From assembly GCA_964446345.1 (NCBI GenBank), contig CAYUOL010000001.1, positions 24,132 through 88,131 of the forward strand: a stretch of DNA of 64,000 nt, written 5' to 3'. The stretch comes from an uncultured Iamiaceae bacterium (GTDB lineage: Bacteria > Actinomycetota > Acidimicrobiia > Acidimicrobiales > Acidimicrobilacustridaceae). Below the pieces are notes generated by a model, which saw only the letters and a program-made list of their open reading frames with translations, had not been told where the DNA came from and did not search any database. The position numbers and the translations under genes are program-made. This document shows, piece after piece, positions 1 to 64,000 of the stretch. How positions within the stretch are numbered: the first letter of the stretch is position 1; the number at the start of each line of letters is the position of its first letter.

Positions 1-739
1 TCAGCACATCGCCGGAGGTGCTCCAGTGCAGCATCTGCGGGCTGACATAGAACATCAGCGAGGCCAGCAGCGCGCCGCTGACGCCGGCATAGGCACCCGA
101 GATCATGAAGGCGCACTGGCGCAGCCGCTGCACGTTGTAACCGATCTGCTCGGCCCTGACGTCGTTGGCCTGCACCGCCTTCAACGCGCTGCCGAAAGGC
201 GAGACGCGCAACAGCGCCATGATCGCCAAGCCGATCACGAACACCGCGACAAGGAAGTAGAAATAGTTGCGGTTGTTGTAGAAATCGACGCCGAAGAGGG
301 CCGGCCGCAGCACGCCGGGAATACCGTCCAGACCGCCGGTGAAGGCCCGCAGCTTCGTGCTGGCTAGGATGTAGACGAGTTGCGCCAGCGCCAGCGTCAG
401 CAGCGAAAAGAACAGGCCCGACACACGCAATGCGAACACGCTGAGCAGGAAGGCCAGCGCCGCGCCGGCGACGGCCGCCACCAGCAGCGAGGGCAGGAAG
501 CCGAACTGAGGCGCCAGCAGCGCCAGCGCATAGCCGCCAGCGCCGAACATGGCGGCATGTCCGAAGGACAGCATGCCGGCCATGCCGAAGATCAGGTCGA
601 AGCCGATCGCGAACAGCCCCCAGATCAGGATCAGGCTGATCAGGTTCAGGCTTTCCTCGCTGGTCGAAACCATCGCAAAGACGATCATGGCGGCGATGGC
701 GGCCGCCATCAGGATCTGGTCGAGACGGAACATGCTCAT
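1..739 (-). CDS. Liv-type ABC transporter permease (LivM-like); 3' end cut by window edge
   Basis: Not in the ORF track because no stop lies in the window. ATG at 739-737 overlaps the upstream permease stop (ATGA). It reads MSMFRLDQILMAAAIAAMIVFAMV... and stays open and hydrophobic to position 1 (...VSPQMLHWSTSGDVL). Confidence 0.8.
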   Translation of the reverse strand, partial: MSMFRLDQILMAAAIAAMIVFAMVSTSEESLNLISLILIWGLFAIGFDLIFGMAGMLSFGHAAMFGAGGYALALLAPQFGFLPSLLVAAVAGAALAFLLSVFALRVSGLFFSLLTLALAQLVYILASTKLRAFTGGLDGIPGVLRPALFGVDFYNNRNYFYFLVAVFVIGLAIMALLRVSPFGSALKAVQANDVRAEQIGYNVQRLRQCAFMISGAYAGVSGALLASLMFYVSPQMLHWSTSGDVL

Positions 740-1593
740 GCCGCACGTCCCTTGCGGCTGAACAGGCCTGACGGGCGGGTCAACAGGGTGACGATCAGCA
801 GCACGAAGGTAATCAGTTCCACCCACTCCGGCGCATAGGTGAACCCGGCCGCGCGCGCCATGCCGAGCAACAGCGCGGCGAAGATCGCGCCCTTGATATT
901 GCCGAGGCCGCCGATGATCACCACCACGAAGCAATCGATGATCACGCTAAAGCCCATGCCGAGTTCGATCGGCACCAGCGGCGCCGCGACGACGCCGCCG
1001 AGCGCAGCAAGCCCGGAGCCGAGCGCAAACACCGCGGTGCGCACCCGCGCCACGTCGACGCCGAGCGTCTGTGCCATTTCGGAATCGGAGCTCGCGGCGC
1101 GGATCACCATGCCGAGCTTGCTGCGATCGAGCAGCAGGAACAGCAGGACGGAGACCAGCGCGCCGAAGCCGATGATGAACAGGCGATAGGACGGGATCTG
1201 GCTGCCGAACAGTGCAATCGGCTGCGAAAACAGGGCCGGCGTCGGCACCTGCTTGTAATCGAGTCCCCAGATCAGGCGAACCGATTCCTCGATCACCAGG
1301 ATGAAGCCGAAGGTCAGCAACAGCTGATAGATGTGATCGCGGTTGTAGACCGGCCGCAGCGTGATCACCTCCATCGCCGCGCCGAGCGCCGCAACGACCA
1401 GCGGCGCGAGCGCCAGCCCGATCCAGAACGAGCCGGTCCAGTGCACGATCTGGTAGCAGACATAGGCGCCCAGCATATAAAGGGCGCCGTGGGCGAAGTT
1501 GATCACGCCCAGCATGCCGAAGATCAGCGTCAGGCCCGCCGCCAGCAGGAACAGCAGAAAGCTCAAGCTCAGGCCGATGACGATCGTCGACAC
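736..1593 (-). CDS. Liv-type ABC transporter permease (LivH-like)
   Basis: 285-aa polytopic ORF with a GTG start; LTLIFGMLGVINFAHGALYMLGAY is a typical LivH N-terminus. It lies between the SBP and LivM-like genes. Confidence 0.88.
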   Translation of the reverse strand: MSTIVIGLSLSFLLFLLAAGLTLIFGMLGVINFAHGALYMLGAYVCYQIVHWTGSFWIGLALAPLVVAALGAAMEVITLRPVYNRDHIYQLLLTFGFILVIEESVRLIWGLDYKQVPTPALFSQPIALFGSQIPSYRLFIIGFGALVSVLLFLLLDRSKLGMVIRAASSDSEMAQTLGVDVARVRTAVFALGSGLAALGGVVAAPLVPIELGMGFSVIIDCFVVVIIGGLGNIKGAIFAALLLGMARAAGFTYAPEWVELITFVLLIVTLLTRPSGLFSRKGRAA

Positions 1594-1628
1594 GCCAGGG
1601 AGATCCGGGGGTTGGAAAGACGAGGAGT

Positions 1629-1657
1629 GAGGCGCGTCCCGGCCCGGGACGCGCCTC
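1629..1657 (-). promoter_or_regulatory. GC-rich intercistronic stem-loop between SBP and permease genes
   Basis: Near-perfect inverted repeat GAGGCGCGTCCCGG-c-CCGGGACGCGCCTC in the 67-nt gap after the SBP stop. No clear U-tract, so more likely an mRNA stabiliser or attenuator than a full terminator. Confidence 0.45.
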
Positions 1658-1660
1658 GTT

Positions 1661-2848
1661 TCACGAGCAGACGTCGAACAGCTTGGAGGCGTCGAACACG
1701 TCGGTGATCTTCATGGTCAGCGGCGGCAACGGCGCCTGGCCTTCGGTCACGACACCCCACAGGCCGACCTGCGCCGCCTGGTGATCGCAGCCGCGCATGA
1801 CCTTCTTGCCCTCGAGCGAATTCTCGCGGGTGCTCTTGGCGAAGGCATCGACCCACGTTTCGCGGTCCCAGCTCTTGGTCGACTCGACGACATCGAGCCA
1901 CCAGCTGATGCCGTCATAGGCCTCGCCGGCAAAGCTCGAGGGCCACTCGTTGTACTTGGCACGGTAGGCCTCGACGAACTTCTTGTTGGCGGGATTATCG
2001 ACCGTGAAGTGGTAGCGCACGCCCGAATAGACGCCGACCGCTGCCGGGCCGACCGCCGCAGCGAGGGTCTCGTCCTGCAGCACCGGACCGAACTGGGTCT
2101 TGGTCTTGTTGAGGCCGACCTGGCCGGACTGTTTGAGGAAGGTGACCGCGTCATTGCCGGTGACGATGACCGCGATGCCGTCGGCGTCGGACTTCGCCAT
2201 CTTGTCGACGATCACGGAGTAATCGCGGTTGCCGAGCGGCGCGTAGTCATTGCCGACGATCTCGATGCCGGCCTTCTTGGCTTCGGCGGCAAACAGCTCC
2301 CAGCCGTCGCGGGTCGCCTGGTAGTCGGCGGTCACGCCGTAGATCTTCTTCAGCCCCTTGACCTTCGCGAACTCGATGCACATCCGGATTTCCATGCCGA
2401 GCGTGTTCGAGGTGCGGAACGTGTAGCGCGAACCGTTCGGCCGCGTGATCTTGTCGTCGGCGGAAATGGTCACCAGCAGCGGGATCTTGCGCTGGTCGGC
2501 CAGGCCCTGCAGCGCCAGCGTCGATGCCGAGCCGACTGCGCCGAACATCATCTGCGCGCCACCCGCCAGCAGGCGCGTCGCCTTCTGAACGGCGGGCTGC
2601 GGCTTGGTCTCGTCGTCTTCCCACGACACCCGGATCGGCTTGCCGAGCACCTTGCCGCCGCGGTCGGCGATGGCGAGTTCGACGCCCTGCCGCATGTCCT
2701 TGCCGATGATGCCGTAAGCGCCGGAAAACGCCAGGATACCGGCGATATGAAAATCAGCCGGCTCATCCGCAGCGAGAACACCTGTCGCCGGAGCAAAGGC
2801 CGACAGCGCCGCACCGGCCGAGCTCAGCAAAAATGTACGACGATGCAT
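1661..2848 (-). CDS. ABC transporter substrate-binding protein (Leu/Ile/Val-binding PBP1 family)
   Basis: Internal ATG at 2848 is preceded by GGGAGG. It gives MHRRTFLLSSAGAALSAFAPATGVLAADE, a signal peptide. The longer track ORF (to 3121) has a non-protein-like N-terminus. Confidence 0.9.
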   Translation of the reverse strand: MHRRTFLLSSAGAALSAFAPATGVLAADEPADFHIAGILAFSGAYGIIGKDMRQGVELAIADRGGKVLGKPIRVSWEDDETKPQPAVQKATRLLAGGAQMMFGAVGSASTLALQGLADQRKIPLLVTISADDKITRPNGSRYTFRTSNTLGMEIRMCIEFAKVKGLKKIYGVTADYQATRDGWELFAAEAKKAGIEIVGNDYAPLGNRDYSVIVDKMAKSDADGIAVIVTGNDAVTFLKQSGQVGLNKTKTQFGPVLQDETLAAAVGPAAVGVYSGVRYHFTVDNPANKKFVEAYRAKYNEWPSSFAGEAYDGISWWLDVVESTKSWDRETWVDAFAKSTRENSLEGKKVMRGCDHQAAQVGLWGVVTEGQAPLPPLTMKITDVFDASKLFDVCS

Positions 2849-3041
2849 AAAACCTCCCAAAAACCTGTCATTTAGATGTATCTTACTGAGGAGTAGGCTA
2901 TCTCTGACCTCCAGGTAAATGTCAAGCCGCGGAGCGGCTTGCGACCTGCGGCTTGAACGCAGGCGGAGAAATGTGCATTGGAGACAGGGCGCGACGGTGT
3001 GTCGCTTCCTGCATCGTGCCGCAACTTGGGGAAGTACAGGG

Positions 3042-3674
3042 ATGACGAAAAAACCAGTGGGGAGAAAGCGTCCCAATGTTTGGGAAAGCGTCGACCTGCG
3101 CCAGGAGCAGCACGAGGCCAAGCGTCGTCTAATCCTTAAACAGGCAGCACTTCTGTTCGCGGATCGCGGCTTTCACGAAACAACGATCGATCAGATCGCC
3201 GAAGCTCTCAATGTAACCAAGCCGACGATCTACTACTACATCGAGAGTAAGGAAGACCTGCTCTATCAGGTGGCGCATACGGCTCTCGTCGACCTCAATG
3301 AGGCCTTGTCTCGCGATCAAGACGCGAAGCTTCCCGCAATCGACCGCCTCGAACAGTTCTTCACGATGTATGGCAGACTCATACTGTCCGAGTTCGGGGT
3401 GTGCCTGGCTCTGGTCAGCGACCGCTCGCTTAACGCGCAGTCACGACGCAAGCTTCGCTCGCTCAAGAAGCAATTTGAGATCACCGTTCGGAAAATTCTC
3501 GAAGAAGGCAGCAAAGATGGCACCATCTGCGTGGACGATCCGAAAATGTTCATATTTGCCATCTTTGGTGCGTTCAATTGGGCTCCGCAGTGGTTCTCGA
3601 ACACAGGCGCATCCACTCCGGACGAAGTCACGGCTGCGATGTTCCATGTATTTCGCAGCGCTGCGGCTCGGTAA
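3042..3674 (+). CDS. TetR/AcrR family transcriptional regulator
   Basis: HTH segment RGFHETTIDQIAEALNVTKPTIYYYIESKEDLL. Start chosen at MTKKPVGRK (ATG 3042). Divergent from the ABC operon. Confidence 0.88.
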   Translation: MTKKPVGRKRPNVWESVDLRQEQHEAKRRLILKQAALLFADRGFHETTIDQIAEALNVTKPTIYYYIESKEDLLYQVAHTALVDLNEALSRDQDAKLPAIDRLEQFFTMYGRLILSEFGVCLALVSDRSLNAQSRRKLRSLKKQFEITVRKILEEGSKDGTICVDDPKMFIFAIFGAFNWAPQWFSNTGASTPDEVTAAMFHVFRSAAAR

Positions 3675-3739
3675 AGCAGGGCAATTGAAAAAGCGCTGGC
3701 TGGACTGACCAACACGGAAAGCAATACTGGCATACAATT

Positions 3740-3957
3740 GCCATGGGTATCCGCAACACGTCGTCACCACGCTGGCGCGGATGACTGAAGCCGAAAAACC
3801 GATGCTGGGGCCATCCAATAGGTTGGCCGAGTACGCGCCCGAGCCGAACCTCGAGACCAAGAAAAAGGACGTCGTCTGGTTCGCGATCGATGATAATCGG
3901 CCGCTCACGTGCTTTGCTGTGCTGAGTTCAAGGGCGATCGTGACGCAAAATCGAAGC
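3740..3957 (+). pseudogene. SOS-response-associated peptidase (SRAP/DUF159) remnant; 5'-truncated, with nonsense and frameshifts
   Basis: Three frames give IRNTSSPRWRG*LKPKNRC, then PSNRLAEYAPEPNLETKKKDVVWFAIDDNRPL, then EFKGDRDAKSKP. This is colinear with rhizobial SRAP proteins as I remember them. The N-terminal catalytic Cys region is absent. Confidence 0.6.
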
Positions 3958-4183
3958 CTCCTCGTTGAGCAGGGTCGACGCGCTCAAGCAGAAGCCGTGC
4001 GCGCGGTGATCGCCGCCGGTGCCATTATCGCAGCCCACAATCGCAGCGTCCAGCGCAACCGAGTTGCCCCCGAAGTCGCCCAGCCCGAGGTAAGTGTCTC
4101 GCTCGGCATCATGGAGCACAATGGATGAGGGTACGCATCAAGGCCCTCCCTTGACCTCGCGATATTATAGTCGGTCAACCCCA

Positions 4184-4226
4184 TCGGGCTTCCGAGTCAG
4201 ACCCGGTTCGATTCCGGTCCGAGCCA
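4184..4226 (+). other. tRNA 3'-half-like fragment (T-arm plus acceptor 3' strand, ends CCA)
   Basis: CCGGTTCGATTCCGG T-arm followed by TCCGAGCCA. No complementary 5' acceptor strand or D-arm upstream, so this is not a functional tRNA. Confidence 0.5.
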
Positions 4227-4333
4227 TTGTGGATACCGGAACGGCATGGGGCGCGCCTGCCGCTTGGGAGCCTGCTGACTTATTTTAGCCAGCTAATACC
4301 GCCCGTCAGCTTGTTGGCACTTCTGTTTACGTG

Positions 4334-4425
4334 TTTCGGCAATTCCCGGACACCGATTTCGGTAATTCGCGGACAGTGATTTCAGTAATTGCGGGACAAG
4401 GATTCCGCTAAATCGCGGACAGTTA
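4334..4425. repeat. Four contiguous imperfect 23-bp direct repeats
   Basis: TTTCGGCAATTCCCGGACACCGA / TTTCGGTAATTCGCGGACAGTGA / TTTCAGTAATTGCGGGACAAGGA / TTCCGCTAAATCGCGGACAGTTA. The array is preceded by TG, so it begins 5'-TGTTTCGG at 4332. Confidence 0.85.
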
Positions 4426-4439
4426 TGGAGCTGGTTTTT

Positions 4440-4790
4440 CGGGAGCGCCTTTCAGGCAAACCCCCGTCGCGTCTTCATCTCCGGCCAGAAGCGCGACGTC
4501 TTTGGTGTCATCAAGCGCGAGCTGCCCCGTCGCTCCGCCATCGAGCTCATCATCGGTCACATGAAGGCCGAAGGCCATCTCGGCCGCAGCTTCCTCAAAG
4601 ACCGCGCCGGCGACGCCGCCAACGTCGTCCTCTCAGCCGTGGGCCTCCGCCGCATCCTCGCCTGGCTGAGAGAACTCTGGTGCCTGTTCCTGTCAGCTCT
4701 ATGGCGCACGCTGGCCTGTCCAGCCCCGCTCAATTCGGCTTCTTAACGGACGACCACCTTGGGTCGGGAGCACTGTACGAAGTCTTCCCA
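4440..4790 (+). pseudogene. IS5/IS1182-like transposase; C-terminal fragment only
   Basis: Reads FISGQKRDVFGVIKRELPRRSAIELIIGHMKAEGHLGRSFLKDRAGDAANVVLSAVG...ILAWLR. The tail GFLTDD lies in a shifted frame. No N-terminal or DDE part is present. Confidence 0.6.
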
Positions 4791-4801
4791 ATCGTAAGAG
4801 C

Positions 4802-5962
4802 TCAGTCAGCCAACGTTGCGGATAGCCGCTCGACCGCCTCCGCAAAATCTCGCTTGAAATCCAAAACTACGGATCGCGCCGACTGCTCGGCATTCATCAG
4901 ACCGACTGCCTGACCGACGAAATAGGCAGCAAGCTCCTTTGCACCGCTGTGCCCGCCGGCCGCAAGCTTATCGATCTTCGAAAACGGGGGGCGACTGAGC
5001 AGTCCCTGCAGTGGCATGGGCAGCGGATCAGGCGCATCTTTTGTAGCCCAGGCATCCGACCATGCTGACTGCAGGTGGCGCGTGGGCTTGCCGGTTCGAC
5101 TGCGAGAACGGACCGTCTGACGTGAGGTCGCCTTCAGCATCTTCTCTTTGACGGTGGGTGTCGTCTCCGCCTCTGTCGTCGTCAGCCACACGGAGCCGGT
5201 CCAGGCACCCGCAGCCCCCATGGCCATGCAAGCCGCCATCTGCCGGCCAGTCGCAATGCCGCCCGCCGCCAAGACATAGATATCCTTGTAACTTTCGATC
5301 GCTTCAAGCACTTCCGGAATCAGCACCATCGTTGCGATCTCTCCGCAATGACCCCCAGCCTCCCCGCCAGCGGCCACTAGAATATCGACTCCAGCTTGCG
5401 CGTGCTTGACAGCGTGTTCTCTTGCACCAGTCAGCGCGCCAACCATGATGCCCCTCTCTCGAGCGCGCTCCATCACCGATTTTGGCGGCACACCCAACGC
5501 GTTCACGAAGAGCTTGATCGGATGATTGAAAGCAACGTCAATGAGCTTTAGAGCACCAACTTCCCGCATGTTGTCCGAAGAGCGGCCGTCGTATTCGCCG
5601 TTCCACAAATCAGTTGAGTCGATTCCATGCCGATCGAGAAGTTCTTCAACGAACTTGCGGTGACCCATAGGGATCTGCTCGCGGAGCTTGTCGTCGGTTA
5701 GTACACCTGCCTTATCCTCCATCCTGGTTGGGATGAGCAAGTCAATACCATACGGCTTGCCCTGGACCTTCTTGTCGATCCAGTCCATCTCGATCTCAAG
5801 ACTATCCGGTGTTAAACCGACCGCGCCGAGGACGCCAAAGCCTCCCGCGTTGGTCACTTCCGCAACGACATCGCGGCAGTGGGTAAATGCAAACAGTGGA
5901 AACTCTATACCGAGCTTGTCGCACAATTCGGAGTTCATGTTTTTCTTCTCGTCTATGGTCAA
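4802..5962 (-). CDS. Nitronate monooxygenase / enoyl-reductase (NMO, FMN TIM-barrel) family protein
   Basis: 386 aa. Motifs GFGVLGAVG, GIDLLIP and AAGGEAGGHCGE are typical of the NMO/FabK family. Confidence 0.8.
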   Translation of the reverse strand: MTIDEKKNMNSELCDKLGIEFPLFAFTHCRDVVAEVTNAGGFGVLGAVGLTPDSLEIEMDWIDKKVQGKPYGIDLLIPTRMEDKAGVLTDDKLREQIPMGHRKFVEELLDRHGIDSTDLWNGEYDGRSSDNMREVGALKLIDVAFNHPIKLFVNALGVPPKSVMERARERGIMVGALTGAREHAVKHAQAGVDILVAAGGEAGGHCGEIATMVLIPEVLEAIESYKDIYVLAAGGIATGRQMAACMAMGAAGAWTGSVWLTTTEAETTPTVKEKMLKATSRQTVRSRSRTGKPTRHLQSAWSDAWATKDAPDPLPMPLQGLLSRPPFSKIDKLAAGGHSGAKELAAYFVGQAVGLMNAEQSARSVVLDFKRDFAEAVERLSATLAD

Positions 5963-6003
5963 TCACACCACGACACAGCTCTTACGATTCTCACGGCCAT
6001 ATT

Positions 6004-7191
6004 CTATCCAAGCTTCAAGGGCAGCGCGCGGGGCCCTCTTACGGCTCCTTCGGACCATTTCACCGCCTTGGGATCTGCCATATGAAACTCGGGAACTCGC
6101 TTGAGAAACTCCTCGACGGCCACTCTAAGCTCCATTCGAGCTAGATTCGATCCTATGCAACGATGGACGCCGAGGCCGAAGGCGGCATGTCGATTTTCCT
6201 TGCGATCGATGATGACCGTGTCGGCGTCCGGAAACATTGCAGGATCGCGATTGGCTGCGGGGAACGAAAGGAGGACCATCTGACCTGCCTTGTACGGACA
6301 GCCTTCAACGACGGTATCCTTGGTTACCATGCGGGCCATCGTCACGGGTGAGTAAGCTCGCAATAATTCTTCGATCGCCGTCGGCATCAGGGAAGGGTCC
6401 ACTGCAAGCCGGCGCCTGTCTTCAGGTGTCTTGGCAAGATGCCACAAGCAAGCCCCGATCCCGCTCCACGTCGTGTCAATGCCGGCAATAAGGAGCAGTC
6501 GCAGAGTTCCCAGAATGTGATTGTCCGTAAGAGGTTGCCCGTCGACACGAGCGGCAACAAGATAGCTGATGAGATCTTCAGATGGGGCCCTTCGCCGCCG
6601 TTGCACCTGGTCAAGGAAGTAGGTGGTCATTTCCTCCAGCGTGCGCACCATCGCTTCGTCATCAAGAACTGCCGCTTCGACCACTCCATGCACCCAGTCG
6701 CGGAATTTTTGACCATGATCCGCCGGTAATCCAAGCAATTTTGCTATCACGCGCACGGGAATATGTTGGGCATAGTCGAGCGCCGCGTCGCACTCGTTGT
6801 TGCCGGCGAACCGGTCGATTAGCTCGTTGCAGATGACGCGCGTTTCGGGAATTAGCTTGTCGATGGCTGCCGGCGTGAAAGGCGGCAGCAACACCATCCG
6901 CGCCAGGCGATGGTGTGGGGGATCGGAGGTGATGGGCGGTGCCGGCGATTTTATGGGCGGCGGGGTCGCGCGTACTTGCACACGGCGCGAGGAGAAGGCT
7001 TGCGTGTCATATGCGATCTCGCGAATGTCCTTGTAGCGCGTAGGCAAGTATACCCCCTGAAACCGATTGGTATGCGCAACGGGACAAGAACTGCGCAACT
7101 CGGCCCAGATCGGAAAGGGGTCCTCGATCCATCGTGGATCGAGGTGATCGAAGTCTGTTGCCCAATCCTCGACAGGTGGACGGATACTCAA
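6004..7191 (-). CDS. Cytochrome P450
   Basis: Heme loop FGLGVHRCIGSNLA, I-helix LLIAGIDTTWSG, EXXR in IEELLRAY. TTG start at 7191 chosen because GGGAGG lies 5 nt upstream. The track ORF extends to 7263. Confidence 0.88.
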   Translation of the reverse strand: MSIRPPVEDWATDFDHLDPRWIEDPFPIWAELRSSCPVAHTNRFQGVYLPTRYKDIREIAYDTQAFSSRRVQVRATPPPIKSPAPPITSDPPHHRLARMVLLPPFTPAAIDKLIPETRVICNELIDRFAGNNECDAALDYAQHIPVRVIAKLLGLPADHGQKFRDWVHGVVEAAVLDDEAMVRTLEEMTTYFLDQVQRRRRAPSEDLISYLVAARVDGQPLTDNHILGTLRLLLIAGIDTTWSGIGACLWHLAKTPEDRRRLAVDPSLMPTAIEELLRAYSPVTMARMVTKDTVVEGCPYKAGQMVLLSFPAANRDPAMFPDADTVIIDRKENRHAAFGLGVHRCIGSNLARMELRVAVEEFLKRVPEFHMADPKAVKWSEGAVRGPRALPLKLG

Positions 7192-7264
7192 TTTTGCCTC
7201 CCAAGCGTTCAAAGATGACTTGCGGTCTGGCGAGCGTCGGCCGGCCAAGCCGCCGTATTCCAAT

Positions 7265-7879
7265 TCACGCCATTAGCCAGCCCTGCACGGCTGCAGCCTC
7301 CTGCCGACAATACTCGGGCGCTCCCAGCATCTGACGGTTAAACGCGATGCGTTTGAACCAATAGTGCAAGCCAAGCAGGTCAGTGAAGCCCATCCCTCCA
7401 TGCACTTCCGTGGTCAGACGTGCGACTGACCATCTTCAACCCGCGCATGTGTTTTTGCGGCAGCGAGGTCCGAGCCAGACCCCGGCTCAGAATAACCTTG
7501 ACACCAGATGACCTCGCCGCGGATGGTCGGACCGATCCATTTCGCACACTGCTCCTTGGATCCGACCTCAAGAAGGGTCGGAACGAGCATCGATATCCCT
7601 TGGTTCATAATGCCAGCGGAAACACCGGCCGTCGAAAACTCGTCGGCTATGATCGCCAGCTCCCTTACGTCCAAAGGTAATCCGAAGCCGCCATACTCTT
7701 TGGGAATCGTGCGCGCGAAATATCCGTGTCGAAGCAGCAGGTGTTGCCACTCGAGCGCCCGCTTGTCGGGTCGCTTGCGGCCGCCGCCCGTTCGCGGCGA
7801 TAGGTCGCCGTGGCGCCTCACGAAGGCCGCGAACCTCCTCCCGTAGCGCTCGATATTTGGGGCCGTAGCTCAAGTCCAT
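7265..7879 (-). pseudogene. Acyl-CoA dehydrogenase pseudogene (frameshift plus internal deletion)
   Basis: ATG 7879 has a GGAGGAGGA SD and gives MDLSYGPKYRALREEVRG. The frame shifts near 7820 to FVRRHGDL...WCQGYSEPGSGSDLAAAKTHARVEDG. It then jumps straight to the C-terminal end TEVHGGMGFTDLLGLHYWFKRIAFNRQMLGAPEYCRQEAAAVQGWLMA*. The middle and most of the C-terminal domain are missing. Confidence 0.75.
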
Positions 7880-8030
7880 GAGCATCCTCCTCCGCCAAGT
7901 GCTCCGTGCACAGTCGGTGCGATGCGCCACAACGGACGTGGCCCTCGCTTGCGCAAGATCTCGCAGCTTCCGAACCGCCCCCTCAGCCCCTGACCGAGCA
8001 GCCGGGCACTTGCCTTCATTGCGCAACAAT

Positions 8031-8046
8031 TCTAACGTTTGTTTGG
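8031..8046. promoter_or_regulatory. Degenerate copy of the TCTAAC-N4-GTTAGA operator
   Basis: TCTAACGTTTGTTTGG has a perfect left arm and 4/6 in the right arm. It lies in the divergent region between the ACAD pseudogene and the thiolase operon. Confidence 0.3.
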
Positions 8047-8303
8047 TTTATACTCTTATGTTCTGCAGCCGCGGTCAAGGAGGCTGCTACATGATTTTGG
8101 TTCATTCGGGACGACCCAATTGGCCGGCCGTAGGAGCTCGGAGAGTCGGCATATCCGGATGCGTCGAGCTTGTTCGATGAAGCAAAGGGTTACTCGAGAC
8201 ATACGAGCAAGACGGCCATACTGTTTCGGTCGGCCTTGTATCAGCTCAGATCGTCGGCGTCGCGATGGCCAAAGACAACATAGTACAATTAAGGAGGCTT
8301 TAG

Positions 8304-9455
8304 ATGTCACTCCGGGAACGGATCGCCATAACCGGCGTCGGCGAAACGGCATATAGCCGCAACTCTGGAAAAAGCGTGCTCGCTCTTCAGCTCGAAGCAT
8401 CACTAAAAGCCATCGACGACGCCGGACTGTCGCCTAAAGACATTGACGGTATCATTCCCTATTCGAACTCAGCGGTCGTCGCGGAGGATTTCGTGACAAA
8501 TTTCGGCATCGACGACCTTCGCTTTTCAGCCACCACGCCTCTCGGAGGCGCAAGTTGCGTGGCCGGAATTCAAGCCGCGCTCTTAGCGATCAGCGCAGGT
8601 CTCTGCAACCATGTGCTGCTGCCGATCGGACGGAACGGCTCGTCTGCAGGTCGCATTGGCACCCGGGTCCAGCAGATGCCGCAGTTCAAGGTCGTCGGCG
8701 AGTTCGAGATGCCGATCGGGGCAATCGCGCCAGCGCAGCTCTACGCCGCGATGGCGCGGCGGCACATGGAACTCTATGGCACGACAAGCCGCCAACTTGG
8801 GGAGATCGCCGTCTCGACCCGCCACAACGCAGTCCTGAATGGCAATGCGATGATGACGAAGCCTATCACCATTGAAGATCACCAGAATTCGCGCATGATC
8901 TCCGATCCGCTTCGGTTGCTGGACTGCAGTCTTGAGAGCGATGGCGGTGCCGCGATCGTCGTCAGCGCTGCCGAGCGCGGCAAGGATATGAGACAGAAGC
9001 CAATCCTCGTTATGGGCGTGGCTGAAGGACATCCCGACTCTCCGAGTTCGATTACCCAGCGTCCCGATATGACACGTTTGGGCATTGCAAAAGCCGCCCC
9101 CAAGGCCTTTGCGATGGCGGGCGTATCGCCTCGGGAAATTCAGGTGGCCGAGATCTACGATTGTTTTACGTATGTCGTTCTCTGCCAGCTGGAAGATATC
9201 GGCTTTTGCAAGAAGGGCGAGGGCGGATCGTTTGTCGAGAGCGGCGCCATAAGGCTTGGCGGAAACCTGCCGATCAACACGCATGGCGGTCTGCTTTCCC
9301 AAGCGCACATGGTCGGGATGAACCATGTGGTCGAACTTGTAAAGCAGCTCAGGGGAAGTGCCGGAAAGGCCCAGGTAAACGGAGCCGAACTGGGTCTCGT
9401 CTCCGGCTACGGCGACATGGGCGACGGGTCGATAGCGATCATGAGGAGAGGTTGA
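8304..9455 (+). CDS. Thiolase-like protein (SCP-x/lipid-transfer type, DUF35 partner)
   Basis: 383 aa with an AAGGAGG SD. Has GGASCVAG and the C-terminal NTHGGLLSQAHMVGMN thiolase signature. Immediately followed by a DUF35 gene. Confidence 0.85.
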   Translation: MSLRERIAITGVGETAYSRNSGKSVLALQLEASLKAIDDAGLSPKDIDGIIPYSNSAVVAEDFVTNFGIDDLRFSATTPLGGASCVAGIQAALLAISAGLCNHVLLPIGRNGSSAGRIGTRVQQMPQFKVVGEFEMPIGAIAPAQLYAAMARRHMELYGTTSRQLGEIAVSTRHNAVLNGNAMMTKPITIEDHQNSRMISDPLRLLDCSLESDGGAAIVVSAAERGKDMRQKPILVMGVAEGHPDSPSSITQRPDMTRLGIAKAAPKAFAMAGVSPREIQVAEIYDCFTYVVLCQLEDIGFCKKGEGGSFVESGAIRLGGNLPINTHGGLLSQAHMVGMNHVVELVKQLRGSAGKAQVNGAELGLVSGYGDMGDGSIAIMRRG

Positions 9456-9459
9456 GAGC

Positions 9460-9915
9460 ATGACCGAAAACATCTATTCGAAACTCGTGCCCGAACCGAC
9501 GCCCGACTCCATGCCCTACTGGAAGGGCCTCAACGAGGGAAGGCTGCTGCTTCAGGAATGCGCGCGTTGCTGGAGAGTCCGGCATTATCCTCGGCCAGTA
9601 TGCGATGCGTGCCATTCGTTCGAAACCCGGTGGATCGAAGCATCGGGGCAAGGTGCAATTCACAGCTGGACGATCACGCATCATCCGTTTCACGACGGTT
9701 ACCGGTCGGATCTTCCCTACACGCTGGTGACCGTCGATCTGGAGGAAGGTGTGCGCATGCTAGCGCGACTGCATGCGCCCGTGGACACGAGACTCGATAT
9801 CGGCATGCCCGTCCGCCTCGTCGTCGAGAGAGCTAAACCAGGCCTTACGCTGCCCGGATTCGTTCTTGCAGCGCCCGCGACCGATATGTCCGCACCCAGC
9901 TCGGGAGAACGATGA
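9460..9915 (+). CDS. Zn-ribbon/OB-fold protein (DUF35 family)
   Basis: CARCWRVRHYPRPVCDACHS is a CxxC...CxxC ribbon, followed by an OB-fold-like region. SD is AGGAGAGG. Confidence 0.85.
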   Translation: MTENIYSKLVPEPTPDSMPYWKGLNEGRLLLQECARCWRVRHYPRPVCDACHSFETRWIEASGQGAIHSWTITHHPFHDGYRSDLPYTLVTVDLEEGVRMLARLHAPVDTRLDIGMPVRLVVERAKPGLTLPGFVLAAPATDMSAPSSGER

Positions 9916-10781
9916 TGGCTGCCGAAATCGACATTGACGGCTTGCGCAAACACATAGGCACCAAGATCGTGGAAGAAGACGAAGCTACGCGAGCGCCCCT
10001 CTTCGGTCTCGTCGCGGCATTCGATCGAGACGATGCGGTACCCATCAAAGGTGGAGCGATTCCGCCCGGATGGCACCTCGCCTATTTCCATTCATTCGCG
10101 CGCAGGGCGACGCTGGGCGAGGACGGCTTGCCCAGTTCGGGGGGTGTGATACCCGAGGTGCCTTTCCCGCGACGCATGTACGCGGGTACGACCCTGGCGT
10201 TTCATCATCCGCTTCTCGTGGGTGACTCTCTCAAACGTGAGACGGAACTGACGGATATTACCTTGCGTTCCGGCAGTACGGGCCCTCTTCTCTTTGCTAC
10301 GCAAACGCGACGTATATTTTCACCACGTGGTCTCGCGATCGTAGAGGAGAGCTACACCGTGTTTCGCGACGCCGTGAAACCGGGAGAGCAAAGCGGCATT
10401 CCAAAGCGAAGCACGCCACCCGCCGGTCTACCGTGGACACGACAGATCGAAACGGATCCGGTGTCGTTATTCCGCTATTCGGCTGTAACCTTCAACCCGC
10501 ATCGTATTCACTACGATCGGACGTACGCGATGACCGTGGAGGGTTACCCAGGCCTGGTGGTTCATGGCCCCTATTCTCAGCAATGTCTCATTGATCTCGC
10601 TCGCGACAAAAATCCGACCAGGACGATTGCTTCATTCACGCAACGCGCGCGCGCACCCTTGTTCGATACCGCGCCATTCGACGTCACGGGGCGCCCGGCC
10701 GACGGCGGGGCGGGAGCCGAGTTGTGGGCAATGACGTCGGGCGGAACCATCGCCATGGAGGTGCAACTTCGGTTCACCTGA
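9912..10781 (+). CDS. Double hotdog (FAS1-like/MaoC-like) enoyl-CoA hydratase
   Basis: ATGA overlap with the DUF35 stop. The C-terminal half carries the hydratase-2-like motif TFNPHRIHYDRTYA...GLVVHGP. Confidence 0.75.
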   Translation: MMAAEIDIDGLRKHIGTKIVEEDEATRAPLFGLVAAFDRDDAVPIKGGAIPPGWHLAYFHSFARRATLGEDGLPSSGGVIPEVPFPRRMYAGTTLAFHHPLLVGDSLKRETELTDITLRSGSTGPLLFATQTRRIFSPRGLAIVEESYTVFRDAVKPGEQSGIPKRSTPPAGLPWTRQIETDPVSLFRYSAVTFNPHRIHYDRTYAMTVEGYPGLVVHGPYSQQCLIDLARDKNPTRTIASFTQRARAPLFDTAPFDVTGRPADGGAGAELWAMTSGGTIAMEVQLRFT

Positions 10782-10834
10782 CCGGTTTGGCCGCGGGAAT
10801 CGACGGCGGACACATCGTCAACTTCCTCCCGGGC

Positions 10835-12112
10835 TTAGAGATCGACGTCGCCTGACAGTAATCGCTGGGCAATCATTCGCGTCAGGATTTCATTCGTGCC
10901 GTCGGCAATGTTGACGATCCTCAGGTCTTGCCAGGCGTGAACAAGACCGATTTCGTTCGTCAATCCCATGCCGCCGTGTGTCTGAATTGCACGATCCACG
11001 GCGCGAAATCCGGCTTGTACCGAATAGGCCTTTGCCATCGAAAGCTCCTTCGGCGCTTTATCGCCGCGGTCGAGGAGCATCGCTGCATTCAATCCCATCA
11101 GGTGCGCAGCGTGCAATTCCGTAGCTGCTTCGGCTATCGGAAACGAGACGGCTTGATACTCCGCGATCTTTGAACCGAAGGCCTCACGTTGCTTCGAATA
11201 GTCGATGGCCATTTCCAGCGCCCATCTTCCCTGTCCGACAGCTCGGGCGGCGTTGTACACCCGACCCAGCGAGACTCCATATAGTGCGATCTTGAATCCC
11301 TGGTCGAGCTCGCCGACCAATTGCCAAGGCTGTACCTCTACCTCCTCAAGCACAAGAGCGCCCTCGTGCCCGCCGACGTGACCAAACAAGCGCACGACGC
11401 TCTCAACATGAAATCCTCGTGCATCGGTTGGAACGAGAAATGCGCTGATGCCTCCAGCCTTTCGCACAGCTTTCTCGACGTCGGTGATGGCGAAAACAAT
11501 GCACCATTCCGCAGTGGGAGCGTTGGTTGTCCAGAGCTTGCGGCCAGAGATTTTCCAGCCTGTTCCGGTCTTGTCAGCCCGCGTCTTGATCATGCTGGCG
11601 TCTGAGCCGGCCCCCGGCTCGGAAAGACCAAAGCACATCGATGTCTTCCCGGCCATCATGCCCGCCAAGCATCTCTCGCGGGCTACCTCTGTGACCTGGG
11701 TGAGCAGTCGGCTGGGCCCGAAAGCCCAGTGTGCAATGACCCAGGGAATAATGACGCCCTGCCCCCCGAGCCGGCGATATATCGCCTCCCAGGCCACGTA
11801 GTAGACAAGGTGCCCCAGCCCACCTCCCCCGATTTCCGCCGGTGCGCACATCGCATAGAAGCCGGCTTCGGCCGAAAGCATCCTAACTTGTTGGATCAAC
11901 GTGCGTACTTCGGCGCTGTATCGACCATATTCGTCGTACAGCCGTCGCTGATCTTCGAGAAGCGTGCGATTCCCATCGATCAGCGGCACGACCTGCGAAT
12001 CGACAAAACGCAGAACGCCATCGCGCACTTCAACGACGTACTCGGGAAGTTCAAACGCAACACTGCCCACTGCGATCGCCCCGCTAGTTTCTAAATAGGC
12101 AACGCTCGTCAC
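10835..12112 (-). CDS. Acyl-CoA dehydrogenase
   Basis: 425 aa with a GTG start. Motifs CFGLSEPGAGSD, WTTNA and a C-terminal IADGTNEI. Confidence 0.88.
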   Translation of the reverse strand: MTSVAYLETSGAIAVGSVAFELPEYVVEVRDGVLRFVDSQVVPLIDGNRTLLEDQRRLYDEYGRYSAEVRTLIQQVRMLSAEAGFYAMCAPAEIGGGGLGHLVYYVAWEAIYRRLGGQGVIIPWVIAHWAFGPSRLLTQVTEVARERCLAGMMAGKTSMCFGLSEPGAGSDASMIKTRADKTGTGWKISGRKLWTTNAPTAEWCIVFAITDVEKAVRKAGGISAFLVPTDARGFHVESVVRLFGHVGGHEGALVLEEVEVQPWQLVGELDQGFKIALYGVSLGRVYNAARAVGQGRWALEMAIDYSKQREAFGSKIAEYQAVSFPIAEAATELHAAHLMGLNAAMLLDRGDKAPKELSMAKAYSVQAGFRAVDRAIQTHGGMGLTNEIGLVHAWQDLRIVNIADGTNEILTRMIAQRLLSGDVDL

Positions 12113-12162
12113 GGAACCTTGCGTTCTGATCTCCCGACAGAGCCGCTAGATCACGCGCACCC

Positions 12163-12945
12163 TTACCTGCCCTGCCAGACCGGCTTGCGCTTTTCGGCAA
12201 ACGCTCTGGGACCTTCGATTGCGTCTTGGCTGGCATAGACAACTTCGTGAAGGCGTTTACCCTCTACCAGTCCCTCGCGGCATCCGAGGTCCATCGTCGA
12301 GCGAACACTGGCTTTGGCAGCAATGACAGACAATGGCGCACCGTTGGCAATGCGCATAGCCAAATCCTTGGCACGAGAGCGCACAGCGTGTGGTGTATCT
12401 TCAAGATAATTAGTGAAACCGTAATCGTGCAGCCGTTCAATTGGCATGAGATCGCCCGTCAGAACGATCTCCATAAGGATTGCCTGAGGTAGCATATAGA
12501 GGGCCGGAGCGGCCCAGGGCGAGCCACGACCGATCTTTACCTCCGTGATGCCGGCCTTAGTCCCTTTGAGACCGACGCGCAGATCGCACATCAGCGACAG
12601 CATCATTCCGCCCGCCATCAGCGAGCCGGTCATCGCGGCAATGATTGGCTTGGAGCACGTGCGCATGCGCTCGTGGAAAGGATCGCGCATTTTGGACAGG
12701 ATATCGATCTGTTCGTTGCGAGCGATCTCGGCCGCCTCCTTGAGGTCAAGCCCCGCGCTGAAGACGCCACAGTCGGCAGAGGTTAGAATTACCGCCCGGA
12801 TCTTGCTGTCCGCTTCGATCCGGTCCCAGGCATCGGCCAGTCCATTAGCCGCCGCCACAGATAGCGCGTTCTTGCGGTCAGGACGATTGATAAGAACGGT
12901 AGCAATACCTTCTTCGACGCTGACTTCGATTGGACTATCGATCAT
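12163..12945 (-). CDS. Enoyl-CoA hydratase/isomerase (crotonase family)
   Basis: MIDSPIEVSVEEGIATVLINRPDRKNAL and SADCGVFSAGLDLKE. The internal ATG at 12945 gives a typical length of about 260 aa. Confidence 0.85.
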   Translation of the reverse strand: MIDSPIEVSVEEGIATVLINRPDRKNALSVAAANGLADAWDRIEADSKIRAVILTSADCGVFSAGLDLKEAAEIARNEQIDILSKMRDPFHERMRTCSKPIIAAMTGSLMAGGMMLSLMCDLRVGLKGTKAGITEVKIGRGSPWAAPALYMLPQAILMEIVLTGDLMPIERLHDYGFTNYLEDTPHAVRSRAKDLAMRIANGAPLSVIAAKASVRSTMDLGCREGLVEGKRLHEVVYASQDAIEGPRAFAEKRKPVWQGR

Positions 12946-12978
12946 GGAGTTCACTGGCTTTCGCGCTGAAGGTTGGCA

Positions 12979-13029
12979 GTCGGCGGCGGATGCATTATCC
13001 ACCGCCCCCGGGCGGTTGCACCCGCCGAC
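12979..13029 (-). promoter_or_regulatory. Nested GC-rich stem-loops downstream of SBP gene
   Basis: GTCGGCGG (12979-12986) pairs with CCGCCGAC (13022-13029). The inner pair is ACCGCCC-cc-GGGCGGT (13001-13016). It sits between the SBP stop (13062) and the crotonase start (12945). Confidence 0.35.
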
Positions 13030-13061
13030 ACGTAGGATTTGAGCCAACGGGATCGCCGGAA

Positions 13062-14312
13062 CTATTCGGCCTTAAATCCGGATGAACTCGTTTTCACGAT
13101 CTGCCAGATGAGGTCCTGATAGTCCGCCAGCCAGCCGGTCTGCGGCACCCACTTCTGACCGTCCCACATTTCGATTCTTGTCTTGCCTCCGCCACCATGA
13201 TCTTGAGCAGTGACGGTCACAGGGGCAAGAAGGCCATTGGCATCGAAATCCTTGAGGCTCTCATAGCCAACTTTCATCGATGCGGCGGTCACTGGCCAAC
13301 CAGCTTGTTTCACCGCATTTCGTGCGGCTTGAAAGGCAACCGAGTAGTTGGCGAGACCCAAGTTGTAATACACATCTTTCAGGTTTTTTTCGGGGCCACT
13401 TCCCTTACCCTTTGCGTAAAGCTCAGCCATTATTTCTTTGATGATAGGGACATCCTGGCCGCCGACGACGTTTGTGCCACGCTTGATGCCCTTGGCAACA
13501 TCGGGACCAATATTGGCAATATCCACCTCGTTAAGCCAGTTGACCGAAATGTACTTTTCGATCTGATAGCCGTTGCGCTTCATTTCCTTAGCCGCGACGA
13601 CATGTCCTCCGGCCAGGAGCCAGCTGATCATGAAATCAGGCCGGTCGCGCCTTACCTGCGTCCAAGCGCTCGTCTGATCGCTGCCGGGCAACGGCACCGG
13701 GTAGAGCTTCAACTCGAAGCCTTCGCGTTCAGCGAGTGTCTTCAAGACACCGATCGGCTCCTGACCGAAGGGATAGTCGAGATAGATAAATCCGATCTTG
13801 GCCCCCTTCAAATCGCCGCTGCGCTGTTGTTTGATGTAGGCGATATCGTTGGCGGCTTGCCCCCAATAAGTCGCACCCACGGGGAAGATTTGCGTGAACA
13901 CCGAGCCGTCAACGGCATCACCGCGTCCGACCGATGACTGCATCAAAATGTTCTTATCCTTCATGATCCGCGGTAGGACAGCTATCGACACCGGTGTCGA
14001 CAGCATGTCGAATACGAACACGCCGTCACGTTTAAGCCTTTCGTAGCATTCAATGCCGCGTTGGGGCTCGTTGCCGTGGTCCTGAACCACGATCTCTACC
14101 TTGTGCCCTTCGATACCACCCTTAATATTCGTCAGGGCGGCAAGGTCTTGCGCAGCTTGCGCCACCTGTGGCGAGACGAACGTGTAGGATTTGCTTAGAT
14201 CGAAGCACAAGCCGAACTTCAGGGTTCCTTCCTGAGCCAAAGCGTCTGTCCAGCCTGCGGCACTGAGAGCGGCAGCGACCGCCAAGCCCTTTGTCACTTT
14301 CCCGATTAACAT
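13062..14312 (-). CDS. ABC transporter substrate-binding protein (PBP1, Liv family), paralog A
   Basis: ATG 14312 follows GGGAGG. Signal peptide MLIGKVTKGLAVAAALSAAGWTDALAQ. Closely alignable to the next gene. Confidence 0.9.
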   Translation of the reverse strand: MLIGKVTKGLAVAAALSAAGWTDALAQEGTLKFGLCFDLSKSYTFVSPQVAQAAQDLAALTNIKGGIEGHKVEIVVQDHGNEPQRGIECYERLKRDGVFVFDMLSTPVSIAVLPRIMKDKNILMQSSVGRGDAVDGSVFTQIFPVGATYWGQAANDIAYIKQQRSGDLKGAKIGFIYLDYPFGQEPIGVLKTLAEREGFELKLYPVPLPGSDQTSAWTQVRRDRPDFMISWLLAGGHVVAAKEMKRNGYQIEKYISVNWLNEVDIANIGPDVAKGIKRGTNVVGGQDVPIIKEIMAELYAKGKGSGPEKNLKDVYYNLGLANYSVAFQAARNAVKQAGWPVTAASMKVGYESLKDFDANGLLAPVTVTAQDHGGGGKTRIEMWDGQKWVPQTGWLADYQDLIWQIVKTSSSGFKAE

Positions 14313-14414
14313 TCTACCTCCCAATCTGTTGGTCGAATTTCAGTACGCCTTCTGCTGTCCTCGGCCTTTAAGAGCGCTGCTGAACGGAGTTGGCGTTCGT
14401 CATGTCTTCAAGTG

Positions 14415-15662
14415 CTAGTTGTGATAGTTGGAAGAACTTTTCCTTACCACTTCCCAGATGATATCTGTGTAGGCGGCGATCCATTCTGTTTGGGGTATCC
14501 ATTTTTCTCCATCCCACATCTCGATGCGGGTCTTCCCACCACCGCCGTGATCGCTTGATGTCACAGTTACCGGCGCCATAAGTCCACCGGCATCGTAACT
14601 TGCGATATTTTGGAGACCCTCGCGCATTGTGGCGGAGGAAATTGGAGTGCCATGCAACTTGGCAGCTTGGCGAGCGCCTTCAAGGACCATCGAGTACATC
14701 GCTAGTCCGGTGTTGTAGTATACATCTTTGAGATTCTTCTCTGGCCCGCTGCCCTTACCCTTCTTGTAAAGCTCAGCAATAATCTCTTGAATCACTGGAA
14801 TATCCTGACCGCCCGCGACGTTGGTGCCACGCTTCAATCCTTTTGCAGCCTCAGCGCCGATATTGGCAATGTCAACTTCGTTCAACCAATTAACCGAGAT
14901 GTACTTATCCATTGGGATACCATTGCGCTTCATCTCCTTGGATGCCACGACATGCGCTCCCGCTAGCAGCCAGCTAATGATGTGATCTGGCTGGTCACGG
15001 CGCACTTGGGTCCAGACACTCGTCTGATCTTTGCCAGGGAGCGGCACCGGATAGAGCTTCAATTCAAATCCTTCCACCTTGGCGAGCGTCTGTAAAATTG
15101 GAATCGGCTCCTGTCCGAACGGATAGTCGAGATAGACAAAGCCGATTTTTACCCCGCGCAGGTTGCCAGCGTGCACCTGCTTTAAGTAGGCAACATTATT
15201 GGCAACCTGTCCCCAATAAGTAGGACCCAGCGGAAAAACCCACCCGAATACGCCGCCATCGACGGCGTCTCCGCGGCCAACTAGTGCTTGGATGAGGATG
15301 TTCTTGTCCTGCATAACTCGCGGCAACATGGCGATTGAAACGGGAGTCGACAGCGTGTCAAAGATGAACACGCCTTCCCGCTTAAGTTTCTCGTAGCATT
15401 CGATGCCGCGTTGCGGCTCATTGCCGTGGTCTTGCACGATGACTTCGATCGGAGCGCCCCCGATCCCACCCTTGAGATTGGTTAGCGCGACCAGATCCTG
15501 TGCCGCCTGCGATACCTGAGGCGTGGCGAACGTGTAGGCCTTGCTTAGATCGTAGCAGACGCCGAGCTTCAGCGGTTGTGCGGCGCCGGCAGGCGGAGCT
15601 ACCGAAAGCGCCACAATGCCAGCGATTGCCGCAGCCACTGAGTATTTCAAAAATCCCATCAT
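14415..15662 (-). CDS. ABC transporter substrate-binding protein (PBP1, Liv family), paralog B
   Basis: Signal peptide MMGFLKYSVAAAIAGIVALSVAPPAGAA. Shares long identical runs with paralog A, for example VQDHGNEPQRGIECYE and YISVNWLNEVDIANIG. Confidence 0.9.
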   Translation of the reverse strand: MMGFLKYSVAAAIAGIVALSVAPPAGAAQPLKLGVCYDLSKAYTFATPQVSQAAQDLVALTNLKGGIGGAPIEVIVQDHGNEPQRGIECYEKLKREGVFIFDTLSTPVSIAMLPRVMQDKNILIQALVGRGDAVDGGVFGWVFPLGPTYWGQVANNVAYLKQVHAGNLRGVKIGFVYLDYPFGQEPIPILQTLAKVEGFELKLYPVPLPGKDQTSVWTQVRRDQPDHIISWLLAGAHVVASKEMKRNGIPMDKYISVNWLNEVDIANIGAEAAKGLKRGTNVAGGQDIPVIQEIIAELYKKGKGSGPEKNLKDVYYNTGLAMYSMVLEGARQAAKLHGTPISSATMREGLQNIASYDAGGLMAPVTVTSSDHGGGGKTRIEMWDGEKWIPQTEWIAAYTDIIWEVVRKSSSNYHN

Positions 15663-15703
15663 GAGTCTCCTCCGTTCACAACTGACACATTGGGGCGTTC
15701 TGA

Positions 15704-16522
15704 TCAGCTGAGCCAGCGCTTGCGTCTGCGATAGTGCTTGATGTCGTGAAAACTCTTGGCTTGACTGCCCCCGAGGTAAAACTCCTGAATATCGGAGTTT
15801 GCTTTCAGCCTCTCTGCCGTGTCGTGCATGACGACACGTCCATTCTCGATCAGATAGCCACGCGAGACGATATCGAGAGCTGCGAGCGCATTTTGCTCGA
15901 CAAGCAGGACGGACAGGCCATGATCGCGATTGATCCGTTTGATGATCTCGAAAATCTCGGCGACCAGAAACGGAGCCAGACCCAGACTTGGCTCGTCCAG
16001 CATGAGCAAGCGCGGCTGCGTCATTAAGGCCCGTCCGATTGCGAGCATCTGCTGTTCACCGCCCGAAAGATATCCGGCAAGCGAAGATTTTCGCTCAGCT
16101 AGACGCGGAAAGTAGTCGTAAATGCGCGCCTTCTCCGATGCGACCCGCGTTCTCGACAATGACATCGGAGCGGCAGCCTCGAGGTTCTCATCTGGCGTAA
16201 GATGCTCGAAAACTCGGCGCCCCTCGATCACGTGGCAAATCCCCAGTCCGACACGCTGCTGAGGCGGATTGTCGCCGATCACTCTACCGTCAAAGCGGAT
16301 CTCGCCCCGGCTTACCTTTCCGCGTTCTGCGCTCAGAAGGCCGCTTATGGCTTTCAATGTGGTACTCTTCCCAGCTCCATTGGATCCGAGGAGCGCGACC
16401 ATTCCGCCGTAGGGCACCTCAATCGACACGCCCTTGATGGCGAGCATGACCGAATTGTAAAGCACCTCCACGCTGTTCATCGACAGGATTGGGCCATCTT
16501 GTTGAATGTCGTTTGGTTTCAT
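15704..16522 (-). CDS. ABC transporter ATP-binding protein (LivF-like)
   Basis: Walker A GSNGAGKST, signature LSGGEQQML, Walker B LLMLDEPS. Confidence 0.92.
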   Translation of the reverse strand: MKPNDIQQDGPILSMNSVEVLYNSVMLAIKGVSIEVPYGGMVALLGSNGAGKSTTLKAISGLLSAERGKVSRGEIRFDGRVIGDNPPQQRVGLGICHVIEGRRVFEHLTPDENLEAAAPMSLSRTRVASEKARIYDYFPRLAERKSSLAGYLSGGEQQMLAIGRALMTQPRLLMLDEPSLGLAPFLVAEIFEIIKRINRDHGLSVLLVEQNALAALDIVSRGYLIENGRVVMHDTAERLKANSDIQEFYLGGSQAKSFHDIKHYRRRKRWLS

Positions 16523-16530
16523 GCCGATTT

Positions 16531-17604
16531 CTATTTCTTGAACTGGTCGAAGGGCCAGACCAGGAAATAGTCCCTGATATTCGCATAAAGCTTCCCGAGT
16601 CCCAAAGGCTCAACCAGCAGGAAAATGATGATCAAAGCGCCGTAGACGGTGGTAGGGATATGAGCAAGGGTTTCATTTCCGAGTGGAAGCCCAAGGAAAG
16701 ACGTCAAATTCGCAATTATCTCATTGGCGATTCCCGGCATGAGGAGGATCAATGCCACTCCAAAATACGTACCGATGATGCTGCCGAGCCCGCCGACGAT
16801 GATCATGGCAAGCACCTGAATTGAAACATTGACCGAGAATTGCTCGGGCGCAGCAAGGAAAAAGAACGTAGCAACAAGCAGGGCGCCACCAATCCCACCG
16901 ATGAACGAGCACATCGAAAACGCGATTAGCTTGTAGTAGAAGCTGTTCACGCCGAGAATTGCAGCCGCATAATCCTTCTCGCGCACGGCAACCAGGGCAC
17001 GTCCCAAGGCGGTTCGCTGCAGGTTCATCATGAAAACGGTCACCAACGCGCACCATCCCAGCGCCACGTAGTATAACCCTCTGCCTGAAGCGATTTCCTG
17101 CCCAAGAAGCGCAAAACGAGGGGATTGAAGCGAGGCATGTGAGCCGCCAGATATCGCTGGTGAGTGATTCAGTACCCAATCCATGACGAACTGCATCGCA
17201 AGTGTCACGATCGCGAGATAAAGCCCTTTCACCCGCAGGGCCGCGAACGCAAACAGGCTTCCTATCAGGGATGCGGCGAGGCCGCCGATCAGAAGAGCAA
17301 ATTCCCAGGGTATGCCGAACCTGGCTGCGTGGACGGCCGCATAGGCGCCCACCGCCATCGTCGCAGCGTATCCCAGATGCAGCTGCCCCGCCCAGCCTGT
17401 CGCCAAATTGAGACCGAGCGCCAGCGCCGTCCAGATCAGCCAAGGCTGAACGTAGCTGTTTAGATACAACGAACTCAACAGGAACGGCGCAGCGATAGCA
17501 GCGACGGTAAGGACGATAAGCAGGTTCCGGTCCGTTGGCACCGGAAATAGCTTGCTGTCCGATACATAGCTCTGATGACGAACGCCCGCGAGAGGATAAA
17601 ACAT
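16531..17604 (-). CDS. ABC transporter permease (LivM-like)
   Basis: 357-aa polytopic ORF with a LivM-like core, GQLHLGYAATMAVGAYAAV. Confidence 0.88.
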   Translation of the reverse strand: MFYPLAGVRHQSYVSDSKLFPVPTDRNLLIVLTVAAIAAPFLLSSLYLNSYVQPWLIWTALALGLNLATGWAGQLHLGYAATMAVGAYAAVHAARFGIPWEFALLIGGLAASLIGSLFAFAALRVKGLYLAIVTLAMQFVMDWVLNHSPAISGGSHASLQSPRFALLGQEIASGRGLYYVALGWCALVTVFMMNLQRTALGRALVAVREKDYAAAILGVNSFYYKLIAFSMCSFIGGIGGALLVATFFFLAAPEQFSVNVSIQVLAMIIVGGLGSIIGTYFGVALILLMPGIANEIIANLTSFLGLPLGNETLAHIPTTVYGALIIIFLLVEPLGLGKLYANIRDYFLVWPFDQFKK

Positions 17605-17607
17605 GCG

Positions 17608-18495
17608 TCATACTCTTTCGATGTCATGGCGTCCGAAGAGTCCGTGTGGACGCAACATGACGGTGAAGATCAGCACGGCAGCGACGATTAGGTCACGACT
17701 ACCTCCTCCAACCACCAAATCGAGGTAGGAGGAGCCCACGTTCTCGATGACCCCAAGGACAATTCCGGCGAGGATCGCACCAACTATGCTGTCAAGCCCA
17801 CCCAGGACGGCGACAGTCAGTCCTTTTAACAGGAGTTGCGAAAGCGATTGGTCGACGCCCTGGATCTCTCCCCAAATCACGGCTGACGCAACGGCGACCA
17901 CCGAAGCCATACCCCATGACAACGCTACGCCGTGCTCAACGGAGATTCCGATCGACCAAGAAGCGACGTAGTCGTCCGAGATTGCGCGTAACCGGATTCC
18001 ACGGCGCGTTCGGAAGAACAGGAGGAATGCTACAAAAAGTGCGATCGCGACGCAGGCCCCGGCCAGATTGATGCGGCTCAGCAGCAACGGTCCAAGAAAC
18101 AAAGGATCGTAGCTGACGCCGAGCTCCATCGAACGGGAGGTACCGCCCCACACTGCCAAAGTCGAACCTCGTATGAAGATGTCGAGGCCGAGCGTCATCA
18201 TCAGGATCATGACAATCGGACGCCCCGCCATGCGCCGCAACGTCACCTTCTCCACACCAAAGCCGGCCAAAAACATGATGATCGTTGTCACAGCGATTGC
18301 CAGCCACAATGGGAAACCCAACTGCCGGGACAAGGCCAGCACCACGTATGCGGCCAGCATCGTCAATGCGCCTTGGGCAAGATTGGGAACGGACGATGAT
18401 TTGTAGATCAACACTAGTCCAAGTGCGAAAAGCGAATAGAGCAGTCCGGTCAATGCGCCATTTACAGCTAACTCGCTGACATATGCGATGTCCAT
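17608..18495 (-). CDS. ABC transporter permease (LivH-like)
   Basis: 295 aa; MDIAYVSELAVNGALTGLLYSLFALGLVLIY. Its start overlaps the ligase stop (TAATG). Confidence 0.88.
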   Translation of the reverse strand: MDIAYVSELAVNGALTGLLYSLFALGLVLIYKSSSVPNLAQGALTMLAAYVVLALSRQLGFPLWLAIAVTTIIMFLAGFGVEKVTLRRMAGRPIVMILMMTLGLDIFIRGSTLAVWGGTSRSMELGVSYDPLFLGPLLLSRINLAGACVAIALFVAFLLFFRTRRGIRLRAISDDYVASWSIGISVEHGVALSWGMASVVAVASAVIWGEIQGVDQSLSQLLLKGLTVAVLGGLDSIVGAILAGIVLGVIENVGSSYLDLVVGGGSRDLIVAAVLIFTVMLRPHGLFGRHDIERV

Positions 18496-20420
18496 TAGAC
18501 CTCCCGAATTACCAGCGTGCGCTCAACCAACCCGACCTCACCGCTCTCGTACGTCACCGCAGCTTTGACGTGGATTTCTTTCGATCCATCATAAAGTGCG
18601 TCGATAACCGATGCGTATCGTTCTTCAACAACAGAGCGGCGAAGCTTGCGGGTGCGTGTTATCTCTCCATCGTCCGGGTCGAATTCCTTGTGAAGGCTGA
18701 CGAACCGATGCAGCTTCAGTGATTCTGGAAGCGCTTTATTGACCCGATGAAACGCGTCGCCAAGTAGTCCGGCAATTTCGTTCCGTTGCGACAGGTCAGC
18801 GTAGGAGACATAGGGCACCGCGTTGGTCTCTGCCCAATGCCCGGCGGCCTCCAGATCGATACAAACAATAGCCGTTAGTTCGTCCCGACCGGCTCCGAAA
18901 ACGGCTGCGTCTTTTATGTATGGGCTGAACTTCAGCCGATTCTCGATGTAGTTGGGGACGTAACGCTCACCTTCCTTGGTATGGACGACCTCTGACACAC
19001 GCCCCAGCACGACAAGGTGACCATCGTCTTCCAAATATCCGGCATCGCCGGTGTGCAGCCAACCGTCCTTGAGCGTTTCCGCGGTTGCCAGGGGATTGTT
19101 GTAGTACCCCCGAAACACGCTTTCTGCCTTCAGCAGTATTTCACCCCCGTCCGTGACCTTGACCTGAACGCCGGGAAGCGGTCGCCCTACGGTGTGTAGC
19201 TTGACCTCATCGGGCATCTGGATAGCGTTGAAGGCTGCATTCTCGGTCTGGCCATAGAGCTGCCGCAACTTGATCCCCAGCGCGCGGTAGAAAACAAAGG
19301 TGTCCTCCCCAATGGCCTCGCCGCCCGTGAACGCGCTTTTTAGTCTGCTAAGACCGTAGAGGTCTTTTATCGGTCCGAAGACAATGCGTTCGCCGAGCAA
19401 CCGGCCCAGCCATTCCAGATGGCTACCCTCTTGACCGTCGAGCTTTCGCCTTTCCGAAGCAATCGCTCTGTCCGTGAAAAAGTGGTAGAGCCATTTCTTT
19501 AACGGAGTGGAGTTTTCGATTCCGACCTGAATAGAGGTCAGCAAATTGTCCCAGCTGCGCGGGGCAGCAAGATAAAGGCTGGGCGCAATCTCGCGCATGT
19601 CACGCAAGACCGTCTCCTGCCTTTCCGGTACATTGACGGTGAAACGAAAAGCGATTCCGGCAGCCACGGTCAGGGCAAAATCTCCGACCCATGCCATCGG
19701 CAAGTAAGCGAGAACCTCTTCACCATAATTGAATGCCCCGCCAGAATATGCATTGCGAACTGCGGCGATGACATTTCTGTGGCTGAGCACGACCCCCTTT
19801 GGTTTACCGGTCGTGCCTGACGAATGCAGGAATATTGCCGGATCATCCGGCGCCGCGCGATTGACGATGCGGTCCCGCAGTTGCGGATCGGCCTTAAGGT
19901 TCGTCTCGCCTTTATCGTTAAGTTCCTCCCACGACAGGAGCCCCGACGCGTCATAGGTGTTAAGGCCTCTCTTATCCTCGTAGACGATATATTCGATCGT
20001 ACTGCCGGCCTCCCGCAAATCGAGAAATTTGTCGACCTGCTCCTGGTCTTCGGCGAGCGCCGCCACAACCTTCACTTCACCGACGAAGTGGCGCAATTCG
20101 TCCAGCGTCGTCCCAGGGTAGGCTGGCATCGCGTATGCTCCCAGCATCGACGATGCAATCATGCCCGCGTAAAGGCGCGCGCGATTATCGCCAAGAATCA
20201 TGACTGCATTGCCCGGTTGAACTCCGAGAGCGTCAAGGCCAGCAGCGCAAACCAGCACCTCATTGAAATATTCTGACCACGTCATCTCCTTCCAGATGCC
20301 GCGATCTTTTTCCCGCATCGCGATTTTGTTGCCATGCTGGGCGGCATTGTGGACTAGTAGGCGCGGCAGGGTATCGTCTGCAGCGCATGTAGGCATGCTC
20401 ATCACTTTTTCATGCCGCAT
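18495..20420 (-). CDS. Long-chain-type acyl-CoA ligase (AMP-binding) embedded in the ABC operon
   Basis: AMP motif HSSGTTGKPKGV. About 640 aa. Start is ambiguous: ATG at 20420, 20402 or 20396, and the track TTG at 20465 would overlap livG by 56 nt. Confidence 0.85.
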   Translation of the reverse strand: MRHEKVMSMPTCAADDTLPRLLVHNAAQHGNKIAMREKDRGIWKEMTWSEYFNEVLVCAAGLDALGVQPGNAVMILGDNRARLYAGMIASSMLGAYAMPAYPGTTLDELRHFVGEVKVVAALAEDQEQVDKFLDLREAGSTIEYIVYEDKRGLNTYDASGLLSWEELNDKGETNLKADPQLRDRIVNRAAPDDPAIFLHSSGTTGKPKGVVLSHRNVIAAVRNAYSGGAFNYGEEVLAYLPMAWVGDFALTVAAGIAFRFTVNVPERQETVLRDMREIAPSLYLAAPRSWDNLLTSIQVGIENSTPLKKWLYHFFTDRAIASERRKLDGQEGSHLEWLGRLLGERIVFGPIKDLYGLSRLKSAFTGGEAIGEDTFVFYRALGIKLRQLYGQTENAAFNAIQMPDEVKLHTVGRPLPGVQVKVTDGGEILLKAESVFRGYYNNPLATAETLKDGWLHTGDAGYLEDDGHLVVLGRVSEVVHTKEGERYVPNYIENRLKFSPYIKDAAVFGAGRDELTAIVCIDLEAAGHWAETNAVPYVSYADLSQRNEIAGLLGDAFHRVNKALPESLKLHRFVSLHKEFDPDDGEITRTRKLRRSVVEERYASVIDALYDGSKEIHVKAAVTYESGEVGLVERTLVIREV

Positions 20421-21219
20421 GACCGACACCAATATAGGCTTCAATGACCCGCTGATCCTTGACAACCTCCCTGGGCTTGCCCGTTGCGATCATTTCTCCG
20501 TAGTTCAATGCCAGCACGCGATCACATATGCCGGTAATCACATCCATACTGTGTTCGATCAACAAAACGCTCACGCCGCGTTCCGCGCGCGCATCGAGAA
20601 TGAACCTTGCCATATACTCCTTCTCCTCCTGGTTCATTCCAGCCATCGGTTCATCGAGGATCAGAAGGCGCGGTTCCGCCACCAACGCGCGTGCAAGCTC
20701 GACACGCTTCTTCATTCCGATCGGAATGCCGTCGACGAGTTCGTGACGGACACTTTCGAGTTGCAAGAACTCGATCACTTCCTCCACGATTTCGCGGCTT
20801 CGCATTTCGTCGCGACGCGCCAACCACCAGTATAGCGCCGTACGAATGACGCCCGGGCGCATGTGAATATGTCGTCCAAGCAGAATATTGTCGAGCACAC
20901 TCATGCCATTGAAGAGCGCCAGATTCTGAAACGTGCGGGCAACGCCTAAACTCGCCACCTTGTGAGGTGCTGTGCCAGTAATGTCCTTGCCGTCGAGTTT
21001 GATTGTTCCCTTGTTAGGCGGATAAAAGCCGGTTATGGCGTTTGTCAGCGTAGTTTTGCCGCTACCATTTGGGCCGACGAGCCCAAAGATTTCGCCGCGG
21101 TACACACTCAGATCGACACCGGTCACGGCAACAAGGCCGCCGAAGCGTCGTTCAATGCCAGTGCATTGCAGTACCGGTTCCGCTTGGTGAAACGATTTCG
21201 GCACACAATCTTCTGTCAT
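20410..21219 (-). CDS. ABC transporter ATP-binding protein (LivG-like)
   Basis: Walker A GPNGSGKTT, Walker B LLILDEPMAG, and the LivG-type C-terminal extension. Confidence 0.92.
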   Translation of the reverse strand: MTEDCVPKSFHQAEPVLQCTGIERRFGGLVAVTGVDLSVYRGEIFGLVGPNGSGKTTLTNAITGFYPPNKGTIKLDGKDITGTAPHKVASLGVARTFQNLALFNGMSVLDNILLGRHIHMRPGVIRTALYWWLARRDEMRSREIVEEVIEFLQLESVRHELVDGIPIGMKKRVELARALVAEPRLLILDEPMAGMNQEEKEYMARFILDARAERGVSVLLIEHSMDVITGICDRVLALNYGEMIATGKPREVVKDQRVIEAYIGVGHAA

Positions 21220-21256
21220 ACCAGCTCGCTTCGCATTCGCGGCCCGTTGAACCTGG

Positions 21257-22120
21257 TTAGCCTAATTTAAAATAGTCTGGACGCCCCGTCGGCCACGGAT
21301 CACCCCACAGCTGCTGACCACCGTCGACCGTCAAGACTTCTCCAGTAATGAACTTGCCCGACGGCGCAGCCAGGTAAATTACAGCTTCGGCAATATCCCA
21401 CTCGTCTCCAGACCGGCGCATGGGATTTGATTCCTCGAAGGTGGCCGCGCCTTCCGGCGAATAGTTGCCGAATCCGCTGCTTTCACAGCATCCGGGCGCG
21501 ACGCAATTGACCCTGATTTTGTACGGCGCCCATTCCACGGCCACCGATTTGGACAGATAGATCACGCCGGCGCGCGCCGCGCAGGAATGCGCGATGCCTG
21601 GCAGGCCGCGCCAGATGTCGGCGACGATGTTTACGATGGTTCCGGGCTGTCCTGTCGCAACCCATCTCTTCGCTGTCGTCTGCATCATCCACCATGTGCC
21701 ATTGAGGTTGGTGTCGACCACTGCGTTCCAGCCCTTAACTGAGTAGTCGAGTGCCGGCTGTGGGAACTGCCCTCCAGCATTGTTAACGAGAACATCCAGC
21801 CGGCCAAATCGCTCGCCGACTGCGCTGATAAAATTTGCTACCTGCTCTGGATCGCGGATGCTCAATTGACCGCTGAGGACATCGCCGCCGAATCCGCGCA
21901 AATAATCCGCAGCGCTATTCAGTTTTTCTTCATTGCGGCCGCAAATCGCCAATGATGCACCAAGCCGCGCGAAGAGCGAAGCGATTGCCCGACCCAAGCC
22001 GCTGCCAGCACCGGAAACGACGACGGCTTTTCCTTTGAAAAGATCAGGCCTGAAAACCGTCGCGCAATTGCGCAACTTGGATTCCGATAACCCGAACTGC
22101 GCTCGCGGTGAACTGTCCAT
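21257..22120 (-). CDS. SDR oxidoreductase, 2,4-dienoyl-CoA/trans-2-enoyl-CoA reductase-like (DECR/PECR type)
   Basis: ATG 22120 follows GGGAGGGAGG. Has GAGSGLGRA and NNAGG. The active-site region AHSCAARAGVIYLSKSVAVEW resembles the DECR pattern S-x-AAKAGV more than the classical YxxxK. Confidence 0.8.
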   Translation of the reverse strand: MDSSPRAQFGLSESKLRNCATVFRPDLFKGKAVVVSGAGSGLGRAIASLFARLGASLAICGRNEEKLNSAADYLRGFGGDVLSGQLSIRDPEQVANFISAVGERFGRLDVLVNNAGGQFPQPALDYSVKGWNAVVDTNLNGTWWMMQTTAKRWVATGQPGTIVNIVADIWRGLPGIAHSCAARAGVIYLSKSVAVEWAPYKIRVNCVAPGCCESSGFGNYSPEGAATFEESNPMRRSGDEWDIAEAVIYLAAPSGKFITGEVLTVDGGQQLWGDPWPTGRPDYFKLG

Positions 22121-22162
22121 TTCCTCCCTCCCCCCGATCTGTTGTTGTCGGGCTCGATCACA

Positions 22163-22178
22163 TCTAACATGTGTTAGA
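22163..22178. promoter_or_regulatory. Palindromic operator TCTAAC-N4-GTTAGA
   Basis: TCTAACATGTGTTAGA has 7-bp perfect arms. It lies 43 bp upstream of the SDR start codon that heads the long minus-strand operon. Confidence 0.6.
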
Positions 22179-22482
22179 AAACACCGCAAGGTGCTTCAGG
22201 GGAGGCGCTTTCGCTCTTAGCCAGAAAAAGGAACGAGCCTTTCGGGTTCAACACGCAGTCTATTGTGTCCGGCCGTGATCCGATGACCTTCACTGACGCT
22301 GCATGCCGCGCCCGGTCGCGCCGAAGGAACGACGATCGCTCCATCGGCATGTCGTTGGTCCGCATCTCGGCTGCAACGACCGCTTTCCTGAATCTGTTCA
22401 ATTGGCACAATCGCCGCAATCTATACAGCCGCCAAATACTTCACGCGAGCATTCTCAGATGTCGCAGGTGTAGGCCAAACGA

Positions 22483-23652
22483 CTACATTCGTTTGGCGAC
22501 CTCTTCTAGCATGACCTCGCTGGCGCCGCCGCCAATGGCCTGAACTCGGGCATCGCGCGACATCCGCTCCACCGCCATCTCACGCATGTACCCCATGCCT
22601 CCGTGAAACTGAACACAGTCGTAGAGAACCCGGTTCACCAACTCACCGGAGTAGGCCTTGACCATCGAGACTTCACGCACACAGTCGCGGCCCTCGCAGT
22701 CGAGACGAGCAGCGTGATAAACGAGTTGACGCCCCGCTTCGACCCGGGTCTGGCAAACCGCCAGGCGTTGGCGCACAGTCTGTTTGTCCCACAATGCGCC
22801 GCCGAATGCTTTGCGTTGCTTGACGTAAGCAACGGTCAGGTTCAGTGCGGTCTGCGCTTCGGCCACTGCTAGTGCACCCAGCACAATCCGCTCATTCTGG
22901 AAATTCTTCATCACCGAGTAGAAGCCGCGATTGATTTCGCCCAGCACGTTTTCGGCAGGCACGCGAACATTCTCGAAAATCAGCTCGGCGGTGTCCGAAC
23001 ACAGCCATCCCGTTTTCTTCAACGCTCGGCTTACCGAAAAGCCGGGCGCACCTTTCTCGACGGCGAACATCGTGATCCCGCGGGAGCCCTTCGCTCCCGG
23101 ATCGGTCTTGGCGGCGACAAAATACAAGTCGGCGTGCACGCCGTTGGTAATGAACATCTTGGTGCCGTTCAGCACCCAATCAGAACCGCTTTTCACAGCG
23201 CGCGTACGCATACCGGCGACGTCCGATCCCGCGCCCGGCTCAGTGACGGCCACTGCCGTGATCTTCTCACCGCTGGTGATGGCGGGCATCCAACGCGCCT
23301 TCTGCTCCGGCGTCCCGGCGTTTTCCAGATGCGGCGATGCCATATCGGTATGGACCAAAACCGTCGCCGAGAATCCGCCAAAGGTGGAGCGGCCCAGCTC
23401 CTCGGCCAGCATCACACTCGCCATCGTGTCGAGCCCGGCACCGGCATATTCGGGATCATAGCGCATTCCCAGGACGCCGAGCCCGCCCATTCTGCGTAGG
23501 ACGTCGCGAGGTACTAAGCCTTGCTCCTCCCACGCGTGTGCCACCGGAATAACTTCGGTTTCGATGAACCGCCGCAATTGAGCGCGGATCATCTCCAACT
23601 CTTCGTTGAAGGGGAACGCGGTCGCCTCGGTTAGGACTTGACGGGTATTCAT
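22483..23652 (-). CDS. Acyl-CoA dehydrogenase (isovaleryl/citronellyl-CoA dehydrogenase-like)
   Basis: ATG 23652 is in an ATGA overlap with the carboxylase alpha stop. Motifs AVAVTEPGAGSDVAG and FHGGMGY. Confidence 0.88.
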   Translation of the reverse strand: MNTRQVLTEATAFPFNEELEMIRAQLRRFIETEVIPVAHAWEEQGLVPRDVLRRMGGLGVLGMRYDPEYAGAGLDTMASVMLAEELGRSTFGGFSATVLVHTDMASPHLENAGTPEQKARWMPAITSGEKITAVAVTEPGAGSDVAGMRTRAVKSGSDWVLNGTKMFITNGVHADLYFVAAKTDPGAKGSRGITMFAVEKGAPGFSVSRALKKTGWLCSDTAELIFENVRVPAENVLGEINRGFYSVMKNFQNERIVLGALAVAEAQTALNLTVAYVKQRKAFGGALWDKQTVRQRLAVCQTRVEAGRQLVYHAARLDCEGRDCVREVSMVKAYSGELVNRVLYDCVQFHGGMGYMREMAVERMSRDARVQAIGGGASEVMLEEVAKRM

Positions 23653-25664
23653 GTGTCTTCCTTTCGCTCCATTCGGACGAGCGGGGCGCCACCAGCAACG
23701 GTGTCGCCGGTCACGCAATAGATCTCCTTCACGTTGCCGCTCAAGGGGGCGACCAGGCTTTGCAGTAACTTCATTGCCTCCAGCACCACCAATGTCTGAC
23801 CTCGTTCGACAAAGTCGCCCTGCCTGACGCTGAGCTCGACGATCGTGCCGGGCATCGGCGCATTCAGAGTATCCTCGTCAGCTGAACCCGCACCAGCGCC
23901 GTGGCCATGAAGATCCTCGAGCGTGAGGAAATGGACCTGCATCATGCCATCACGGCCCGAAAGATGGACACGCCAGCTCCCGTCGGTACGTTCCAAGTGC
24001 GCGATGCGGGCAAATGGCCGCCCGGCAACGCGCCCCATCAATCGTCCATCGCGGAGTGAGATGTCTTCAACCGAGACCGGTGTCATCTTTGCTCCGCGAA
24101 CCTCCAGCCGCAAATCCTGCCCGACCGCCAAAAGCTCTTCCAGCTCGTCCCCTGCTTGCCAATAGCGTGCCGCACCAGGCCGTCCCGCCCGGTCGGTCAC
24201 ACGCCAGGCACCCAGCGTATGCCACGGGTCGGCATTCGCGCTCTTGGAAAGATGCTGATGCAGCGCCAACGCAGCTAGCGCTCGACTTTCATTGTCTGCC
24301 TCTGGCGCCTTCCAGCCGCCGGGAAAAAGCTGTTCGAGCGCTGCGGTGTGGTGGCGCAGCGAGGCGAAATCTGGATGAGTGAGCAGCGCGCGCTGATAGG
24401 CGATATTCATGCCGACGCCCCCGACGGCGAATTTGTCGAGCGCAGCAACGGCCTGGCGGATTGCACCTTCACGATCGCCTGCCTTCGCAATCAGCTTGGC
24501 GAGCATCGAATCGTAGTGATGGCTCACAACGCTGCCCATCTCGACCCCTGAGTCGAGCCGAAGGTCTGGACCCTTGGGGGGTGCCCAGAGGGTGATCGTG
24601 CCAGTTTCGGGGCGAAAGCGTTCGGCGGGATTCTCAGCTGCAAGGCGAATCTCGATGGCATGACCCGCGCAGCCAATGTCCTTCTGGGTGAAGGCCAATT
24701 CCTCGCCGCGCGCGACTCGCAGTTGCCATTCCACGAGATCGATGCCGGTGATCGCCTCGGTTACGGGATGTTCAACCTGAAGGCGCGTATTCATTTCGAG
24801 GAAATAGAATTCCCGACGTTCAGAGTCGTAGAGATATTCCACCGTGCCAGCCGAGCTGTAGCCGATGGTGCGGGCGAGGCTGACGGCGGCCCCGAGCATT
24901 TTCTCGCGCAGCGGCGCCGGCAGGCCGGGAGCTGGCGCCTCTTCGATCAGCTTCTGGTGGTTGCGTTGGAGCGAGCAATCGCGGTCCCACAGGTGCACAA
25001 CATGACCATAGCTGTCGCCCAAGATCTGCACTTCGACATGGCGTGCGCGTGGAGCGTAGCGTTCAAGAAACACGGTTGCATCGCCAAAGCCGGCAAGCGC
25101 TTCGGCTTTGGCGGCGCGGATCGCCTCACTTGCCGTCTTGAGCTCCATAACAAGCCGCATCCCCCGCCCACCGCCGCCGGCGCTGGCTTTGACGAGGAAT
25201 GGCACGCCGAGGCTCTCGGCTTCCGCGAGCAGCCGCGCTTCGGACTGATCCGCCCCGCGATAGCCGGGCAGAACGGGCACCCCCGCCGCCTCAGCGGCCG
25301 CCTTGGCCTCGATCTTCGAACCCATCCGCGCGATCGCCTCGACAGAGGGGCCGATGAAGACGAGCCCCGCCTCCGCCACGCGGCGAGCGAATTGGGCGCT
25401 TTCCGACAAGAAGCCATAGCCAGGATGCACCGCGCCCGCGCCCGCAGCGCGCGCGGCCTCCAAGATCGCATCGATGTTCAGGTAGCTCCGCGAAGGTGCC
25501 GGCGGGCCGACGCAGATAGCGTGATTGGCCTCGGTTACGAAGGGGGCGTCGCGGTCAGACTCGGAATAAGTGGCGACACTTTCAAGCCCGAGTTTCGCGC
25601 AGGCGCGCTGAATGCGCCGTGCGATCTCGCCTCGATTGGCGATGAGGACGCGCGTGAAGCTCAT
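23649..25664 (-). CDS. Biotin-dependent acyl-CoA carboxylase alpha subunit (biotin carboxylase + BCCP), copy 1
   Basis: N-terminus RVLIANRGEIARRI, an ATP-grasp core, and the C-terminal biotinyl motif LEAMKL. Start 25664 is in an ATGA overlap with the hydratase stop (alternative ATG at 25676). Confidence 0.92.
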   Translation of the reverse strand: MSFTRVLIANRGEIARRIQRACAKLGLESVATYSESDRDAPFVTEANHAICVGPPAPSRSYLNIDAILEAARAAGAGAVHPGYGFLSESAQFARRVAEAGLVFIGPSVEAIARMGSKIEAKAAAEAAGVPVLPGYRGADQSEARLLAEAESLGVPFLVKASAGGGGRGMRLVMELKTASEAIRAAKAEALAGFGDATVFLERYAPRARHVEVQILGDSYGHVVHLWDRDCSLQRNHQKLIEEAPAPGLPAPLREKMLGAAVSLARTIGYSSAGTVEYLYDSERREFYFLEMNTRLQVEHPVTEAITGIDLVEWQLRVARGEELAFTQKDIGCAGHAIEIRLAAENPAERFRPETGTITLWAPPKGPDLRLDSGVEMGSVVSHHYDSMLAKLIAKAGDREGAIRQAVAALDKFAVGGVGMNIAYQRALLTHPDFASLRHHTAALEQLFPGGWKAPEADNESRALAALALHQHLSKSANADPWHTLGAWRVTDRAGRPGAARYWQAGDELEELLAVGQDLRLEVRGAKMTPVSVEDISLRDGRLMGRVAGRPFARIAHLERTDGSWRVHLSGRDGMMQVHFLTLEDLHGHGAGAGSADEDTLNAPMPGTIVELSVRQGDFVERGQTLVVLEAMKLLQSLVAPLSGNVKEIYCVTGDTVAGGAPLVRMERKEDT

Positions 25665-26458
25665 TTCACGCGCCATGAGGGCGTGCCCTTGCTCAAGAAG
25701 CAGTTGATGCCTTCAACTCCCTCTTCGGTCTCCCAGGCGTCGGCCAACCGGTCGGCGGTATAGATCATGTTGGCGTGGAGATCGTGCCGGGCGACATAGG
25801 CGATGAGCCGCTTGGTTTCGGCCACTGCCCCCGGAGCGGCCTGTAGATGGGCATTGACGACGCGCTCGACTGCCTTGTCTAGCGCCTCGGCTGCCACGAC
25901 CTCGGTCAGAAGCCCGAGCCGCTCGGCACGCGCACTATCGAATAACGCTCCCGACAGCATGGTCTCGCGTGCGGCAGCCGCTCCGATCTTCGCCACCACA
26001 TAGGGGGAGATATTGGAGGGCAGCAGGCCCATTCGTACCTCCGTAAGACCGAACTTCGAGCCTTCGATGCCGATCGTGTAGTCGCACACCGAGATCAGGC
26101 CAACGCCGCCACCGTAGGCCGGGCCGTTGACGCGCCCGATCAACGGCTTGCGCAGGGTGTCGAGGCTGCGTAGCAGATGAGCCAGCGATGCGCTCTGTGC
26201 CACCCGCTCAATGCGCGTCTTTTCCACGTTCGAGGCAAACCAGTTGAAGTCGCCTCCCGCGCAAAAACTCTTGCCTGCACCGGTCAGCACCACGATGCGC
26301 ACGGCTGGGTCGTCCGCCAGTATCTGAGCTGCCGCACCCAGGTCAGCCATCAGTTCGCCATTGATCGCATTGTGCTTCTCCGCACGACTGAGCGTCAGCG
26401 TCGCAACCCCGCGGGCATCCACGTCGACGATGACGGTGTTGTGTACGCCGAGCTTCAT
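25661..26458 (-). CDS. Enoyl-CoA hydratase (methylglutaconyl-/isohexenylglutaconyl-CoA hydratase-like)
   Basis: Crotonase motif GAGKSFCAGGDFNWF. It sits between the carboxylase beta and alpha genes, as LiuC/AtuE do. Confidence 0.85.
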   Translation of the reverse strand: MKLGVHNTVIVDVDARGVATLTLSRAEKHNAINGELMADLGAAAQILADDPAVRIVVLTGAGKSFCAGGDFNWFASNVEKTRIERVAQSASLAHLLRSLDTLRKPLIGRVNGPAYGGGVGLISVCDYTIGIEGSKFGLTEVRMGLLPSNISPYVVAKIGAAAARETMLSGALFDSARAERLGLLTEVVAAEALDKAVERVVNAHLQAAPGAVAETKRLIAYVARHDLHANMIYTADRLADAWETEEGVEGINCFLSKGTPSWRVK

Positions 26459-26470
26459 GGTTGCATTGTC

Positions 26471-28069
26471 TCACATTCTAAAGACGGGCGTATGGCGCCC
26501 GGCCTCGGGCACCGAGGTCACGATGGCCAGGCACAGCCCGAGGACGTCGCGCGTTTGACCCGGCTCAATCAGACCGTCGTCCCACAGCCGCGAGGTTGCA
26601 TAGTAAGGATCGGATTGTTCCGCATATTGCGCGCGCACTGCGAGCTCGATCTTCTCCAGCTCCGCCTGCATCTGCCTCTCGTCGCCCCCCTTTTGACGAC
26701 GCAACTCCATCATCACGCTTGCTGCGATGTCCGCTGACATGGTGGCAACTTCTGCCGTCGGCCATGCAAACAGGAAGCGCGGCGCAAATCCGCGGCCGCA
26801 CATTCCATAGTTACCCGCCCCATAGGAGCCGCCAACGATCATCGAAAGTTTGGGCACTTTGGCCACCGACATGGCATAAACCAGCTTGGCGCTATTCTTG
26901 GCGATGCCGCCGCGCTCGGCCTCCGTGCCGACCATGAAGCCTGTGACATTGTGCAGGAAGATAAGGGGCAGATTTCTCTGATCGCACATTGAGACGAACT
27001 GTGCACCCTTGAGCGAAGAGTCCGACAGAAGCGCGCCGTTGTTACCCAAGATGCCGACCTGATAGCCGTGAATACGTGCAGTGCCACAGACCAGCGTTGC
27101 CCCCCAATCGGGTTTGAATTCGTGGAACTCACCGGCATCGATGATGCGCAACAGGAGCTCGCGCACGTCATAGGGCTCCTTACGGTCGCCGCTCACGACA
27201 CCCAGAAGCTCCTCGGGATCATAAAGCGGACGGCGCGGTGGAGCTGTGGGCGCGGTTGGGCGTGTCAGCCCCAGACTAGCGACGATATCGCGCATGAGTG
27301 CGAGCGCGTGATGCTCGTTTTCGGCTAGATGATCGCTCACGCCCGAGACGCGGGTATGCATCTCGGCCCCCCCGAGGGTCTCGCCATCGACTTCCTCGCC
27401 GATCGCCACCTTGACAATCGAAGGGCCACCCAGATGAATGCGGGCATTGCCGCGCACCATGATGACCTCGTCAGAGAGCGCGGGAATATAAGCTCCACCA
27501 GCGGTGCAGCCGCCAAACACTGCCGATATCTGCGGCAGCCCCGAAGCCGACATGTTGCATTGCCGATAGAAGGCGTTGCCGAAATCGCGCCCCCCAGGAA
27601 ACACTCGGTCCTGCTCGGGCAAATAGGCACCGCCGCAGTCAACGAGATAGAGACAAGGCAGCCGATTTTGGTCAGCGATCTCCTGTGCGCGAATGTGTTT
27701 CTGCACCGTCTCGTGATAGAATGATCCGCCTTTGACCGTAGCGTCGTTGGCGATCAGCATGCAGTGCAGGCCGTGGATGATTCCAATGCCAGTGACGATG
27801 CCCGCACCCGGTACCTCGCCGCCATACTGCCCCCATGCCGCCAAGCTCGAAAGCTCCAGAAATGCCGAGCCGGGATCGACCAGGACGTCGATGCGCTCGC
27901 GCACCAGCAACTTGCCGCGAGCGCGGTGCCGCTCAACAATTTCAACCCGTCCACCACCTGTGGCCTCGGCCATTCGGTCGCGCAGAAGCGCTATGCGCGC
28001 CTTTTGTGTAGCGCGGTTGCGAATAAATCGTTCAGAGGCGATGTTGAGTGATGAAGAAAGGCTCCTCAT
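26471..28069 (-). CDS. Acyl-CoA carboxylase carboxyltransferase (beta) subunit, copy 1
   Basis: 532 aa. Motifs ANDATVKGGSFY, CTAGGAYIPALSDE and a second CT domain; MCCase/GCCase beta-like. Confidence 0.92.
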   Translation of the reverse strand: MRSLSSSLNIASERFIRNRATQKARIALLRDRMAEATGGGRVEIVERHRARGKLLVRERIDVLVDPGSAFLELSSLAAWGQYGGEVPGAGIVTGIGIIHGLHCMLIANDATVKGGSFYHETVQKHIRAQEIADQNRLPCLYLVDCGGAYLPEQDRVFPGGRDFGNAFYRQCNMSASGLPQISAVFGGCTAGGAYIPALSDEVIMVRGNARIHLGGPSIVKVAIGEEVDGETLGGAEMHTRVSGVSDHLAENEHHALALMRDIVASLGLTRPTAPTAPPRRPLYDPEELLGVVSGDRKEPYDVRELLLRIIDAGEFHEFKPDWGATLVCGTARIHGYQVGILGNNGALLSDSSLKGAQFVSMCDQRNLPLIFLHNVTGFMVGTEAERGGIAKNSAKLVYAMSVAKVPKLSMIVGGSYGAGNYGMCGRGFAPRFLFAWPTAEVATMSADIAASVMMELRRQKGGDERQMQAELEKIELAVRAQYAEQSDPYYATSRLWDDGLIEPGQTRDVLGLCLAIVTSVPEAGRHTPVFRM

Positions 28070-28132
28070 TCGTTCTTCTCAGACTGTTCACCGGTGCTAC
28101 TGTCGCGGATGCGTCCAGAGCAATTGCCGTTT

Positions 28133-28148
28133 TCTAACATCCGTTTGA
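28133..28148. promoter_or_regulatory. Near-consensus copy of the TCTAAC-N4-GTTAGA operator
   Basis: TCTAACATCCGTTTGA has 5/6 in the right arm. It lies in the divergent region between carboxyltransferase (start 28069) and SDR (start 28260). Confidence 0.4.
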
Positions 28149-28259
28149 TTTTTGTCAACGTCTTCGGTAAGCTGCATCTGCGGAGAGTGCACGTGTGCAA
28201 GAAATGGCAATCTGACCATCATCGGCGAGTCGTTCTGGGAATAATATTGGAAAGCGGAG

Positions 28260-29111
28260 ATGAAGAGAGAAATCGGAAGTCGCTTCGCCCCTAGTTTAAT
28301 GCTCGGTCAGGTTGCACTTGTCACCGGAAGCGGCTCTGGCATGGGCCGCGCTACCGCGCTTGAAATGGCATTCTGCGGTGCAAAGCTCGTGCTTTTCGCC
28401 CGCCGCGAGGATCCGCTGCAGCAAACCGCCGAGATGATTCGTGCCCAGGGCGGCGAAGCATTGGTAATCTCAGGCGACATCCGAGATGAAGCAAGTGTTA
28501 CTGCTGCGATGCGCCGGATTAAAGAGAATTACGGGCAGCTGGATGTCCTGGTCAACAACGCTGGTGGGCAATATGTTGCCGCCGCACGCGATATCACCAA
28601 CAAGGGTTTTGAGGCCGTAGTGCGTAACAATCTAGTTGGATCATGGCAGATGACGCGCGCTGTCGCCGATCATTTCATGTTCGAACATGGCGGCTCCATC
28701 GTATTCGTGACGGCGGTCAGCCGCACCGCGTTGACCGGCTTTGCTCATACCGCCGCTGCACGCGCCGGCGTGACCGGACTGATGAAGACCCTCGCCGCCG
28801 AGTGGGCACAATACGGCATTCGGCTAAATTGCGTAGCACCCGGCACTGTAAAGACGGAGGCGCTCGGTCGCTATCCGATCCCACCACAGAAATGGAATGA
28901 GTTTAACCGCTCCGTTCTCAACCGCATGGGCGCGCCCGAGGATGTCGCTGGCGCGATTGTCTTTCTTGCGTCGAAGTTAGGTAACTTCATCACCGGCGAA
29001 GATTGGTACGTAGACGGCGGCGAAACCCTTCACCTAGCACACGATGCCCGTGACATGATCAACACCGAAATGTTTGCCAACCGTCAACGCGGAGATCGCC
29101 GACATGGCTGA
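28260..29111 (+). CDS. SDR oxidoreductase, DECR/PECR-like (paralog of 21257-22120)
   Basis: Has GSGSGMGRA and NNAGGQ. FAHTAAARAGVTGLMKTLAAEW shows the same non-classical active-site pattern. Confidence 0.82.
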   Translation: MKREIGSRFAPSLMLGQVALVTGSGSGMGRATALEMAFCGAKLVLFARREDPLQQTAEMIRAQGGEALVISGDIRDEASVTAAMRRIKENYGQLDVLVNNAGGQYVAAARDITNKGFEAVVRNNLVGSWQMTRAVADHFMFEHGGSIVFVTAVSRTALTGFAHTAAARAGVTGLMKTLAAEWAQYGIRLNCVAPGTVKTEALGRYPIPPQKWNEFNRSVLNRMGAPEDVAGAIVFLASKLGNFITGEDWYVDGGETLHLAHDARDMINTEMFANRQRGDRRHG

Positions 29112-29310
29112 TTTTGTAACCGTTCCGCATCCGGAGTATTGCTTGCGCACCCTCGCATTTTGACGGCGCTCGAGCGGCCTACAGAGGAAAGCACTGAAAT
29201 GGGTTGCTGTTGTCAAGACAACGCCGCTTCCCCTCGAAGAGTCAAAATCTCCATGAACTGAAAGAAACCGCGCTTATTTTTTTCAATAGTCATCAGCTAA
29301 GGTCGCACCG

Positions 29311-29796
29311 ATGCTCCTCAAAGACCAGCAACGCTTTGAGCAAATCAGCACTCTCTGGATCACGAGAGCCAAGGGTTTCATTACCCACATGAACTTGCGG
29401 ATTGAGGGGCACGGGCCTGACGGCGTAACCGTCCGGATGCCGTTCAATCCCGCTTTTTGTATCGACGAGCCACCAACTCTTCTCCATGGCGGAGTGCTGA
29501 CTGCGCTGCTGGACAGTGTATTCGGGCTGGTCAATTTCATCGCGATCGACGACATCAGCACGATGGCCACGCTTGATCTGCGCGTGGATTATCTTCGACC
29601 GGCACAATCCCGCGCCGACGTGTTGGTCCGCGCCAAATGCTATCACCAGACCCGCCATATTGCCTTCAATTCCGGCGTTATCTGGTTCGATGATGACAAG
29701 GGCGACGAAGTCGCACGTGGCTGTGCTACCTTCGCTCTCACACGAGGCGAGAGAAATCTTTTCGATATCCAGACAACACCGCGGAAACCAGAATGA
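29311..29796 (+). CDS. PaaI-family hotdog thioesterase
   Basis: 161 aa; LHGGVLTALLDSVFG motif. Confidence 0.75.
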   Translation: MLLKDQQRFEQISTLWITRAKGFITHMNLRIEGHGPDGVTVRMPFNPAFCIDEPPTLLHGGVLTALLDSVFGLVNFIAIDDISTMATLDLRVDYLRPAQSRADVLVRAKCYHQTRHIAFNSGVIWFDDDKGDEVARGCATFALTRGERNLFDIQTTPRKPE

Positions 29797-30194
29797 CGCC
29801 CGAGGAAACGAACACGCTACTGATGAAGAGGCCCTTCTTCAGGTTCCTCGGCTTTACCATCGTGAACATTGAGGAGGGACACGTCGCTGCCCAAATGCCC
29901 TTTTCCGAAAGCTATATAGGTAATCCTGTCATGAACTACTATCATGGCGGCATCATTGCCAGTGTTATGGAGGCGGTGGCATCCGTCGCAGTTTGGCAAG
30001 ATCTTAGGAATCGAAGTCCGAAGCCAATCAACCTTACGGTTGACTACCTGCGGCCCGCCATCGCAGAGCCGTTGAATGTGCGGGCGACGGTCTTACGAAA
30101 AGGGCGTCGGATGGCAAGCGTCGAAGCCGTGAGTTGGCAGGCGGAGCCGGAGATTTCTGTCGCCAAAGGGCTATTTCATTTTCTGCTCGCTTGA
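29793..30194 (+). CDS. PaaI-family hotdog thioesterase (second, tandem)
   Basis: 133 aa; YHGGIIASVMEAVAS motif. ATGA overlap with the previous gene. Confidence 0.75.
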   Translation: MTPEETNTLLMKRPFFRFLGFTIVNIEEGHVAAQMPFSESYIGNPVMNYYHGGIIASVMEAVASVAVWQDLRNRSPKPINLTVDYLRPAIAEPLNVRATVLRKGRRMASVEAVSWQAEPEISVAKGLFHFLLA

Positions 30195-30336
30195 GAGCGC
30201 GATCGCTTATCGCCCGACAATAACGCAGGTGACAGACCTTGGCACTAACCGGCCTGCAAAGAACAAATACATTATCAAGTACGATACAAAGGCCTCGTAG
30301 TTCCGCCGAAAGCCTAGATCGTCATAGCAGTTCCGA

Positions 30337-31890
30337 TCAGTCAGCGTTACGTGTTCGGCTGCCAGAAGCTTGATCCTTCAGCCGATCTTCGAGAACGTGA
30401 CGCTGGACTTTGCCGCTGGTCGAACGCGGAAAATCATCGAACGCAATGAACCGGATCTCCCTTGGCCGTTTGTATCCGGCGAGGCGTTCGCTGCAGAGCC
30501 GCAAGATTTCATCGGCGGATATGTTTGCCTCGTCACAAGCGACGAACGCTACGGGCCTTTCTCCCCATTTTGGATCACTAGCCTTGACTACCGCCGCTTC
30601 CAAAACTGCTGGATGAGCCAGTAACACTCGCTCGATCTCGGCTGGGTAAACGTTTTCACCTCCGCTCTTGATCATGTATTTTACCCGGTCAACGAAATCC
30701 ACACGTCCATCAGGAAGCCGCCGAAATGTATCGCCCATATGGAACATACCGCCTCTGAAATCTACAGCATTGGTTTCCGGCGCATTCCAATAGCCCGAAA
30801 AAAGCGTGGGTCCTCGGACCACCATTTCACCCGGCTCGCCATCAGGTACGTCGTTGTCAAGCGGATCGACCAGCCTGATCTCGCAGAATGAAGAAATGCG
30901 TTTGGCGAGATCGGTCGGCGTCACTCCGACCTCTATTACAGAACCGCTTGCTGGCGGAAGACCGGTCTCCGTTGCGCCGAAGGAATTCAGATAGGGAGCG
31001 TCAAGCAGGCGGGTCAATTCCGCAATTTGATGCCGCGGTACGAGATCCGCCATGGCGCCACAGATTTTGATGCCTTTGATGGGTGTTGGTCGCGCTTTTC
31101 GCTCTTCGATGAATGCGTCGACCACACCCGGCATCATCACCAGCCAACCAATCTTGTGCTGAGACAACGCCATATTGATCGCTTCCGGCTGGAAGCCGTT
31201 TATGATGACGACCGTACCACCCCGCATGAGTGTCGCCAGCATATGGTCGGTCGATGCCATATGAAACATGGGCGCCCAAGCAACGAACGCGTCACGTGGG
31301 TCCAGCATTAATTCAGCCGAAAAAGCCATCGCACGCGCCACATGTGCGCGATGGCTGACAAGTGCGCCCTTGGGCAGTCCCGTGGTTCCTGAGGTGAAAA
31401 GAATGGTCAGCCCCTCCTCATCACTTTCAAGCAACGTGCCGAGCCGAGAATCGAGGGCGGCCGACGAGCTCATTCGACTCAACTCAGGGCCGACTTGGAT
31501 TGTCGGCAATTCCGACACGGCTGCAAACGTCGCATGTAATTCCGGCTCGACGACAGCCATCACCGGTTCCACCAGTTCGATGCAATGCTTGAGTTCAGCC
31601 GGCGAAAGTCGCCAGTTCAAGCAAGCAACGATGGCCCCGATTGCAGCTGCAGCCAGCTGCAGTTCGACGTAATCAGGACGGTTATGCGAAAGGATCGCGA
31701 TACGGTCGCCAGGATTGACACCTCGGCCGAGCAGCGCGGAAGCAATCGCGTCGACCCTCTTCAGAAGGTCACCGTATGAAACGGTTAGCCCCTCATACTC
31801 GATCGCGGCACTGGATGGCTGTTTTCGTGCACAGGTTCTGAACAGGCCATAGACGTTGGCCTGACCCGCAGCCAGGAGTATTTCCGGCAT
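30337..31890 (-). CDS. Acyl-CoA synthetase (AMP-binding, medium/long-chain type)
   Basis: Motif FTSGTTGLPKGA and C-terminal SGKVQR. ATG 31890 lies 5 nt after GGAGG. Confidence 0.88.
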   Translation of the reverse strand: MPEILLAAGQANVYGLFRTCARKQPSSAAIEYEGLTVSYGDLLKRVDAIASALLGRGVNPGDRIAILSHNRPDYVELQLAAAAIGAIVACLNWRLSPAELKHCIELVEPVMAVVEPELHATFAAVSELPTIQVGPELSRMSSSAALDSRLGTLLESDEEGLTILFTSGTTGLPKGALVSHRAHVARAMAFSAELMLDPRDAFVAWAPMFHMASTDHMLATLMRGGTVVIINGFQPEAINMALSQHKIGWLVMMPGVVDAFIEERKARPTPIKGIKICGAMADLVPRHQIAELTRLLDAPYLNSFGATETGLPPASGSVIEVGVTPTDLAKRISSFCEIRLVDPLDNDVPDGEPGEMVVRGPTLFSGYWNAPETNAVDFRGGMFHMGDTFRRLPDGRVDFVDRVKYMIKSGGENVYPAEIERVLLAHPAVLEAAVVKASDPKWGERPVAFVACDEANISADEILRLCSERLAGYKRPREIRFIAFDDFPRSTSGKVQRHVLEDRLKDQASGSRTRNAD

Positions 31891-32079
31891 CAATTCCTCC
31901 CTCGGTCACTCTAACCAAGTCGCATTCCTGCCGTTGTGATAGATCGCTCTGCGATTTGGCCGCCCTTTTCGAATGAACGCTAACACCGCCGTCGACGTAC
32001 GGTTTGCAGCATATCTAAAATTGAGTTGCCGCAGCACCACTTCCGTCGAGCAACTTAGCCATCTCGGTTTTTTCCTCAG

Positions 32080-33036
32080 CTAAACTTTACGGTACTTATC
32101 GAGTCCGCCGGAATGCATCACACGGCCCATTAGTGGTGAACCAATTATCTTTTCGGCATAAACGGAAGCGGCAATGAGCTTATCGAGATCGACGCCAGTC
32201 GCAATGCCCAGTTCATGGCACAAAAAAACTGCATCTTCGGTGCAGACATTCCCGGCCGCGCGCGCATGGCCGTGACCGGCAAACGGGCATCCGCCCAGTC
32301 CAGCGACGGAGCTCTCAAACATGTCAACGCCCATAGAAAGCGCCGCATAGATGTTGGCTATGCCGAGGCCCCTGGTGTCGTGCAGGTGCATGCCGATGCG
32401 CGCATCCGGCTTGATTTCCCTTATCGCCCCGATCATGCGCTTAACTGCCTCAGGATTGCCCCACCCCATCGTGTCGGCGACAACAAGGATCGGTAGCGGA
32501 ATATTTTCTTCTGCGCAGAGATCCAGCACGAAACGGAAATCGTCTAAGACCCGGTCCTGCGGGATCGGTCCTTCGAAGTTGCATCCGAATGCGGTCATCA
32601 CATATGCCGTGTCGACAGTGTAGCCCTCCTGCTTGTAGAGGTTGACCCATTCGCGCTGCTTCTCGCGCATCTCCATCGAGGAAGCATCGTTGTTCTTTCG
32701 CGAGAATGTGTCGGATGGATAGAACAATAGCCGCGGATCGATATCGACTTGAGGCGCTGCGAGCGCCTTGCGAAAGCCCTTGTCGTTCAGCCAGAGCGAC
32801 GTGTATCTTACGCCATGCACCCGCCTAATGCGCTTGAACAGCTCGGCTGTATCGGCCATTTGGGGCACCTTTTGGGTGTTGACGAAGCTACCTACCTGAA
32901 TCCGCTTCAGCCCGGTTTCGCTGAGCATATCGATCAGTTCGACCCGTTCTTCGATCGGGTAGATCTTTTTTTCGATCTGAAACCCCTCGCGGGGTCCCTC
33001 TTCTCTAAACTCGACGAATTTTGGAAAATCGCTCAT
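32080..33036 (-). CDS. Hydroxymethylglutaryl-CoA lyase family protein
   Basis: Motifs VADTMGWGNP, HLHDTRGLGIAN and GLGGCPFA. ATGA overlap with the carboxylase alpha stop. Confidence 0.9.
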   Translation of the reverse strand: MSDFPKFVEFREEGPREGFQIEKKIYPIEERVELIDMLSETGLKRIQVGSFVNTQKVPQMADTAELFKRIRRVHGVRYTSLWLNDKGFRKALAAPQVDIDPRLLFYPSDTFSRKNNDASSMEMREKQREWVNLYKQEGYTVDTAYVMTAFGCNFEGPIPQDRVLDDFRFVLDLCAEENIPLPILVVADTMGWGNPEAVKRMIGAIREIKPDARIGMHLHDTRGLGIANIYAALSMGVDMFESSVAGLGGCPFAGHGHARAAGNVCTEDAVFLCHELGIATGVDLDKLIAASVYAEKIIGSPLMGRVMHSGGLDKYRKV

Positions 33037-35048
33037 GAACTCTCACTTTCTAAGGGAGTTATCTCGACGATTGGCTGCCCTCGGTCCACCATTGCGCCTC
33101 GCGAGATGGATATATTTTTCGCCACTCCCGAAACCATCGCCTTTATCGAGATCTCAAGCTTCATGGACTCCAGGATCGCCACAACCTCGCCGGCCGCTAC
33201 TGAGGCCCCCTCGTCGATCAATACCTTCACAATTGTGCCGGTTAGAGGAGACACGAGAATGCGGTCCGCAGTGCTATCTACTTCAGCGAAAGCCAGCGAT
33301 GTCGACGCTTGGTACAGCAGACGGCCGCCAGGCGTGTCGATTTCGATCGAATTGCCTCGGACGCGCGCTTCGATGGTAATCGTTTCGTCCTCATGCGTGA
33401 TCTGCAAGCGGCCGCATCGAAGCTCAGTTGCGTTCAGCGCCAAGGGCATGCTGTCGTCGCTGTAGACAACAAAGAGGTTGTCATTTCCCACCGGGCTGAC
33501 GCGCAGCTCTTTGCCGGATGTTCCCGGATGCGCGAGGATCACACGCTGGCCTGCCTCGTCCAGAGCGCCGCCAAGGCCGAGCCGCCAACCGGTAAACCTA
33601 TCACGGTTGCGCCAAGGGTTGGCATCGCCGTCGGCGCGGCCACGGGTGACGAACAGAACGGCGGCCACCGCCTGCCACAGCCGCCCATCCGAGCGCTGCG
33701 GAGCGGCGGTTAGTGCATTGATGCAACTGTCGATCCAGCGGGTATGCACCTGCATTCGCGCAAAATCGGCGTCTCGGGTGAGTGCAGCAAGAAAGGTACG
33801 GTTCGTCTCGACCCCGTCCACAACCACGTGATCCAACGCTTGAGCCAGGCGCGCCAGCGCCGCATCCCGATCGGAATGATGCACGATGAGCTTTGCAATC
33901 ATCGGATCATAGAAAGGGCTAACACTGTCGCCTGCCTCAACGCCACTATCAATCCTAAGACCGTCGGGCAGCGAAATCGCCGTGATCCGCCCTGTTGAAG
34001 GAGAGAACTGCATCCGCGGATCCTCGGCGTAGAGCCGAGCCTCCACAGCATGCCCCGTGCAGGTGATCTGATCTTGGGTCAGGCCCAAGCCTGCGCCCTC
34101 TGCGATGCGCAGCTGCAGCGCCACGAGGTCCAATCCGGTGACCGCTTCGGTTACCGGATGCTCGACTTGGATTCGGGGATTGACCTCCAGAAAAAAGTAC
34201 TCTTCGCCTAGCACTAGAAACTCGACAGTGCCTAGCCCACGATAGTTCAGCGCCTCCGCAAGCCGGACCGCATCCTGGGCGATGTGATCGAGAAGTGGCC
34301 GCGGGAGACCCCAGGCGGGAGCTTCCTCGATCACCTTCTGATGGCGGCGCTGTAGCGTGCAGTCGCGTTCGAAGAGGTGCACCACGTGGCCTGTGCCATC
34401 ACCGGCGATTTGTATTTCGACATGGCGCGCCGCAGGCAGGAAGCGCTCGAGCAAAAGTCCCTCGGAGCCGAAAGCGGATTTCGCCTCGCGCTGCGCGCTC
34501 TCGATGTCGGCCTTCAGCGTAGCCTCATTGTCGATCAGCCTCTGACCGCGCCCACCGCCGCCCCCAACGGCCTTCAAAAGAGCCGGAAGCCCAACTTCTC
34601 GTACCGCCCGTGCGATTTGATCGGGGTCGGACATGACACCATGGCCTCCGGGAATGACCGGCACGCCGGCGGCTGTCGCGGCCTTTTTAGCACTGGCCTT
34701 GTCGCCGAACCGCTGTAGTGTCTCGGCGGTAGGGCCGACGAAGATCATACCGGCGGCCTCCACCGCACGAGCGAAGTCCGGATTTTCCGCGAGGAAGCCA
34801 TAGCCGGGATGGATTGCGTCCGCGCCGGCTTGCCGAGCGGCCGCTATCACCGCGTCGATCCGCAGATAACTTTCGACAGCCGGTCCGCCTCCGATCCTGA
34901 GCGACCGACCGACTTCGCGCACATGCAACGCCTCGGCGTCAGCGTCAGAATGGACGCCGATCGGAACGATTCCGAGCGAGCGAGCCGTGCGTGCGATCCG
35001 GCATGCGATTTCGCCGCGGTTGGCAATGAGAAGAGACTTAATACGCAT
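33033..35048 (-). CDS. Biotin-dependent acyl-CoA carboxylase alpha subunit (BC + BCCP), copy 2
   Basis: MRIKSLLIANRGEIACRI, an ATP-grasp core, and the C-terminal biotinyl motif LESMKL. Confidence 0.92.
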   Translation of the reverse strand: MRIKSLLIANRGEIACRIARTARSLGIVPIGVHSDADAEALHVREVGRSLRIGGGPAVESYLRIDAVIAAARQAGADAIHPGYGFLAENPDFARAVEAAGMIFVGPTAETLQRFGDKASAKKAATAAGVPVIPGGHGVMSDPDQIARAVREVGLPALLKAVGGGGGRGQRLIDNEATLKADIESAQREAKSAFGSEGLLLERFLPAARHVEIQIAGDGTGHVVHLFERDCTLQRRHQKVIEEAPAWGLPRPLLDHIAQDAVRLAEALNYRGLGTVEFLVLGEEYFFLEVNPRIQVEHPVTEAVTGLDLVALQLRIAEGAGLGLTQDQITCTGHAVEARLYAEDPRMQFSPSTGRITAISLPDGLRIDSGVEAGDSVSPFYDPMIAKLIVHHSDRDAALARLAQALDHVVVDGVETNRTFLAALTRDADFARMQVHTRWIDSCINALTAAPQRSDGRLWQAVAAVLFVTRGRADGDANPWRNRDRFTGWRLGLGGALDEAGQRVILAHPGTSGKELRVSPVGNDNLFVVYSDDSMPLALNATELRCGRLQITHEDETITIEARVRGNSIEIDTPGGRLLYQASTSLAFAEVDSTADRILVSPLTGTIVKVLIDEGASVAAGEVVAILESMKLEISIKAMVSGVAKNISISRGAMVDRGQPIVEITPLESESS

Positions 35049-35060
35049 GGTGTCGCGCAC

Positions 35061-36668
35061 CTAAAACCGAAAAACGCCGAAGTGACTGTCGACCTTCGGA
35101 CGTCGGGAAGCTACATCCAGAAGCAGCGCCAGCACATCGCGCGTTTCAGCGGGTTCGATAACGCCGTCGATCCAAAGATTCGAAGCGAAATTGTACGCGT
35201 CTTGAAATGTCTCGTACTCCCGGCGAATTGGAGCTTTAAAGACCTCTTCCTCTTCGGCCGTCCAAATTTTACCTTCGCGGTCATTGATCTGGGCACGCAC
35301 TTGGGCCAGCACGCTCGCTGCCTGCTCTGGCCCCATGATAGCCGCGCGTCCGTTCGGCCAGGCAAACATGGCGTCCGGCTGAAACGGTCGGCCCAACATA
35401 GCGAGGTAGCCCGCGCCGTAGGAGCCGCCGGTAATCACCGTAAACTTCGGCACGCGGGCCGACGACATAGCAGTGATCATCTTGGCGCCAGCCTTAGCGA
35501 TGCCCGCCTGTTCCACTTCGCGACCGACCATGAACCCATTAACGTCGACGAGAAAGACCAGCGGAATGTCGCGTTGCACGCATAGATTTATAAAATGAGC
35601 CGCTTTCAGAGCTGCCTCGACGAAAAGCACTCCGTTGTTGGCCAGGATGCCGACCTCATGGCCGTGAATGCGAGCCCAACCAGTTATTAATGTGTCGCCA
35701 TACAGCGGCTTGAACTCGTGCAATTCGCTGCCATCGACCAGCCGCGCGACGATTTCGCGATTATCCGTCGGTACCTTGGCGTCACGACTGACGATGCCGT
35801 AAATTTCATCAACCGGATAAACGGGAGGCTTCGGAACGATGGGGATTTTCCGAGGACTGGTCTTTTCGCCCAGATGTGCCACGATTTGCCGAGTAATCGC
35901 CAGCGCATGGGCGTCATTCTCGGCCAAGTGGTCGGTCACGCCGGAGATCGCGCAATGCATCTTCCCGCCGCCCAAAGTCTCGGCGTCGACCTTCTCGCCA
36001 GTCGCGGCAAACGTTAATTCGGGCCCGCCAAGATACATAAATCCTTGCCCGCGCACGATCACGACCTCATCGCATAATGCCGGGATATAGGCACCACCCG
36101 CGGTACATGGTCCCATCACAACAGCAATCTGCGGTATGCCATCGCCCGACATGCCCACTTGGTTGTGGAAGATGGAGCCGAACTGGCCTTCGTCGGGAAA
36201 AATATTTGCTTGTTCGGGCAGAAAAGCCCCACCACTGTCGACCAGTGTGATCACTGGCAGCCGGTTGGTCCAAGCGACGCGCTGGGCGCGAACGTGTTTC
36301 TTGCTCGTCATCCCGAAATAAGTGCCGCCCTTTACGGTGGCGTCGTTTGCAATAATCATGCAATGCCGGCCCTCGATCATGCCGATGCCGGTAATGATGC
36401 CAGCGCCAGGGGGCACGCCTTCATATTTATTCAAGCCCGCAAGTTCACCCAGTTCCAAAAAGGGGGTGCCTGAATCAATCAGCCGTTCGACGCGATCACG
36501 CGGCAGGACCTTGCCCTTCTCCTCGTGTCGCTCCCGTGCCTTCAGCGGGCCGCCGGCACGTTGCTCCAGCCGCAGTTCGTGCAGCCTTTTGATTCTCGCG
36601 CGATAGTGCGTCTCATTGGCCCGGAAATTCTCCGAACCCTTATCGAGAAGTGATTTAAGGATTGTCAT
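35061..36668 (-). CDS. Acyl-CoA carboxylase carboxyltransferase (beta) subunit, copy 2
   Basis: The true start ATG 36668 (MTILKSLLDKGSENF) is in an ATGA overlap with the PaaK-like stop. Motifs ANDATVKGGTYF and CTAGGAYIPALCDE. The track N-terminal extension to 37037 is Arg-rich nonsense lying inside the upstream gene. Confidence 0.92.
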   Translation of the reverse strand: MTILKSLLDKGSENFRANETHYRARIKRLHELRLEQRAGGPLKARERHEEKGKVLPRDRVERLIDSGTPFLELGELAGLNKYEGVPPGAGIITGIGMIEGRHCMIIANDATVKGGTYFGMTSKKHVRAQRVAWTNRLPVITLVDSGGAFLPEQANIFPDEGQFGSIFHNQVGMSGDGIPQIAVVMGPCTAGGAYIPALCDEVVIVRGQGFMYLGGPELTFAATGEKVDAETLGGGKMHCAISGVTDHLAENDAHALAITRQIVAHLGEKTSPRKIPIVPKPPVYPVDEIYGIVSRDAKVPTDNREIVARLVDGSELHEFKPLYGDTLITGWARIHGHEVGILANNGVLFVEAALKAAHFINLCVQRDIPLVFLVDVNGFMVGREVEQAGIAKAGAKMITAMSSARVPKFTVITGGSYGAGYLAMLGRPFQPDAMFAWPNGRAAIMGPEQAASVLAQVRAQINDREGKIWTAEEEEVFKAPIRREYETFQDAYNFASNLWIDGVIEPAETRDVLALLLDVASRRPKVDSHFGVFRF

Positions 36669-38056
36669 GACAGATCGGGGTATTTGCGAAGAGTGAGCGC
36701 AACCTTCGCCGCGCCGGGTTTCTCGAATGTGTCGGGCTTCACAATGCGGACGTCGGCCTTGAATACCAGCGCATCGCGAAGACGCGTCTCGATCTTGTTT
36801 CTTAGTTCGTCGTCCCTGTTGGGCGGACGGTGGGGTCCGCGTTCGACAATGATTTTGAGTGCCGACTGCGTCGTATGCCCCTCGAAATCGGCAACAACGC
36901 GGACAACCCCGTTGGTCTCGGGCATCATTTCGTTGATGATGCTGTGGATGGCTGAGGGGAAGACGTTGGCACCGCGGACAATCAGCATATCGTCGGCGCG
37001 ACCGATACAACGGATCTTTGGCCCTGTTCGCCCGCACGAGCAGCTGGTGGCCAGGACGTCAATGTAGTCGCCGGAGCGGAAGCGCAGCAGCGGGCTCGCC
37101 TGACGGCCTATCGCCGTATAGACCATCTCACCACGGGCCCCGTCCTGGAACGGGATAATCTTGCCAGTTTCGGGGTCGAGCAGCTCGGTAATAATGTAGT
37201 CCATACTGACCATGTGCATGCCCGACTGTTCGTCGCACTCGGCCCAATAGGTCACACCGAGGTCCGTGCCACCAAGTAACTCGGTGCATTTTGCGCCCCA
37301 CAGCTCCTCAATGCGGCGGCGGACGGTGGGGATGCCACCGCCCGGCTCGCCACCCACGATGACCCGCTCGACGCCAAGCTGCGATGCGGGAATGCCAAGG
37401 ATCTCAGGCGCTTTCTCACCCAAGTGCAGAACAAAGTTTGGCGCACCGACCACGCAGCGCGGGCGGATGTCGGCACAAGCTCGGATGAGACGGTCGGCAC
37501 CGCCATCGGCACCAATCGGGATGTCGATGGCGCCCAAGTATTGCAAACCTTGCATGACCGGGATGCCGCCAACAAAGCCTTTGGCCAGCGAGAAGGCATG
37601 CAGCACCATGTCGCCGGGCCGCACGCCGGTTGCGAAAAAACAGCGTGCCGACATTTCATGCCACATTGCGGCGTCGGATTCGGTCAGAGCCACGTAAGAT
37701 GGGCTGCCTGTAGTGCCGGAGGACGCCTGCATCTGAATTATATCTTCGGGCTTGGCCGCGAGGTGGAGGCCGAAAGGCTTGCGAGCGGCAAGACTGTCGC
37801 GGATCTCCGCTTTGAACGTGTAGGGCAGCTTCTGCAGATCATCGATAGTGCGCACGTCGTCGAACCTCGCACCGGCCGCGCCCAGCTTCTTCTGATAGAA
37901 TTCCGAGTTGGCCTGCAAGTAGGCCATCTGCGCGATCAGCTTCTCTTCTTGAATGCGTCGGACTTCGCTGAGCGGCGTTGTTTCGATCGCATGCCAGCAG
38001 CGCGCGCTTGACTTGTCGTGAGCGTCCGCTCGTCGGAAACGCATCCCGAGATTCAT
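36665..38056 (-). CDS. Phenylacetate-CoA ligase (PaaK)-family adenylate-forming enzyme
   Basis: 463 aa with an AAGGAGG SD. P-loop ASSGTTGSPSY. N-terminal RRIQEEKL...LQKLPYTFKAEIRD is typical of PaaK/F390-synthetase-like proteins. Confidence 0.85.
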   Translation of the reverse strand: MNLGMRFRRADAHDKSSARCWHAIETTPLSEVRRIQEEKLIAQMAYLQANSEFYQKKLGAAGARFDDVRTIDDLQKLPYTFKAEIRDSLAARKPFGLHLAAKPEDIIQMQASSGTTGSPSYVALTESDAAMWHEMSARCFFATGVRPGDMVLHAFSLAKGFVGGIPVMQGLQYLGAIDIPIGADGGADRLIRACADIRPRCVVGAPNFVLHLGEKAPEILGIPASQLGVERVIVGGEPGGGIPTVRRRIEELWGAKCTELLGGTDLGVTYWAECDEQSGMHMVSMDYIITELLDPETGKIIPFQDGARGEMVYTAIGRQASPLLRFRSGDYIDVLATSCSCGRTGPKIRCIGRADDMLIVRGANVFPSAIHSIINEMMPETNGVVRVVADFEGHTTQSALKIIVERGPHRPPNRDDELRNKIETRLRDALVFKADVRIVKPDTFEKPGAAKVALTLRKYPDLS

Positions 38057-38085
38057 TGCTTAACCTCCTTGCCGATCCGCAGCTC

Positions 38086-39246
38086 TCAGTAAGAGCGTGG
38101 CAGGCCCATGATCTTTTCGCCGATGAAACTCAGACAAAGCTCGCGGTTCACTGGGGCCGTGCGCAGCAAGCGCATCAGTGGATATAGCTCGTAAATGCCG
38201 GTATCTTCGGTAAACCCCGATCCGCCATGAGCCTGGAGCGCCGCATCCACCGCCTCGATGCCAGCCTCCGCCGCAGCATATTTGGCCATATTGGACGAGG
38301 CGCCAGCGGGTAGGCTGTTGTCGAATTCCCAAGCGGCGCGGCGGGTCATGAGGCTCGCCATTTCGACTGCGGTGTGGGCCTTGGCCATCGGATGTTGGAC
38401 ACCCTGATGCGCACCGATCGGCTGGCCGAAAACGTTGCGCTGCGACGCATAGGCGACGCCTTTATTTAGCGCGAATCGGCCAATTCCGCAGCATAGAGCA
38501 GCCAGGATGATGCGCTCGGGGTTAAGCGAGTCGAAAAGAATCGAAAAGCCTTCGTCCACTTGGCCCACAACATCTTCGGGACCAAGATCAACCTCGTCGA
38601 AAAATAGCGTCCATTGTTCTTCGGGTAGTGGAATCGAAATCTTCACCCGTTGTTTGTCGACGCCTTTCTTTTTCAGATCGACCGCAAAAAGCGTGAAGCC
38701 ATCGGTCTTGCGCTTGACCTCTTCGTGCGGCTTGGTACGGGCTACTACCAAGCAGTAGTCCGCGACATCAGCGCCGGTAATAAAGGTCTTTTCCCCCGAT
38801 AATGAAAAGCGGTTACCTCTTTGCCTTGCCAATGTTCGAGCCTTGATCGTGTTCGAACCAGCTCCGGGCTCTGTGATCGCAAAACAGAACTGGATTTCGC
38901 CACGACAAGCCCGCGGCAGGAGCTCCTTTTTCTGGAACTCGCTTCCATGGTTCGCAATATGCGCCAAGGACATGGTCGGCCCGACGACCATCATCAGAAG
39001 CGGAATACCGTGATTGGCCGTCCCCTCCATGAACAAAGCCATCTCAGTCATGCCGAGGCCGGCCCCGCCAAACTCTTGAGGCACCATAAGCCCCAGAAAT
39101 CCATCATCGGCGATCTTAGAGAACATCTCTCGCGGAAAAACATGCCGACGCGCATGATCGAGCCAATAGGCGTTGTCGAAACGCTGTGCCAACTGGGCGC
39201 CGTATTCGTAGATCTGGCGCTGCTCATCGTTCAAGTTGAAATCCAT
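38086..39246 (-). CDS. Acyl-CoA dehydrogenase
   Basis: Start MDFNLNDEQRQIYEYG at ATG 39246. Motifs CFAITEPGAGSN and AHGGSGF. Confidence 0.88.
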   Translation of the reverse strand: MDFNLNDEQRQIYEYGAQLAQRFDNAYWLDHARRHVFPREMFSKIADDGFLGLMVPQEFGGAGLGMTEMALFMEGTANHGIPLLMMVVGPTMSLAHIANHGSEFQKKELLPRACRGEIQFCFAITEPGAGSNTIKARTLARQRGNRFSLSGEKTFITGADVADYCLVVARTKPHEEVKRKTDGFTLFAVDLKKKGVDKQRVKISIPLPEEQWTLFFDEVDLGPEDVVGQVDEGFSILFDSLNPERIILAALCCGIGRFALNKGVAYASQRNVFGQPIGAHQGVQHPMAKAHTAVEMASLMTRRAAWEFDNSLPAGASSNMAKYAAAEAGIEAVDAALQAHGGSGFTEDTGIYELYPLMRLLRTAPVNRELCLSFIGEKIMGLPRSY

Positions 39247-39265
39247 ATTGAACTCCGACGCGGTG

Positions 39266-40045
39266 TTATTGTTCAAATCTCGGCTCGCGGCGATTGGCGA
39301 AGGCATCCAGCCCTTCGGCCACCTCCGCTCCCGGCAGGTGACGCAATGCAGCGTCGCGCTCAAGACGCATGCTTTGGTCGAGCGTCAGTTCCAGACCCTC
39401 GCGACCCAGCCGTTTCATCTCAGCCATGCCCTGCCGCGAGCGCGTGCCGATCTTCTGGCAGTAAGCCAAGGCCGCGCTGTGGAGTTGATCATCGGCCACG
39501 ACATAGTTTACGAGTCCAGCCTCCTTGGCCTCGTCCGCCTTCAACCAACGCGCAGAGAACATCAGATCGAGCGCTCGGCGCAGTCCCATAAGACGGACCA
39601 ACCGCTGACTGCCGCCCCAACCCGGAATGAGACCGAACTGCGCATGCTGATCACCAAATTGCGCGGTCTCCGCCGCGAAGCAGACGTCGCACGACAGCAT
39701 CAATTCGATGCCCCCCGCCAGGCACAGCCCCTGGACCGCCACGACCACCGGTAGGGGACTCTGCTCGAGCCGGCGCAACACGCCTATGCCGAAACCAATG
39801 AAGCGATCCAGCGCCGCCGGATCGTCCATCTTGCCTTTCACTTCGACGAGGTCAGCTCCGGTGCAAAAATGTTTGCCCTGGGCGCAGATCAGAACAGCGC
39901 GAACCGAGCGGTCGGCCTCAAATTTCGCACGACCGGCATCGATAAGCTGATGTACCTCGAGCGAAAGACAGTTGAGCTTCTCCGGCCGGCTCAACTCGAT
40001 GATCCCGGTGCTGCCTTCGGTTCGGATCTTGACCGGAACGCTCAT
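39266..40045 (-). CDS. Enoyl-CoA hydratase/isomerase (crotonase family)
   Basis: The true start ATG 40045 (MSVPVKIRTEGSTGIIELSRPEKLN) is in an ATGA overlap with the ACAD stop. Motif AQGKHFCTGADLVEV. Confidence 0.88.
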   Translation of the reverse strand: MSVPVKIRTEGSTGIIELSRPEKLNCLSLEVHQLIDAGRAKFEADRSVRAVLICAQGKHFCTGADLVEVKGKMDDPAALDRFIGFGIGVLRRLEQSPLPVVVAVQGLCLAGGIELMLSCDVCFAAETAQFGDQHAQFGLIPGWGGSQRLVRLMGLRRALDLMFSARWLKADEAKEAGLVNYVVADDQLHSAALAYCQKIGTRSRQGMAEMKRLGREGLELTLDQSMRLERDAALRHLPGAEVAEGLDAFANRREPRFEQ

Positions 40046-41223
40046 TTTCCCGCCCCCTTCGCTCTCTTGTCGTATTGGAGCGCCACGCGCCCTACCTTCT
40101 CGCGCGCTATGACGAGCTTCTGGATTTGCGCCGTGCCGTCGCCGATTTGAAGCCCGAGCACGTCGTTGTGACGCTGATGGTGCGGCAGGTCGGTTGTGTA
40201 GCCATAGTGCCCGTGCAAAATCAGGCACTGGTGGATGATCTCGCAGGCAGTCTTTGGCACATACCATTTGCACATGGCCGCCTCGGCCGTATGCGGCATG
40301 CCGCGATCGCGCAGGTCGAGGGTATAGTAACAGAGCTGGCGCATCATCGTCAGTTGCGTCTCGGCCTCGGCGAGCGGAAAGGTGACGCCCTGATATTGAG
40401 CCAACGGCGCGCCGAACGCCTCGCGTTCCTGGACATAGGCCCAGGTCTCGTCGACAGAGGCCTGCGCCGGACCGAGGCACTCCAGCCCGATCAGCGCGCG
40501 GCTATAGTCGAAGCCCGCCATGATGGTCCCGAAGGCTCGGTCCTGTTCGCCCATCAAGCATTCAGCCGGCACATGGACATCATCGAAGAAAACCGAGCCA
40601 CGGCCGACCGGCTTGGTGCCGATGTCGTCAAAATGGGTCCGCTTGATCCCCTTTTCCGTCAGGTTAACAAAGAAAGCGCTGACGCCACGCGACCCGCCTT
40701 TTGGATCGCCGGTGCGGGCGAAGACAACTGCAGCGTCTGCCTGCGCAGCAAAGCTCATGGAGGTCTTTTCGCCATTCAGCCGCCAGCCATTACCTGACTT
40801 CTCGGCGCGCAGCTGAAGATTTGCCGCGTCCGAACCGCCGCGTGGTTCGGTAAGGCCAAGTCCGATCACCGCGTCCCCTGCAATCACTCGCGGCACCCAA
40901 TCGCGGGCGATGTCCTCCGAGGCGTGTTTTGCGACCATGCCGCCCATGAGCGAGCCCAGGAGTTGCACGTAGCTGACGTTGAAATCGGCATAGGCGATCT
41001 GTTCGGTGATCAACCCGGCCGTGACGGAGCTTTCACCCATTCCGCCAAACTTCTCAGGAAGATCCGGCGCAATCAGACCGAGCGAGCCCATTTCACGGAT
41101 CAGTCCCCGATCGAGGACATGGCCTTTGGCGCGCTTTTGATAGCCATCGGCCAATCTTTCGCGCGCAAAACGCCGTGCGACCTCCCGAAAGGCGAACTGA
41201 TCTTCGGTCGGCTGAAAGGGCAT
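40042..41223 (-). CDS. Acyl-CoA dehydrogenase
   Basis: 393 aa with a GGGAGGA SD. Motifs GLGLTEPRGGSD and IGDGTAQIQKLVIARE. Confidence 0.88.
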   Translation of the reverse strand: MPFQPTEDQFAFREVARRFARERLADGYQKRAKGHVLDRGLIREMGSLGLIAPDLPEKFGGMGESSVTAGLITEQIAYADFNVSYVQLLGSLMGGMVAKHASEDIARDWVPRVIAGDAVIGLGLTEPRGGSDAANLQLRAEKSGNGWRLNGEKTSMSFAAQADAAVVFARTGDPKGGSRGVSAFFVNLTEKGIKRTHFDDIGTKPVGRGSVFFDDVHVPAECLMGEQDRAFGTIMAGFDYSRALIGLECLGPAQASVDETWAYVQEREAFGAPLAQYQGVTFPLAEAETQLTMMRQLCYYTLDLRDRGMPHTAEAAMCKWYVPKTACEIIHQCLILHGHYGYTTDLPHHQRHNDVLGLQIGDGTAQIQKLVIAREKVGRVALQYDKRAKGAGK

Positions 41224-41268
41224 TGAATGATCCTCCCGCGGAGCGTCTTAAATCGACTTTCCAAGAAA

Positions 41269-41284
41269 CCTAACAAACGTTAGA
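41269..41284. promoter_or_regulatory. Operator copy CCTAAC-N4-GTTAGA
   Basis: CCTAACAAACGTTAGA has one mismatch. It lies in the 92-bp divergent region between the ACAD start (41223) and the fadH start (41316). Confidence 0.55.
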
Positions 41285-41315
41285 ATACCCGGCAAGTGCC
41301 AAAGGGAGGAAAATT

Positions 41316-43349
41316 ATGAACACGACGGCTTCGTCGACCTACGCCAGATTGCTCTCACCGCTCAAGGTCGGGCGCCACGAAATGCGCAACCGGATCATCA
41401 TGGGTTCAATGCATACCAAGCTCGAATGCAAGCCCGACCCGATCGCCGCGCAACTTGCCTTCTATGTCGAACGTGCGCGCGGCGGCGTTGCGCTCATCGT
41501 CACCGGGGGGTTTTCGCCTAACGCCGAAGGCGTGCTTGACGCTCAAGGACCGCGGCTCGACGATCCCGAAGAGGCCCAGGCGCTTCGCCCGATCTGCGAT
41601 GCAGTACATCACGAGGGCGCTCTCATCTGCGCGCAGCTCCTTCATGCAGGGCGCTATGCAAAGATTGCGGGCTGCGTGGCGCCTTCCCCAATTCGGGCAC
41701 CAATCAACCGCCATATCCCGCGCGAGATGCTCGATAGCGACATTCTCCGCACAATCAGCCAATTCGCCGAGGCGGCAGCGAACGCGCAGGCTGCAGGCTT
41801 TGACGGTGTGGAGATCATGGGATCCGAGGGCTATCTCATTAACGAGTTCACGGTGACCCACACCAACAAGCGCGAAGATGCTTGGGGCGGCAGCGCGGAG
41901 AACCGCCATCGTTTTCCTGTCGAGGTCGTGCGCGCGGTGCGCCAGCGCTGCGGTCCGGATCTACTGATCATCTATCGCATTTCGGCTGCCGATCTCATCG
42001 AAGACGGCGCACCGGCGGATGAGATCGCCGCCCTTGCCCGCAAGGTGGAGGCCGCAGGTGCCGACATTATCAACACTGGAATTGGCTGGCACGAGGCCCG
42101 CGTGCCTACTATCGCCTACCCCGTGCCACGAGGAGCTTGGCGCAAGGCCGCCGCACGGGTCCGCGCTGCCGTCTCCATCCCCGTGGTCGCGTCCAACCGC
42201 ATCAGCACCGCGGAGATGGCCGAGGACATCCTCGCGAGCGGCGATGCAGATCTCATCTCTATGGCGCGGCCAATGCTGGCCGATCCGTTCTTCGCCAACA
42301 AGGTCCGCGATGGACGAGTGGACGAGATCAATACCTGCATCGCCTGCAACCAGGCTTGTCTGGACTACATCTTCTCTGGCCGCGCGGTGAGTTGCCTTGT
42401 AAATCCTCGCGCTGGCCGCGAGTCCGAGCTGCGCGATACGCCCGCGGAGGTCCGGAAAAAGATCGCGGTGGTCGGCGGCGGCGCGGCGGGGATGGCTACC
42501 GCAACGGAAGCGGCGCGACGCGGTCACTTTGTTTCGTTGTTCGAAGTTTCTCAAACGCTCGGAGGACAGCTTACGCTGGCGCGCGCAGTTCCTGGCAAGA
42601 ATGAGTTCGACGACACTCTGCGTTACTTCCGACGCCAGGTAGACAAGCACGGGGTCAACCTGCATCTTGGCCGCCGCGCCTCCCCCGAGGATCTGAGCGG
42701 GTACGATCATGTGGTGATTGCTACCGGCGTCAGCCCCCGCATCCCCGATCTGCCGGGCGTTGACCATCCCAAGGTGGCAACCTATGCGGAAATCCTATCG
42801 GGCACACGGGTCGCGGGAAAGACCGTCGCCATCGTGGGCGCTGGCGGGATCGGCTTCGACGTGGCCGAGTTTCTCGTCACTCCTACCGCCGAGGCTAACG
42901 GCAGCGAGGCTTTTTTCGACACTTGGGGCGTGGATGGAAATTTCTCCGCGCCCGGCGCGCTCAAGGCTGATCCGCAAGCACCGGTGGGCGGCACCCGCAA
43001 AGTCGTCATGCTGCAGCGTAAGACCACTAAGCCCGGTGACGGACTCGGCGTTTCCACGGGCTGGATCGTTCGCAACGCGCTACGCAAATACGGCGTCGAG
43101 ATGTTGGGCGGCGTCAGCTATGAGCGAATCGACGATGAGGGCCTACACATCAAGATCGCCGGCCGACGTCAGGTCATCGCAGCTGACACGATCGTGCTTT
43201 GCACCGGGCAGGAGTCTGAGCGCGCGCTTCACGCCGCACTGATTGAGCGCGGCATCCCGGCCACAGTAGTCGGCGGGGCCAAGGAAGCCACCGAACTGGA
43301 CGCCTTACGCGCGATTGACGAGGGCATCCGGCTGGCACAATCGCTTTAA
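41316..43349 (+). CDS. fadH: NADPH-dependent 2,4-dienoyl-CoA reductase (OYE domain + FAD/NAD(P) domain)
   Basis: 677 aa. OYE-like N-terminal half (RIIMGSMHT, GFDGVEIMGSEGYLINEF), a Cys-rich linker CIACNQAC, then the Rossmann motif VVGGGAAGM. Confidence 0.9.
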   Translation: MNTTASSTYARLLSPLKVGRHEMRNRIIMGSMHTKLECKPDPIAAQLAFYVERARGGVALIVTGGFSPNAEGVLDAQGPRLDDPEEAQALRPICDAVHHEGALICAQLLHAGRYAKIAGCVAPSPIRAPINRHIPREMLDSDILRTISQFAEAAANAQAAGFDGVEIMGSEGYLINEFTVTHTNKREDAWGGSAENRHRFPVEVVRAVRQRCGPDLLIIYRISAADLIEDGAPADEIAALARKVEAAGADIINTGIGWHEARVPTIAYPVPRGAWRKAAARVRAAVSIPVVASNRISTAEMAEDILASGDADLISMARPMLADPFFANKVRDGRVDEINTCIACNQACLDYIFSGRAVSCLVNPRAGRESELRDTPAEVRKKIAVVGGGAAGMATATEAARRGHFVSLFEVSQTLGGQLTLARAVPGKNEFDDTLRYFRRQVDKHGVNLHLGRRASPEDLSGYDHVVIATGVSPRIPDLPGVDHPKVATYAEILSGTRVAGKTVAIVGAGGIGFDVAEFLVTPTAEANGSEAFFDTWGVDGNFSAPGALKADPQAPVGGTRKVVMLQRKTTKPGDGLGVSTGWIVRNALRKYGVEMLGGVSYERIDDEGLHIKIAGRRQVIAADTIVLCTGQESERALHAALIERGIPATVVGGAKEATELDALRAIDEGIRLAQSL

Positions 43350-43382
43350 GGGTGGATGATATCGTCTGTTGACATTGGTCTA

Positions 43383-44418
43383 TGTAGGGCCTCAAGAGGT
43401 TGTTCCTGGCTAAACCGAGTCGGCTGATGGGAGTGTTGGCCTTCAGACTACCATGCGGCCGATGCCAATTGTAGCGATGAGCCAATGCACCAGCTCGGCT
43501 GATCGTTGATCTGAGTTCTGGTAGGCGCGGGCATATGCCCATTCGCGAAGGGAAGTTTGGATGAAGCGCTCGGCCTTGCCGTTGGTCTTCGGGGTATATG
43601 GCCTGGTGAAGATTTGGTGAAAGACCAAGGCGCCTGCAAGCTGCTCGGAACATCCTTGAGCGGTAGCACGAGCCATTATCAGTCATCACGCGCTCGACGC
43701 GGACTCCGAGCCTGGCAAAGTAAGTGACAGCGGCCTCAAGAAAAGCCACTGCACTTTCCTTGCGCTGATCGGCCATCACCTGCACGAAGGCGATGCGTGA
43801 AGCATCGTCGATGCAGACATGGACGAACTCCCAGCCGATGCCATGGTGGCGATTGATCGCGCCGGGATACCGCCCGGTGATGCGATGTCCCACAGAGCCG
43901 ATCCGGCCGAGCTTCTTGATGTCGAGGTGGATAAGCTCGCCGGAGTGCTCGCGCTCATAGCGGCGGATCGGCTCGGCCGGCTCCAGCTCGGCCAACCTGT
44001 TCAGGCCGAGCCAGCGCAGGATGCGGCTGACGGTTGCGGGCGATATTCCGACTTCGGCAGCGATCTGCCTGCCCGTGTGGCGCTGCCGACGCAACGCCTC
44101 GACAGTGGCACATGTAGCTGCCGGGGTTTGGCCTGGCAATGAATGGGGCCGTGAGGAACGATCCCGCAGCCCATCCACGCCTTCTGTGCGGAAGCGGGTG
44201 ACCCACTTGGCGACAATCGTTGGTGATGTTGAATTGGCGCGTGGCTGCGGCCTTGCTGAGCCCTCCTTCAACAACACTGCGCACCATGGCCTCTCGACCT
44301 TTGGGCGTCAGAGGCGCATTCTTGTGAGTGTCCATTCGATCCCCCGCGAATCACTGTGTGTTTGGCGACATCAGCGTTCACGGTTGCGGTCGAATGGACA
44401 ACCTCCTGAAAGCTCACA
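43383..44418 (-). mobile_element. IS481-family insertion sequence with frameshifted (dead) transposase
   Basis: Imperfect terminal IRs starting TGT: TGTAGGGCCTCAAGAGGTTGTTCC (43383-) against the reverse complement of 44396-44418, TGTGAGCTTTCAGGAGGTTGTCC. The transposase starts at ATG 44335 (MDTHKNAPLTPKGREAMV). It is split over at least 3 frames (…VAKWVTRFRTEGVDGLRDRSSRP…, …RPYTPKTNGKAERFIQTSLREWAY…, …YNWHRPHGSL…). Confidence 0.8.
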
Positions 44419-44583
44419 GCTAGCCCGCTCGCAGCGGGCCGTCGGCATTGCGGCCAAGCTATCGAAAAGAAACCTGTTGGGGCACCGCGCCTCGAAGGAC
44501 CGACAATACCATACCAAAGCGGCGATCCCCCTTGGCGGGGCGGTCGATGAGTTGCAGCCTGTCGCTCCCTTCCAAGACGGCGT

Positions 44584-46521
44584 TCAGCGGCCTTTGTTCC
44601 TCAATGCAGCGATGGGAGCAATGACCTCGGGATTCTGCAACGGCGACAGGTCGCCCGGATTCTCGCCCAGAAACGCCGCGCGGACGACGCGGCGCATGGT
44701 CTTCATACTGCGAGTCTTTGGCAGCGCCTCGACAAAGTGTATCTCGCGCGGGCGGAAAGGTTGGGAGACCGCGGCGGCTACATTGTCCTTCAGTTGCTCC
44801 ACCAAGGTGTCGTCGGTTTTCACGCCGGGGGCGAGGACGCAGACGCAGACCACAGCTAGGCCCTTTAGATCATCCGGCGCTGCAATTGCAGCGGCGTCGA
44901 TTACATTACCAGTGGCGGTTAGTGCGGCCTCGATCTCGGTCGGGCCGATACGCTTGCCGGCAATGTTGAGTGTGTCGTCCGAACGGCCGAGAATGAACCA
45001 TGTTCCGTCGGAATCGCGGCGCGCCCAATCGCCATGCCGCCAAACGCCGGGGTAATCGGACCAGTAGGTCTCGAGATATCGCGAGTGATCCCGCCAGATC
45101 GTCGGGGTCAGGCCCAGCGGCGGCTTGGTGACCACCAGCTCGCCCATCTCGCCGTCTGTCGCCTCGGACCCATCCGGTCGCAGCACTTTCGCCCCGACGC
45201 CCAACGCCTCGCTGGAAAAACCGCAGGGCCGCAACGTGTGCAGCACGGTCGACGTCAGGATTGCGCCAAAAAGCTCAGTCCCGCCGGAGATGTTGAGTGG
45301 CACCGCCCTGTGGCGGCAGATGTGTTCCAGATGCCAGAGCCAGGCATCCTCGGTCCAGGGTTCGCCGGTGGAAGCGACGATGCGCAGAGCGGAGAGATTG
45401 TACCGCGCCAGCGGACCGGGATCGCTTCTCATAAACTGTCGCACCAACGTGGGCGCGACGCCAAGATGGGTAACGCCGTGTTCGCTCGCGAGGCGCAGCA
45501 GGCGGAATGGATCGTCCGGCGTGGAGGGCGCCCCTTCGGCCAGCACCAGTGTCGCGCCCGCCAGAAGCGTCGAGATCAGGGTCAGCGGGCCCATAACCCA
45601 GCCCATATCGGTCATCCACAGGTGCCGGTCCTCGCGCTTCAAGTCGAGGCACAACAAGAAATTGGTCGTTGCCGCCGCCTGCACACCGAGATGCGTGTGA
45701 ACCACCCCCTTGGGCCGGCCGGTTGTCCCAGAAGTGTAGGCAATCATCAGCGGCGCCTCTGATGCAACCGGAACAGGTGCAAAATCCGCCTTTGCGGCCC
45801 CGACTGTGGCAGCCCAGTCCAGATCCCGCCGTGGGTCGGCGGCGCTGCCGCCGAAGCGGCGCAGGCTGATCACCGTGTGCACGCTGGATACGTCGGCCAG
45901 AGCCTCAACCAGCACGGATTCCATGGGAACAGGCCTGCCGCGACGCCTACTCGCATCGGCCGTCAAAACCGCTTTGGCCGTGCAGTCGTTCAAGCGTGCC
46001 GCCACGGCCGGCGCCGGGTATCCGGAGAACAGGGGGACGGCGATAGCGCCGAGCCTCGCAACGCCCAGGAGGGCCGCTTCGATCTCGGGCACCATCGGCA
46101 TGTAGATGCCAACCGCATCACCCGCGCCTACGCCGCGGGCGGCCAGGGCGCTGGCAACCCGGGCGCTTTCGCAGGCGAGATCGCGGTAGGTCCAGACGCG
46201 CCGTTCCCCGTCTTCGCCGATCCAGTCGATGGCGGCTTTTTCCCCGAGCCCAACTTCGATACGAGCGTCAAGGCAAGTCTCGGTGAGGTTGAGAGTGGCG
46301 TCCGCGGCCCAACGGATTCCGGCTGGCCCACCGCTCACGTCCCGCAACGTTCGGTAACGACGCGAAAAGCGCACGTTCGCAAGATCGAGAATTTGTGACC
46401 AGAACCAATCGGGTTCAGCGTCGGCCCGCGCGACGAGACTTTCGTAATCTGTCAGGCCGCAGCGCGTGAGAAAAGCTCTGATCGCGCTGCAGTCCTGGAT
46501 GTCTTTAGATGGCGTAAACAT
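44584..46521 (-). CDS. Acyl-CoA synthetase of the acetyl/propionyl-CoA synthetase (ACS) family
   Basis: 645 aa. N-terminal EPDWFWSQIL pattern, motif YTSGTTGRPKGV, C-terminal PKTRSMKTMRR. Confidence 0.85.
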   Translation of the reverse strand: MFTPSKDIQDCSAIRAFLTRCGLTDYESLVARADAEPDWFWSQILDLANVRFSRRYRTLRDVSGGPAGIRWAADATLNLTETCLDARIEVGLGEKAAIDWIGEDGERRVWTYRDLACESARVASALAARGVGAGDAVGIYMPMVPEIEAALLGVARLGAIAVPLFSGYPAPAVAARLNDCTAKAVLTADASRRRGRPVPMESVLVEALADVSSVHTVISLRRFGGSAADPRRDLDWAATVGAAKADFAPVPVASEAPLMIAYTSGTTGRPKGVVHTHLGVQAAATTNFLLCLDLKREDRHLWMTDMGWVMGPLTLISTLLAGATLVLAEGAPSTPDDPFRLLRLASEHGVTHLGVAPTLVRQFMRSDPGPLARYNLSALRIVASTGEPWTEDAWLWHLEHICRHRAVPLNISGGTELFGAILTSTVLHTLRPCGFSSEALGVGAKVLRPDGSEATDGEMGELVVTKPPLGLTPTIWRDHSRYLETYWSDYPGVWRHGDWARRDSDGTWFILGRSDDTLNIAGKRIGPTEIEAALTATGNVIDAAAIAAPDDLKGLAVVCVCVLAPGVKTDDTLVEQLKDNVAAAVSQPFRPREIHFVEALPKTRSMKTMRRVVRAAFLGENPGDLSPLQNPEVIAPIAALRNKGR

Positions 46522-46599
46522 ACCATTTCATCCGATACGGTATCTCGGCACGGTCCGGCCGTATCAATCCACAAGTTGAGGGCGCCGCCGTCGCGCGCG

Positions 46600-47361
46600 T
46601 CATCCATGCATCGTCAGCCCGCCGGAGACCGAAATCACTTGGCCGGTGATGAAACCAGCGTCGTCGGAGGCAAGGAAGCAGATGATCCCCGGGTAGTCGG
46701 TCGGTTGCGCGAGCCGTCGCATCGGAATGGAACGCTTGAGACCTTCCGCGATTTTCTCGCCACCTTCGCCCTTCGAGAATTCGGCGAAAAGCGGTGTGTC
46801 GGTCGGCCCTGGGGCCACGGCATTGAGCTGTATTCCCTTGCGCGCCAATTCCCGCGCCACTGTCTTGGTGAAGGCGATAATGCCGCCCTTGCAGGCCGAG
46901 TAAACAGCTTCGCCTGAGGAGCCAACGCGGCCCGCGTCGGAACTGATATTGACCACGCGCCCGCCTCCGTTTCTAACCATGCCCGGAAGTACCGCGTGAT
47001 GCATGTTCAGGGGACCGTAGAGGTTAATGTCAATAACCTTTTTCCAGAGCGTTGCGTCGGATTCCAGGAAAAGTCGAGGGACGTCCCAGCCGGCATTGTT
47101 GACCAGAACATTGATGGGCCCGCCTTTCTCCACCTCGGCCACAGCCGCATCGACTGCCGCACGTTCGGTGATGTCAACGGCGTGGGCAGTCGCTTTGCCA
47201 CCTGCGTCCCCTATGATCTTCACAGTTTCAGTCGCACCCGCGGCATTTATGTCGAATACGGCGACCTCGCTGCCTTCTTCGGCGAATCGCTTGCATACTT
47301 CGCGTCCGATCCCGCTGCCGCCGCCGGTTACGATTGTCCGCTTCCCTTTTAGCCCGCGCAT
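46600..47361 (-). CDS. SDR oxidoreductase resembling 2-hydroxycyclohexanecarboxyl-CoA dehydrogenase (BadH)
   Basis: ATG 47361 follows GGGAGGGG. Motifs TGGGSGIG, NNAGWD, SSGEAVYSACKGG and a C-terminal GQVISVSGGLTMHG. The resemblance to R. palustris BadH is from memory. Confidence 0.8.
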   Translation of the reverse strand: MRGLKGKRTIVTGGGSGIGREVCKRFAEEGSEVAVFDINAAGATETVKIIGDAGGKATAHAVDITERAAVDAAVAEVEKGGPINVLVNNAGWDVPRLFLESDATLWKKVIDINLYGPLNMHHAVLPGMVRNGGGRVVNISSDAGRVGSSGEAVYSACKGGIIAFTKTVARELARKGIQLNAVAPGPTDTPLFAEFSKGEGGEKIAEGLKRSIPMRRLAQPTDYPGIICFLASDDAGFITGQVISVSGGLTMHG

Positions 47362-47421
47362 GGTTATCACCCCTCCCTTCCGCGGATACGCCATAGGTGT
47401 TCTAACCTTAGGCGACCAAAT

Positions 47422-47437
47422 TCTAACGTATGTTAGA
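47422..47437. promoter_or_regulatory. Palindromic operator TCTAAC-N4-GTTAGA
   Basis: TCTAACGTATGTTAGA lies between the BadH-like SDR (start 47361) and the double-TetR gene (start 47458 or 47482). An extra TCTAAC half-site is at 47401-47406. Confidence 0.6.
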
Positions 47438-47457
47438 TTATCGCACTTGCTATTTCG

Positions 47458-48870
47458 ATGTCTAGAGGCAAATTACACAATATGAATTCGCCCTCACCGC
47501 AGCTTGGAACTACTGGAAAAAATCATGGCAAGTCGGAGCAGACGCGCGCCCTCATCCTGAGCGCCGCCGCGAAGCTATTTCGAGATGAAGGATACGATGC
47601 CACGACGCTCCGCAAGATCGCGAAGGCTGCGCGTATGGAGGCGGGTAGCCTATATTATCACTTTGCGTCGAAGGAGGCGATCTTCGACGAAATCCTTCGA
47701 TTGGGCGTACGGCACGTTTTCGACGCCGTGCAGAAGGTCCGAGAGGATTGCCGGCTCTCCGGCAGGGATTTCCGACAGACATTCGCCTTGATGATCGACG
47801 CGCACTTGACGTATTTCCTGAAAGAAAGTGATTTCACTTCGGCAAATATCCGAAATTACTCGAGGCTTCCTCAGGACATGCGCGTGACCCATCGACCACT
47901 GCGCCAAGCCTACACCTCCGTGTGGGACAATTTCTTTGCAGAGGCTCAAACGGCCGGGGACATTCGGAGCGACATCAAAGTCGTACCGCTGCGACAGTTC
48001 GTGCTGGGAGCAATGAATTGGACAGTCGAATGGTATGATGCGACGCGCTATCCCGTAAGCATGCTGTCTGAGCGCTTGTGTAAACTTCTTTTGGACGGAA
48101 TGTCCACCGCACGCGGCATGCCATTGAAACAGCCAGGTCCAATCGAACTGGAAACCCTGGACCTGATTGATTCCGACGACAGCAAATCATCCCGCACCCG
48201 CGTCCAAGTGCTCTCCGCTGCAGCGCGGATTTTTCGCGACAGAGGGTACAAGGCTGCAACAATGCGAGATATCGCGCAAGAAGCCGGCATGGAAGCAGGC
48301 AGCATCTATTATCATTTTAATTCAAAGGATGAGATACTCGACGAAGTGCTCGATATTGGATTGCGAGCGGTCCTGCGCGGAATGTCGTCGACCATTTCGA
48401 AGACACATCAGTTTCCCGATCACCGCAGCCGGATCGCCGCAGCGATCCGTACCCATATGGAGTACCTCTTTCGTTTGAGCGAATTTACGTCTGCGAATAT
48501 CCGCATTTTCGGGCAGCTACCCAAGAAGGTGCGAGCACGTCATCAGCCAATACGACACAAGTACGCGAACCTTTGGGATGACTGCTTACGCAAAGCGCAG
48601 GAAGCGGGTGAGCTGCGCTCCGATATCAAGGTTGTGCCTTTGCGGCAGGCCATGCTGGGAGCGCTCAACTGGACTGTAGAGTGGTTCAATCCAGAAAAGG
48701 GCCAACGCGATGGATACTATTCGCTGTCTGAATTGATTGTGATGTTGCAGAGCCTACTGTTGGATGGCCTTCAGTACGATGCCGGTCCTTCGCTTCACCA
48801 TCGCGACTTGCCCTCTACGAGCAAACGAACGAGGCGGCGCGCCTTGCGCGCTGGATCTCACGCCGGCTAA
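47458..48870 (+). CDS. Tandem (double) TetR-family regulator: two complete TetR units in one chain
   Basis: Unit 1 is SEQTRALILSAAAKLFRDEGYDATTLRKIAKAARMEAGSLYYHFASKEAIFDE...FTSANIRNY...SDIKVVPLRQFVLGAMNWTVEW. Unit 2 starts near nt 48181: SSRTRVQVLSAAARIFRDRGYKAATMRDIAQEAGMEAGSIYYHFNSKDEILDE...FTSANIRIF...SDIKVVPLRQAMLGALNWTVEW. Alternative start ATG 47482. Confidence 0.88.
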   Translation: MSRGKLHNMNSPSPQLGTTGKNHGKSEQTRALILSAAAKLFRDEGYDATTLRKIAKAARMEAGSLYYHFASKEAIFDEILRLGVRHVFDAVQKVREDCRLSGRDFRQTFALMIDAHLTYFLKESDFTSANIRNYSRLPQDMRVTHRPLRQAYTSVWDNFFAEAQTAGDIRSDIKVVPLRQFVLGAMNWTVEWYDATRYPVSMLSERLCKLLLDGMSTARGMPLKQPGPIELETLDLIDSDDSKSSRTRVQVLSAAARIFRDRGYKAATMRDIAQEAGMEAGSIYYHFNSKDEILDEVLDIGLRAVLRGMSSTISKTHQFPDHRSRIAAAIRTHMEYLFRLSEFTSANIRIFGQLPKKVRARHQPIRHKYANLWDDCLRKAQEAGELRSDIKVVPLRQAMLGALNWTVEWFNPEKGQRDGYYSLSELIVMLQSLLLDGLQYDAGPSLHHRDLPSTSKRTRRRALRAGSHAG

Positions 48871-50063
48871 GCGTCTTTCTTGTTTACAATCAGCGACGCG
48901 TTCTCCTCCAGGAGATCGATAAATTCCACGCCATCGGCCCGGATTCGTGCACTGGTGGCAAAAGCTTCGATGGCACGTGTTTGGGCCATGATACGATCGG
49001 CGCCGGGCTCGGCGACGAGCAAGAGGCGCACGGTATCCCGATCGTTCTCGCATGTCACAACCGCCTGGGCGGCGCGCACGCCTGGGGTCGCGATAACCAC
49101 TTCTTCGATGGCGCGGGGGTAGACGAAAATCTCACGGACTTTTACGGCCGCGCCGACTCGTCCCTGCAAGGCCGAAAGACGCGTAACGCGACCATCTCCG
49201 TCACTCTCAAGAGCGAAGCCGCTATCTCCGGTGCCGAAGCGGATCATCGGCCAGTTGGCGTCGCGTGCGGTCACCACGATCTCACCGGTTTCGCCGGCGG
49301 CCAAGGGTTCCCCACTGATGGGATCGCAGATCTGCACCACGTGATTGGGATGCGCAACATACCCTTCGCCGTCATCCTCATAAGCCACAAGACCCAGATC
49401 GGCCGTCGCATAGGCGGCCCAGGTTGTAACGCCATAGTCCGCTTCGATACGACGCCGTTTCGCCATCCAGTCGCCCATCTCGCCGCCGAGGAATGCTGAT
49501 CTGACCTTCCAAGCGTTCCGCCCATACGCCTCGATTACCGTATCCGCCAATGTAAGGAAGAATGCCGTGCTGGCGCAGACCGCGGTCACGCCGGTTTCAA
49601 CGATGATCTGCGCCTGCAGCTCACGGTTTCCCGTACCACCGGGAATGACCGTCGCGCCGACTGCACGCGCTGCTTCGTCGAACAAAAGACCTGCCGGGAC
49701 CAGATGATAGGACCATGTGTTCAGGAGGAGATCGCCCACCGTGATCCCCGCAGCCTTGAACAGCTCCTTGAGGCCGTGCCCGCCACCTCCCGCCAATGAG
49801 GGCTCGAAGATCGGTCCGGGCGACACATAGATCCGCGACAGGCTTTCGAGATCGGCTGCGAGAAAGCCTCCAAAGGGCGGATTTTCCCTTTGGAGTGCCA
49901 GGAGCTGTTCTTTCTTCAGAACCGGCAGGCGAGAGAGATCCCTCAATGATCTGATGCTTGCCGGGTCGAAACCCGCCGCATCGAAGCGTGCCTTTAGGCC
50001 GGGCGCCTTACGTGCCGCCTGGCCATAGGCTGCAGCGATCTTCCGGTAAATCGCGTCGGGCAT
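48867..50063 (-). CDS. PaaK-like adenylate-forming-family protein with degenerate P-loop
   Basis: 398 aa. The N-terminus LRDLSRLPVLKKEQLLALQ is PaaK-like. Where PaaK has SSGTTG, this protein has RIYVSPGPIFEP. Confidence 0.7.
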   Translation of the reverse strand: MPDAIYRKIAAAYGQAARKAPGLKARFDAAGFDPASIRSLRDLSRLPVLKKEQLLALQRENPPFGGFLAADLESLSRIYVSPGPIFEPSLAGGGGHGLKELFKAAGITVGDLLLNTWSYHLVPAGLLFDEAARAVGATVIPGGTGNRELQAQIIVETGVTAVCASTAFFLTLADTVIEAYGRNAWKVRSAFLGGEMGDWMAKRRRIEADYGVTTWAAYATADLGLVAYEDDGEGYVAHPNHVVQICDPISGEPLAAGETGEIVVTARDANWPMIRFGTGDSGFALESDGDGRVTRLSALQGRVGAAVKVREIFVYPRAIEEVVIATPGVRAAQAVVTCENDRDTVRLLLVAEPGADRIMAQTRAIEAFATSARIRADGVEFIDLLEENASLIVNKKDA

Positions 50064-50090
50064 ATGCTCGCTACCTCTCTCCCGCGCAAA

Positions 50091-50900
50091 CTAAATAGGG
50101 CAGTCCTTGCGAAAATTCGGAGCGCGCTTCTCCCGATGTGACAGCACGCCTTCCTTGACGTCAGGGCCCATGAAACCCAGCATCTCGAACGCAGTGGAAG
50201 CGTCGAAGATTGGCCCGGCCTGGCGCAACCAATTATTCAGTGAATATTTCGTCCAGCGGATCGCGCTTTGCGCGCCGTTTGCCAACTCAACTGCAGTGTC
50301 GAGAGCGACTTGCTGCAGTTGATCATCGTCGACACACATGGATACCAAGCCAATGCGCTCGGCCTCTTCGCCGGAGATTGCCTTGCACGTCAGAAGATAA
50401 TACTTTGCCTTGGCCATGCCGCAGAGCAGCGGCCAAATGATCGCCGCTACGTCACCTGCGGCAACCCCCAGGCGGGGGTGCCCGTCAACAATCTTGGCTC
50501 GCTTGCCTGCGATCGACACGTCAGCCAGAATTCCGACAACGAGCCCCGCACCCGCGGCTGGGCCATTGATCGCCGAGATGATAGGCTTGTTGCAATTGAT
50601 GATGTTGTAAACGAGATCCTTGGCTTCCTTCCAGGTTCTCATCATCTCGTCGAAGTTGCCCGCTATTCTTTCGATCAGGCTGAAATCTCCCCCCGCCGAA
50701 AACGCCTTGCCAGCCCCCGTCACGATAACCGCGTTGATGTTGGGGTCGCGGTCGACATCAATCCACATGTCGGTCATTTGCGTGTGCGTTTCCGCATCCA
50801 CGGAGTTGAAGGTTTCGGGACGATCGAACGTGATCCGAAGAACACGGTCCGCCGGATAGTCGAATTTCAGTTTGTTGTATTTGGCATAGCGGTCAGACAT
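50091..50900 (-). CDS. Enoyl-CoA hydratase/isomerase (crotonase family)
   Basis: ATG 50900 follows GAAGGAGGAAG. Motif [15 protein letters not shown]. Confidence 0.88.
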
Positions 50901-50939
50901 GGTGTGTTCTTCCTCCTTCAATGTACGGGCAATTATCTA

Positions 50940-52091
50940 TCAGCCAGGCAAGCCGAGAACGGCTTTCGACAAGATATTGCGCTGGATCTCATTCGTCCCG
51001 CCGTAGATCGTGGTCGGTCGCGCCTTGTAGAAGTTCGCCAGCACGTCAACACCGACATTGCCGAGCTGTAAGGGACCGATCAGGCCGCCGTCAGGTCCGG
51101 CGGATTCGATCATGAGTTCGGTAATCTCTTGGAACGTCTCAGTGACCCAGATCTTCAGCATCGACACGTCGGGACCGAGCATTTCGCCGCGCTTGAGTTG
51201 GTCGGCGAAGCGGCTATAGAGCGCCGCGTGATCCTCAACATCCAGAGCGACTTTCGCAAAGCGATCGCGGAACACCGGATCGTTGAACATGCAGCGCCCT
51301 TGCGCAATCGTCCGTAACTGAACAAGTGCGTTTTGCGCCAGGTTGGGCGCACCGATGAAGATTCGCTCGAAGCCGAGCAGGGCCTTGGCCATCGTCCAAC
51401 CCTTGTTCAGTTCGCCAACCAGGTTTTCGCGGGGCGCGCGAGCATTGTCGAAGAATACCTCGCAGAACTCGTCTTCACCCGCGAGCGTCGTGATCGTGCG
51501 AACTTCGATGCCCGGCTGGTTCATTTCGGCGAGCAAGAAGCTGATGCCCTCCTGTTTTTTTCGCGCATGAGAATCGGTGCGCACCAGCATAAAGATGTGC
51601 GTGGCGTCATGAGCCATCGTGGTCCAGATCTTCTGCCCATTGATCACGAAATAATCGCCGTCGATCACGGCACTCGTGCGCAGACTGGCGAGATCGGACC
51701 CCGAGCCCGGCTCGGAGTAGCCCTGACACCAGATGTGCTCACAAGTAAGGATACGCGGCAGCCAGTAGTGTTTCTGCGCCTGGGTGCCAAACTTGATGAT
51801 AAGGGGGCCGACCATCTGCACACCCATGTCGCGGCCCCGCGTCACGCCCCAGCGCTGCTGCTCTTCATAAAAGATGAGGAGCTTCGAAGCTTCCAGACCC
51901 ATGCCGCCATATTCGACCGGCCAAGCAGGCGCGACCATGCCCTTGGCGTAGAGCTTCTCGTGCCATTGGCGGATCTCGGCGAACTTCGCCCGATGCGGCA
52001 GATGGCGTAGCTCTTCGGGATACTCGGTCTCGAAGAAGGTGCGAACCTGGCGGCGGAACGCTTCGTCACTCAGTGCATTCCAGTCGGTCAT
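50940..52091 (-). CDS. Acyl-CoA dehydrogenase, canonical-motif member of an adjacent pair
   Basis: 383 aa. Motifs CQGYSEPGSGSDLAS and IYGGTNEIQRNIL. ATGA overlap with the upstream ACAD. Confidence 0.88.
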   Translation of the reverse strand: MTDWNALSDEAFRRQVRTFFETEYPEELRHLPHRAKFAEIRQWHEKLYAKGMVAPAWPVEYGGMGLEASKLLIFYEEQQRWGVTRGRDMGVQMVGPLIIKFGTQAQKHYWLPRILTCEHIWCQGYSEPGSGSDLASLRTSAVIDGDYFVINGQKIWTTMAHDATHIFMLVRTDSHARKKQEGISFLLAEMNQPGIEVRTITTLAGEDEFCEVFFDNARAPRENLVGELNKGWTMAKALLGFERIFIGAPNLAQNALVQLRTIAQGRCMFNDPVFRDRFAKVALDVEDHAALYSRFADQLKRGEMLGPDVSMLKIWVTETFQEITELMIESAGPDGGLIGPLQLGNVGVDVLANFYKARPTTIYGGTNEIQRNILSKAVLGLPG

Positions 52092-53200
52092 CGACCTGCC
52101 TCATTTGCCTCAAGAGCGTCCATCCAACGAGCCCGGTGGTAGGCGGCATCCCCGAGCCAGGCCGAAAGCACAAGCGCACGGTTCAGAAACAAGCCGATGT
52201 CGAACTCGTCCGTATAGCCGACTGCACCGTGGAGTTGAATCGATTCCCGGGTGATCCTCTTGGCCGTGCTGCAGGCGCGAGCTTTGGCGCGGCTCGCCTC
52301 ACGTATGCGCGCGCCCTGATCGGCGCTCACATCCATCCGTGCCAGCGCCTCGCTCACCCCCGCCTCGGCCACCTGCTGAGCGACATACAGGTCTACGGCG
52401 CGGTGCTGGATGACCTGAAACGACCCGATTGGCTTGCCGAACTGCTCGCGCGTCTTCACATAATCGAGGGTCAGTTCGAGTGCTTTAGCGCTGACGCCGA
52501 CCAGCTCGGCGGCGGCGAGCGCCGTGGCGTCGGCGACGACGGTGGACAACGCTTCCGATACCACCGAGCCTTCGGCCAGCAATTTACCTGGGGCGTCGAC
52601 AAAGCCGATGTCGCAGAGCTGGCTTCCGTCGGACTGTCGCCGCAGCTCCGAGTAGATCCCCTTGCCATCAGCGTCGAGGGCAACGAGAACGGGCTTCGAA
52701 TCATTTTGCGCAACCACGAGCAATTGATCCGCGCCGACGGCCCCGGCAATCCAGGCCTTTGAGCCGTTCAGCACCTTACCGTCGAAACGGCATGCCATTT
52801 GGTCAGAGTAACCTCGAAGACCACGTTCCTGCCAAGCGAGGGCGCAGGCGATTTTGCCACTGATAGCCGTAGCGAGCATCGCATCGCCAGGACATACCCG
52901 TTGAATCATTCCGATCGCAAGTGCGATGGCTGACACCACCGGTTCGGGCGTGAGCGCGCGACCAACTTCTTCCACGATCACACCGGCCGCTGTAAGTCCC
53001 ATGCCAAGTCCGCCGACCGCTTCTGGGGCGGCGACACCGAGCACGCCAGCATGGGCCAGTTCGTTCATCACCTGTCGGTCCCAGCCCTTGTCGCGAGCGT
53101 TACGGGCGCGTGCGATGCCGCCCGCGCGCTCAAAGAGTGTGCGCACGCTTCCGCGCAGCATCCGCAAATCGTCCTGTGAATGCGCCCTCACATTGCTCAT
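52088..53200 (-). CDS. Acyl-CoA dehydrogenase-fold protein, divergent-motif member of the pair
   Basis: 370 aa and ACAD-like overall (LHGAVGYTDEFDIGLF). The nucleotide/substrate loop is degenerate: ALAWQERGLRGYSD in place of xSEPGxGSD. ATGA overlaps on both sides. Confidence 0.8.
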   Translation of the reverse strand: MSNVRAHSQDDLRMLRGSVRTLFERAGGIARARNARDKGWDRQVMNELAHAGVLGVAAPEAVGGLGMGLTAAGVIVEEVGRALTPEPVVSAIALAIGMIQRVCPGDAMLATAISGKIACALAWQERGLRGYSDQMACRFDGKVLNGSKAWIAGAVGADQLLVVAQNDSKPVLVALDADGKGIYSELRRQSDGSQLCDIGFVDAPGKLLAEGSVVSEALSTVVADATALAAAELVGVSAKALELTLDYVKTREQFGKPIGSFQVIQHRAVDLYVAQQVAEAGVSEALARMDVSADQGARIREASRAKARACSTAKRITRESIQLHGAVGYTDEFDIGLFLNRALVLSAWLGDAAYHRARWMDALEANEAGR

Positions 53201-53646
53201 GACGGCGGCGCTGCCTTTCGCTTAACCATCGCGGCGGTATCGACGGTCAGCACGGGCTCTCCTGCCATGTTGCGCGCTTCGACACGGTAGCTGACGACAC
53301 CCCGATCGGGCTTGGTTTGGGAGGGCCTCACTGCCTGCATCTTCAATGTAACATCAAGCGGCTCATTCGCCCGCACAGGCGCGTTCCAAGATAGTCTCTC
53401 GAAACCCAAACCACCGATGTTTGCGACCCCCGTCATGAAGTCCCGCATAATCGGCCTGAATACGAGGAGGAGTGTCTGGAACCCCGATGCGATCAGACCG
53501 CCATGGATTTGCTTGGCATAGTATTCATCCGTATGCAGCCGCTGCGGATCCCATTCCCTGGCGAACGAAATTATCTCGTCCTTGCTTAAGGGAGGGGTGC
53601 GGAACGCAAAAATTTGTCCGACCTTGAAATCCTCCAAGTACTTCAC
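53197..53646 (-). CDS. MaoC-like (R)-specific enoyl-CoA hydratase (single hotdog)
   Basis: 149 aa with a GTG start in a GTGA overlap. Motif EWDPQRLHTDEYYA...GGLIASG. Confidence 0.8.
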   Translation of the reverse strand: MKYLEDFKVGQIFAFRTPPLSKDEIISFAREWDPQRLHTDEYYAKQIHGGLIASGFQTLLLVFRPIMRDFMTGVANIGGLGFERLSWNAPVRANEPLDVTLKMQAVRPSQTKPDRGVVSYRVEARNMAGEPVLTVDTAAMVKRKAAPPS

Positions 53647-54368
53647 GGCCGATGCCCTTCCTCCGTCGGCGCAAAACCATCGTCAAAGCCGCTCTGCCCC
53701 GCGATCCGGCAACGGTTGAATTCCTCCAGCTTGGGATAGGTTGCTTTGAACGCCGCCAGGAATTCGTCGATTGGCGCATCCACGTACAAGCCCCGGTCAT
53801 GAACATATTCCATGTGCCTCTGATTCTTTTCGTCGAACTCGTGAAACAGAGCGTCAGACGTCCCGTCGAAGAGAAGAGGCTTTACTCCGAAGCGCTTGCA
53901 TAGCTCCATGTTGAAGGCCGGCGTAACCTTGTAGGGCCTCCCGTCGAGCCACAGCTGCACGTATCCGTGGTAAATGAAGAGATCCGTTTGCATCAGCTCG
54001 GTTAGCTTTGGCGTATTCAAATGGTTACGAACGTCGGCGAAGCCCAATGCAGCGGGAATGCCAACAGCACGTAGGCAGGCGGTCAGCAAGATCGCCTTGG
54101 GCACACAAAAAGCAGACTCCGCCCCTGCCACCACGCTAGCGCGATAAGCATCGGGGCTCAGTTCAAACGTGTAGGGATCATATCGGATGCCATCGCGCAC
54201 CGCTTCGAACAGTCGGATTGCCTTTTCGGTATCGGAAGCGCTGGAGTTCAGGTTGCGCAAAGCAGACTCTACGAAAGCCCTCACCTCGGCGCTATCGCTA
54301 TCGACAAAGTTTGTTGGGGAAGTTAAGCACGCCGGATCTGCCGGCGGTCGATGATCCGCGCTAGACAT
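53643..54368 (-). CDS. Transglutaminase-like (papain-fold Cys/His) domain protein
   Basis: 241 aa. AESAFCVPKAILLTACLRAVGIPAALGF and a downstream HGYVQLWLDG fit the transglutaminase-core Cys...His pattern. It is the first gene of the operon. Confidence 0.6.
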   Translation of the reverse strand: MSSADHRPPADPACLTSPTNFVDSDSAEVRAFVESALRNLNSSASDTEKAIRLFEAVRDGIRYDPYTFELSPDAYRASVVAGAESAFCVPKAILLTACLRAVGIPAALGFADVRNHLNTPKLTELMQTDLFIYHGYVQLWLDGRPYKVTPAFNMELCKRFGVKPLLFDGTSDALFHEFDEKNQRHMEYVHDRGLYVDAPIDEFLAAFKATYPKLEEFNRCRIAGQSGFDDGFAPTEEGHRP

Positions 54369-54391
54369 TATCCACCCCTTGAAGCAGCTTT

Positions 54392-54407
54392 TCTAACATA
54401 CGTTAGA
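54392..54407. promoter_or_regulatory. Palindromic operator TCTAAC-N4-GTTAGA
   Basis: TCTAACATACGTTAGA lies 24 bp upstream of the transglutaminase-like start codon. It is the exact reverse complement of the 47422 core. Confidence 0.6.
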
Positions 54408-54798
54408 TTTACTCCATCGTATGCAGGCCTGTCAACGGTGCACGAAATCTTGATTTCCGCTTAATGAGATGGACGTTCGATCCGCCTCGGCCGCTCCCTC
54501 AATTGTGGAAATCTATTCGCAGCGGCCCCACTGGCAGTTCCGCGTCGACCCTATTGAAATGCGGGCCCTCCGTACAGATCGACAACCTCGGCGAAGCGGT
54601 CCGGATACCTTCACCGGCATGTTTCTCGATCGAGGTAAGTGCGCGAAGCCAGGCTACCGTCCTGCTAGTTTTAGGCTTGACTGGCTGTGGCGGCGCGCCG
54701 CATCCGATCGATGAGACGGTCAGCGAGATCCTCGACCACGAGCCGGTACGGTCTAGGGTGACCAAGACAAACGCCGTGCTTATCAAATTCCGCGATGA

Positions 54799-55215
54799 TC
54801 ATCCGCTGCGCTGTGGCGGCTGCTGAGGTCTGCTCGAGCTCTGTTTTTCGGGCAACACACAACCCTCAAATTTCTCGCGTAGTGACGCATTCCGATTTCC
54901 CCGTCGCCGTCATCGGCATCTCTTCAATGAACACGACATCATCCGGCATCCACCAACTGGCGATTCTCGTCCTTAGATAGTCGAGCCGGAGGCTACCCGT
55001 CGCCTTTACGAATGTCATCAATGGAATCAACTGCCCTCGACCACAGCACGTCTTACGTCCGTGACAACCTCGATCTTCACCTGGTGAACGGCCGTTACTC
55101 TGCCGGTCTTGTTTGCGAACTCGCCAACGTGTACGAGGGGCGCACCGGCAGTGTGTTTGCGGTCTTTGATGAAATAGCCACTCTGGAGGAACATCCCATC
55201 GCCCGCCCGAGCCTC
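54799..55215 (-). pseudogene. Acyl-CoA ligase C-terminal remnant (frameshifted)
   Basis: The minus strand reads ...GDGMFLQSGYFIKDRKHT..., then ...LDYLRTRIASWWMPDDVVFIEEMPMTATGK. The frame breaks after GK. No N-terminal part is present. Confidence 0.5.
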
Positions 55216-55597
55216 ACCAAACCCCCGTCACTGTTTACAAGGCCACCGCTGCGAGGCCTGCGGCATAAGCATTATCATCAAGCCGCCTTAATTCCGACGA
55301 ATGTCGATAATCACTGGCGCGCGAACAGCTTCGCCGACCCCGTCGAAGAAGCGGCCACCAACATGTCCGTTCCCGACGACAAGCTGATCGGCTTCATGCT
55401 GCACGAATTCGTCACCTCGGATATCATGATCGCAGTCAAGCCCGGCGGCTGACCGGTGAATGGATTGTCTACGCCCGGCAGGACGAAAGACATACCTATC
55501 TCACGCTGGGCACCCCCGGTGACGATGGTGCCATCTATGAAAGGGTGCGTGCTTGCGCGAACGGGTTCCCAGATCTCAATTTGACCCAATGCTTATA
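55215..55597 (+). pseudogene. Unknown-function gene remnant (5'-truncated, one frameshift)
   Basis: ...PPLRGLRHKHYHQAALIPTNVDNHWR...KLIGFMLHEFVTSDIMIAVKPGG, then after a frameshift near 55450, LTGEWIVYARQDERHTYLTLGTPGDDGAIYERVRACANGFPDLNLTQCL*. The part of track ORF 55012-55452 upstream of about 55215 is antisense to the ligase remnant. Confidence 0.3.
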
Positions 55598-55612
55598 GCA
55601 GAATCGCGCGGT

Positions 55613-56230
55613 TTGGATACGAAGTCCATCCAGACAGCGCCCATGGGCTCCGATTCATTGAACGCAGCGATCGACCGGTTTTTCCGATCCTACTTCAACC
55701 AGCTTCAAGAGCCGGATCCCGACACACTGCTCAATTTCCTGAATGCCCTTTACGGATTGAATGACAAGCTCAAAAAGCAAGCCGGTCGGGACCTGTTCGG
55801 ATCCGCGAACTTCCTTGCCCTGAAGGCGCTGCGCAATCTGTTCCATCACCACGTCGAGCCCGTCCATGAAATCAAGCTCATTCCCCTCGATGAGCTCCCG
55901 CCAATGACGACAGACCTGATGATCGTGTGTCTTGTGCCGCGTTCGCTCATCGAACGCGCGCAAGTTGAGACCGAGCGGCGGCATCAAGAAAATCCGCTCC
56001 GCATTTGCCGCATTCAAATGGTACGGAAATATTGTGAACATTCAGCCCTGCATGTTCAACGTGGCCGTGGATGTTTTCGAGGCAATTGCTGATCTCGATG
56101 TTGATCCCTCGTCTGACGCGTACGATGCCTTCGAGGAGGCATATCGGTTGGATGAGCAGAGCGGTCGACCTACACGCGCCACCGGTGATATTTGGTGCGC
56201 CGCCGGGTCCCTGAAACCGTTTTTGATCAA
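55613..56230 (+). pseudogene. Unknown-function gene with HEPN-like Rx4H motif (frameshifted, 3' end lost in IS30 junction)
   Basis: ...FLALKALRNLFHHHVEPVHE (R at 55832) fits the R-x4-H HEPN pattern. The frame breaks at the A-run near 55986-55993 and continues ...KIRSAFAAFKWYGNIVNIQPCMFNVAVDVFEAIADLDVD... Confidence 0.3.
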
Positions 56231-56330
56231 ACGGCCTCCGGGAAGAACTAACCATCCGTTAGCTAAGAGACGCTGCGGCTACTCGGCTCAGCCGCTTTGG
56301 TCGCGCAGCACAGACGGCAGCGGCCGAGGT

Positions 56331-57090
56331 GCCTGGAGCCCGGAGCAGATTGCCCGACGCTTGCCGATCGACTTCCCGGACGACAACACGATGCGCATCA
56401 GCCACGAAGCCATCTATCACGCTCTCTTCGTTCAAGGTCGGGGAGCGCTACGCCGCGAACTGACGGCCTGCTTGCAAACGGGACGTGTGCTAAGAGTGCC
56501 CAGAGCGCGCGTAAGAAGGCGAGGCAAGGGCTTTGTTTCGCCGGAGATCATGGTCAGTCAACGCCCCGCCGAAGCAGCCGATCGAGCAGTGCCGGGACAC
56601 TCGGAGAGGGACCTCATCCTTGGTCTTGGCAGCTCAGCGATTGGTACGCTGGTCGAGCGCACAACGCGGTTCACGATGCTGCTGCATCTTCCACGGCTCA
56701 TGGGGCACGGCGAAGCTCCGCGCATCAAGAATGGGCCTGCGCTCGCGGGACACGGAGCTGAACGTGCGGGACGCGATTACTCGCACCATCATCACCTTGC
56801 CACAAGAGCTGCGCCGTTCGCTGACCTGGGACCAAGGGGCCGAAATGGCCCAACAAGATCGTCTCAAGATCGATGCAGGCGTGCAGGTCTACTTCTGCGA
56901 TCCGCAAAGTCCATGGCAGCGCGGCACTAACGAGAACACTCTGCTGCGTCGGTACTTCCCGAAAGGCACAGACCTGAGCGTCCATAGCGTTCACGAGATC
57001 GCCGCCGTTGCTGCCGCCCTCAACGCCCGACCGAGAAAGACGCTGGGATGGAAAACGCCGGCGGAGGCGCTTGACGAGTGGCTACCATGA
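56331..57090 (+). pseudogene. IS30-family transposase remnant (N-terminally truncated, frameshifted)
   Basis: WSPEQIARRLPIDFPDDNTMRISHEAIYHALFVQGRG...RAVPGHSERDLI...GTLVERTTRF, then a frame shift to ...LRRSLTWDQGAEMA...YFCDPQSPWQRGTNENT..LRRYFPKGTDLS...LNARPRKTLGWKTPAE. Confidence 0.7.
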
Positions 57091-57100
57091 GTAACAAAAT

Positions 57101-57245
57101 CGATGTTGCGACGACCGCTTGAATCCGCCTTTGCTGCGTCGGTCGCTATGATGCACGAGCCCGCCGCGATGGATCGGCCGCCGATCGTGCAGTGCCTGTT
57201 CCAGCGTATCGAGCACGAAGCCGGCATGCGCAGTGCGCGAAGCAC
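57101..57245 (-). pseudogene. rve-type (IS3/IS481-like) integrase-core fragment
   Basis: RTAHAGFVLDTLEQALHDRRPIHRGGLVHHSDRRS matches the conserved LDALEQAL...GLIHHSDRGSQY region of IS3-type OrfB. Only about 45 codons. Confidence 0.45.
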
Positions 57246-57290
57246 TATAGCGCGACAAAGCATGAGCGATCGGGATTGGATAGGTTGCAA

Positions 57291-57440
57291 AGCAGCCAGG
57301 AGGACGCGTCGTCGCAATAACGCGTAGTTTGCCCGGCCATACATTTGTCGTTTGATGGCTTTGATCCTGCTGATCTGGCCTTCGATCGGACTAGTGCCAA
57401 AGCGCGCCGCACGCTTGTGCCCTTTCACAGCGTCATCGCA
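57291..57440 (-). pseudogene. ISL3-family transposase C-terminal fragment
   Basis: SPIEGQISRIKAIKRQMYGRANYALLRRRVLLAA matches the ISL3 C-terminal signature (EGQINRLKxxKRQMYGRA). Confidence 0.5.
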
Positions 57441-57632
57441 CAATCCGAAAGAGGGGCTGAGTCGCGAGGCTCCTTGTGCCGGGGGCAGCCTCGCCAAGGC
57501 GGCATTCGTTCAAGAAAAGCCATTCTGGAGACGTCGGCGGACCACCTGGCTCCTAACCGATTGCGGACTATCGTATCGAGCTGCCTCTTGGTAGGATTGG
57601 TCACCGATACTTCTCGCTGGTGCTAGCTGTCC

Positions 57633-58865
57633 ATGCTCCCCCATCTCGAACGGCCAACTGATAGACCGTCAATATCCGGAAAGATCATTTCTGATTTTGG
57701 GTTGCTGTACGCCTCGAACGGATTCATCGGCTGGCTCTTTGCCGCGACTGCTCCGATGGCCATCATCCTGACAGCCGGTTTGCAGGGTGAACTTTCGGAA
57801 GGCGAAATTGCGTCCTGGATCTTCGGTGCCTTCTTCATTAATGGCTTGATCACGATCCTGTTCTGCTGGCTTTATCGACAGCCATTAGCTTTCTTCTGGA
57901 CGATTCCCGGCACGGTTCTGGTCGGACAGTCATTGACGCACCTGAATTTTCATCAGGTCGTCGGAGCATACTACGTCACGGGCGCTCTCATCCTGGTGCT
58001 GGGTGGAAGCGGCTGGGTGAAGCGCTTGACGGAATTGGTTCCGCTCCCGATAGTGATGGGAATGGTTGCCGGCGTGTTTTTGCGTTTTGGCCTCGACCTC
58101 GTCCGTGCGGTATTCGCGGACGGCGCTGTCGCCGGACCCATGGTGGCGGTCTGGCTGCTCCTGTCCTCGGTCCCAGGGCTGGGCCGCCGCTGCCCGCCCA
58201 TCATCGGAGCGCTGGTGGTTGGCGCGCTTGCCACGATCGTCCTCGGCAGATTCGAGGATTCGTCGCCGCTGGAGTTCGAGTTGATCCGACCGGTCATTCA
58301 GGACCCGGCTTGGTCGATCGCTGCTTTGGTCGAGCTTGTCTTGCCGCTGGCGATCACCGTCTTGGTCGTGCAGAACGGTCAGGGCTTCGCTGTACTCAAG
58401 GCAGCGGGGCACAATCCGCCGGTCACTGCGGTGACGATCGCCTGTGGGGTCGGCGCGTTCGCCAGCGCCCTTGTTGGCGCCATCAGCACGTGCCTGACAG
58501 GGCCGACGAATGCCATCATCGTCGGCAGCGGCGAGCGCAAACGCCAATATGTCGCCGGGATCGTGGTTGGTCTTCTGTCGATCATGTTCGGGCTGTTTGC
58601 GCCAACTTTCACCCGACTGCTCCTCAACACTCCAAAGTCCTTTGTTGCAGCATTGGCAGGCCTCGCGATGTTGAGCGTGTTGCAGACGACTTTCGTTACG
58701 GCGTTCGCCAACCGCTTCTCCTTCGGCGCGCTGGTGGCGTTTCTCGTGACCATCGCTGACATGCCATTGTTGAATGTAGGGGCCCCCTTTTGGGGATTGG
58801 TCTCCGGCATTGTCATATCCGTCCTGTTGGAGCGGGCGGACTTTGCGTCGCGGCCGATGTCGTAA
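57633..58865 (+). CDS. benE: BenE-family benzoate/aromatic-acid membrane transporter
   Basis: 410-aa polytopic protein. The N-terminal region NGFIGWLFAATAPMAIIL...SWIFGAFFINGLITI..YRQPLAFFWTIPGTVLV resembles BenE. Confidence 0.65.
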   Translation: MLPHLERPTDRPSISGKIISDFGLLYASNGFIGWLFAATAPMAIILTAGLQGELSEGEIASWIFGAFFINGLITILFCWLYRQPLAFFWTIPGTVLVGQSLTHLNFHQVVGAYYVTGALILVLGGSGWVKRLTELVPLPIVMGMVAGVFLRFGLDLVRAVFADGAVAGPMVAVWLLLSSVPGLGRRCPPIIGALVVGALATIVLGRFEDSSPLEFELIRPVIQDPAWSIAALVELVLPLAITVLVVQNGQGFAVLKAAGHNPPVTAVTIACGVGAFASALVGAISTCLTGPTNAIIVGSGERKRQYVAGIVVGLLSIMFGLFAPTFTRLLLNTPKSFVAALAGLAMLSVLQTTFVTAFANRFSFGALVAFLVTIADMPLLNVGAPFWGLVSGIVISVLLERADFASRPMS

Positions 58866-59810
58866 GACGGATTTCTACTGGTCAATTTGTTCTTGGCCAA
58901 CAGCGGTAGCCCGAGAAAGCATGCAATGATGTCGCCTGAGAAATGAAGAAGCGGTATTTTCGCGAAAAGCAGGTCCGCGATCACCCGGAGCACTCCGCTG
59001 AATATCTGAGACATGAGCACTGTTGGCGCAGCCGGTCGAGGCCAAAGCTGCAGTCGTGCTAAGCAGCATGCCGACAAGCTCACCGAGGATGGCCGCCAGG
59101 GGTTGGTGCGCCACGGGCATCTCCTGAGCCGGATTATGACTGGCATCGGGCTGTGCGCTCAGCGTGTGCGCGAACACGTCGGTGAAGGTTCGGCGCGCAT
59201 CCGCTTTTCGTCGGCGATTCTGCCGCCGATGCACCGAGATCGAAGAGCCTCGAAGTGCTGATCCAATCCTTTATCTCTAGGGCGTTTCAACCGGCGACTT
59301 GGGGCGGACTTCTGACCGAGCCGCGCCGAGGATCATCCAAACACGCTCGCCCCGACTTCGCAACCCGGGCCTGCTCCGACAGTCGGAGCACTAACGCTCG
59401 CCGAATGGCTCTAAAAGGAAGGGAGAACTTGAAAACAAAGCATGCCGATGGGCACACCGTTTTCGGTAGCGACGACGAACTCACGTTGAAGTTTGAAGGA
59501 ACGTGCGCCGGAGGCAGGATAGCTCGTCACCTTGGCACGGCCGAGCAGTTCCCGCGGTAGTTCTCGAAGGAACGTTCATCTTTCGCGAAGAGTAGCCGGC
59601 CCCCGGTGGCGAAGCCGCTGACGCTAAAGTTCAATCCTGCCAAACTTCCGACGCTGCCGAGCGCTCTCGCTGAAAGCGTTACCCAGCCTTGTTGTCGCGC
59701 TGCTTTGTCATGGACGAAGTCGGACGAGCCATGCTGCTGCACAGCATCAAGGTCACAAAAGATCTCCCGTGATTGCTCACGGGAGCCTATTTGTTCTACC
59801 CGCCGGAGAA

Positions 59811-61040
59811 TCATTCCGCAGGCACGTCACCGTGAATGGTGTCGCCGAACAATTCCCATTTCTTGCCTTTGAATCTCATTAGTTGGAGCGAACTGATCGG
59901 TGCAAAATCGGTCGGCCCGGTGTTGATCCTGATGCCCGGCAGCAGCGTGTCAGGCTCAAAGTCCTTCAGGTTCGCGGCCTGCTTCATGATATTGGCACGC
60001 GTGAGATCATCGCCGCACATCTCGAGCACCTTCGCCAGTGTTTGGGCAGCGCCGTATCCATAGATGTGGCCGCTGTCGGTCTTGTCGGCGCCAGGCATGT
60101 ACTTGTCGACGAACTCGGCCCATTTCTTCATGCCGGGATCATTAGTCCATTGCGGATCGGTCGCGTCCTTTGCGTAGGCAGCTGAAATCACTCCTTGAGC
60201 ATTGTCGAAGCCCGCAGGTTGCATCACGCTACCTACCGATGCCGAGACGTTGGTCATGATTTGCAGCGGTCTCCAGCCGATCTCAGCCGTTTTCTTTATC
60301 GCCTGCGCGCCGAATTTCGGGGTTGTGTAGATCAGGAGAACGTCTGGGTTGGCAGCCTTGATCTTGACGATGTGGGAGTCGATAGTCGGCTCGGAAACTT
60401 CGTGACTCTCTTCCATGATGATATTGGCAGCCTTGGCGCCGAACCCATCCTTGGTGCCCTTGACATAGTCTTTGCCGAAGTCGTCGTTCTGATAAAGGAT
60501 GGCCACCTTCGCATTTGGTTTCTCCTTCATCAGATACTTGGCGTAGATGTGGGCCTCACTCTGGTAGGAAGGCTGCCAGCCCATCGTCCAGGGAAAATTC
60601 TTGGGATCGTTCCACTTGGTTGCACCCGTCGCAACGAACAGCTGCGGGACTTTCTTTGAGTTGAGATACCTCTGGATCGCTGTATTGGACGGCGTGCCGA
60701 GTGGGTTGAAGACGAGCAAGACTTCGTCGCTTTCGACTAGCTTGCGGACCTGCTCTACTGCCTTAGGAGGAGAGTAGGCGTCGTCATATGTTATGAAGTT
60801 GATCTTACGACCGTTGATCCCGCCGCGATCGTTGATCATCTTGAAGTAGGCTTCCTCAGTCTTGCCGATAACGCCATAGGCGGATGCGGGGCCGCTGTAA
60901 GGCATGATATTCCCGATCTTGATTTCGGTGTCGGACGCGCCTGGATCGTATTTCTTTTGGGCGAGTGCCGCCGATGGCGAGACCGCAAGCATCGTCAGGG
61001 CGAGGGACGCTGCGGCGAATCTGCAGGTGACTGTCTTCAT
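59811..61040 (-). CDS. ABC transporter substrate-binding protein (Liv/PBP1 family), orphan
   Basis: ATG 61040 follows AAGGAAG. Signal peptide MKTVTCRFAAASLALTMLAVSPSAALAQ, then IKIGNIMPYSGPASAYG. No permease or ATPase genes are adjacent. Confidence 0.88.
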   Translation of the reverse strand: MKTVTCRFAAASLALTMLAVSPSAALAQKKYDPGASDTEIKIGNIMPYSGPASAYGVIGKTEEAYFKMINDRGGINGRKINFITYDDAYSPPKAVEQVRKLVESDEVLLVFNPLGTPSNTAIQRYLNSKKVPQLFVATGATKWNDPKNFPWTMGWQPSYQSEAHIYAKYLMKEKPNAKVAILYQNDDFGKDYVKGTKDGFGAKAANIIMEESHEVSEPTIDSHIVKIKAANPDVLLIYTTPKFGAQAIKKTAEIGWRPLQIMTNVSASVGSVMQPAGFDNAQGVISAAYAKDATDPQWTNDPGMKKWAEFVDKYMPGADKTDSGHIYGYGAAQTLAKVLEMCGDDLTRANIMKQAANLKDFEPDTLLPGIRINTGPTDFAPISSLQLMRFKGKKWELFGDTIHGDVPAE

Positions 61041-61175
61041 TCCATTCTTCCTTTGCTTTTGATGGATCAGTTCTATGCGAAATCTTATTTGGCGGACCGC
61101 AAGTGAACCGTGCCTTGCTGGGGCCCAGTGAAGATCGGGCCAGTGACGCATGTGACGAAACGGCCTGACGGCATC

Positions 61176-61592
61176 CTATTCGCAAACATAGGCACCTCTT
61201 CCACTTGCCAGAAGGGCGCCGTCGGTACCGACAACACGTGTTTCAGCAACACTGATTTGACGCCCCATCTTTACTAATCGGCCAATTGCGCGCAGCTGAC
61301 CAGGTAATGCAGGTCGATGGAAATCGACATGCAGATCGATTGTCGCCCGCGGTGTCCCTCCAGCTGCAAGGATGGTGTAGAGTCCCGTCAGGTCGATCAA
61401 CGCGGAAAGAATGCCGCCATGCGCCGATGCGATTTTGGGATTGGAGACAATCTCGTCTCGCCAAGGCATTTCGAGCACGAGTTCGTTCATATCGAAATCA
61501 ATCAAATTCAGCCCGAGCCAGCGATGAAAGGGAGCAATCAGCAAACGCTTCCGCAGTTGTTCAATATCGTGGGGCTTCCTTTCTCGGTTCAC
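61176..61592 (-). CDS. PaaI-family hotdog thioesterase
   Basis: 138 aa with a GTG start in a GTGA overlap with the hydrolase stop. Motif SAHGGILSALIDLTG. Confidence 0.75.
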   Translation of the reverse strand: MNRERKPHDIEQLRKRLLIAPFHRWLGLNLIDFDMNELVLEMPWRDEIVSNPKIASAHGGILSALIDLTGLYTILAAGGTPRATIDLHVDFHRPALPGQLRAIGRLVKMGRQISVAETRVVGTDGALLASGRGAYVCE

Positions 61593-62473
61593 GAGACCAC
61601 CTCCGCGCCATGCCTTCGGATCAGGAATTCAACGATGGCTTGACCGAAAGCATCGTTCTGATCGCCCACCACCATATGTGTAGCATCCGCGATGTCGGTG
61701 TATTCAGCGTGGGGAACCAGCGTCTTGAAATGCACCACAGCTTCGGGAGACACGAGGTCGCTCAAGCCTCCCCGTATCAAATGGACGGGCAGACGCAGCC
61801 TGCCGGCCGCAGCGTTCAGCGCGCAGCGCCGACGATCGATCGCCGCTGCTTCCATCACTTTCGGTCGAACGATTTGATCGATGAAGGCGGGATCCCAATG
61901 CCAATAATATCGTCCGTCTTCCTTGCGGCGAAGATATGTTTGAAGTCCGGATGAGGCTTTTCGGCTTGGGCGATGGGGCAGATAGTTGGAAATCGACTGC
62001 GCAGCCTCCTGGGGAGAGGCGAATCCCTCGCGTGCATGAGCCGCCATAAAGCCGACAACGCGCGCGATGCCTGCCGGCTCCATTTGTGGAGTGACATCAA
62101 CGAGCGTGAGAGATGCAAAGCTGAACGGGCTCAGTTCGCCCTCCGCGAAAATGCCCGCCAAGCCCCCAAGCGAGGCGCCGATGAGCGCCGGCCTTCGAGC
62201 TTGTGCGCTTGCGATGGCCACAAGATCGCTCGCAAAATCTCGGATGTCATATGCGCCATCCTCAGCCCAAGCGCTATCGCCATGTCCGCGCAGGTCTATT
62301 GCAATTGATCGAAATCCATGCCGGGCCAGCAGCTGCGAGACGACGAGCCAGCTTCGCCGTGTCTGGCCTCCGCCATGTGCCAGCACGACCGGAAAGCCAT
62401 TCTCTGGCCCTTCCGTCGATGCGGCAATTTGGTGGCCCTCGTGCCCGGCGAGCATAGTCGCGCGCTGCGTCAT
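61589..62473 (-). CDS. Alpha/beta-fold hydrolase
   Basis: 294 aa. HGGGQTRRSW is the oxyanion region; the nucleophile elbow is GASLGG. Confidence 0.8.
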   Translation of the reverse strand: MTQRATMLAGHEGHQIAASTEGPENGFPVVLAHGGGQTRRSWLVVSQLLARHGFRSIAIDLRGHGDSAWAEDGAYDIRDFASDLVAIASAQARRPALIGASLGGLAGIFAEGELSPFSFASLTLVDVTPQMEPAGIARVVGFMAAHAREGFASPQEAAQSISNYLPHRPSRKASSGLQTYLRRKEDGRYYWHWDPAFIDQIVRPKVMEAAAIDRRRCALNAAAGRLRLPVHLIRGGLSDLVSPEAVVHFKTLVPHAEYTDIADATHMVVGDQNDAFGQAIVEFLIRRHGAEVVS

Positions 62474-63175
62474 CGTCTCAATCCTGAGTAACCTTACCGT
62501 CGATCGACGTTTCGTGACAGGATCCGACGATCGGCAGCGCGGCGATCATCGATATCGCGAGCGGCCCCGCGCGGGCGGCCTTGCAGGCATGTTCGGGGCT
62601 CAGGTTGATTCCGGTCTGGGCGAACAATTGCAGGGACCCTCCTGATGCTTAAGTCCACACGCCTTCGCAGAGCGCTGACTTTTGGCGACCGGCTTTTTGC
62701 CAATGAAGGTCAGATGGAGAATCCAAAGCAACCGTCCCATTCAAAAAATAGCAGAAGCACCGCAACCGAGAAGGGGGCGACGACGCCCAAGACCACGCCG
62801 CAATGACTACCGCGATCGTTGATGCCGGGCCCTCCCCAGCTTGCCACTCTATCCGTGCGCGCCGCTCTCTCATTGGACCGGTTGAACCGCTAAGCAAGGC
62901 AAGTACTTAATCCGGCACGCCTTAGGCATGGAACGCGCACCCGCGTCGTCCCTTTCCGTCATAGATAAACCCTTTTCTCGAAAGAAGCAAGCAAGCTTAT
63001 GATAGGCTTGCGCACGGATTTGCTCGCGATGGCCGCCATAGGGCTCGCGCGAGAAAGAAGTGAGAGAATTGAGGAAGGCAACAAGCAGAGGTTCGTCCGC
63101 GTCGGAAATTGCTTGCAAACACAGGTTTGCGACCTTGTCGGGGGATTTCGTCCCGGGATTCGGCTTTGGTTAGAG

Positions 63176-63751
63176 ATGTGTAGTCGCATACTTTTCTTAA
63201 TCGGCCTTCTGGCGCTCGCGCACCTATCGCCAGCTCGAGCGATGCTGTGGTCAAACGTCGCGGCTAGCGAAGACAATCCACCGGCTACTGGCGACGCTGA
63301 TCAAGGGACAACTCGGGAGTTTCAATTCTTTCGTGAAGCCCGAGTTTCGTTACGGCGGGCGATCAAAATAGCAGAGAAGCTGCATAGTGGATCAACGGCA
63401 CTAGAAGTCAGATTCGATATCTTGGCTGGTTCCGCAGTCTATTGGGTCAAGACCATGCGCAGGACGCTGATCTGGGAGAATGCCATCGACGCAAAAACTG
63501 GAAGCGTTGCAAGGAAAGAAAGCACCCTCTCTTTGGAGAGTTCCGACAACCGGAATGAATTGGTGGCTCTGAAGAATGTACGGCAGGAATTATCGGATGC
63601 AGTCGCTATTGCTGAGAAAGTTACAAAGGGAAATGCAATCAGTGCAACTTTGATGAAAAGGGACGGCCGATTGAACTTCATCATCCTGATCGTGAGCGGC
63701 GACCAGTTAAGAGAAGTCATCCTTGAGCCACCGACAGCGCGGCGTCCTTGA
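63176..63751 (+). CDS. Secreted PepSY-domain protein
   Basis: The internal ATG 63176 gives the signal peptide MCSRILFLIGLLALAHLSPARA. There are two PepSY-like segments (LRRAIKIAEKLHSGS...YWVKT; LSDAVAIAEKVTKGNAISA...). Confidence 0.55.
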   Translation: MCSRILFLIGLLALAHLSPARAMLWSNVAASEDNPPATGDADQGTTREFQFFREARVSLRRAIKIAEKLHSGSTALEVRFDILAGSAVYWVKTMRRTLIWENAIDAKTGSVARKESTLSLESSDNRNELVALKNVRQELSDAVAIAEKVTKGNAISATLMKRDGRLNFIILIVSGDQLREVILEPPTARRP

Positions 63752-64000
63752 CCGTCGCCATTTTGTGACTTTGGCGGCGTGGTTGGTGCCATGGAGTTCC
63801 ATGTGCTTCGGTAGGCGGCCACGATCGTCCATCGGGACGGGCGCGTGCAAGCTTTACCGATGGCTCTCGGGGCCTTGCCCTCGACTTCCCACGGCGTAGA
63901 TGGAACTGTTTGTTACCTAACGGGTTTTTGAAATTGTGCGGTAGTCTTCGGTGGCTGAAGTGAGATCTGAGCCATGGATAGCGTTGGCCATCGGATTAGG

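Follow-up and report, generated by a model that had tools for sequence, protein, structure and literature searches.

Gene content of the locus

The window (the whole 64-kb stretch of DNA analysed here) is Bradyrhizobium DNA and contains a double-TetR regulator gene at 47458..48870 on the plus strand, encoding a protein of 470 aa with two TetR_N and two TetR_C_24 domains (Pfam). Translation possibly begins at the second ATG instead, at 47482. Judged by its sequence, the product is a single chain of two complete TetR units. The two halves are 47% identical to each other; by our own count from the alignment, identity between the halves is about 41% in the ligand domains and about 60% in the DNA-binding parts. 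The two halves have the same recognition helix, MEAGS[I/L]YYHF-SK, which does not vary within the family. Among the homologues listed, all 120 have a length of 408-502 aa and carry two TetR_N and two TetR_C_24 domains. Some homologues carry the JGI label 'cholesterol catabolism regulator', which is an automatic assignment and not evidence. In the AF2 model (pLDDT 83, pTM 0.81) the chain is predicted to fold as an intramolecular pseudo-dimer. The top Foldseek match is DNA-bound Mce3R (9b7y_A; 421 columns, covering the whole chain; TM 0.76; 18% identity), while single halves structurally match the acyl-CoA-sensing TetRs PfmR, KstR2, AibR, FadR, BkaR and MbdR. Single-domain TetRs of about 210 aa from the same clade share 45-52% identity with each half; their helix is KAGSIYYHF-SK. 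One such relative, in B. genosp. SA-3, sits beside AtuA.

The surrounding genes are arranged in several operons. Operon C (44584..47394, minus strand) consists of a BadH-like SDR and an acetate/acetoacetate-CoA-ligase-like gene (Pfam, NCBIfam). The fadH-like gene (41316..43349, plus strand) encodes an OYE/2,4-dienoyl-CoA-reductase-type flavoenzyme. Operon A (30337..41223, minus strand) encodes an AliB-like ACAD, an ECH, an ACAD, a PaaK-like ligase, a carboxyltransferase, a biotin carboxylase/BCCP and an HMG-CoA-lyase-like protein; the acyl-CoA ligase at 30337-31893, beyond a gap of 186 nt, may belong to it. Operon G (28260..30194, plus strand) contains an SDR and two 4HBT thioesterases, and operon F (22483..28069, minus strand) a carboxyltransferase, an AtuE-like ECH, a biotin carboxylase/BCCP and an ACAD. 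Ten genes with short gaps form operon H (10835..22120, minus strand): SDR, ABC ATPases, permeases, ligase, two solute-binding proteins, ECH and ACAD. Its ligase gene sits within the transporter operon. Operon E (48867..54368, minus strand) encodes a transglutaminase-like protein, MaoC, an ACAD pair, an ECH and an unknown 398-aa protein. Operon I (8304..10781, plus strand; SCP-x-type thiolase-like, DUF35/ChsH2-OB, MaoC-type hydratase) is a tentative member of the regulon discussed below, on the strength of a single site at 8031.

Palindromic sites in promoter regions

The exact pattern TCTAACNNNNGTTAGA was found in a scan of the window at 22163-22178, 47422-47437 and 54392-54407, the three positions given in a preliminary description of this DNA. 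Perfect TCTAAC-N4-GTTAGA was absent from 100 dinucleotide-preserving shuffles of the window. Allowing up to two mismatches added three copies, at 28133 (one mismatch), 41269 (one, as described) and 8031 (two). The six copies compare with 0.54 expected, and none of the shuffles reached six; at three mismatches the level is that of background (14 copies versus 9 expected). Intergenic DNA makes up 9.2% of the window and contains all six copies; their placement is non-random and intergenic. The sequences flanking the six copies are not related to one another. The preliminary description had suggested comparing genic with intergenic matches to a matrix built from the six sites; with a 24-nt symmetric matrix the six sites of the window score 29.5-36.8, followed by an intergenic copy at 63916 (17.4), with all other matches genic and at or below 4.9.

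The element had been described as a 16-bp palindrome with an N4 centre. The arms TCTAAC and GTTAGA hold, but the fuller consensus is a 20-nt palindrome, AWTCTAACA-NN-TGTTAGAWT, and the 'N4' reads A-N-N-T. The gap between AAC and GTT is 4 nt in all 104 sites from other genomes (foreign sites) and in all six window sites. Positions C2, A4, A5, G11, T12, T13 and G15 of the motif are invariant. TCAAAC/GTTTGA variants of the half-sites were also seen; the PsrA motif is of the similar AAAC-N-GTTT type.

Coordinates of the sites are given without strand. O1 (47422..47437; TCTAACGTATGTTAGA; perfect) lies between operon C and the double-TetR gene, which adjoins it in divergent orientation from the SDR gene, at 28 nt from the SDR start and 21 nt from the double-TetR start, or 45 nt if the second ATG is used. 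It is the predicted autoregulatory site of the double-TetR gene. A promoter-like element, TAGACA-16-tgGATAAT, runs from 47464 to 47437 on the minus strand; since it ends at 47437, transcription of the SDR gene is predicted to start inside O1. O2 (54392..54407; TCTAACATACGTTAGA; perfect) lies upstream of operon E, 24 nt from the transglutaminase-like gene, and its core is the exact reverse complement of the O1 core; both the distance and the symmetry agree with the preliminary description. O2 is kept in the Bradyrhizobium loci L001-L003, and the exact 20-mer adjoins transglutaminase-like orthologues (61-73% identity) in seven metagenome contigs.

O3 (41269..41284; CCTAACAAACGTTAGA; one mismatch) separates operon A, whose ACAD start is 46 nt away, from the fadH-like gene, whose start is 32 nt away. 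It is enclosed by the promoter-like element TTTCCA-17-TAGAAT (41258-41286), and a CCTAACAAAYGTTAGA site lies between the ACAD_40042 and FadH orthologues in at least 24 loci and in many metagenome contigs. O4 (28133..28148; TCTAACATCCGTTTGA; one mismatch) lies between operons F and G, 64 nt from the carboxyltransferase start and 112 nt from the SDR start. It falls within TTGACA-16-TAGAAA on the minus strand (28157-28130; read by eye, the strict promoter scan giving no match there), and foreign sites are framed likewise by a conserved TTGACC-16-TAGAAA. Sites are also found upstream of orthologues of CT_26471 (loci L014 and L071) and of SDR_28260. O5 (22163..22178; TCTAACATGTGTTAGA; perfect) is 43 nt upstream of operon H, as described before; the first SDR gene of this operon has its start codon at 22120, with a strong Shine-Dalgarno sequence. 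The site recurs at orthologous SDR_21257-ABC operons in loci L016 and L040 and in two more loci.

O6 (8031..8046; TCTAACGTTTGTTTGG; two mismatches) lies between an ACAD remnant and operon I. Copies 28133 and 8031 had both been called weaker; 28133 is a good site, with one mismatch, and 8031 is the one that departs further. All copies were also said to be intergenic and next to a start codon, which holds for the former in all six cases, but between O6 and the thiolase start lie 258 nt, the nearest start codon being that of a 29-codon ORF at 8088. No cross-taxon support was found for O6, the six contigs that carry it being sequence-identical and near-clonal, and its flanking genes are absent from the neighbourhood of the regulator in all 77 foreign loci checked. 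O6 is listed as a tentative operator of the double TetR. The copy at 63916..63931 (CCTAACGGGTTTTTGA) precedes by 43 nt a 79-aa PP-binding gene just past the window end; it has T at position 11, where all 104 foreign sites have G, and is probably non-functional.

Promoter-like hexamers overlap O1, O2 and O3 in a sequence scan (promoters predicted); under strict rules no match was obtained at 22163, 28133 or 8031.

Conservation in other genomes

Relatives of the double TetR were used to fetch 77 alphaproteobacterial loci outside Bradyrhizobium. In 77 of the 77 the palindrome precedes the regulator gene by 20-100 nt, and TCTAAC-N4-GTTAGA is the commonest perfect inverted repeat in the unique foreign upstream regions (27 of 58). 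In the fetched loci site scores are bimodal, and all 171 sites fall outside matched coding DNA. A second matrix was built independently of the motif, by taking from each foreign upstream region its most palindromic 20-mer, whatever the sequence. The top six matches to it in the window are the six sites, at 21.7-27.5 versus at most 11.4 for the remainder; O6 ranks sixth (21.7), and the 63916 copy scores 11.4.

Orthologues of the regulon genes (60-86% aa identity) with the palindrome upstream occur in other orders and in metagenomes, namely ACAD_40042/fadH, CT_26471-ECH-BC-ACAD, SDR_28260-thioesterases, SDR_21257-ABC-ligase and the transglutaminase-like gene. Operon orthologues and sites adjoin the regulator in Rhodobacterales, Sneathiella, Hyphomicrobiales and Rhodospirillales. 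For operon C, orthologues of the BadH-like SDR adjoin the regulator in 70 of 77 loci and those of the ligase-like gene in 53 of 77. Orthologues of operon G occur in 44-45 of 77 loci and those of the fadH-like gene in 28 of 77, each of the latter with a site. The gene order of operon A is kept in five loci (L005, L006, L016, L027, L071), the four-gene set of operon F lies downstream of the regulator in four (L005, L012, L014, L020), and 13 metagenome contigs have an orthologue of ECH_12163 (operon H) beside the exact motif.

Because the loci were picked via the regulator, co-occurrence of regulator and motif is partly built into the sampling. A reverse test, which started from metagenome contigs with the exact 20-mer and a GC content of at least 0.55, offsets this in part: a regulon orthologue lies within 500 nt of the 20-mer in 44 of 58 contigs. 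The pairing of motif, regulator and operons is conserved across alphaproteobacteria. This comparative evidence supports the proposal of the preliminary description that a TetR-type operator set ties together the carboxylase modules, the ABC/ligase operon, fadH and the ACAD-pair operon.

Proposed regulation and related systems

The palindrome is in all likelihood the operator of the 47458-48870 double TetR, which would repress a regulon of about 38 genes. By folding on itself the protein is predicted to take the shape of an ordinary TetR homodimer. The recognition helix has stayed the same in both units, which accounts for the palindromic form of the operator, and one molecule is proposed to read its two symmetric half-sites, the centres of which are about one helical turn apart in the 20-nt inverted repeat. 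The operators are predicted to fall within core promoter elements or to abut them, with GTTAGAWW, the right half-site, doubling as a -10 hexamer of the TAGAAT/TAGAAA type, so that bound double TetR should block RNA polymerase. Besides the regulator gene itself, eight or nine transcription units across 46 kb would be repressed; they encode two acyl-CoA carboxylases, an HMG-CoA-lyase-like enzyme, many ACAD, ECH and SDR enzymes, a FadH-like reductase, CoA ligases, thioesterases and an ABC importer. From this gene content the flanking operons would form one pathway, apparently one that degrades methyl-branched and/or alicyclic (terpenoid-like) carboxylic acids. The double TetR would come off the DNA once its ligand domains have bound an acyl-CoA of the pathway or perhaps the free acid. 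Very probably, then, a two-in-one TetR docks at six promoter-region palindromes and switches about 38 genes for the breakdown of branched or ring-containing fatty acids together.

Which protein occupies the sites was weighed against other readings. The clade of single-domain TetRs shares the recognition helix, has members in other Bradyrhizobium genomes (P0157, P0180, P0192), and shows CTAAC-N4-GTTAG palindromes at its own loci (L212 at 4723 and 3029, L213 at 3954 and 4692, L215 at 3939 and 6684); a paralogue elsewhere in the genome could therefore share or compete for the sites. That such a paralogue is the chief occupant of all or some of them, with the double TetR one of several readers, is nevertheless quite unlikely, as the 64-kb window holds no such gene and the double TetR is the regulator kept beside these operons in all 77 loci. 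The preliminary description had named two candidate binders, the double TetR and the ordinary TetR at 3042-3674, and of these the double TetR is retained. The ordinary TetR shares the window with the sites and has a TetR_C_24 domain, but it is 26% identical to the double TetR, its recognition helix differs (VTKPTIYYYIESK), the nearest site is about 4.4 kb from its gene, no inverted repeat surrounds its gene start and no orthologue occurs near the regulon in the 77 loci, making it an extremely improbable candidate.

Two further readings concern what the sites do. The motif is AT-rich, and AT-rich metagenome contigs carry chance copies, some within tandem repeats of about 312 nt; that the window copies are chance matches or pieces of dispersed repeats or mobile elements devoid of a regulatory role is, however, effectively refuted by the shuffles, the foreign loci, the reverse test and the independent matrix, together with the unrelated flanks, the intergenic location of all copies and the recurrence of sites at orthologous promoters across orders despite diverged surroundings. 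Activation, or a dual role of the bound double TetR at some promoters, is very unlikely. The geometry of sites and promoters is a prediction and three sites have no promoter call, but at the promoters that can be recognised the operator occupies the -35/-10 spacer or covers the transcription start, as is usual in repression, and nearly all characterised TetR-family proteins are repressors (PMC3511530). We infer both binding of the operator by the double TetR and repression over activation.

A more far-reaching, and doubtful, reading is that the protein is a natural 'single-chain TetR' that integrates two pathway intermediates and controls a terpenoid/alicyclic-acid regulon across alphaproteobacteria. 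A homodimeric acyl-CoA-sensing TetR would have been duplicated and fused, leaving the ligand domains free to diverge, while the reading heads would have been kept identical so that a perfect palindrome is still read. If true, one molecule could sense two intermediates, e.g. one per carboxylase module, in a regulon conserved from marine roseobacters to Bradyrhizobium. In the engineered single-chain TetR (scTetR), two joined TetR units bind the palindromic tet operator as one molecule; that protein is artificial and linker-joined, whereas in the present one the fusion happened in nature and the ligand domains have diverged.

Among double-TetR repressors, only Mce3R (Rv1963c) of Mycobacterium tuberculosis has a solved structure (PDB 9b7y); its halves come from distinct TetR subgroups and its operator is non-palindromic and asymmetric (PMC11667970). 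Both proteins have two TetR units per polypeptide; in both, by prediction for the present one, the chain forms an intramolecular pseudo-dimer that controls genes of lipid and acyl-CoA metabolism. In the window protein, by contrast, the halves are 47% identical, with one helix and a perfect palindrome, and both are 46-52% identical to one single-domain clade, unlike the distinct-subgroup origin of Mce3R. Double TetRs have so far been counted in actinomycetes and the present one is alphaproteobacterial. Sequence orthology was not found (phmmer E = 4e-14, many single TetRs being as good; 18% identity), and the fusion probably arose independently.

KstR (Rv3574) of mycobacteria recognises TnnAACnnGTTnnA, TAGAAC-N2-GTTCTA, a 14-bp palindrome with a 2-nt centre (PMC1995591). 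It resembles the present system, as predicted, in being an autoregulated TetR with a large lipid-catabolic regulon, and in having a short palindrome with an AAC...GTT core that recurs in many intergenic regions and there overlaps -10 elements (by prediction in the window). It differs as a homodimer of the cholesterol pathway with the half-site TAGAAC instead of TCTAAC and a gap of 2 nt instead of 4. Membership in the KstR regulon was rejected, TnnAACnnGTTnnA not being matched and the 4-nt gap being uniform in foreign and window sites.

The cyclohexanecarboxylate (Ali/Bad) pathway, marked by the equivalogs AliB, BadH, BadK, BadI and AliA, was not recognised in the window: ACAD_40042 (538 bits versus the AliB cut-off of 575) and SDR_46600 (352 bits versus the BadH cut-off of 431) are by their scores close relatives of AliB and BadH, below the equivalog thresholds, and no BadI-type hydrolase was identified in the window. 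In Pseudomonas the acyclic terpene utilisation (Atu) cluster is repressed by the TetR protein AtuR, whose operator overlaps the -35/-10 elements of divergent promoters and whose inducers are branched or naphthenic acids (bioRxiv 10.1101/2025.09.24.678253). That cluster has a geranyl-CoA-carboxylase-type enzyme, ACAD, ECH and SDR; its marker genes are an AtuC/AtuF-type carboxylase, the ACAD AtuD, the hydratase AtuE and AtuA. Two carboxylase pairs, ACADs and an AtuE-like ECH (212 bits versus a cut-off of 426) are present in the window, and no AtuA domain was found among the window proteins scanned (Pfam/NCBIfam). AtuR differs in its unrelated operator, TACAAACCAAGCGCTTGCTTGGTA, its single domain and the two known promoters of its regulon.

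The acyl-CoA-sensing TetRs, i.e. FadR/YsiA (Bacillus), PfmR and FadR (Thermus), AibR (Myxococcus) and PsrA and FadP (proteobacteria; FadP and LiuQ being confined to betaproteobacteria; PMC5343134), control beta-oxidation-type regulons via palindromes. Each half of the window protein matches their folds and has their YsiA-like/TetR_C_24 ligand domain; these regulators, however, are homodimers of single-domain chains of about 200 aa.

Copies of the palindrome and the genes they head

The palindrome TCTAACNNNNGTTAGA is present in exact form at three places in the window (22163-22178, 47422-47437 and 54392-54407), and no perfect copy occurred in 100 dinucleotide-preserving shuffles. With up to two mismatches allowed, copies were also found at 28133 and 41269 (one mismatch each) and at 8031 (two mismatches). 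This gives six sites with 0.54 expected, and none of the shuffles contained six. Core matches with three mismatches (14 found, 9 expected) were dropped as background. The gene map was built from ORFs and Pfam matches; intergenic DNA, which makes up 9.2% of the window, holds all six copies, as claimed in the preliminary description. Its statements that the 54392 and 47422 cores are reverse complements of each other, and that the 22163 copy lies 43 nt 5' of an SDR start codon, were likewise confirmed, and a strong Shine-Dalgarno sequence is found at the latter position. A symmetric 24-nt matrix scored the six sites at 29.5-36.8, a weak copy at 63916 at 17.4 and the rest of the window at no more than 4.9, all of it genic. 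The flanks of the six copies are mutually unrelated save for short A/T runs; the copies are therefore not pieces of a dispersed repeat. An extra lone half-site, TCTAAC, is located at 47400-47405, immediately upstream of the SDR start codon; it stands to the left of the 47422 operator at a distance of 22 nt, or about two turns of the helix.

The units headed by the sites comprise about 38 genes in total. A BadH-like SDR gene with an acetate/acetoacetate-CoA-ligase-like gene is divergent from the double-TetR gene. A fadH-like flavoenzyme gene is divergent from the AliB-like ACAD operon, which encodes ACAD, ECH, ACAD, a PaaK-like ligase, carboxyltransferase, biotin carboxylase and an HMG-CoA-lyase-like protein. 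A second carboxyltransferase/ECH/biotin carboxylase/ACAD operon is divergent from an SDR gene and two thioesterase genes. The remaining units are a ten-gene SDR/ABC transporter/ligase/binding-protein/ECH/ACAD operon and a transglutaminase-like/MaoC/ACAD-pair/ECH operon.

An IS481-family transposase ORF (43174-44277, minus strand; rve, HTH_32, LZ_Tnp_IS481) is located between the fadH-like and ACS-like genes; as called, this long ORF runs about 175 nt into the 3' end of fadH. Elsewhere in alphaproteobacteria these two genes are contiguous or have only an acyl-CoA ligase gene between them. The G+C content of the window is 58.6%, below the roughly 63-65% of typical Bradyrhizobium chromosomes. This low value, the transposase, the gene remnants and a regulator with 98% identity in three Bradyrhizobium species suggest that the window is a horizontally acquired catabolic island.

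Conservation of the motif beside the double-TetR gene

The double TetR (47458-48870, plus strand) comprises 470 aa and contains a TetR_N and a TetR C-terminal domain twice each, the ligand-domain families being TetR_C_24 and YsiA-like. Its halves are 47% identical to each other; counted by hand from the alignment of the halves, identity is about 60% in the DNA-binding parts and about 41% in the ligand domains. The recognition helix, MEAGS[I/L]YYHF-SK, is present in both halves, and its residues are invariant family-wide in both. The palindromic form of the operator would be explained by these two identical reading heads in one chain. An AlphaFold2 model, for which the alignment of homologues described below was used, is confident (pLDDT 83, pTM 0.81). 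Its best whole-chain match in the PDB is DNA-bound Mce3R (421 columns, TM 0.76, 18% identity), followed by matches of one half each to the acyl-CoA-sensing TetRs PfmR, KstR2, AibR, FadR, BkaR and MbdR. Close kinship to Mce3R was rejected on sequence, which is no nearer than that of many single TetRs; only the architecture is shared.

Several hundred homologues of the double TetR were found; among the matches listed, they have 408-502 aa and the same doubled domains, and those named are alphaproteobacterial. From an alignment of 22 homologues, 80 genomic loci were fetched with 10-kb flanks. Three are from Bradyrhizobium (98% identity), by which the window is assigned to this genus, and the other 77, here called foreign, are from Rhodobacterales, Sneathiella, Hyphomicrobiales (Hoeflea, Aliihoeflea, Aquibium, Mesorhizobium, Enterovirga) and Rhodospirillales-type genomes (Nisaea, Ferrovibrio). 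A scan with the window matrix located a site 20-100 nt 5' of the regulator gene in all 77 foreign loci. The score histogram of the scanned loci is bimodal, and none of the 171 sites scoring at least 20 falls in tblastn-matched coding DNA, which covers 57% of the loci. The foreign sites (104 unique) have invariant C2, A4, A5, G11, T12, T13 and G15, with A and T at positions 7 and 10 and flanks A-W and W-T.

Orthologues of the window proteins (60-86% identity) cluster around the regulator in these genomes, with sites at their heads. Among the 77 loci, an orthologue of the short-chain dehydrogenase SDR_46600 is present in 70, of the ACS-like gene in 53, of SDR_28260 and its thioesterase in 44-45, of FadH in 28 and of ACAD_40042 in 24; the CT-ECH-BC-ACAD operon is found in 8-9 and the SDR-ABC-ligase operon in 3-4. 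The genes spread over 46 kb in the window thus correspond to the set that distant relatives carry, with the motif at each, beside the regulator. This placement at orthologous operon heads supports the proposal of the preliminary description that the scattered units belong to one regulon.

The same motif was obtained independently of its initial definition. All perfect 6-nt inverted repeats with a spacer of 0-8 nt were collected from 58 unique foreign regions, each covering the 220 nt that precede the regulator gene, and TCTAAC-N4-GTTAGA was by far the commonest (27/58). A matrix made by taking from every region its most palindromic 20-mer, regardless of sequence, has the consensus AnTCTAACAnnTGTTAGAnT; on the window it places the same six sites at ranks 1-6 (21.7-27.5), the next scores being 11.4 (63916) and 10.5. 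In the reverse test, a search of metagenome contigs for the exact 20-mer AWTCTAACANNTGTTAGAWT yielded 120 loci. A regulon-gene orthologue (SDR_46600/TetR2x, i.e. the double TetR; ACAD_40042/FadH; ECH_12163/SDR_28260; or the transglutaminase-like gene) lies within 500 nt of the motif in 44 of the 58 contigs with a G+C content of at least 0.55, and near the 20-mer in 0 of the 40 contigs below 0.45. The low-G+C matches were rejected as operators, being chance copies or tandem repeats.

Several of the metagenome loci have features of their own. The low-G+C contigs L083, L116, L141 and L155 (0.29-0.33) contain the 20-mer 3-10 times each, and in L083, L116 and L155 the copies are mostly spaced by about 312 nt, inside an unrelated tandem repeat. 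In three loci (L150 at 4088, L178 at 12369 and L168 at 2576) the exact 20-mer lies directly 5' of family-III CoA-transferase (CaiB/BaiF-like) genes, nested within the longer palindrome CTTCGCTAATAATCTAACA..TGTTAGATTATTAGCGAAG; these genes are possibly further regulon members in other taxa. Five loci of 0.53-0.61 G+C (L102, L107, L117, L146, L196) carry it in the conserved context CTCTAAAACAATCTAACAnnTGTTAGAATGGGGGATATAAGGTG. Flanking ORFs were read in L107 and L196, where the 20-mer lies upstream of dprA-like genes at a distance of 100-350 nt, and these high-G+C copies look unrelated to the acyl-CoA regulon.

The 8031 copy is a tentative operator. It lies 258 nt from the thiolase start, between an ACAD N-terminal remnant (7414-7821, minus strand), of which only residues ~42-149 are left, and a 29-codon ORF (8088-8177, plus strand) that has a strong Shine-Dalgarno sequence; this stretch may represent a divergent regulon promoter in decay. 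Six contigs encode an identical thiolase; as the intergenic region is identical too, they are uninformative on the conservation of this site. The weak copy CCTAACGGGTTTTTGA at 63916-63931 precedes by 43 nt a gene for a 79-aa PP-binding (acyl-carrier-like) protein; this gene is found just past the window end and is followed by MarR and RND/MFS efflux genes. The copy was set aside as a seventh operator because the invariant G11 is broken, and is probably non-functional.

Proposed regulator, predicted promoters and putative pathway

Two regulators had been put forward in the preliminary description, the double TetR and an ordinary TetR (TetR_C_24) encoded at 3042-3674 (plus strand), which adjoins genes for a solute-binding protein, a nitronate-monooxygenase-like protein and a cytochrome P450. 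The former stands, with the motif upstream of its gene in 77/77 loci. The latter was discarded: it is 26% identical to the double TetR, its recognition helix differs, no site or inverted repeat was found near its gene, and it has no synteny with the regulon in the 77 loci. A single-domain TetR paralogue elsewhere in the source genome could also share these sites. A search with the C-terminal half retrieved many single-domain TetRs of about 210 aa, among them proteins of other Bradyrhizobium species and Variovorax, which share the helix and have 45-52% identity to either half. In loci drawn from Bradyrhizobium genosp. SA-3, Variovorax defluvii and a MAG, a palindrome of this type is found both at the regulator gene and at acyl-CoA genes next to it: TCTAACAAACGTTAGA and CCTAACGCTTGTTAGA in L212 (Bradyrhizobium genosp. 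SA-3), beside ECH, AtuA and SDR genes; ACTAACATTCGTTTGG and CCTAACAAATGTTTGC in L213; and TCTAACAAATGTTAGG and TCTAACTATTGTTAGA in L215. The sites lie at 3029-3044 and 4723-4738 of L212, at 3954 and 4692 of L213 and at 3939 and 6684 of L215. The motif is thus a 20-nt palindrome common to a wider clade of TetRs, and the double protein is a fused representative of this clade. That the double TetR regulates the sites in the window is a well-supported prediction from these comparisons. The Bradyrhizobium single-domain TetR gene adjoins AtuA and AtuA_ferredoxin genes.

Wherever a promoter is readable, the operator is predicted to form part of it. The 41269 site is enclosed by TTTCCA-17-TAGAAT at 41258-41286, and with TAGACA-16-tgGATAAT at 47464-47437 the predicted SDR transcription start falls inside the 47422 site. 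By manual reading, minus-strand TTGACA-16-TAGAAA encloses the 28133 site, and foreign sites of this class have a conserved TTGACC-16-TAGAAA frame; a strict promoter scan at 22163, 28133 and 8031 found nothing. Within such frames the right half-site, GTTAGAWW, would double as a -10-like hexamer, so that bound protein should exclude RNA polymerase. Judging from site position, the ligand-domain families and the behaviour of related TetRs, the double TetR would repress by blocking RNA polymerase, regulate its own gene and be released upon binding a pathway acyl-CoA.

The gene set includes two biotin carboxylase/carboxyltransferase pairs, an AtuE-like hydratase, an acetoacetate/acetate-CoA-ligase-like enzyme and a FadH-like reductase; no AtuA gene was found in the window. 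The HMG-CoA-lyase-like enzyme passes its subfamily cut-off, and the AliB-like ACAD and BadH-like SDR both lie slightly under their equivalog cut-offs. This content resembles Atu/Liu logic (beta-methyl-branched acids) combined with Ali/Bad-type steps (alicyclic acids), and we read the putative pathway as one that degrades terpenoid-like carboxylic acids of branched or cyclic structure.

Significance and comparison with known systems

The proposed assignment links regulator, operator and regulon for a large, hitherto uncharacterised catabolic gene set with two acyl-CoA carboxylases, many ACAD/ECH/SDR enzymes and an ABC importer. Many alphaproteobacteria have retained the set; they include abundant marine Rhodobacterales and Sneathiella genomes that were assembled from samples exposed to oil. 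With a conserved operator the full regulon can be read in any genome, which should aid in finding the substrate, and the repressor/operator pair is a candidate biosensor part for branched or naphthenic-type acids. No description of this double-TetR regulator or its regulon was found in the literature on the motif, on fused or two-TetR proteins or on Rhodobacterales TetR regulons. To our knowledge, Mce3R is the only double TetR that has been studied.

The operators of KstR and AtuR were compared with the motif and are different. AtuR controls a similar kind of genes, but its operator is unrelated. KstR is an autoregulated TetR with an AAC/GTT palindrome that is repeated over a lipid-catabolic regulon and overlaps -10 elements (PMC1995591). 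The present system would work in a similar way, but the spacing and half-site of the two motifs differ. Double TetRs are infrequent and have been counted in actinomycetes; the halves of Mce3R belong to different subgroups, and its operator is non-palindromic (PMC11667970). This sets the present family apart as a different kind of double TetR, which shares architecture with Mce3R, but neither operator symmetry nor ancestry. Like halves with a palindrome, as opposed to unlike halves with an asymmetric operator, constitute a second, contrasting type, and the comparison could show what fusing a homodimeric repressor buys the cell, possibly concentration-independent dimerisation or two ligand pockets free to diverge.

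Follow-up and report, generated by a model that had tools for sequence, protein, structure and literature searches.

What do two acyl-CoA carboxylase modules, each recalling parts of the leucine/isovalerate (Liu) and acyclic terpene (Atu) pathways, do in one 64-kb stretch of DNA (the whole stretch analyzed, hereafter the window)? An earlier note on this DNA had described both modules as complete and had listed, as accessory genes, an extra acyl-CoA dehydrogenase (ACAD), a PaaK-like ligase, DECR-like SDRs and PaaI thioesterases. We recovered all of them. The genes named for module 1 (22483-28069) and module 2 (32080-41223) are intact minus-strand ORFs and are translationally coupled (Table 1). 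With corrected ends, the starts of ACAD1 (23652), CTb2 (36668) and crot2 (40045) form ATGA overlaps with the stops of alpha1, the PaaK-like ligase and ACAD3, respectively. Homology places the true start of ACAD2, which is 92% identical to its Roseovarius indicus counterpart, probably near 39250.

Table 1. Genes and predicted operators in and around the two modules (positions in the window)
Feature	Position	Strand	Basis or remark
DECR-like SDR, head of an ABC-importer/ligase operon	21257-22189	-	
Perfect predicted operator	22163-22178		Upstream of the likely true start of the DECR-like SDR at 21257-22189
ACAD1, module 1 acyl-CoA dehydrogenase	22483-23652	-	PDB scores, identities
alpha1, module 1 biotin carboxylase plus BCCP, biotinyl-Lys motif EAMKL	23649-25676	-	NCBIfam biotin carboxylase and BCCP matches, alignment
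hyd1, module 1 crotonase-family hydratase, placed like liuC/atuE with beta and alpha on either side	25661-26458	-	NF005675
CTb1, module 1 carboxyltransferase beta, MCC-type, Phe at the Phe191 gate (FPGGRDFGNAF)	26471-28069	-	PDB scores, tree, gate motif
Operator-like palindrome TCTAACATCCGTTTGA	28133-28148		In front of module 1 and of the SDR-thioesterase operon that diverges from it
DECR-like SDR	28260-29111	+	R. indicus pRIdsm_01 counterpart 80% identical
PaaI-type thioesterase, first of a translationally coupled pair	29311-29796	+	pRIdsm_01 counterpart 64% identical
PaaI-type thioesterase, second of the pair	29793-30194	+	pRIdsm_01 counterpart 53% identical
FadD-like AMP-forming acyl-CoA ligase, last gene downstream of module 2	30337-31893	-	NF004837, 354 bits
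HMG-CoA-lyase-family lyase, GPREG in place of GPRDG	32080-33036	-	NF004283
alpha2, module 2 biotin carboxylase plus BCCP, motif ESMKL	33033-35060	-	
CTb2, module 2 carboxyltransferase beta, Phe191 retained	35061-36668	-	PDB scores, tree, gate and loop motifs
PaaK-like adenylating CoA ligase	36665-38056	-	PaaK matches below cutoff
ACAD2, full ORF	38086-39363	-	
crot2, module 2 crotonase	39266-40045	-	
ACAD3, AliB-like (cyclohexanecarboxyl-CoA dehydrogenase family, just under cutoff)	40042-41223	-	TIGR03207
Operator-like palindrome CCTAACAAACGTTAGA	41269-41284		In the gap that separates module 2 from the divergent FadH-like gene
FadH/OYE-type Fe-S flavoprotein (2,4-dienoyl-CoA-reductase-like)	41316-43349	+	Divergent from module 2
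ACS/acetoacetate-CoA-ligase-like enzyme, shared island core	44584-46521	-	
SDR, shared island core	46600-47394	-	
Perfect predicted operator	47422-47437		In front of the double-TetR gene
Double-TetR gene	47458-48870	+	Perfect predicted operator in front

Several of these proteins lie close to, or below, the family cutoffs. The hydratase hyd1 narrowly passes an NCBIfam enoyl-CoA hydratase family model (NF005675; 352.6 bits, cutoff 350); its second match, gamma-carboxygeranoyl-CoA hydratase, scores 212 bits under a cutoff of 426, and it reaches 121 bits against the AtuE structure 4zu2. In the PDB, ACAD1 matches 2pg0 best (316 bits), followed by LCAD (281) and IVD (252), and it shares 39% identity with a syntenic AtuD-like ACAD and 36% with R. 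etli IVD. The PaaK-like ligase, kept in 74 loci, scores 257 and 223 bits on PaaK models with cutoffs of 700 and 646. Module 1 has no lyase gene of its own, and the sole lyase in the window is a divergent HMG-CoA-lyase relative (253 bits on NF004283, cutoff 246; only 174 bits when aligned with human HMGCL). Its GPREG motif is invariant, EGPREGFQ being present in all 76 orthologue copies found, a count that includes duplicate loci and the window itself. The Asp of GPRDG, replaced here by Glu, is presumably a metal ligand, and the change could lead to a different reaction.

Around the modules, the FadD-like ligase and the FadH-like gene are a conserved pair of neighbors in relatives, and the FadH-like gene of R. 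indicus is annotated as an NADPH-dependent 2,4-dienoyl-CoA reductase. Depth was flat and genome-like in the runs labelled RNA that contain the sequence.

Lineage and gate of the carboxyltransferases

Both CT-betas belong to the gamma-carboxylating MCC/GCC lineage. Against the PDB they score 575-618 bits with MCC-beta, 420-460 with GCC-beta and at most 280 with PCC-beta; for CTb1, the values are 608 bits with 3u9r (MCC-beta) and 460 with 5ikl (GCC-beta). In the tree, CTb1 and CTb2 form separate clades, each with 100/100 support; their stems measure 0.91 and 0.84 substitutions per site, and both clades lie outside canonical MCC and at a long distance from GCC. Their identity to the human, Pseudomonas and Rhizobium MCC-betas is 50-54%, whereas these three share 64-66% among themselves; identity to GCC is 43-44%. 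Thus, when the CT-beta phylogeny proposed in the earlier note is carried out, neither subunit clusters with ordinary MCC, in the tree or in the identity matrix, and PCC-beta is distant. CTb1 and CTb2 are 50% identical and alpha1 and alpha2 41%; these are old paralogues rather than products of a recent duplication.

These placements refine the Liu/Atu-like logic that had been suggested. The lineage, the crotonases and the HMG-CoA-lyase-family gene agree with it, but the betas are far from GCC and outside canonical MCC. The suggestion that this is neither a canonical liu nor a canonical atu cluster holds. The CT-betas form clades of their own and the window contains no IVD orthologue. The modules belong neither to ordinary leucine degradation nor to the terpene pathway of Pseudomonas. 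The actual substrate is probably different and undescribed, as had been anticipated.

In MCC, Phe191 blocks geranyl-CoA (PMC4673880). We checked this gate rule against the PaGCC alignment and the same study. Phe191 and a three-residue insertion, both MCC-type, were present in 84 of 84 CTb1-group and 83 of 83 CTb2-group sequences, the latter count taking in the canonical R. etli MccB; the third carboxylase of the relatives (CTb3) has Gly or Ala at the gate position. Consequently, the proposed division of labor between a geranyl-CoA-like and a methylcrotonyl-CoA-like carboxylase finds no support: both subunits carry the Phe191 gate and the insertion, and neither groups with GCC. The gate implies that the substrates should be compact and, close to the reactive carbon, no bulkier than about 3-methylcrotonyl-CoA, and it would fit plain 3-methylcrotonyl-CoA equally well. 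However, otherwise invariant active-site loops carry clade-specific changes, strongest in CTb2, indicating that these are not simply 3-methylcrotonyl-CoA carboxylases. The CTb2 loop reads GAGYLAMLGR, while human MCC, PaMCC, CTb1 and CTb3 have GAGNYGMCGR and PaGCC has GAGNYAMCGR at the same place.

A shared operator and a mobile island

A 16-bp palindrome, TCTAAC-N4-GTTAGA, occurs at six sites in the window, with 0.54 expected. The copy between module 2 and the FadH-like gene is found at the same place in six of the seven checked relatives that have this region. As the palindrome precedes both modules and the double-TetR gene, we predict that they form one regulon, of which the double-TetR protein is the candidate repressor. 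Besides the modules, the predicted operator serves further acyl-CoA genes spread over about 50 kb. There is a precedent in the atu operon of Pseudomonas, which is controlled by a TetR-type repressor and is responsive to acyclic acids with branches (PMC11495318).

Synteny within each module is conserved, with amino-acid identities of 65-92%, across more than 75 alphaproteobacterial genomes, and also on conjugative plasmids of roseobacters; the arrangement is therefore not due to chance. Among relatives, both modules are accessory and carried on plasmids. The modules do lie side by side in the window, as the earlier note had it, but in marine relatives they are 20-35 kb apart within an island that is larger, at roughly 130 kb, so that the window carries a compacted copy. 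The same applies to the reported lack of AtuA. No AtuA homologue occurs within the 64-kb window, but this is local to the compacted copy: the marine island has an AtuA-linked third carboxylase with a GCC-type Gly, which is absent from the window. The wider island encodes acid importers and CoA-level enzymes only, with no ring or alkane oxygenases. Overall, it is a mobile island, apparently under a single switch, that is common to plasmids of many marine bacteria and seems to be unstudied so far. Going by strain names, many host strains come from oil- or PAH-enriched samples.

Proposed pathway and alternatives

We favor, with somewhat better than even confidence, a model in which the modules encode non-canonical MCC-type carboxylases of one TetR-controlled, mobile catabolic regulon for imported beta-substituted carboxylic acids. 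The substrates would most likely be methyl-branched and isoprenoid-derived, and possibly alicyclic, and the most likely task of the system is to take off their beta branch through carboxylation, hydration and cleavage. The lack of an IVD orthologue argues that the system is not leucine-specific. We infer the class of substrate and the roles of the ligases and, by analogy, the order of reactions and the sharing of the lyase, as follows. Acids would be taken up by the ABC importers and converted to CoA thioesters by AMP-forming ligases. ACAD1 in module 1, and ACAD2 or ACAD3 in module 2, would then produce a 3-substituted 2-enoyl-CoA, whose gamma carbon would receive CO2 from the carboxylase at the expense of ATP and with biotin. 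Hydration by hyd1 or crot2 would give a 3-hydroxy-3-substituted glutaryl-CoA, and we hypothesize that both modules rely on the one GPREG lyase, encoded in module 2, to cleave this product. The free acid released would probably be re-activated by the PaaK-like and ACS-like ligases, and beta-oxidation would be completed by other members of the regulon: the dienoyl-CoA-reductase-like enzymes, the thiolase/OB-fold pairs and additional ACADs.

A different possibility is that the pathway is built for alicyclic or naphthenic acids. An AliB-like ACAD would form a ring 1-ene-1-carboxyl-CoA, the gamma carbon of the ring or of a ring methyl would be carboxylated, and hydration and the GPREG lyase would open the ring or remove the branch. 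ACAD3, whose nearest family is cyclohexanecarboxyl-CoA dehydrogenase (538 bits on TIGR03207, cutoff 575), hints at rings over isoprenoid chains, although the substrate of an ACAD can be read only poorly from its family. The PaaK-like ligase, PaaI thioesterases and FadH/OYE reductase alongside, the oil- and PAH-related strain names and the atypical character of both the lyase and CTb2 are also consistent with this reading. However, no BadH, BadI or BadK equivalogue was found among the crotonase and SDR matches, the AtuA linkage of the relatives' sister carboxylase favors acyclic isoprenoids, and we know of no precedent for carboxylation-dependent ring cleavage. On balance, we consider it unlikely.

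We regard as still less probable that one or both modules represent an MCC of leucine/isovalerate degradation feeding HMG-CoA lyase, either as a duplicate or as the terminal stage of the island. The Phe191 gate and MCC-length loop of both CT-betas, their top PDB matches to MCC-beta, the liuB-liuC-liuD order of module 1 with its NF005675 hydratase, and the NF004283 lyase at the end of module 2 would all suit such a role. Against it, both betas fall outside the canonical MCC clade with lower identity than its members share, CTb2 departs from loops invariant in canonical MCC, and the lyase carries GPREG. In addition, a true liu cluster (R. etli) has IVD adjacent, which the window lacks; the operator is of the TetR type and shared with the other acyl-CoA genes rather than belonging to a LiuR-type regulator; and relatives carry the modules on plasmids, as accessory genes. 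Finally, a biosynthetic or anaplerotic role, supplying extender units or glutaconyl-type intermediates, is highly improbable: carboxylases from other acyl-CoA carboxylase lineages have such roles in actinomycetes, but none of our findings favors it in particular. Here importers, ligases, ACADs, hydratases, thiolase-like genes and a lyase surround the carboxylase genes, the 64 kb contain no genes for PKS, NRPS or fatty-acid synthesis, and the MCC/GCC lineage is, to our knowledge, catabolic wherever characterized.

Comparison with known systems

The liuRABCDE cluster of P. aeruginosa (IVD, MCC-beta, methylglutaconyl-CoA hydratase, MCC-alpha and HMG-CoA lyase) shares with module 1 the beta-hydratase-alpha order, with module 2 an HMGL-family lyase after the alpha subunit, and with both the Phe191 gate, the MCC-length loop and the expected chemistry (dehydrogenate, gamma-carboxylate, hydrate, cleave). 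It differs in its canonical MCC-beta, its IVD, a lyase without the GPREG of the window and its MerR-type LiuR in place of a TetR-type operator. Unlike liu, module 2 also encodes two additional ACADs along with a PaaK-like ligase, and the window system is accessory and mobile.

The Pseudomonas atuRABCDEFGH cluster, with the geranyl-CoA carboxylase AtuC/AtuF, has a TetR-family repressor acting on inverted-repeat operators, matched in the window by the candidate repressor and predicted operators, and it also resembles the window in having carboxylase, ACAD and hydratase in one operon with SDRs and an acyl-CoA ligase alongside. Like module 1, it has no lyase of its own; the atu cluster borrows LiuE. 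In marine relatives, the operon of the sister carboxylase starts with an AtuA gene. In contrast, the window betas are not in the GCC clade and lack Gly162, AtuA is missing, ACAD1 is distant from the AtuD-like protein (39%), and hyd1 is under the gamma-carboxygeranoyl-CoA hydratase cutoff. The bad/ali pathway of Rhodopseudomonas palustris (AliA, AliB, BadK, BadH, BadI) has parallels in the AliB-like ACAD3 and the nearby CoA ligases, crotonase and SDRs, but the window has no recognizable BadI-type ring hydrolase or BadH equivalogue, and bad/ali itself involves neither carboxylase nor lyase.

Another counterpart is the uncharacterized roseobacter plasmid island, for example at about 155-287 kb of R. 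indicus pRIdsm_01, known from PGAP annotation only. It is larger and more dispersed, with BioY, ETF, TRAP importers, many CoA transferases and, behind AtuA, the third carboxylase, whose BC and BCCP are split and whose gate residue is Gly; this carboxylase is missing from the window, where 4 kb separate the modules. Modules 1 and 2 of the window have orthologues on the plasmid, with 66-92% identity from gene to gene. The accessory genes, the operator and a double TetR recur as well, and the other operons of the window also have their counterparts there.

Gene content of the two carboxylase modules

ORF listing and NCBIfam scans of the window recovered every gene that the earlier note had named in the two modules, and their coordinates are collected in the table together with those of the other features discussed here. 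ATGA overlaps join alpha1 to ACAD1, the PaaK-like gene to CTb2 and ACAD3 to the crotonase. Two DECR-like SDRs, two PaaI thioesterases, a FadD-like ligase and a FadH/OYE-type reductase are found between the modules or next to them. Both alphas matched biotin carboxylase models (547-571 bits) and carry BCCP at the C-terminus, with the biotinyl-lysine motifs EAMKL and ESMKL. The betas are 50% identical to each other and the alphas 41%; we regard the modules as old paralogues.

Coordinates of the features discussed, counted within the window unless another record is named
Feature	Position	Strand	Context
CT-beta (CTb1)	26471-28069	minus	module 1
Crotonase (hyd1)	25661-26458	minus	module 1
BC-BCCP alpha (alpha1)	23649-25676	minus	module 1
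ACAD (ACAD1)	22483-23652	minus	module 1
ACAD (ACAD3)	40042-41223	minus	module 2
Crotonase	39266-40045	minus	module 2
ACAD (ACAD2)	38086 to about 39250	minus	module 2
PaaK-like ligase	36665-38056	minus	module 2
CT-beta (CTb2)	35061-36668	minus	module 2
Alpha (alpha2)	33033-35060	minus	module 2
HMG-CoA-lyase-family gene	32080-33036	minus	module 2
Palindrome	28133		upstream of module 1
Palindrome	41269		between module 2 and the FadH-like gene
Palindrome	22163		upstream of the importer/ligase operon
Palindrome	8031		P450/thiolase-like divergent region
Palindrome	54392		upstream of the transglutaminase-headed operon
Palindrome, perfect copy	47422		in front of the double-TetR gene
IS481-family transposase remnant	43174-44418		between FadH-like and ACS-like genes
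Nitronate-monooxygenase-like to hydratase set	4802-10781
Third MCC-lineage carboxylase, BC and BCCP separate	locus L106, 588-4170; pRIdsm_01 (L162), 164614-170815		behind an AtuA-family gene
BioY biotin transporter gene	pRIdsm_01, 154596-155162		directly downstream of module 1
IVD-MccB-MccA cluster	R. etli p42c, 59262-65171

ACAD1 scored 316 bits to a Geobacillus ACAD, 281 to LCAD and 252 to IVD, and was 39% identical to an Achromobacter AtuD-like protein and 36% to the IVD of R. etli. No IVD orthologue was found among the window ACADs, all of which are at most 36% identical to R. etli IVD. ACAD3 reached 538 bits on the cyclohexanecarboxyl-CoA dehydrogenase (AliB) model, just under the cutoff of 575. 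The module 1 crotonase, hyd1, came out just above the cutoff of NF005675; its second-best model, gamma-carboxygeranoyl-CoA hydratase, stayed below cutoff. The crotonase and SDR matches listed for the window include no equivalogue of BadH, BadI or BadK.

The module 2 lyase passed NF004283 narrowly (253 against a cutoff of 246) and scored only 174 bits to human HMGCL. It retains the HxH and GGCP motifs and carries GPREG where HMGL has GPRDG, replacing an Asp that is presumably a metal ligand. The string EGPREGFQ was invariant in 76 of 76 lyase orthologue copies, duplicate loci and the window itself counted, which argues for a distinct subfamily and not a decayed gene. The lyase also has an insertion after the GGCP motif.

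Lineage and gate residue of the carboxyltransferases

Against solved structures, CTb1 scored 608 bits to MCC (3-methylcrotonyl-CoA carboxylase), 460 to GCC (geranyl-CoA carboxylase) and 277 to the best PCC match; the values for CTb2 were 601-618, 431 and 272. The alignments to MCC/GCC-beta are full-length, starting from residues 3-4 and including the N-terminal extension. Because these scores lie far above those to PCC-beta, both proteins belong in the gamma-carboxylating MCC/GCC lineage.

We then placed them in a maximum-likelihood tree with few references: human and P. aeruginosa MCC-beta, the IVD-adjacent MccB of R. etli, PaGCC-beta and an atuC-like gene of the Achromobacter plasmid pA82, where the syntenic order is CT, ACAD, hydratase, alpha, AtuA. 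GCC formed a separate clade of PaGCC and the pA82 gene, carboxylases with split BC/BCCP branched next, and canonical MCC was sister to CTb1 plus CTb2. CTb1 and CTb2 each formed one clade with 100/100 support, on stems of 0.84-0.91 substitutions per site, outside the canonical MCC clade; the node joining them is less well supported (89/81) and may result from long-branch attraction. Identity to GCC/PaGCC-beta was 43-44% for both. Tight clustering of both betas with ordinary MCC or PCC, which the earlier note had named as evidence against its proposal, was not observed: each has its own clade and is 50-54% identical to canonical MCC-beta, while the human, Pseudomonas and Rhizobium MCC-betas are 64-66% identical among themselves. 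CTb2 is 83-87% identical across many genera, and we considered whether it is simply the ordinary alphaproteobacterial MCC; this was dropped, as the whole 16-kb cluster travels jointly and the tree splits CTb2 from the IVD-linked MccB.

In MCC-beta, Phe191 (human numbering), which follows a three-residue insertion, blocks geranyl-CoA; GCC has Gly162 at this position, and the substitutions F191G and G162F swap substrate preference (Jurado et al., PMC4673880). We checked the alignment of this gate with real sequences (MCC, FPDREHFGRIFFNQ; PaGCC, F-VE---GARGFANQ). CTb1 (FPGGRDFGNAF) and CTb2 (FPDEGQFGSIF) match MCC in length here and carry the Phe, which was present in 84 of 84 sequences of the CTb1 group and in 83 of 83 of the CTb2 group, the latter count taking in the canonical R. 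etli MccB. Thus, by the Phe/Gly rule, neither window enzyme is predicted to be geranyl-CoA-like. The earlier note had suggested that two carboxylases would allow a geranyl-CoA-like and a methylcrotonyl-CoA-like step, a pairing that these sequences do not support; Gly162 occurs in neither.

Other active-site loops differ as well. CTb2 has GAGYLAMLGR in place of GAGNYGMCGR, a sequence identical in human MCC, PaMCC, CTb1 and CTb3 (the beta of a third carboxylase found in marine relatives); PaGCC has GAGNYAMCGR. From work on PccB, we take this G-A-G loop to lie at the biotin and acyl reaction centre. Two more conserved loops are altered in CTb2, with GGTYFG[IM]T for GGTYYPLT and LADVNGFMVG for LQNITGFMVG of canonical MCC, and CTb1 has GGSFYHET for GGTYYPLT. 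Judged by these sequences, CTb1 and CTb2 are not plain MCC.

A shared palindrome and a mobile island

The palindrome TCTAAC-N4-GTTAGA, with up to two mismatches allowed, occurs six times in the window against 0.54 expected, a count that none of 100 shuffles reached. The gene behind the perfect copy encodes a protein with two TetR_N domains. As the palindrome stands at the promoters of both modules and of the double-TetR gene, we assign both modules to a single regulon, for which the double TetR, through predicted binding to this site, is the most likely repressor. In the relatives checked, the FadH-like/ACAD3 intergenic palindrome was kept in 6 of the 7 holding this intergenic region. The 16-bp site would tie about 50 kb of acyl-CoA genes together.

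The queried CT-beta genes of the window were 100% identical to those of Bradyrhizobium japonicum in8p8 and of one Bradyrhizobium MAG, and the compared neighbours 89-100%. The module 2 block (a ligase and the FadH-like gene, then divergently ACAD3, crotonase, ACAD2, PaaK-like gene, CTb2, alpha2 and lyase) was found with its order kept, at 65-92% amino acid identity, in more than 75 genomes, among them roseobacters, Paracoccus, Hyphomicrobium, Nisaea, Mesorhizobium, Ferrovibrio and Marinobacter. Module 1 occurs as a four-gene unit at about 78 loci, mostly in the same genomes and often 20-35 kb from module 2 on the same contig. At 80-90% identity, CTb2 was present in 38 plasmid records and CTb1 in 76; these plasmids are large, and several are typed as conjugative.

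On Roseovarius indicus pRIdsm_01 the island spans about 155-287 kb. It shares with the window a nitronate-monooxygenase-like gene and counterparts of the importer/ligase, thiolase-like/OB-fold/hydratase and transglutaminase-like/MaoC/ACAD-pair operons, and additionally carries ETF, acid importers of the TRAP and ABC types, and numerous CoA transferases. Neither ring nor alkane oxygenases were found in the pRIdsm_01 island. In the window, the regulon ends on its far side with the nitronate-monooxygenase-like gene, a P450, a FAS1-like double-hotdog hydratase, and a thiolase-like protein whose partner is of the ChsH2-type OB-fold/Zn-ribbon kind. Elsewhere, such a toolkit typically serves to cleave branched side chains. 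Apart from the P450, all of these genes are present in the marine island too.

In most marine copies a third carboxylase lies some 5 kb away from module 1, in an operon of enoyl-CoA hydratase, AtuA, BC, BCCP and CT. The loop of its beta, CTb3, is of MCC length, and the gate residue is Gly in 57 sequences and Ala in 2. This carboxylase is 94-99% conserved among marine hosts, much above the similarity of their CTb1 and CTb2 to the window. A contig scan with R. indicus CTb3 returned matches down to 82% identity, with another Bradyrhizobium MAG at 87%, and recovered neither of the Bradyrhizobium records that match the window at 100%; the third carboxylase is probably absent from the window's strain. 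Further split BC/BCCP/CT carboxylases on plasmids of Sphingopyxis macrogoltabida and R. leguminosarum (loci L165 and L166) adjoin ligases, SDRs or P450s. Their assignment to GCC was dropped because they group with CTb3; their gate residue is Ala, which suggests that large-pocket carboxylases on the MCC side are more widespread than the GCC clade alone.

The BioY gene beside module 1 on pRIdsm_01 fits the high biotin demand of three carboxylases. The window has no AtuA (tblastn with the R. indicus protein), no CTb3 and no BioY. Its copy of the island has a G+C content of 55-64%, mostly below the Bradyrhizobium norm, and carries an IS481 remnant. With the modules nearer to each other and AtuA, CTb3 and BioY missing, the Bradyrhizobium copy is a compacted version of the island. 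The modules do lie side by side, as first described, and their adjacency reflects compaction of an island that is otherwise widespread and mobile. The IS481 remnant sits where the marine gene order differs and probably marks a rearrangement seam.

Exact sequence from 33033-38056 and 22001-42000 (100% of sampled words) was also present in many unrelated public runs, namely biofilm, lake, seawater, sludge, wastewater and rhizosphere metagenomes and RNA-labelled runs of several other organisms. In the RNA-labelled runs the depth was flat and genome-like on contigs of up to 52 kb, indicating that these reads are DNA. Bradyrhizobium strains that are very widespread or of the contaminant type typically show such a pattern.

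Proposed pathway and comparison with known systems

In the model that we consider most likely, an acid is imported and converted to its CoA thioester, after which each module would strip off a beta-substituent. The four steps would be dehydrogenation by the ACAD, gamma-carboxylation, hydration and, with the one GPREG lyase serving both modules, cleavage. We infer all steps beyond gene identity. Module 1 lacks a dedicated lyase; in Pseudomonas, the atu cluster similarly depends on LiuE. HMGL-type cleavage frees an acid, such as acetoacetate in Liu, and a freed acid would account for the ligase inside the carboxylase operon and for the ACS/acetoacetate-ligase-like gene in the shared core.

As to substrates, the two kinds of dienoyl-CoA-reductase-like enzymes suggest unsaturated compounds, and the Phe gate suggests a small group beside the reactive carbon. 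AtuA in the relatives and the many alga-associated hosts point to isoprenoid-derived acids; ACAD3 and the oil-associated hosts point to alicyclic acids. A bolder proposal, which we put forward as a long shot, is that CTb1/alpha1 and CTb2/alpha2 represent two new gamma-carboxylating substrate classes. Together with the GPREG lyase they would use carboxylation to remove a beta-branch, or even to open a ring, in compact acyl-CoAs that are alicyclic or derived from isoprenoids (for example methyl-cyclohexene-carboxyl-CoA from apocarotenoids, or naphthenic acids), making carboxyl-rich alicyclic or branched acids accessible to plasmid-bearing marine roseobacters and to the Bradyrhizobium of the window.

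To our knowledge, the one CoA-level route past a beta-methyl block that is well described is carboxylation followed by hydration and cleavage. It has so far rested on MCC and GCC, mainly from Pseudomonas and mitochondria. Full-text literature searches found no publication on the island or on either carboxylase clade, and likewise none on isoprenoid 'beta-decarboxymethylation' in marine bacteria. Our analysis adds two conserved carboxylase clades, plus another one present in relatives, with their own lyase subfamily and a shared candidate repressor site; conjugative plasmids carry them through dozens of genera of marine alphaproteobacteria and into Bradyrhizobium. Should the substrates prove to be branched or alicyclic acids, for instance naphthenic acids, carboxyl-rich alicyclic matter or products of isoprenoid breakdown, biotin carboxylases would act on a wider range of compounds than is known today, and the island would offer a testable handle on the turnover of persistent compounds in sea water, biofilms and polluted water. 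The operator/TetR pair could also serve as a biosensor part; atuR/atuA has already been made into a naphthenic-acid biosensor (PMC11495318).

A different arrangement was seen on R. etli p42c. Downstream of the canonical IVD-MccB-MccA cluster come a MaoC dehydratase and a CitE-like CoA ester lyase in place of a crotonase and an HMG-CoA lyase, which suggests that another hydratase/lyase pair may serve the final steps of Liu there.

The window system differs from the bad/ali pathway in that ACAD3 falls just under the AliB cutoff and the BadH/BadI/BadK equivalogues are not among the listed matches. It is proposed to work like Liu and Atu, yet it belongs to neither. Compared with Liu (liuABCDE), its betas stand outside the canonical MCC clade and IVD is missing; compared with Atu (atuABCDEFGH), they stand outside the GCC clade and without Gly162, in a window that carries no AtuA.

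Follow-up and report, generated by a model that had tools for sequence, protein, structure and literature searches.

The window, that is, the whole stretch of 64,000 nucleotides analyzed here, encoded on its plus strand a protein in which two complete TetR units, each with a helix-turn-helix (HTH) and a ligand domain, were joined in one polypeptide. A short palindrome lay in front of the gene, a divergent operon began on the other side of this palindrome, and a run of convergent genes met the 3' end of the gene (Table 1). The longest open reading frame (47458..48870, plus strand) was continuous and specified 470 amino acids. When it was searched against Pfam, two stretches matched TetR_N (PF00440; E 2.3e-37, 126.9 bits, cut-off 24) and two matched TetR_C_24 (E 2.1e-29, 102.5 bits, cut-off 26.4), both well above the gathering scores. 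A profile of the repeat unit matched residues 25-216 and 243-439. The protein therefore had both sequence hallmarks of a TetR-family regulator, namely a TetR-type HTH and an all-helical C-terminal domain for ligand binding and dimerization (α4-α9). The true start of the gene is probably the ATG at 47482 (Met9 of the longest frame), which would give a protein of 462 aa, because 46 of 68 homologues begin at the position aligned with Met9 and the 98%-identical homologue P0001 is 462 aa long. This ATG was preceded by a Shine-Dalgarno-like motif, GTCyAGAGG, which was common to the window and its closer genomic relatives (L001-L006, L052 and L079) and was absent upstream of most other double-TetR loci. 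At the other end of the gene, the stop codon (TAA, 48868-48870, plus strand) overlapped that of the convergent PaaK-like gene (TAG, 48869-48867, minus strand) inside the CTAA at 48867-48870, as the original prediction had said. A 4-bp stop overlap was also seen in the locus of an 80%-identical relative.

Table 1. Positions of the genes, protein segments and candidate regulatory sites in the window.
Feature	Position	Strand	Basis or remark
Weak candidate operator, 2 mismatches, upstream of thiolase-like gene	8031..8046		Least certain of six
Exact operator copy upstream of minus-strand gene run (SDR, ABC transporter, acyl-CoA synthetase)	22163..22178		
Operator copy, 1 mismatch, between divergent carboxyltransferase operon and SDR gene	28133..28148		
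Operator copy, 1 mismatch (CCTAAC...GTTAGA), between divergent AliB-like ACAD and OYE/FadH-like reductase	41269..41284		
Divergent predicted target operon: BadH-like SDR (46600-47394) and acyl-CoA synthetase (44584-46521)	44584..47394	-	Predicted target
Candidate operator TCTAAC-GTAT-GTTAGA, divergent SDR/double-TetR promoter region	47422..47437		Conserved at orthologous position
Sigma-70-like promoter of divergent SDR-ACS operon, -35 TAGACA, -10 GATAAT with TG	47437..47464	-	Consensus match only
Double TetR-family repressor gene	47458..48870	+	ORF, two TetR_N and two TetR_C_24; 462 aa from ATG 47482
N-terminal TetR unit, residues 25-217, helices α1-α9	47530..48108	+	Unit profile match, nine helices in AlphaFold2 model
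HTH 1 (α2-α3, residues 51-67), recognition helix EAGSLYYHF	47608..47658	+	Model and conservation
Inter-unit linker, residues ~216-242	48103..48183	+	Without secondary structure in AlphaFold2 model, pLDDT 71-89
C-terminal TetR unit, residues 243-440	48184..48777	+	Unit profile and AlphaFold2 model
HTH 2 (residues 269-285), recognition helix EAGSIYYHF	48262..48312	+	Model and conservation
Disordered, non-conserved C-terminal tail, up to stop codon	48778..48867	+	pLDDT <50, residues 444-469
Convergent downstream run: transglutaminase-like gene, two ACADs, ECH, distant PaaK-like ligase	48867..54368	-	
Second exact operator copy, 24 bp upstream of ORF start 54368, first gene of minus-strand run 54368-48867	54392..54407		Matching site in related loci

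When residues 1-227 were compared with residues 228-470 in BLASTP, 96 of 205 aligned positions were identical (47%, E 8e-64), a similarity far beyond chance. Identity between the halves was high in α1 (60%), in the HTH (α2-α3, 65%), in α6 with its FTSANIR string (70%) and in α8 with NWTVEW (82%), and it was low in α4 (27%), α5 (26%) and α7 (33%). At the sequence level, the DNA-binding domain and the dimer-interface helix α8 are thus the parts best kept between the halves, and three helices of the ligand domain have diverged. This layout agreed with the original prediction: the HMM search returned two full TetR units in one 470-aa protein, the self-alignment of the halves covered 205 residues, the strings EAGS(L/I)YYHF, FTSANIR, SDIKVVPLRQ and NWTVEW were present in common, the pocket helices differed as proposed, and the short linker placed at aa 220-240 was found at residues ~216-242. 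The linker was 25-29 aa long in 56 of 57 family members; its sequence was not conserved and was rich in P, A, G, T and D, and the constrained length fits a tether spanning from the end of α9 in unit 1 to α1 in unit 2. An engineered single-chain TetR reportedly has a linker of similar length (~25-29 aa). The C-terminal tail varied from 2 to 45 aa among the double-TetR homologues.

Across the family, the N and C DNA-binding domains were equally conserved (mean pairwise identity of 72.1% each), and the recognition helix was AGS(I/L/V)YYHF in N units, C units and the single (S) units of the relatives described below. A degenerate second HTH was ruled out, since HTH 2 was intact and as conserved as HTH 1; the original prediction would have fallen had the second half lacked a DNA-binding domain. 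The ligand domains had a pairwise identity of 60.3% in the N unit and 64.6% in the C unit, the N unit evolving slightly faster, and the sequences point clearly to purifying selection on both of them across the family. We consider it very unlikely that sensing and DNA reading are left to one unit, with the other reduced to a structural role and its pocket or HTH decayed. Such a division of labor would agree with the strong differences between the halves in α4, α5 and α7 and with the slightly faster evolution of the N-unit ligand domain. However, it is at odds with two intact HTHs that are equally conserved and share one recognition helix, with purifying selection on both ligand domains, and with a symmetric operator (see below), which requires two equivalent readers.

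In a homology search, over 120 full-length homologues were recovered, all with the doubled domain set; they were about 425-500 aa long and 52-98% identical. When one genome per species was scanned, the fused gene was present in 56 loci, almost all from Alphaproteobacteria, including Rhodobacteraceae, Sneathiella, Mesorhizobium, Enterovirga, Ferrovibrio and Acidocella; one locus was in a MAG labelled Marinobacter. For an orthologue of 454 aa on a RefSeq plasmid of Sulfitobacter alexandrii, the annotation read only "TetR/AcrR family transcriptional regulator". A sequencing or assembly artefact, in which two adjacent TetR genes only appear to be fused, is so improbable that it can be set aside: the open frame was continuous and the fusion was retained in more than 120 homologues and in 56 genomes, the 454-aa plasmid CDS among them. 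The separating frameshift or stop codon considered in the original prediction is ruled out by the same conservation.

The same scan yielded 23 loci that encoded a single-unit relative of ~190-200 aa (about 50% identity), mostly from Bradyrhizobium or Xanthobacteraceae. Double proteins were cut into N and C units, the S sequences were added, and a neighbor-joining tree was built, in which the N (53), C (52) and S (22) sequences were each monophyletic. Mean identities were 44% for N-C, 46% for N-S and 46% for C-S, and N-C identity was 44.3% within one protein and 44.2% between proteins. The monophyly of the three clades, together with an N-C identity that is equal within and between proteins, indicates that the double proteins go back to a single, ancient tandem duplication and fusion, that they and the S group have a common ancestor, and that no gene conversion followed. 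The single-unit relatives (L057-L080) resembled the double TetR in their recognition helix, in the operator TCTAAC-N4-GTTAGA and in the homologous genes around them, and were ~46% identical to each half; they differed in consisting of a single unit (~190-200 aa), which presumably forms an ordinary homodimer.

Natural double TetRs are already known. Mce3R (Rv1963c) of M. tuberculosis was described as having a "double TetR-family signature" that 204 further proteins from Actinomycetes were predicted to share (PMC3711444), and its cryo-EM structure was published in 2024 (PDB 9B7Y; PMC11667970). When the literature was searched for double TetRs outside Actinomycetes, only the Mce3R work was found, and no description of a double-TetR family like the present one. 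In an exhaustive profile-free search for relatives of the double TetR, the 150 best representative clusters included 31 that were also double. The original prediction had presented a single-chain TetR as unusual; in view of Mce3R, its 204 predicted relatives in Actinomycetes and these 31 clusters, this part did not hold, and the protein described here is a modest variant. In most of the other double representatives (one of them from Pseudonocardia), the two halves were more similar to each other (35-50% identical) than to the N or C units of the present family, indicating that tandem duplication of TetR happened repeatedly. An identity of 47% between halves could therefore be ruled out as a unique feature among double TetRs.

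Like Mce3R, which is ~400 aa long and forms an omega-shaped pseudo-dimer using both HTHs, the protein held two TetR units with their HTHs and ligand domains in one chain, and it adjoined catabolic genes of the lipid/acyl-CoA type, such as Mce3R regulates. By contrast, the halves of Mce3R are weakly similar and were interpreted as diverged TetRs that had become fused (PMC3711444), and its operator is a 25-bp, non-palindromic sequence read by non-identical HTHs (PMC11667970), whereas the halves here were 47% identical, the recognition helices were the same and the candidate operator was a symmetric 16-bp palindrome. An asymmetric operator of the Mce3R type is thus not what these sequences suggest. 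Mce3R also has a single shared ligand-binding domain and is a homodimer of chains (PMC11667970). Mce3R belongs to Actinomycetes, while the host group of the present family is the Alphaproteobacteria. When each half was compared with Mce3R, the best matches were crosswise: the N half matched residues 222-348 (M2) and the C half matched residues 16-71 (M1). Both halves scored higher against the single-unit TetRs 4MXM, 3VPR, 2IBD and 3DCF than against Mce3R. Because the matches are crosswise and either half is more similar to single-unit TetRs, the family arose independently of Mce3R; membership in the Mce3R clade was ruled out, the similarity being crosswise and weak and the single-unit sister clade being ~46% identical to each half. 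As far as the citing paper describes it (PMC3711444), the engineered single-chain TetR carries two subunits head to tail on a flexible linker; it resembles the present protein as a covalent head-to-tail pseudo-dimer, and it binds the palindromic operator of its parent homodimer. According to that description it is man-made with identical halves, whereas the present protein is natural and ancient, with diverged ligand domains.

The AlphaFold2 monomer model was confident (pLDDT 86.9, pTM 0.84; alignment of 68 sequences) and contained nine helices in unit 1 and 11 helix elements in unit 2; the linker (~216-242) was coil, the termini were disordered, and the halves were packed together. When the model was compared with the PDB using Foldseek, the top match was Mce3R (9b7y_A; 419 columns, target-normalized TM 0.72, 19% identity), which was the only whole-chain match; all others covered one half, with a query-normalized TM of about 0.35. 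Each unit alone matched solved TetRs with a target-normalized TM of 0.7-0.86. Structure prediction had been named as a check in the original prediction, and the halves indeed packed as in Mce3R, although a monomer run would bring the halves into contact under any quaternary state of the real protein and so cannot prove intramolecular pairing. The two units most likely fold back into the usual TetR 'dimer' within one polypeptide. The fold, the TetR_C_24 domain and the acyl-CoA gene context were also shared with PfmR (3VPR), KstR2 (4W97), AibR (5K7Z) and B. subtilis FadR (3WHB/3WHC), with a TM per unit of 0.76-0.86 (target-normalized); these regulators are homodimers of ~190-200-aa chains, and the likeness seen is one of fold and family.

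Higher-order assembly may also be conceivable by analogy, since Mce3R itself forms a homodimer of double chains. The units could pair between chains (N of one chain with C of another), or pseudo-dimers could associate as in Mce3R, and four HTHs would then bridge two operators and loop the DNA that separates the several promoters of the cluster. In the C2 homodimer of Mce3R, each double chain sits on its own DNA duplex, and looping was suggested by its authors (PMC11667970); the five to six operators within 46 kb of the window could be bridged by a four-HTH assembly of this kind. The tightly conserved linker of 25-29 aa, however, is what would be expected of an intramolecular tether, the confident monomer model (pTM 0.84) speaks for pairing within the chain, though it is not discriminating, and the sequence had no sign of an extra dimer interface. 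We regard an arrangement between chains as unlikely, and it is partly compatible with the single-chain pseudo-dimer that we favor.

The palindrome in front of the gene, TCTAACGTATGTTAGA at 47422-47437 (TCTAAC-GTAT-GTTAGA), has the form TCTAAC-N4-GTTAGA, and the centers of its half-sites are 10 bp, or one helical turn, apart. Its distance was 28 bp to the start of the divergent SDR gene on one side and 45 bp to ATG 47482 on the other, and the -10 element of the SDR-ACS promoter abutted it. Allowing two mismatches or fewer, the palindrome occurred six times in the window, compared with 0.54 expected and a maximum of four in any of 100 shuffles. None of the six copies fell inside any Pfam-supported gene of the window. 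In related genomes, 47 of the 56 double-TetR loci had a site with at most one mismatch no more than 260 bp upstream of the gene, demonstrating that the site is conserved with the gene. The palindrome was also found in 20 of the 23 single-unit loci, and the 79 related loci together contained 136 sites with at most one mismatch, against 1.0 in shuffled sequence. In single-unit loci with mapped genes, the palindromes were near the starts of homologous ACS, ECH, AliB-like, OYE and transglutaminase-like genes. The CCTAAC variant at 41269..41284 recurred in L001, L010, L012, L049, L056 and L081. Perfect palindromes made up 29 of 31 distinct sites in single-unit loci versus 31 of 65 in double-TetR loci, the sites being phylogenetically non-independent; the lower share in double-TetR loci could reflect a symmetry that relaxed once the readers were separate units. 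A half-site, TTCTAAC, at 47400-47406, 21 bp upstream of the operator, was ruled out as a third contact, as it was not conserved in related loci.

The operator was assigned to the double TetR by co-occurrence and position, and on these sequence grounds the palindrome at 47422-47437, which the original prediction had already picked out next to the gene, is very likely the operator of the double TetR. It is highly improbable that the palindromes are bound by another regulator and that the double TetR has a different target. A second TetR gene was present in the window at 2919-3674, and some related clusters (L001-L006 and L026) encoded single-unit paralogues with the same recognition helix that could share the sites. 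However, the protein from 2919-3674 had a different recognition helix (TKPTIYYYIESK), which makes it an unlikely binder of the palindrome, and it scored only 65 bits against the unit profile. The palindrome, moreover, followed this TetR subfamily, lying directly upstream of the double-TetR gene in 47 of 56 loci and recurring in the loci of the single-unit sister group.

The gene order ACS, SDR, operator, double TetR was conserved in most double-TetR loci. The genes of the convergent run were found in L040 and also in L081, but the PaaK-like gene in L081 was a 199-aa remnant. Operons flanked by operators spanned most of 8-54 kb of the window and encoded acyl-CoA synthetases, several acyl-CoA dehydrogenases, enoyl-CoA hydratases, two sets of biotin-dependent acyl-CoA carboxylase, an HMG-CoA-lyase-like protein, a branched-chain-type ABC transporter, a thiolase-like protein and an OYE/FadH-like reductase. 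Just beyond the weak site at 8031 lay a P450 gene. Judged from the sequence, the palindromes would mark a predicted regulon of ~46 kb for the catabolism of alicyclic or branched acyl-CoA. The BadH-like SDR scored 352 bits (equivalog cut-off 431) and the AliB-like dehydrogenase 538 bits (cut-off 575), and because both are below these cut-offs, we argue for a pathway that is a relative of the cyclohexanecarboxylate and branched-acid routes rather than the canonical bad-ali pathway. The PaaK-like ligase was distant, with 109 bits against a cut-off of about 650-700. The bad-ali (cyclohexanecarboxylate) genes of Gram-negative bacteria are regulated by BadR, a MarR-type protein with the site CAA-N4-TTG (PMC9795900), unlike the TetR-type regulator and the different candidate operator found here. 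In a literature search for TetR regulators of cyclohexanecarboxyl-CoA genes in Gram-negative bacteria, this MarR-type BadR was the only regulator to emerge. Our best guess for the effector of the double TetR is an acyl-CoA, because the nearest solved TetRs include the acyl-CoA sensors PfmR, KstR2, AibR and FadR.

We consider it probable that the protein is a natural single-chain, pseudo-dimeric repressor, one chain of which occupies one symmetric operator and controls the local acyl-CoA catabolic regulon, with release by an acyl-CoA. An ancestral TetR gene of ~200 aa was duplicated in tandem and the copies fused, and the two units, tethered by the length-constrained linker, would pair within one chain as a TetR 'dimer'. 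Since AGS(I/L/V)YYHF is retained as the recognition helix of both units, they could still read the ancestral symmetric operator TCTAAC-N4-GTTAGA, and since the half-site centers are one helical turn apart, one chain would occupy one operator (1:1). Bound in at least five promoter regions over ~46 kb, its own divergent promoter included, the protein would repress a local regulon for the catabolism of alicyclic or branched carboxylic acids via CoA thioesters, and an acyl-CoA intermediate probably triggers release from the operator. The sequences themselves show the double architecture and how well it is conserved, the single duplication, and the conservation and distribution of the operator; we infer the intramolecular pairing, the 1:1 stoichiometry, the repression and the identity of the effector. 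The two non-equivalent effector pockets of the original prediction are plausible and would fit the divergent helices α4, α5 and α7, although Mce3R, the sole structural precedent, has one shared ligand-binding domain. It is doubtful, though, that this independently evolved single-chain TetR has gone as far as integrating two acyl-CoA signals in one chain, with ligand domains that specialized after the duplication (26-33% identity in α4, α5 and α7) and HTHs locked on the ancestral operator.

Mce3R is the only natural double TetR that has been studied, and it was presented as an infrequent and unusual case, in which the halves are weakly related and the operator is asymmetric. The present family represents a second, independent route to a double TetR, by a clean tandem duplication in which the ancestral symmetric operator was kept. 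As far as the sequences indicate, it is set apart by its independent alphaproteobacterial origin, by the same recognition helices on a symmetric operator, and by a surviving sister group that is presumably homodimeric and shares this operator. Together, the double family and its sister group, with the same operator and homologous genes, offer a test of what is gained from a hard-wired repressor dimer. Candidate gains are assembly that is independent of concentration, the absence of cross-dimerization with paralogues, and the freedom of pockets and half-sites to diverge. If two signals are indeed read by one chain, the Bradyrhizobium sister group would serve as a natural control. The protein could also be a natural scaffold for the engineering of single-chain repressors. 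A predicted operator and regulon are now available for a large catabolic island. Plasmids from three marine genera, Sulfitobacter, Roseibium and Marinovum, carry this island as well, and its genes there had only generic annotations.

The palindrome TCTAAC-N4-GTTAGA, the candidate operator of the double TetR regulator, occurred six times in the window versus 0.54 copies expected, and Pfam-supported genes contained none of these copies. Judged from sequence, the six sites delimit a candidate regulon of acyl-CoA catabolic operons spanning approximately 46 kb. The weakest copy, with two mismatches, adjoined a short ORF that is apparently the leftover of an acyl-CoA dehydrogenase gene. The IS481-family transposase, flanked by the OYE-like reductase and acyl-CoA synthetase genes, is probably a pseudogene; only a gap of about 190 bp was present at this place in the 80%-identical relative (L081). 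The convergent PaaK-like gene was intact in the window (398 aa). In the relative it was shortened to an ORF with no Pfam match, and its stop codon still overlapped that of the TetR gene by 4 bp.

Coordinates of features in the window and in related loci
Feature	Locus	Position	Strand	Remarks
Second TetR, unrelated and single-unit	Window	2919-3674	+	TetR_N + TetR_C_24
134-aa ORF	Window	7414-7821	-	Acyl-CoA_dh_N its only domain
IS481-family transposase	Window	43174-44335	-	Split between two overlapping reading frames
TCTAAC-N4-GTTAGA copies	Window	8031-8046, 22163-22178, 28133-28148, 41269-41284, 47422-47437, 54392-54407
Single-unit TetR paralogues	L001-L006	about 7100-8150 and 11260-12370
Single-unit TetR paralogues	L026	11249-12622
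Shortened PaaK-like gene	L081-L083 (position given for L081)	9437-10036		199-aa ORF; 80%-identical relative
Homologous gene cluster	L084, Sulfitobacter alexandrii plasmid NZ_CP018081.1	153115-170803

The second TetR of the window is unlikely to share the operator with the double TetR because its recognition helix (TKPTIYYYIESK) is unlike that of the double protein. One or two single-unit paralogues were encoded in addition to the double TetR in several Rhodobacteraceae clusters (L001-L006 and L026). One of them had the same KAGSIYYHF recognition helix, which suggests possible competition among several repressors for shared operators in these clusters.

Within L001-L080, 29 of the 31 distinct sites at loci of single-unit relatives were perfect palindromes, versus 31 of 65 sites at double-TetR loci, the sites in this comparison being phylogenetically non-independent. 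The half-site variants CCTAAC and TCAAAC recurred at the double-TetR loci, and the lower share of perfect sites there may reflect a relaxed operator symmetry. An additional half-site, TTCTAAC (47400-47406), was located exactly 21 bp upstream of the left half-site of the candidate operator in the window; its conservation was looked for in related loci and was not found.

The plasmid carrying the homologous cluster is 349 kb and was typed as conjugative, and similar acyl-CoA synthetase genes were located on Roseibium and Marinovum plasmids, indicating that the catabolic island may be mobile.

The 150 best representative clusters (proteins P0121-P0269) included 31 double TetRs, most of which represent separate duplications; one came from Pseudonocardia. 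In two representatives, P0195 (631 aa) and P0250 (674 aa), an extra N-terminal region of approximately 220-260 aa preceded the two TetR units.
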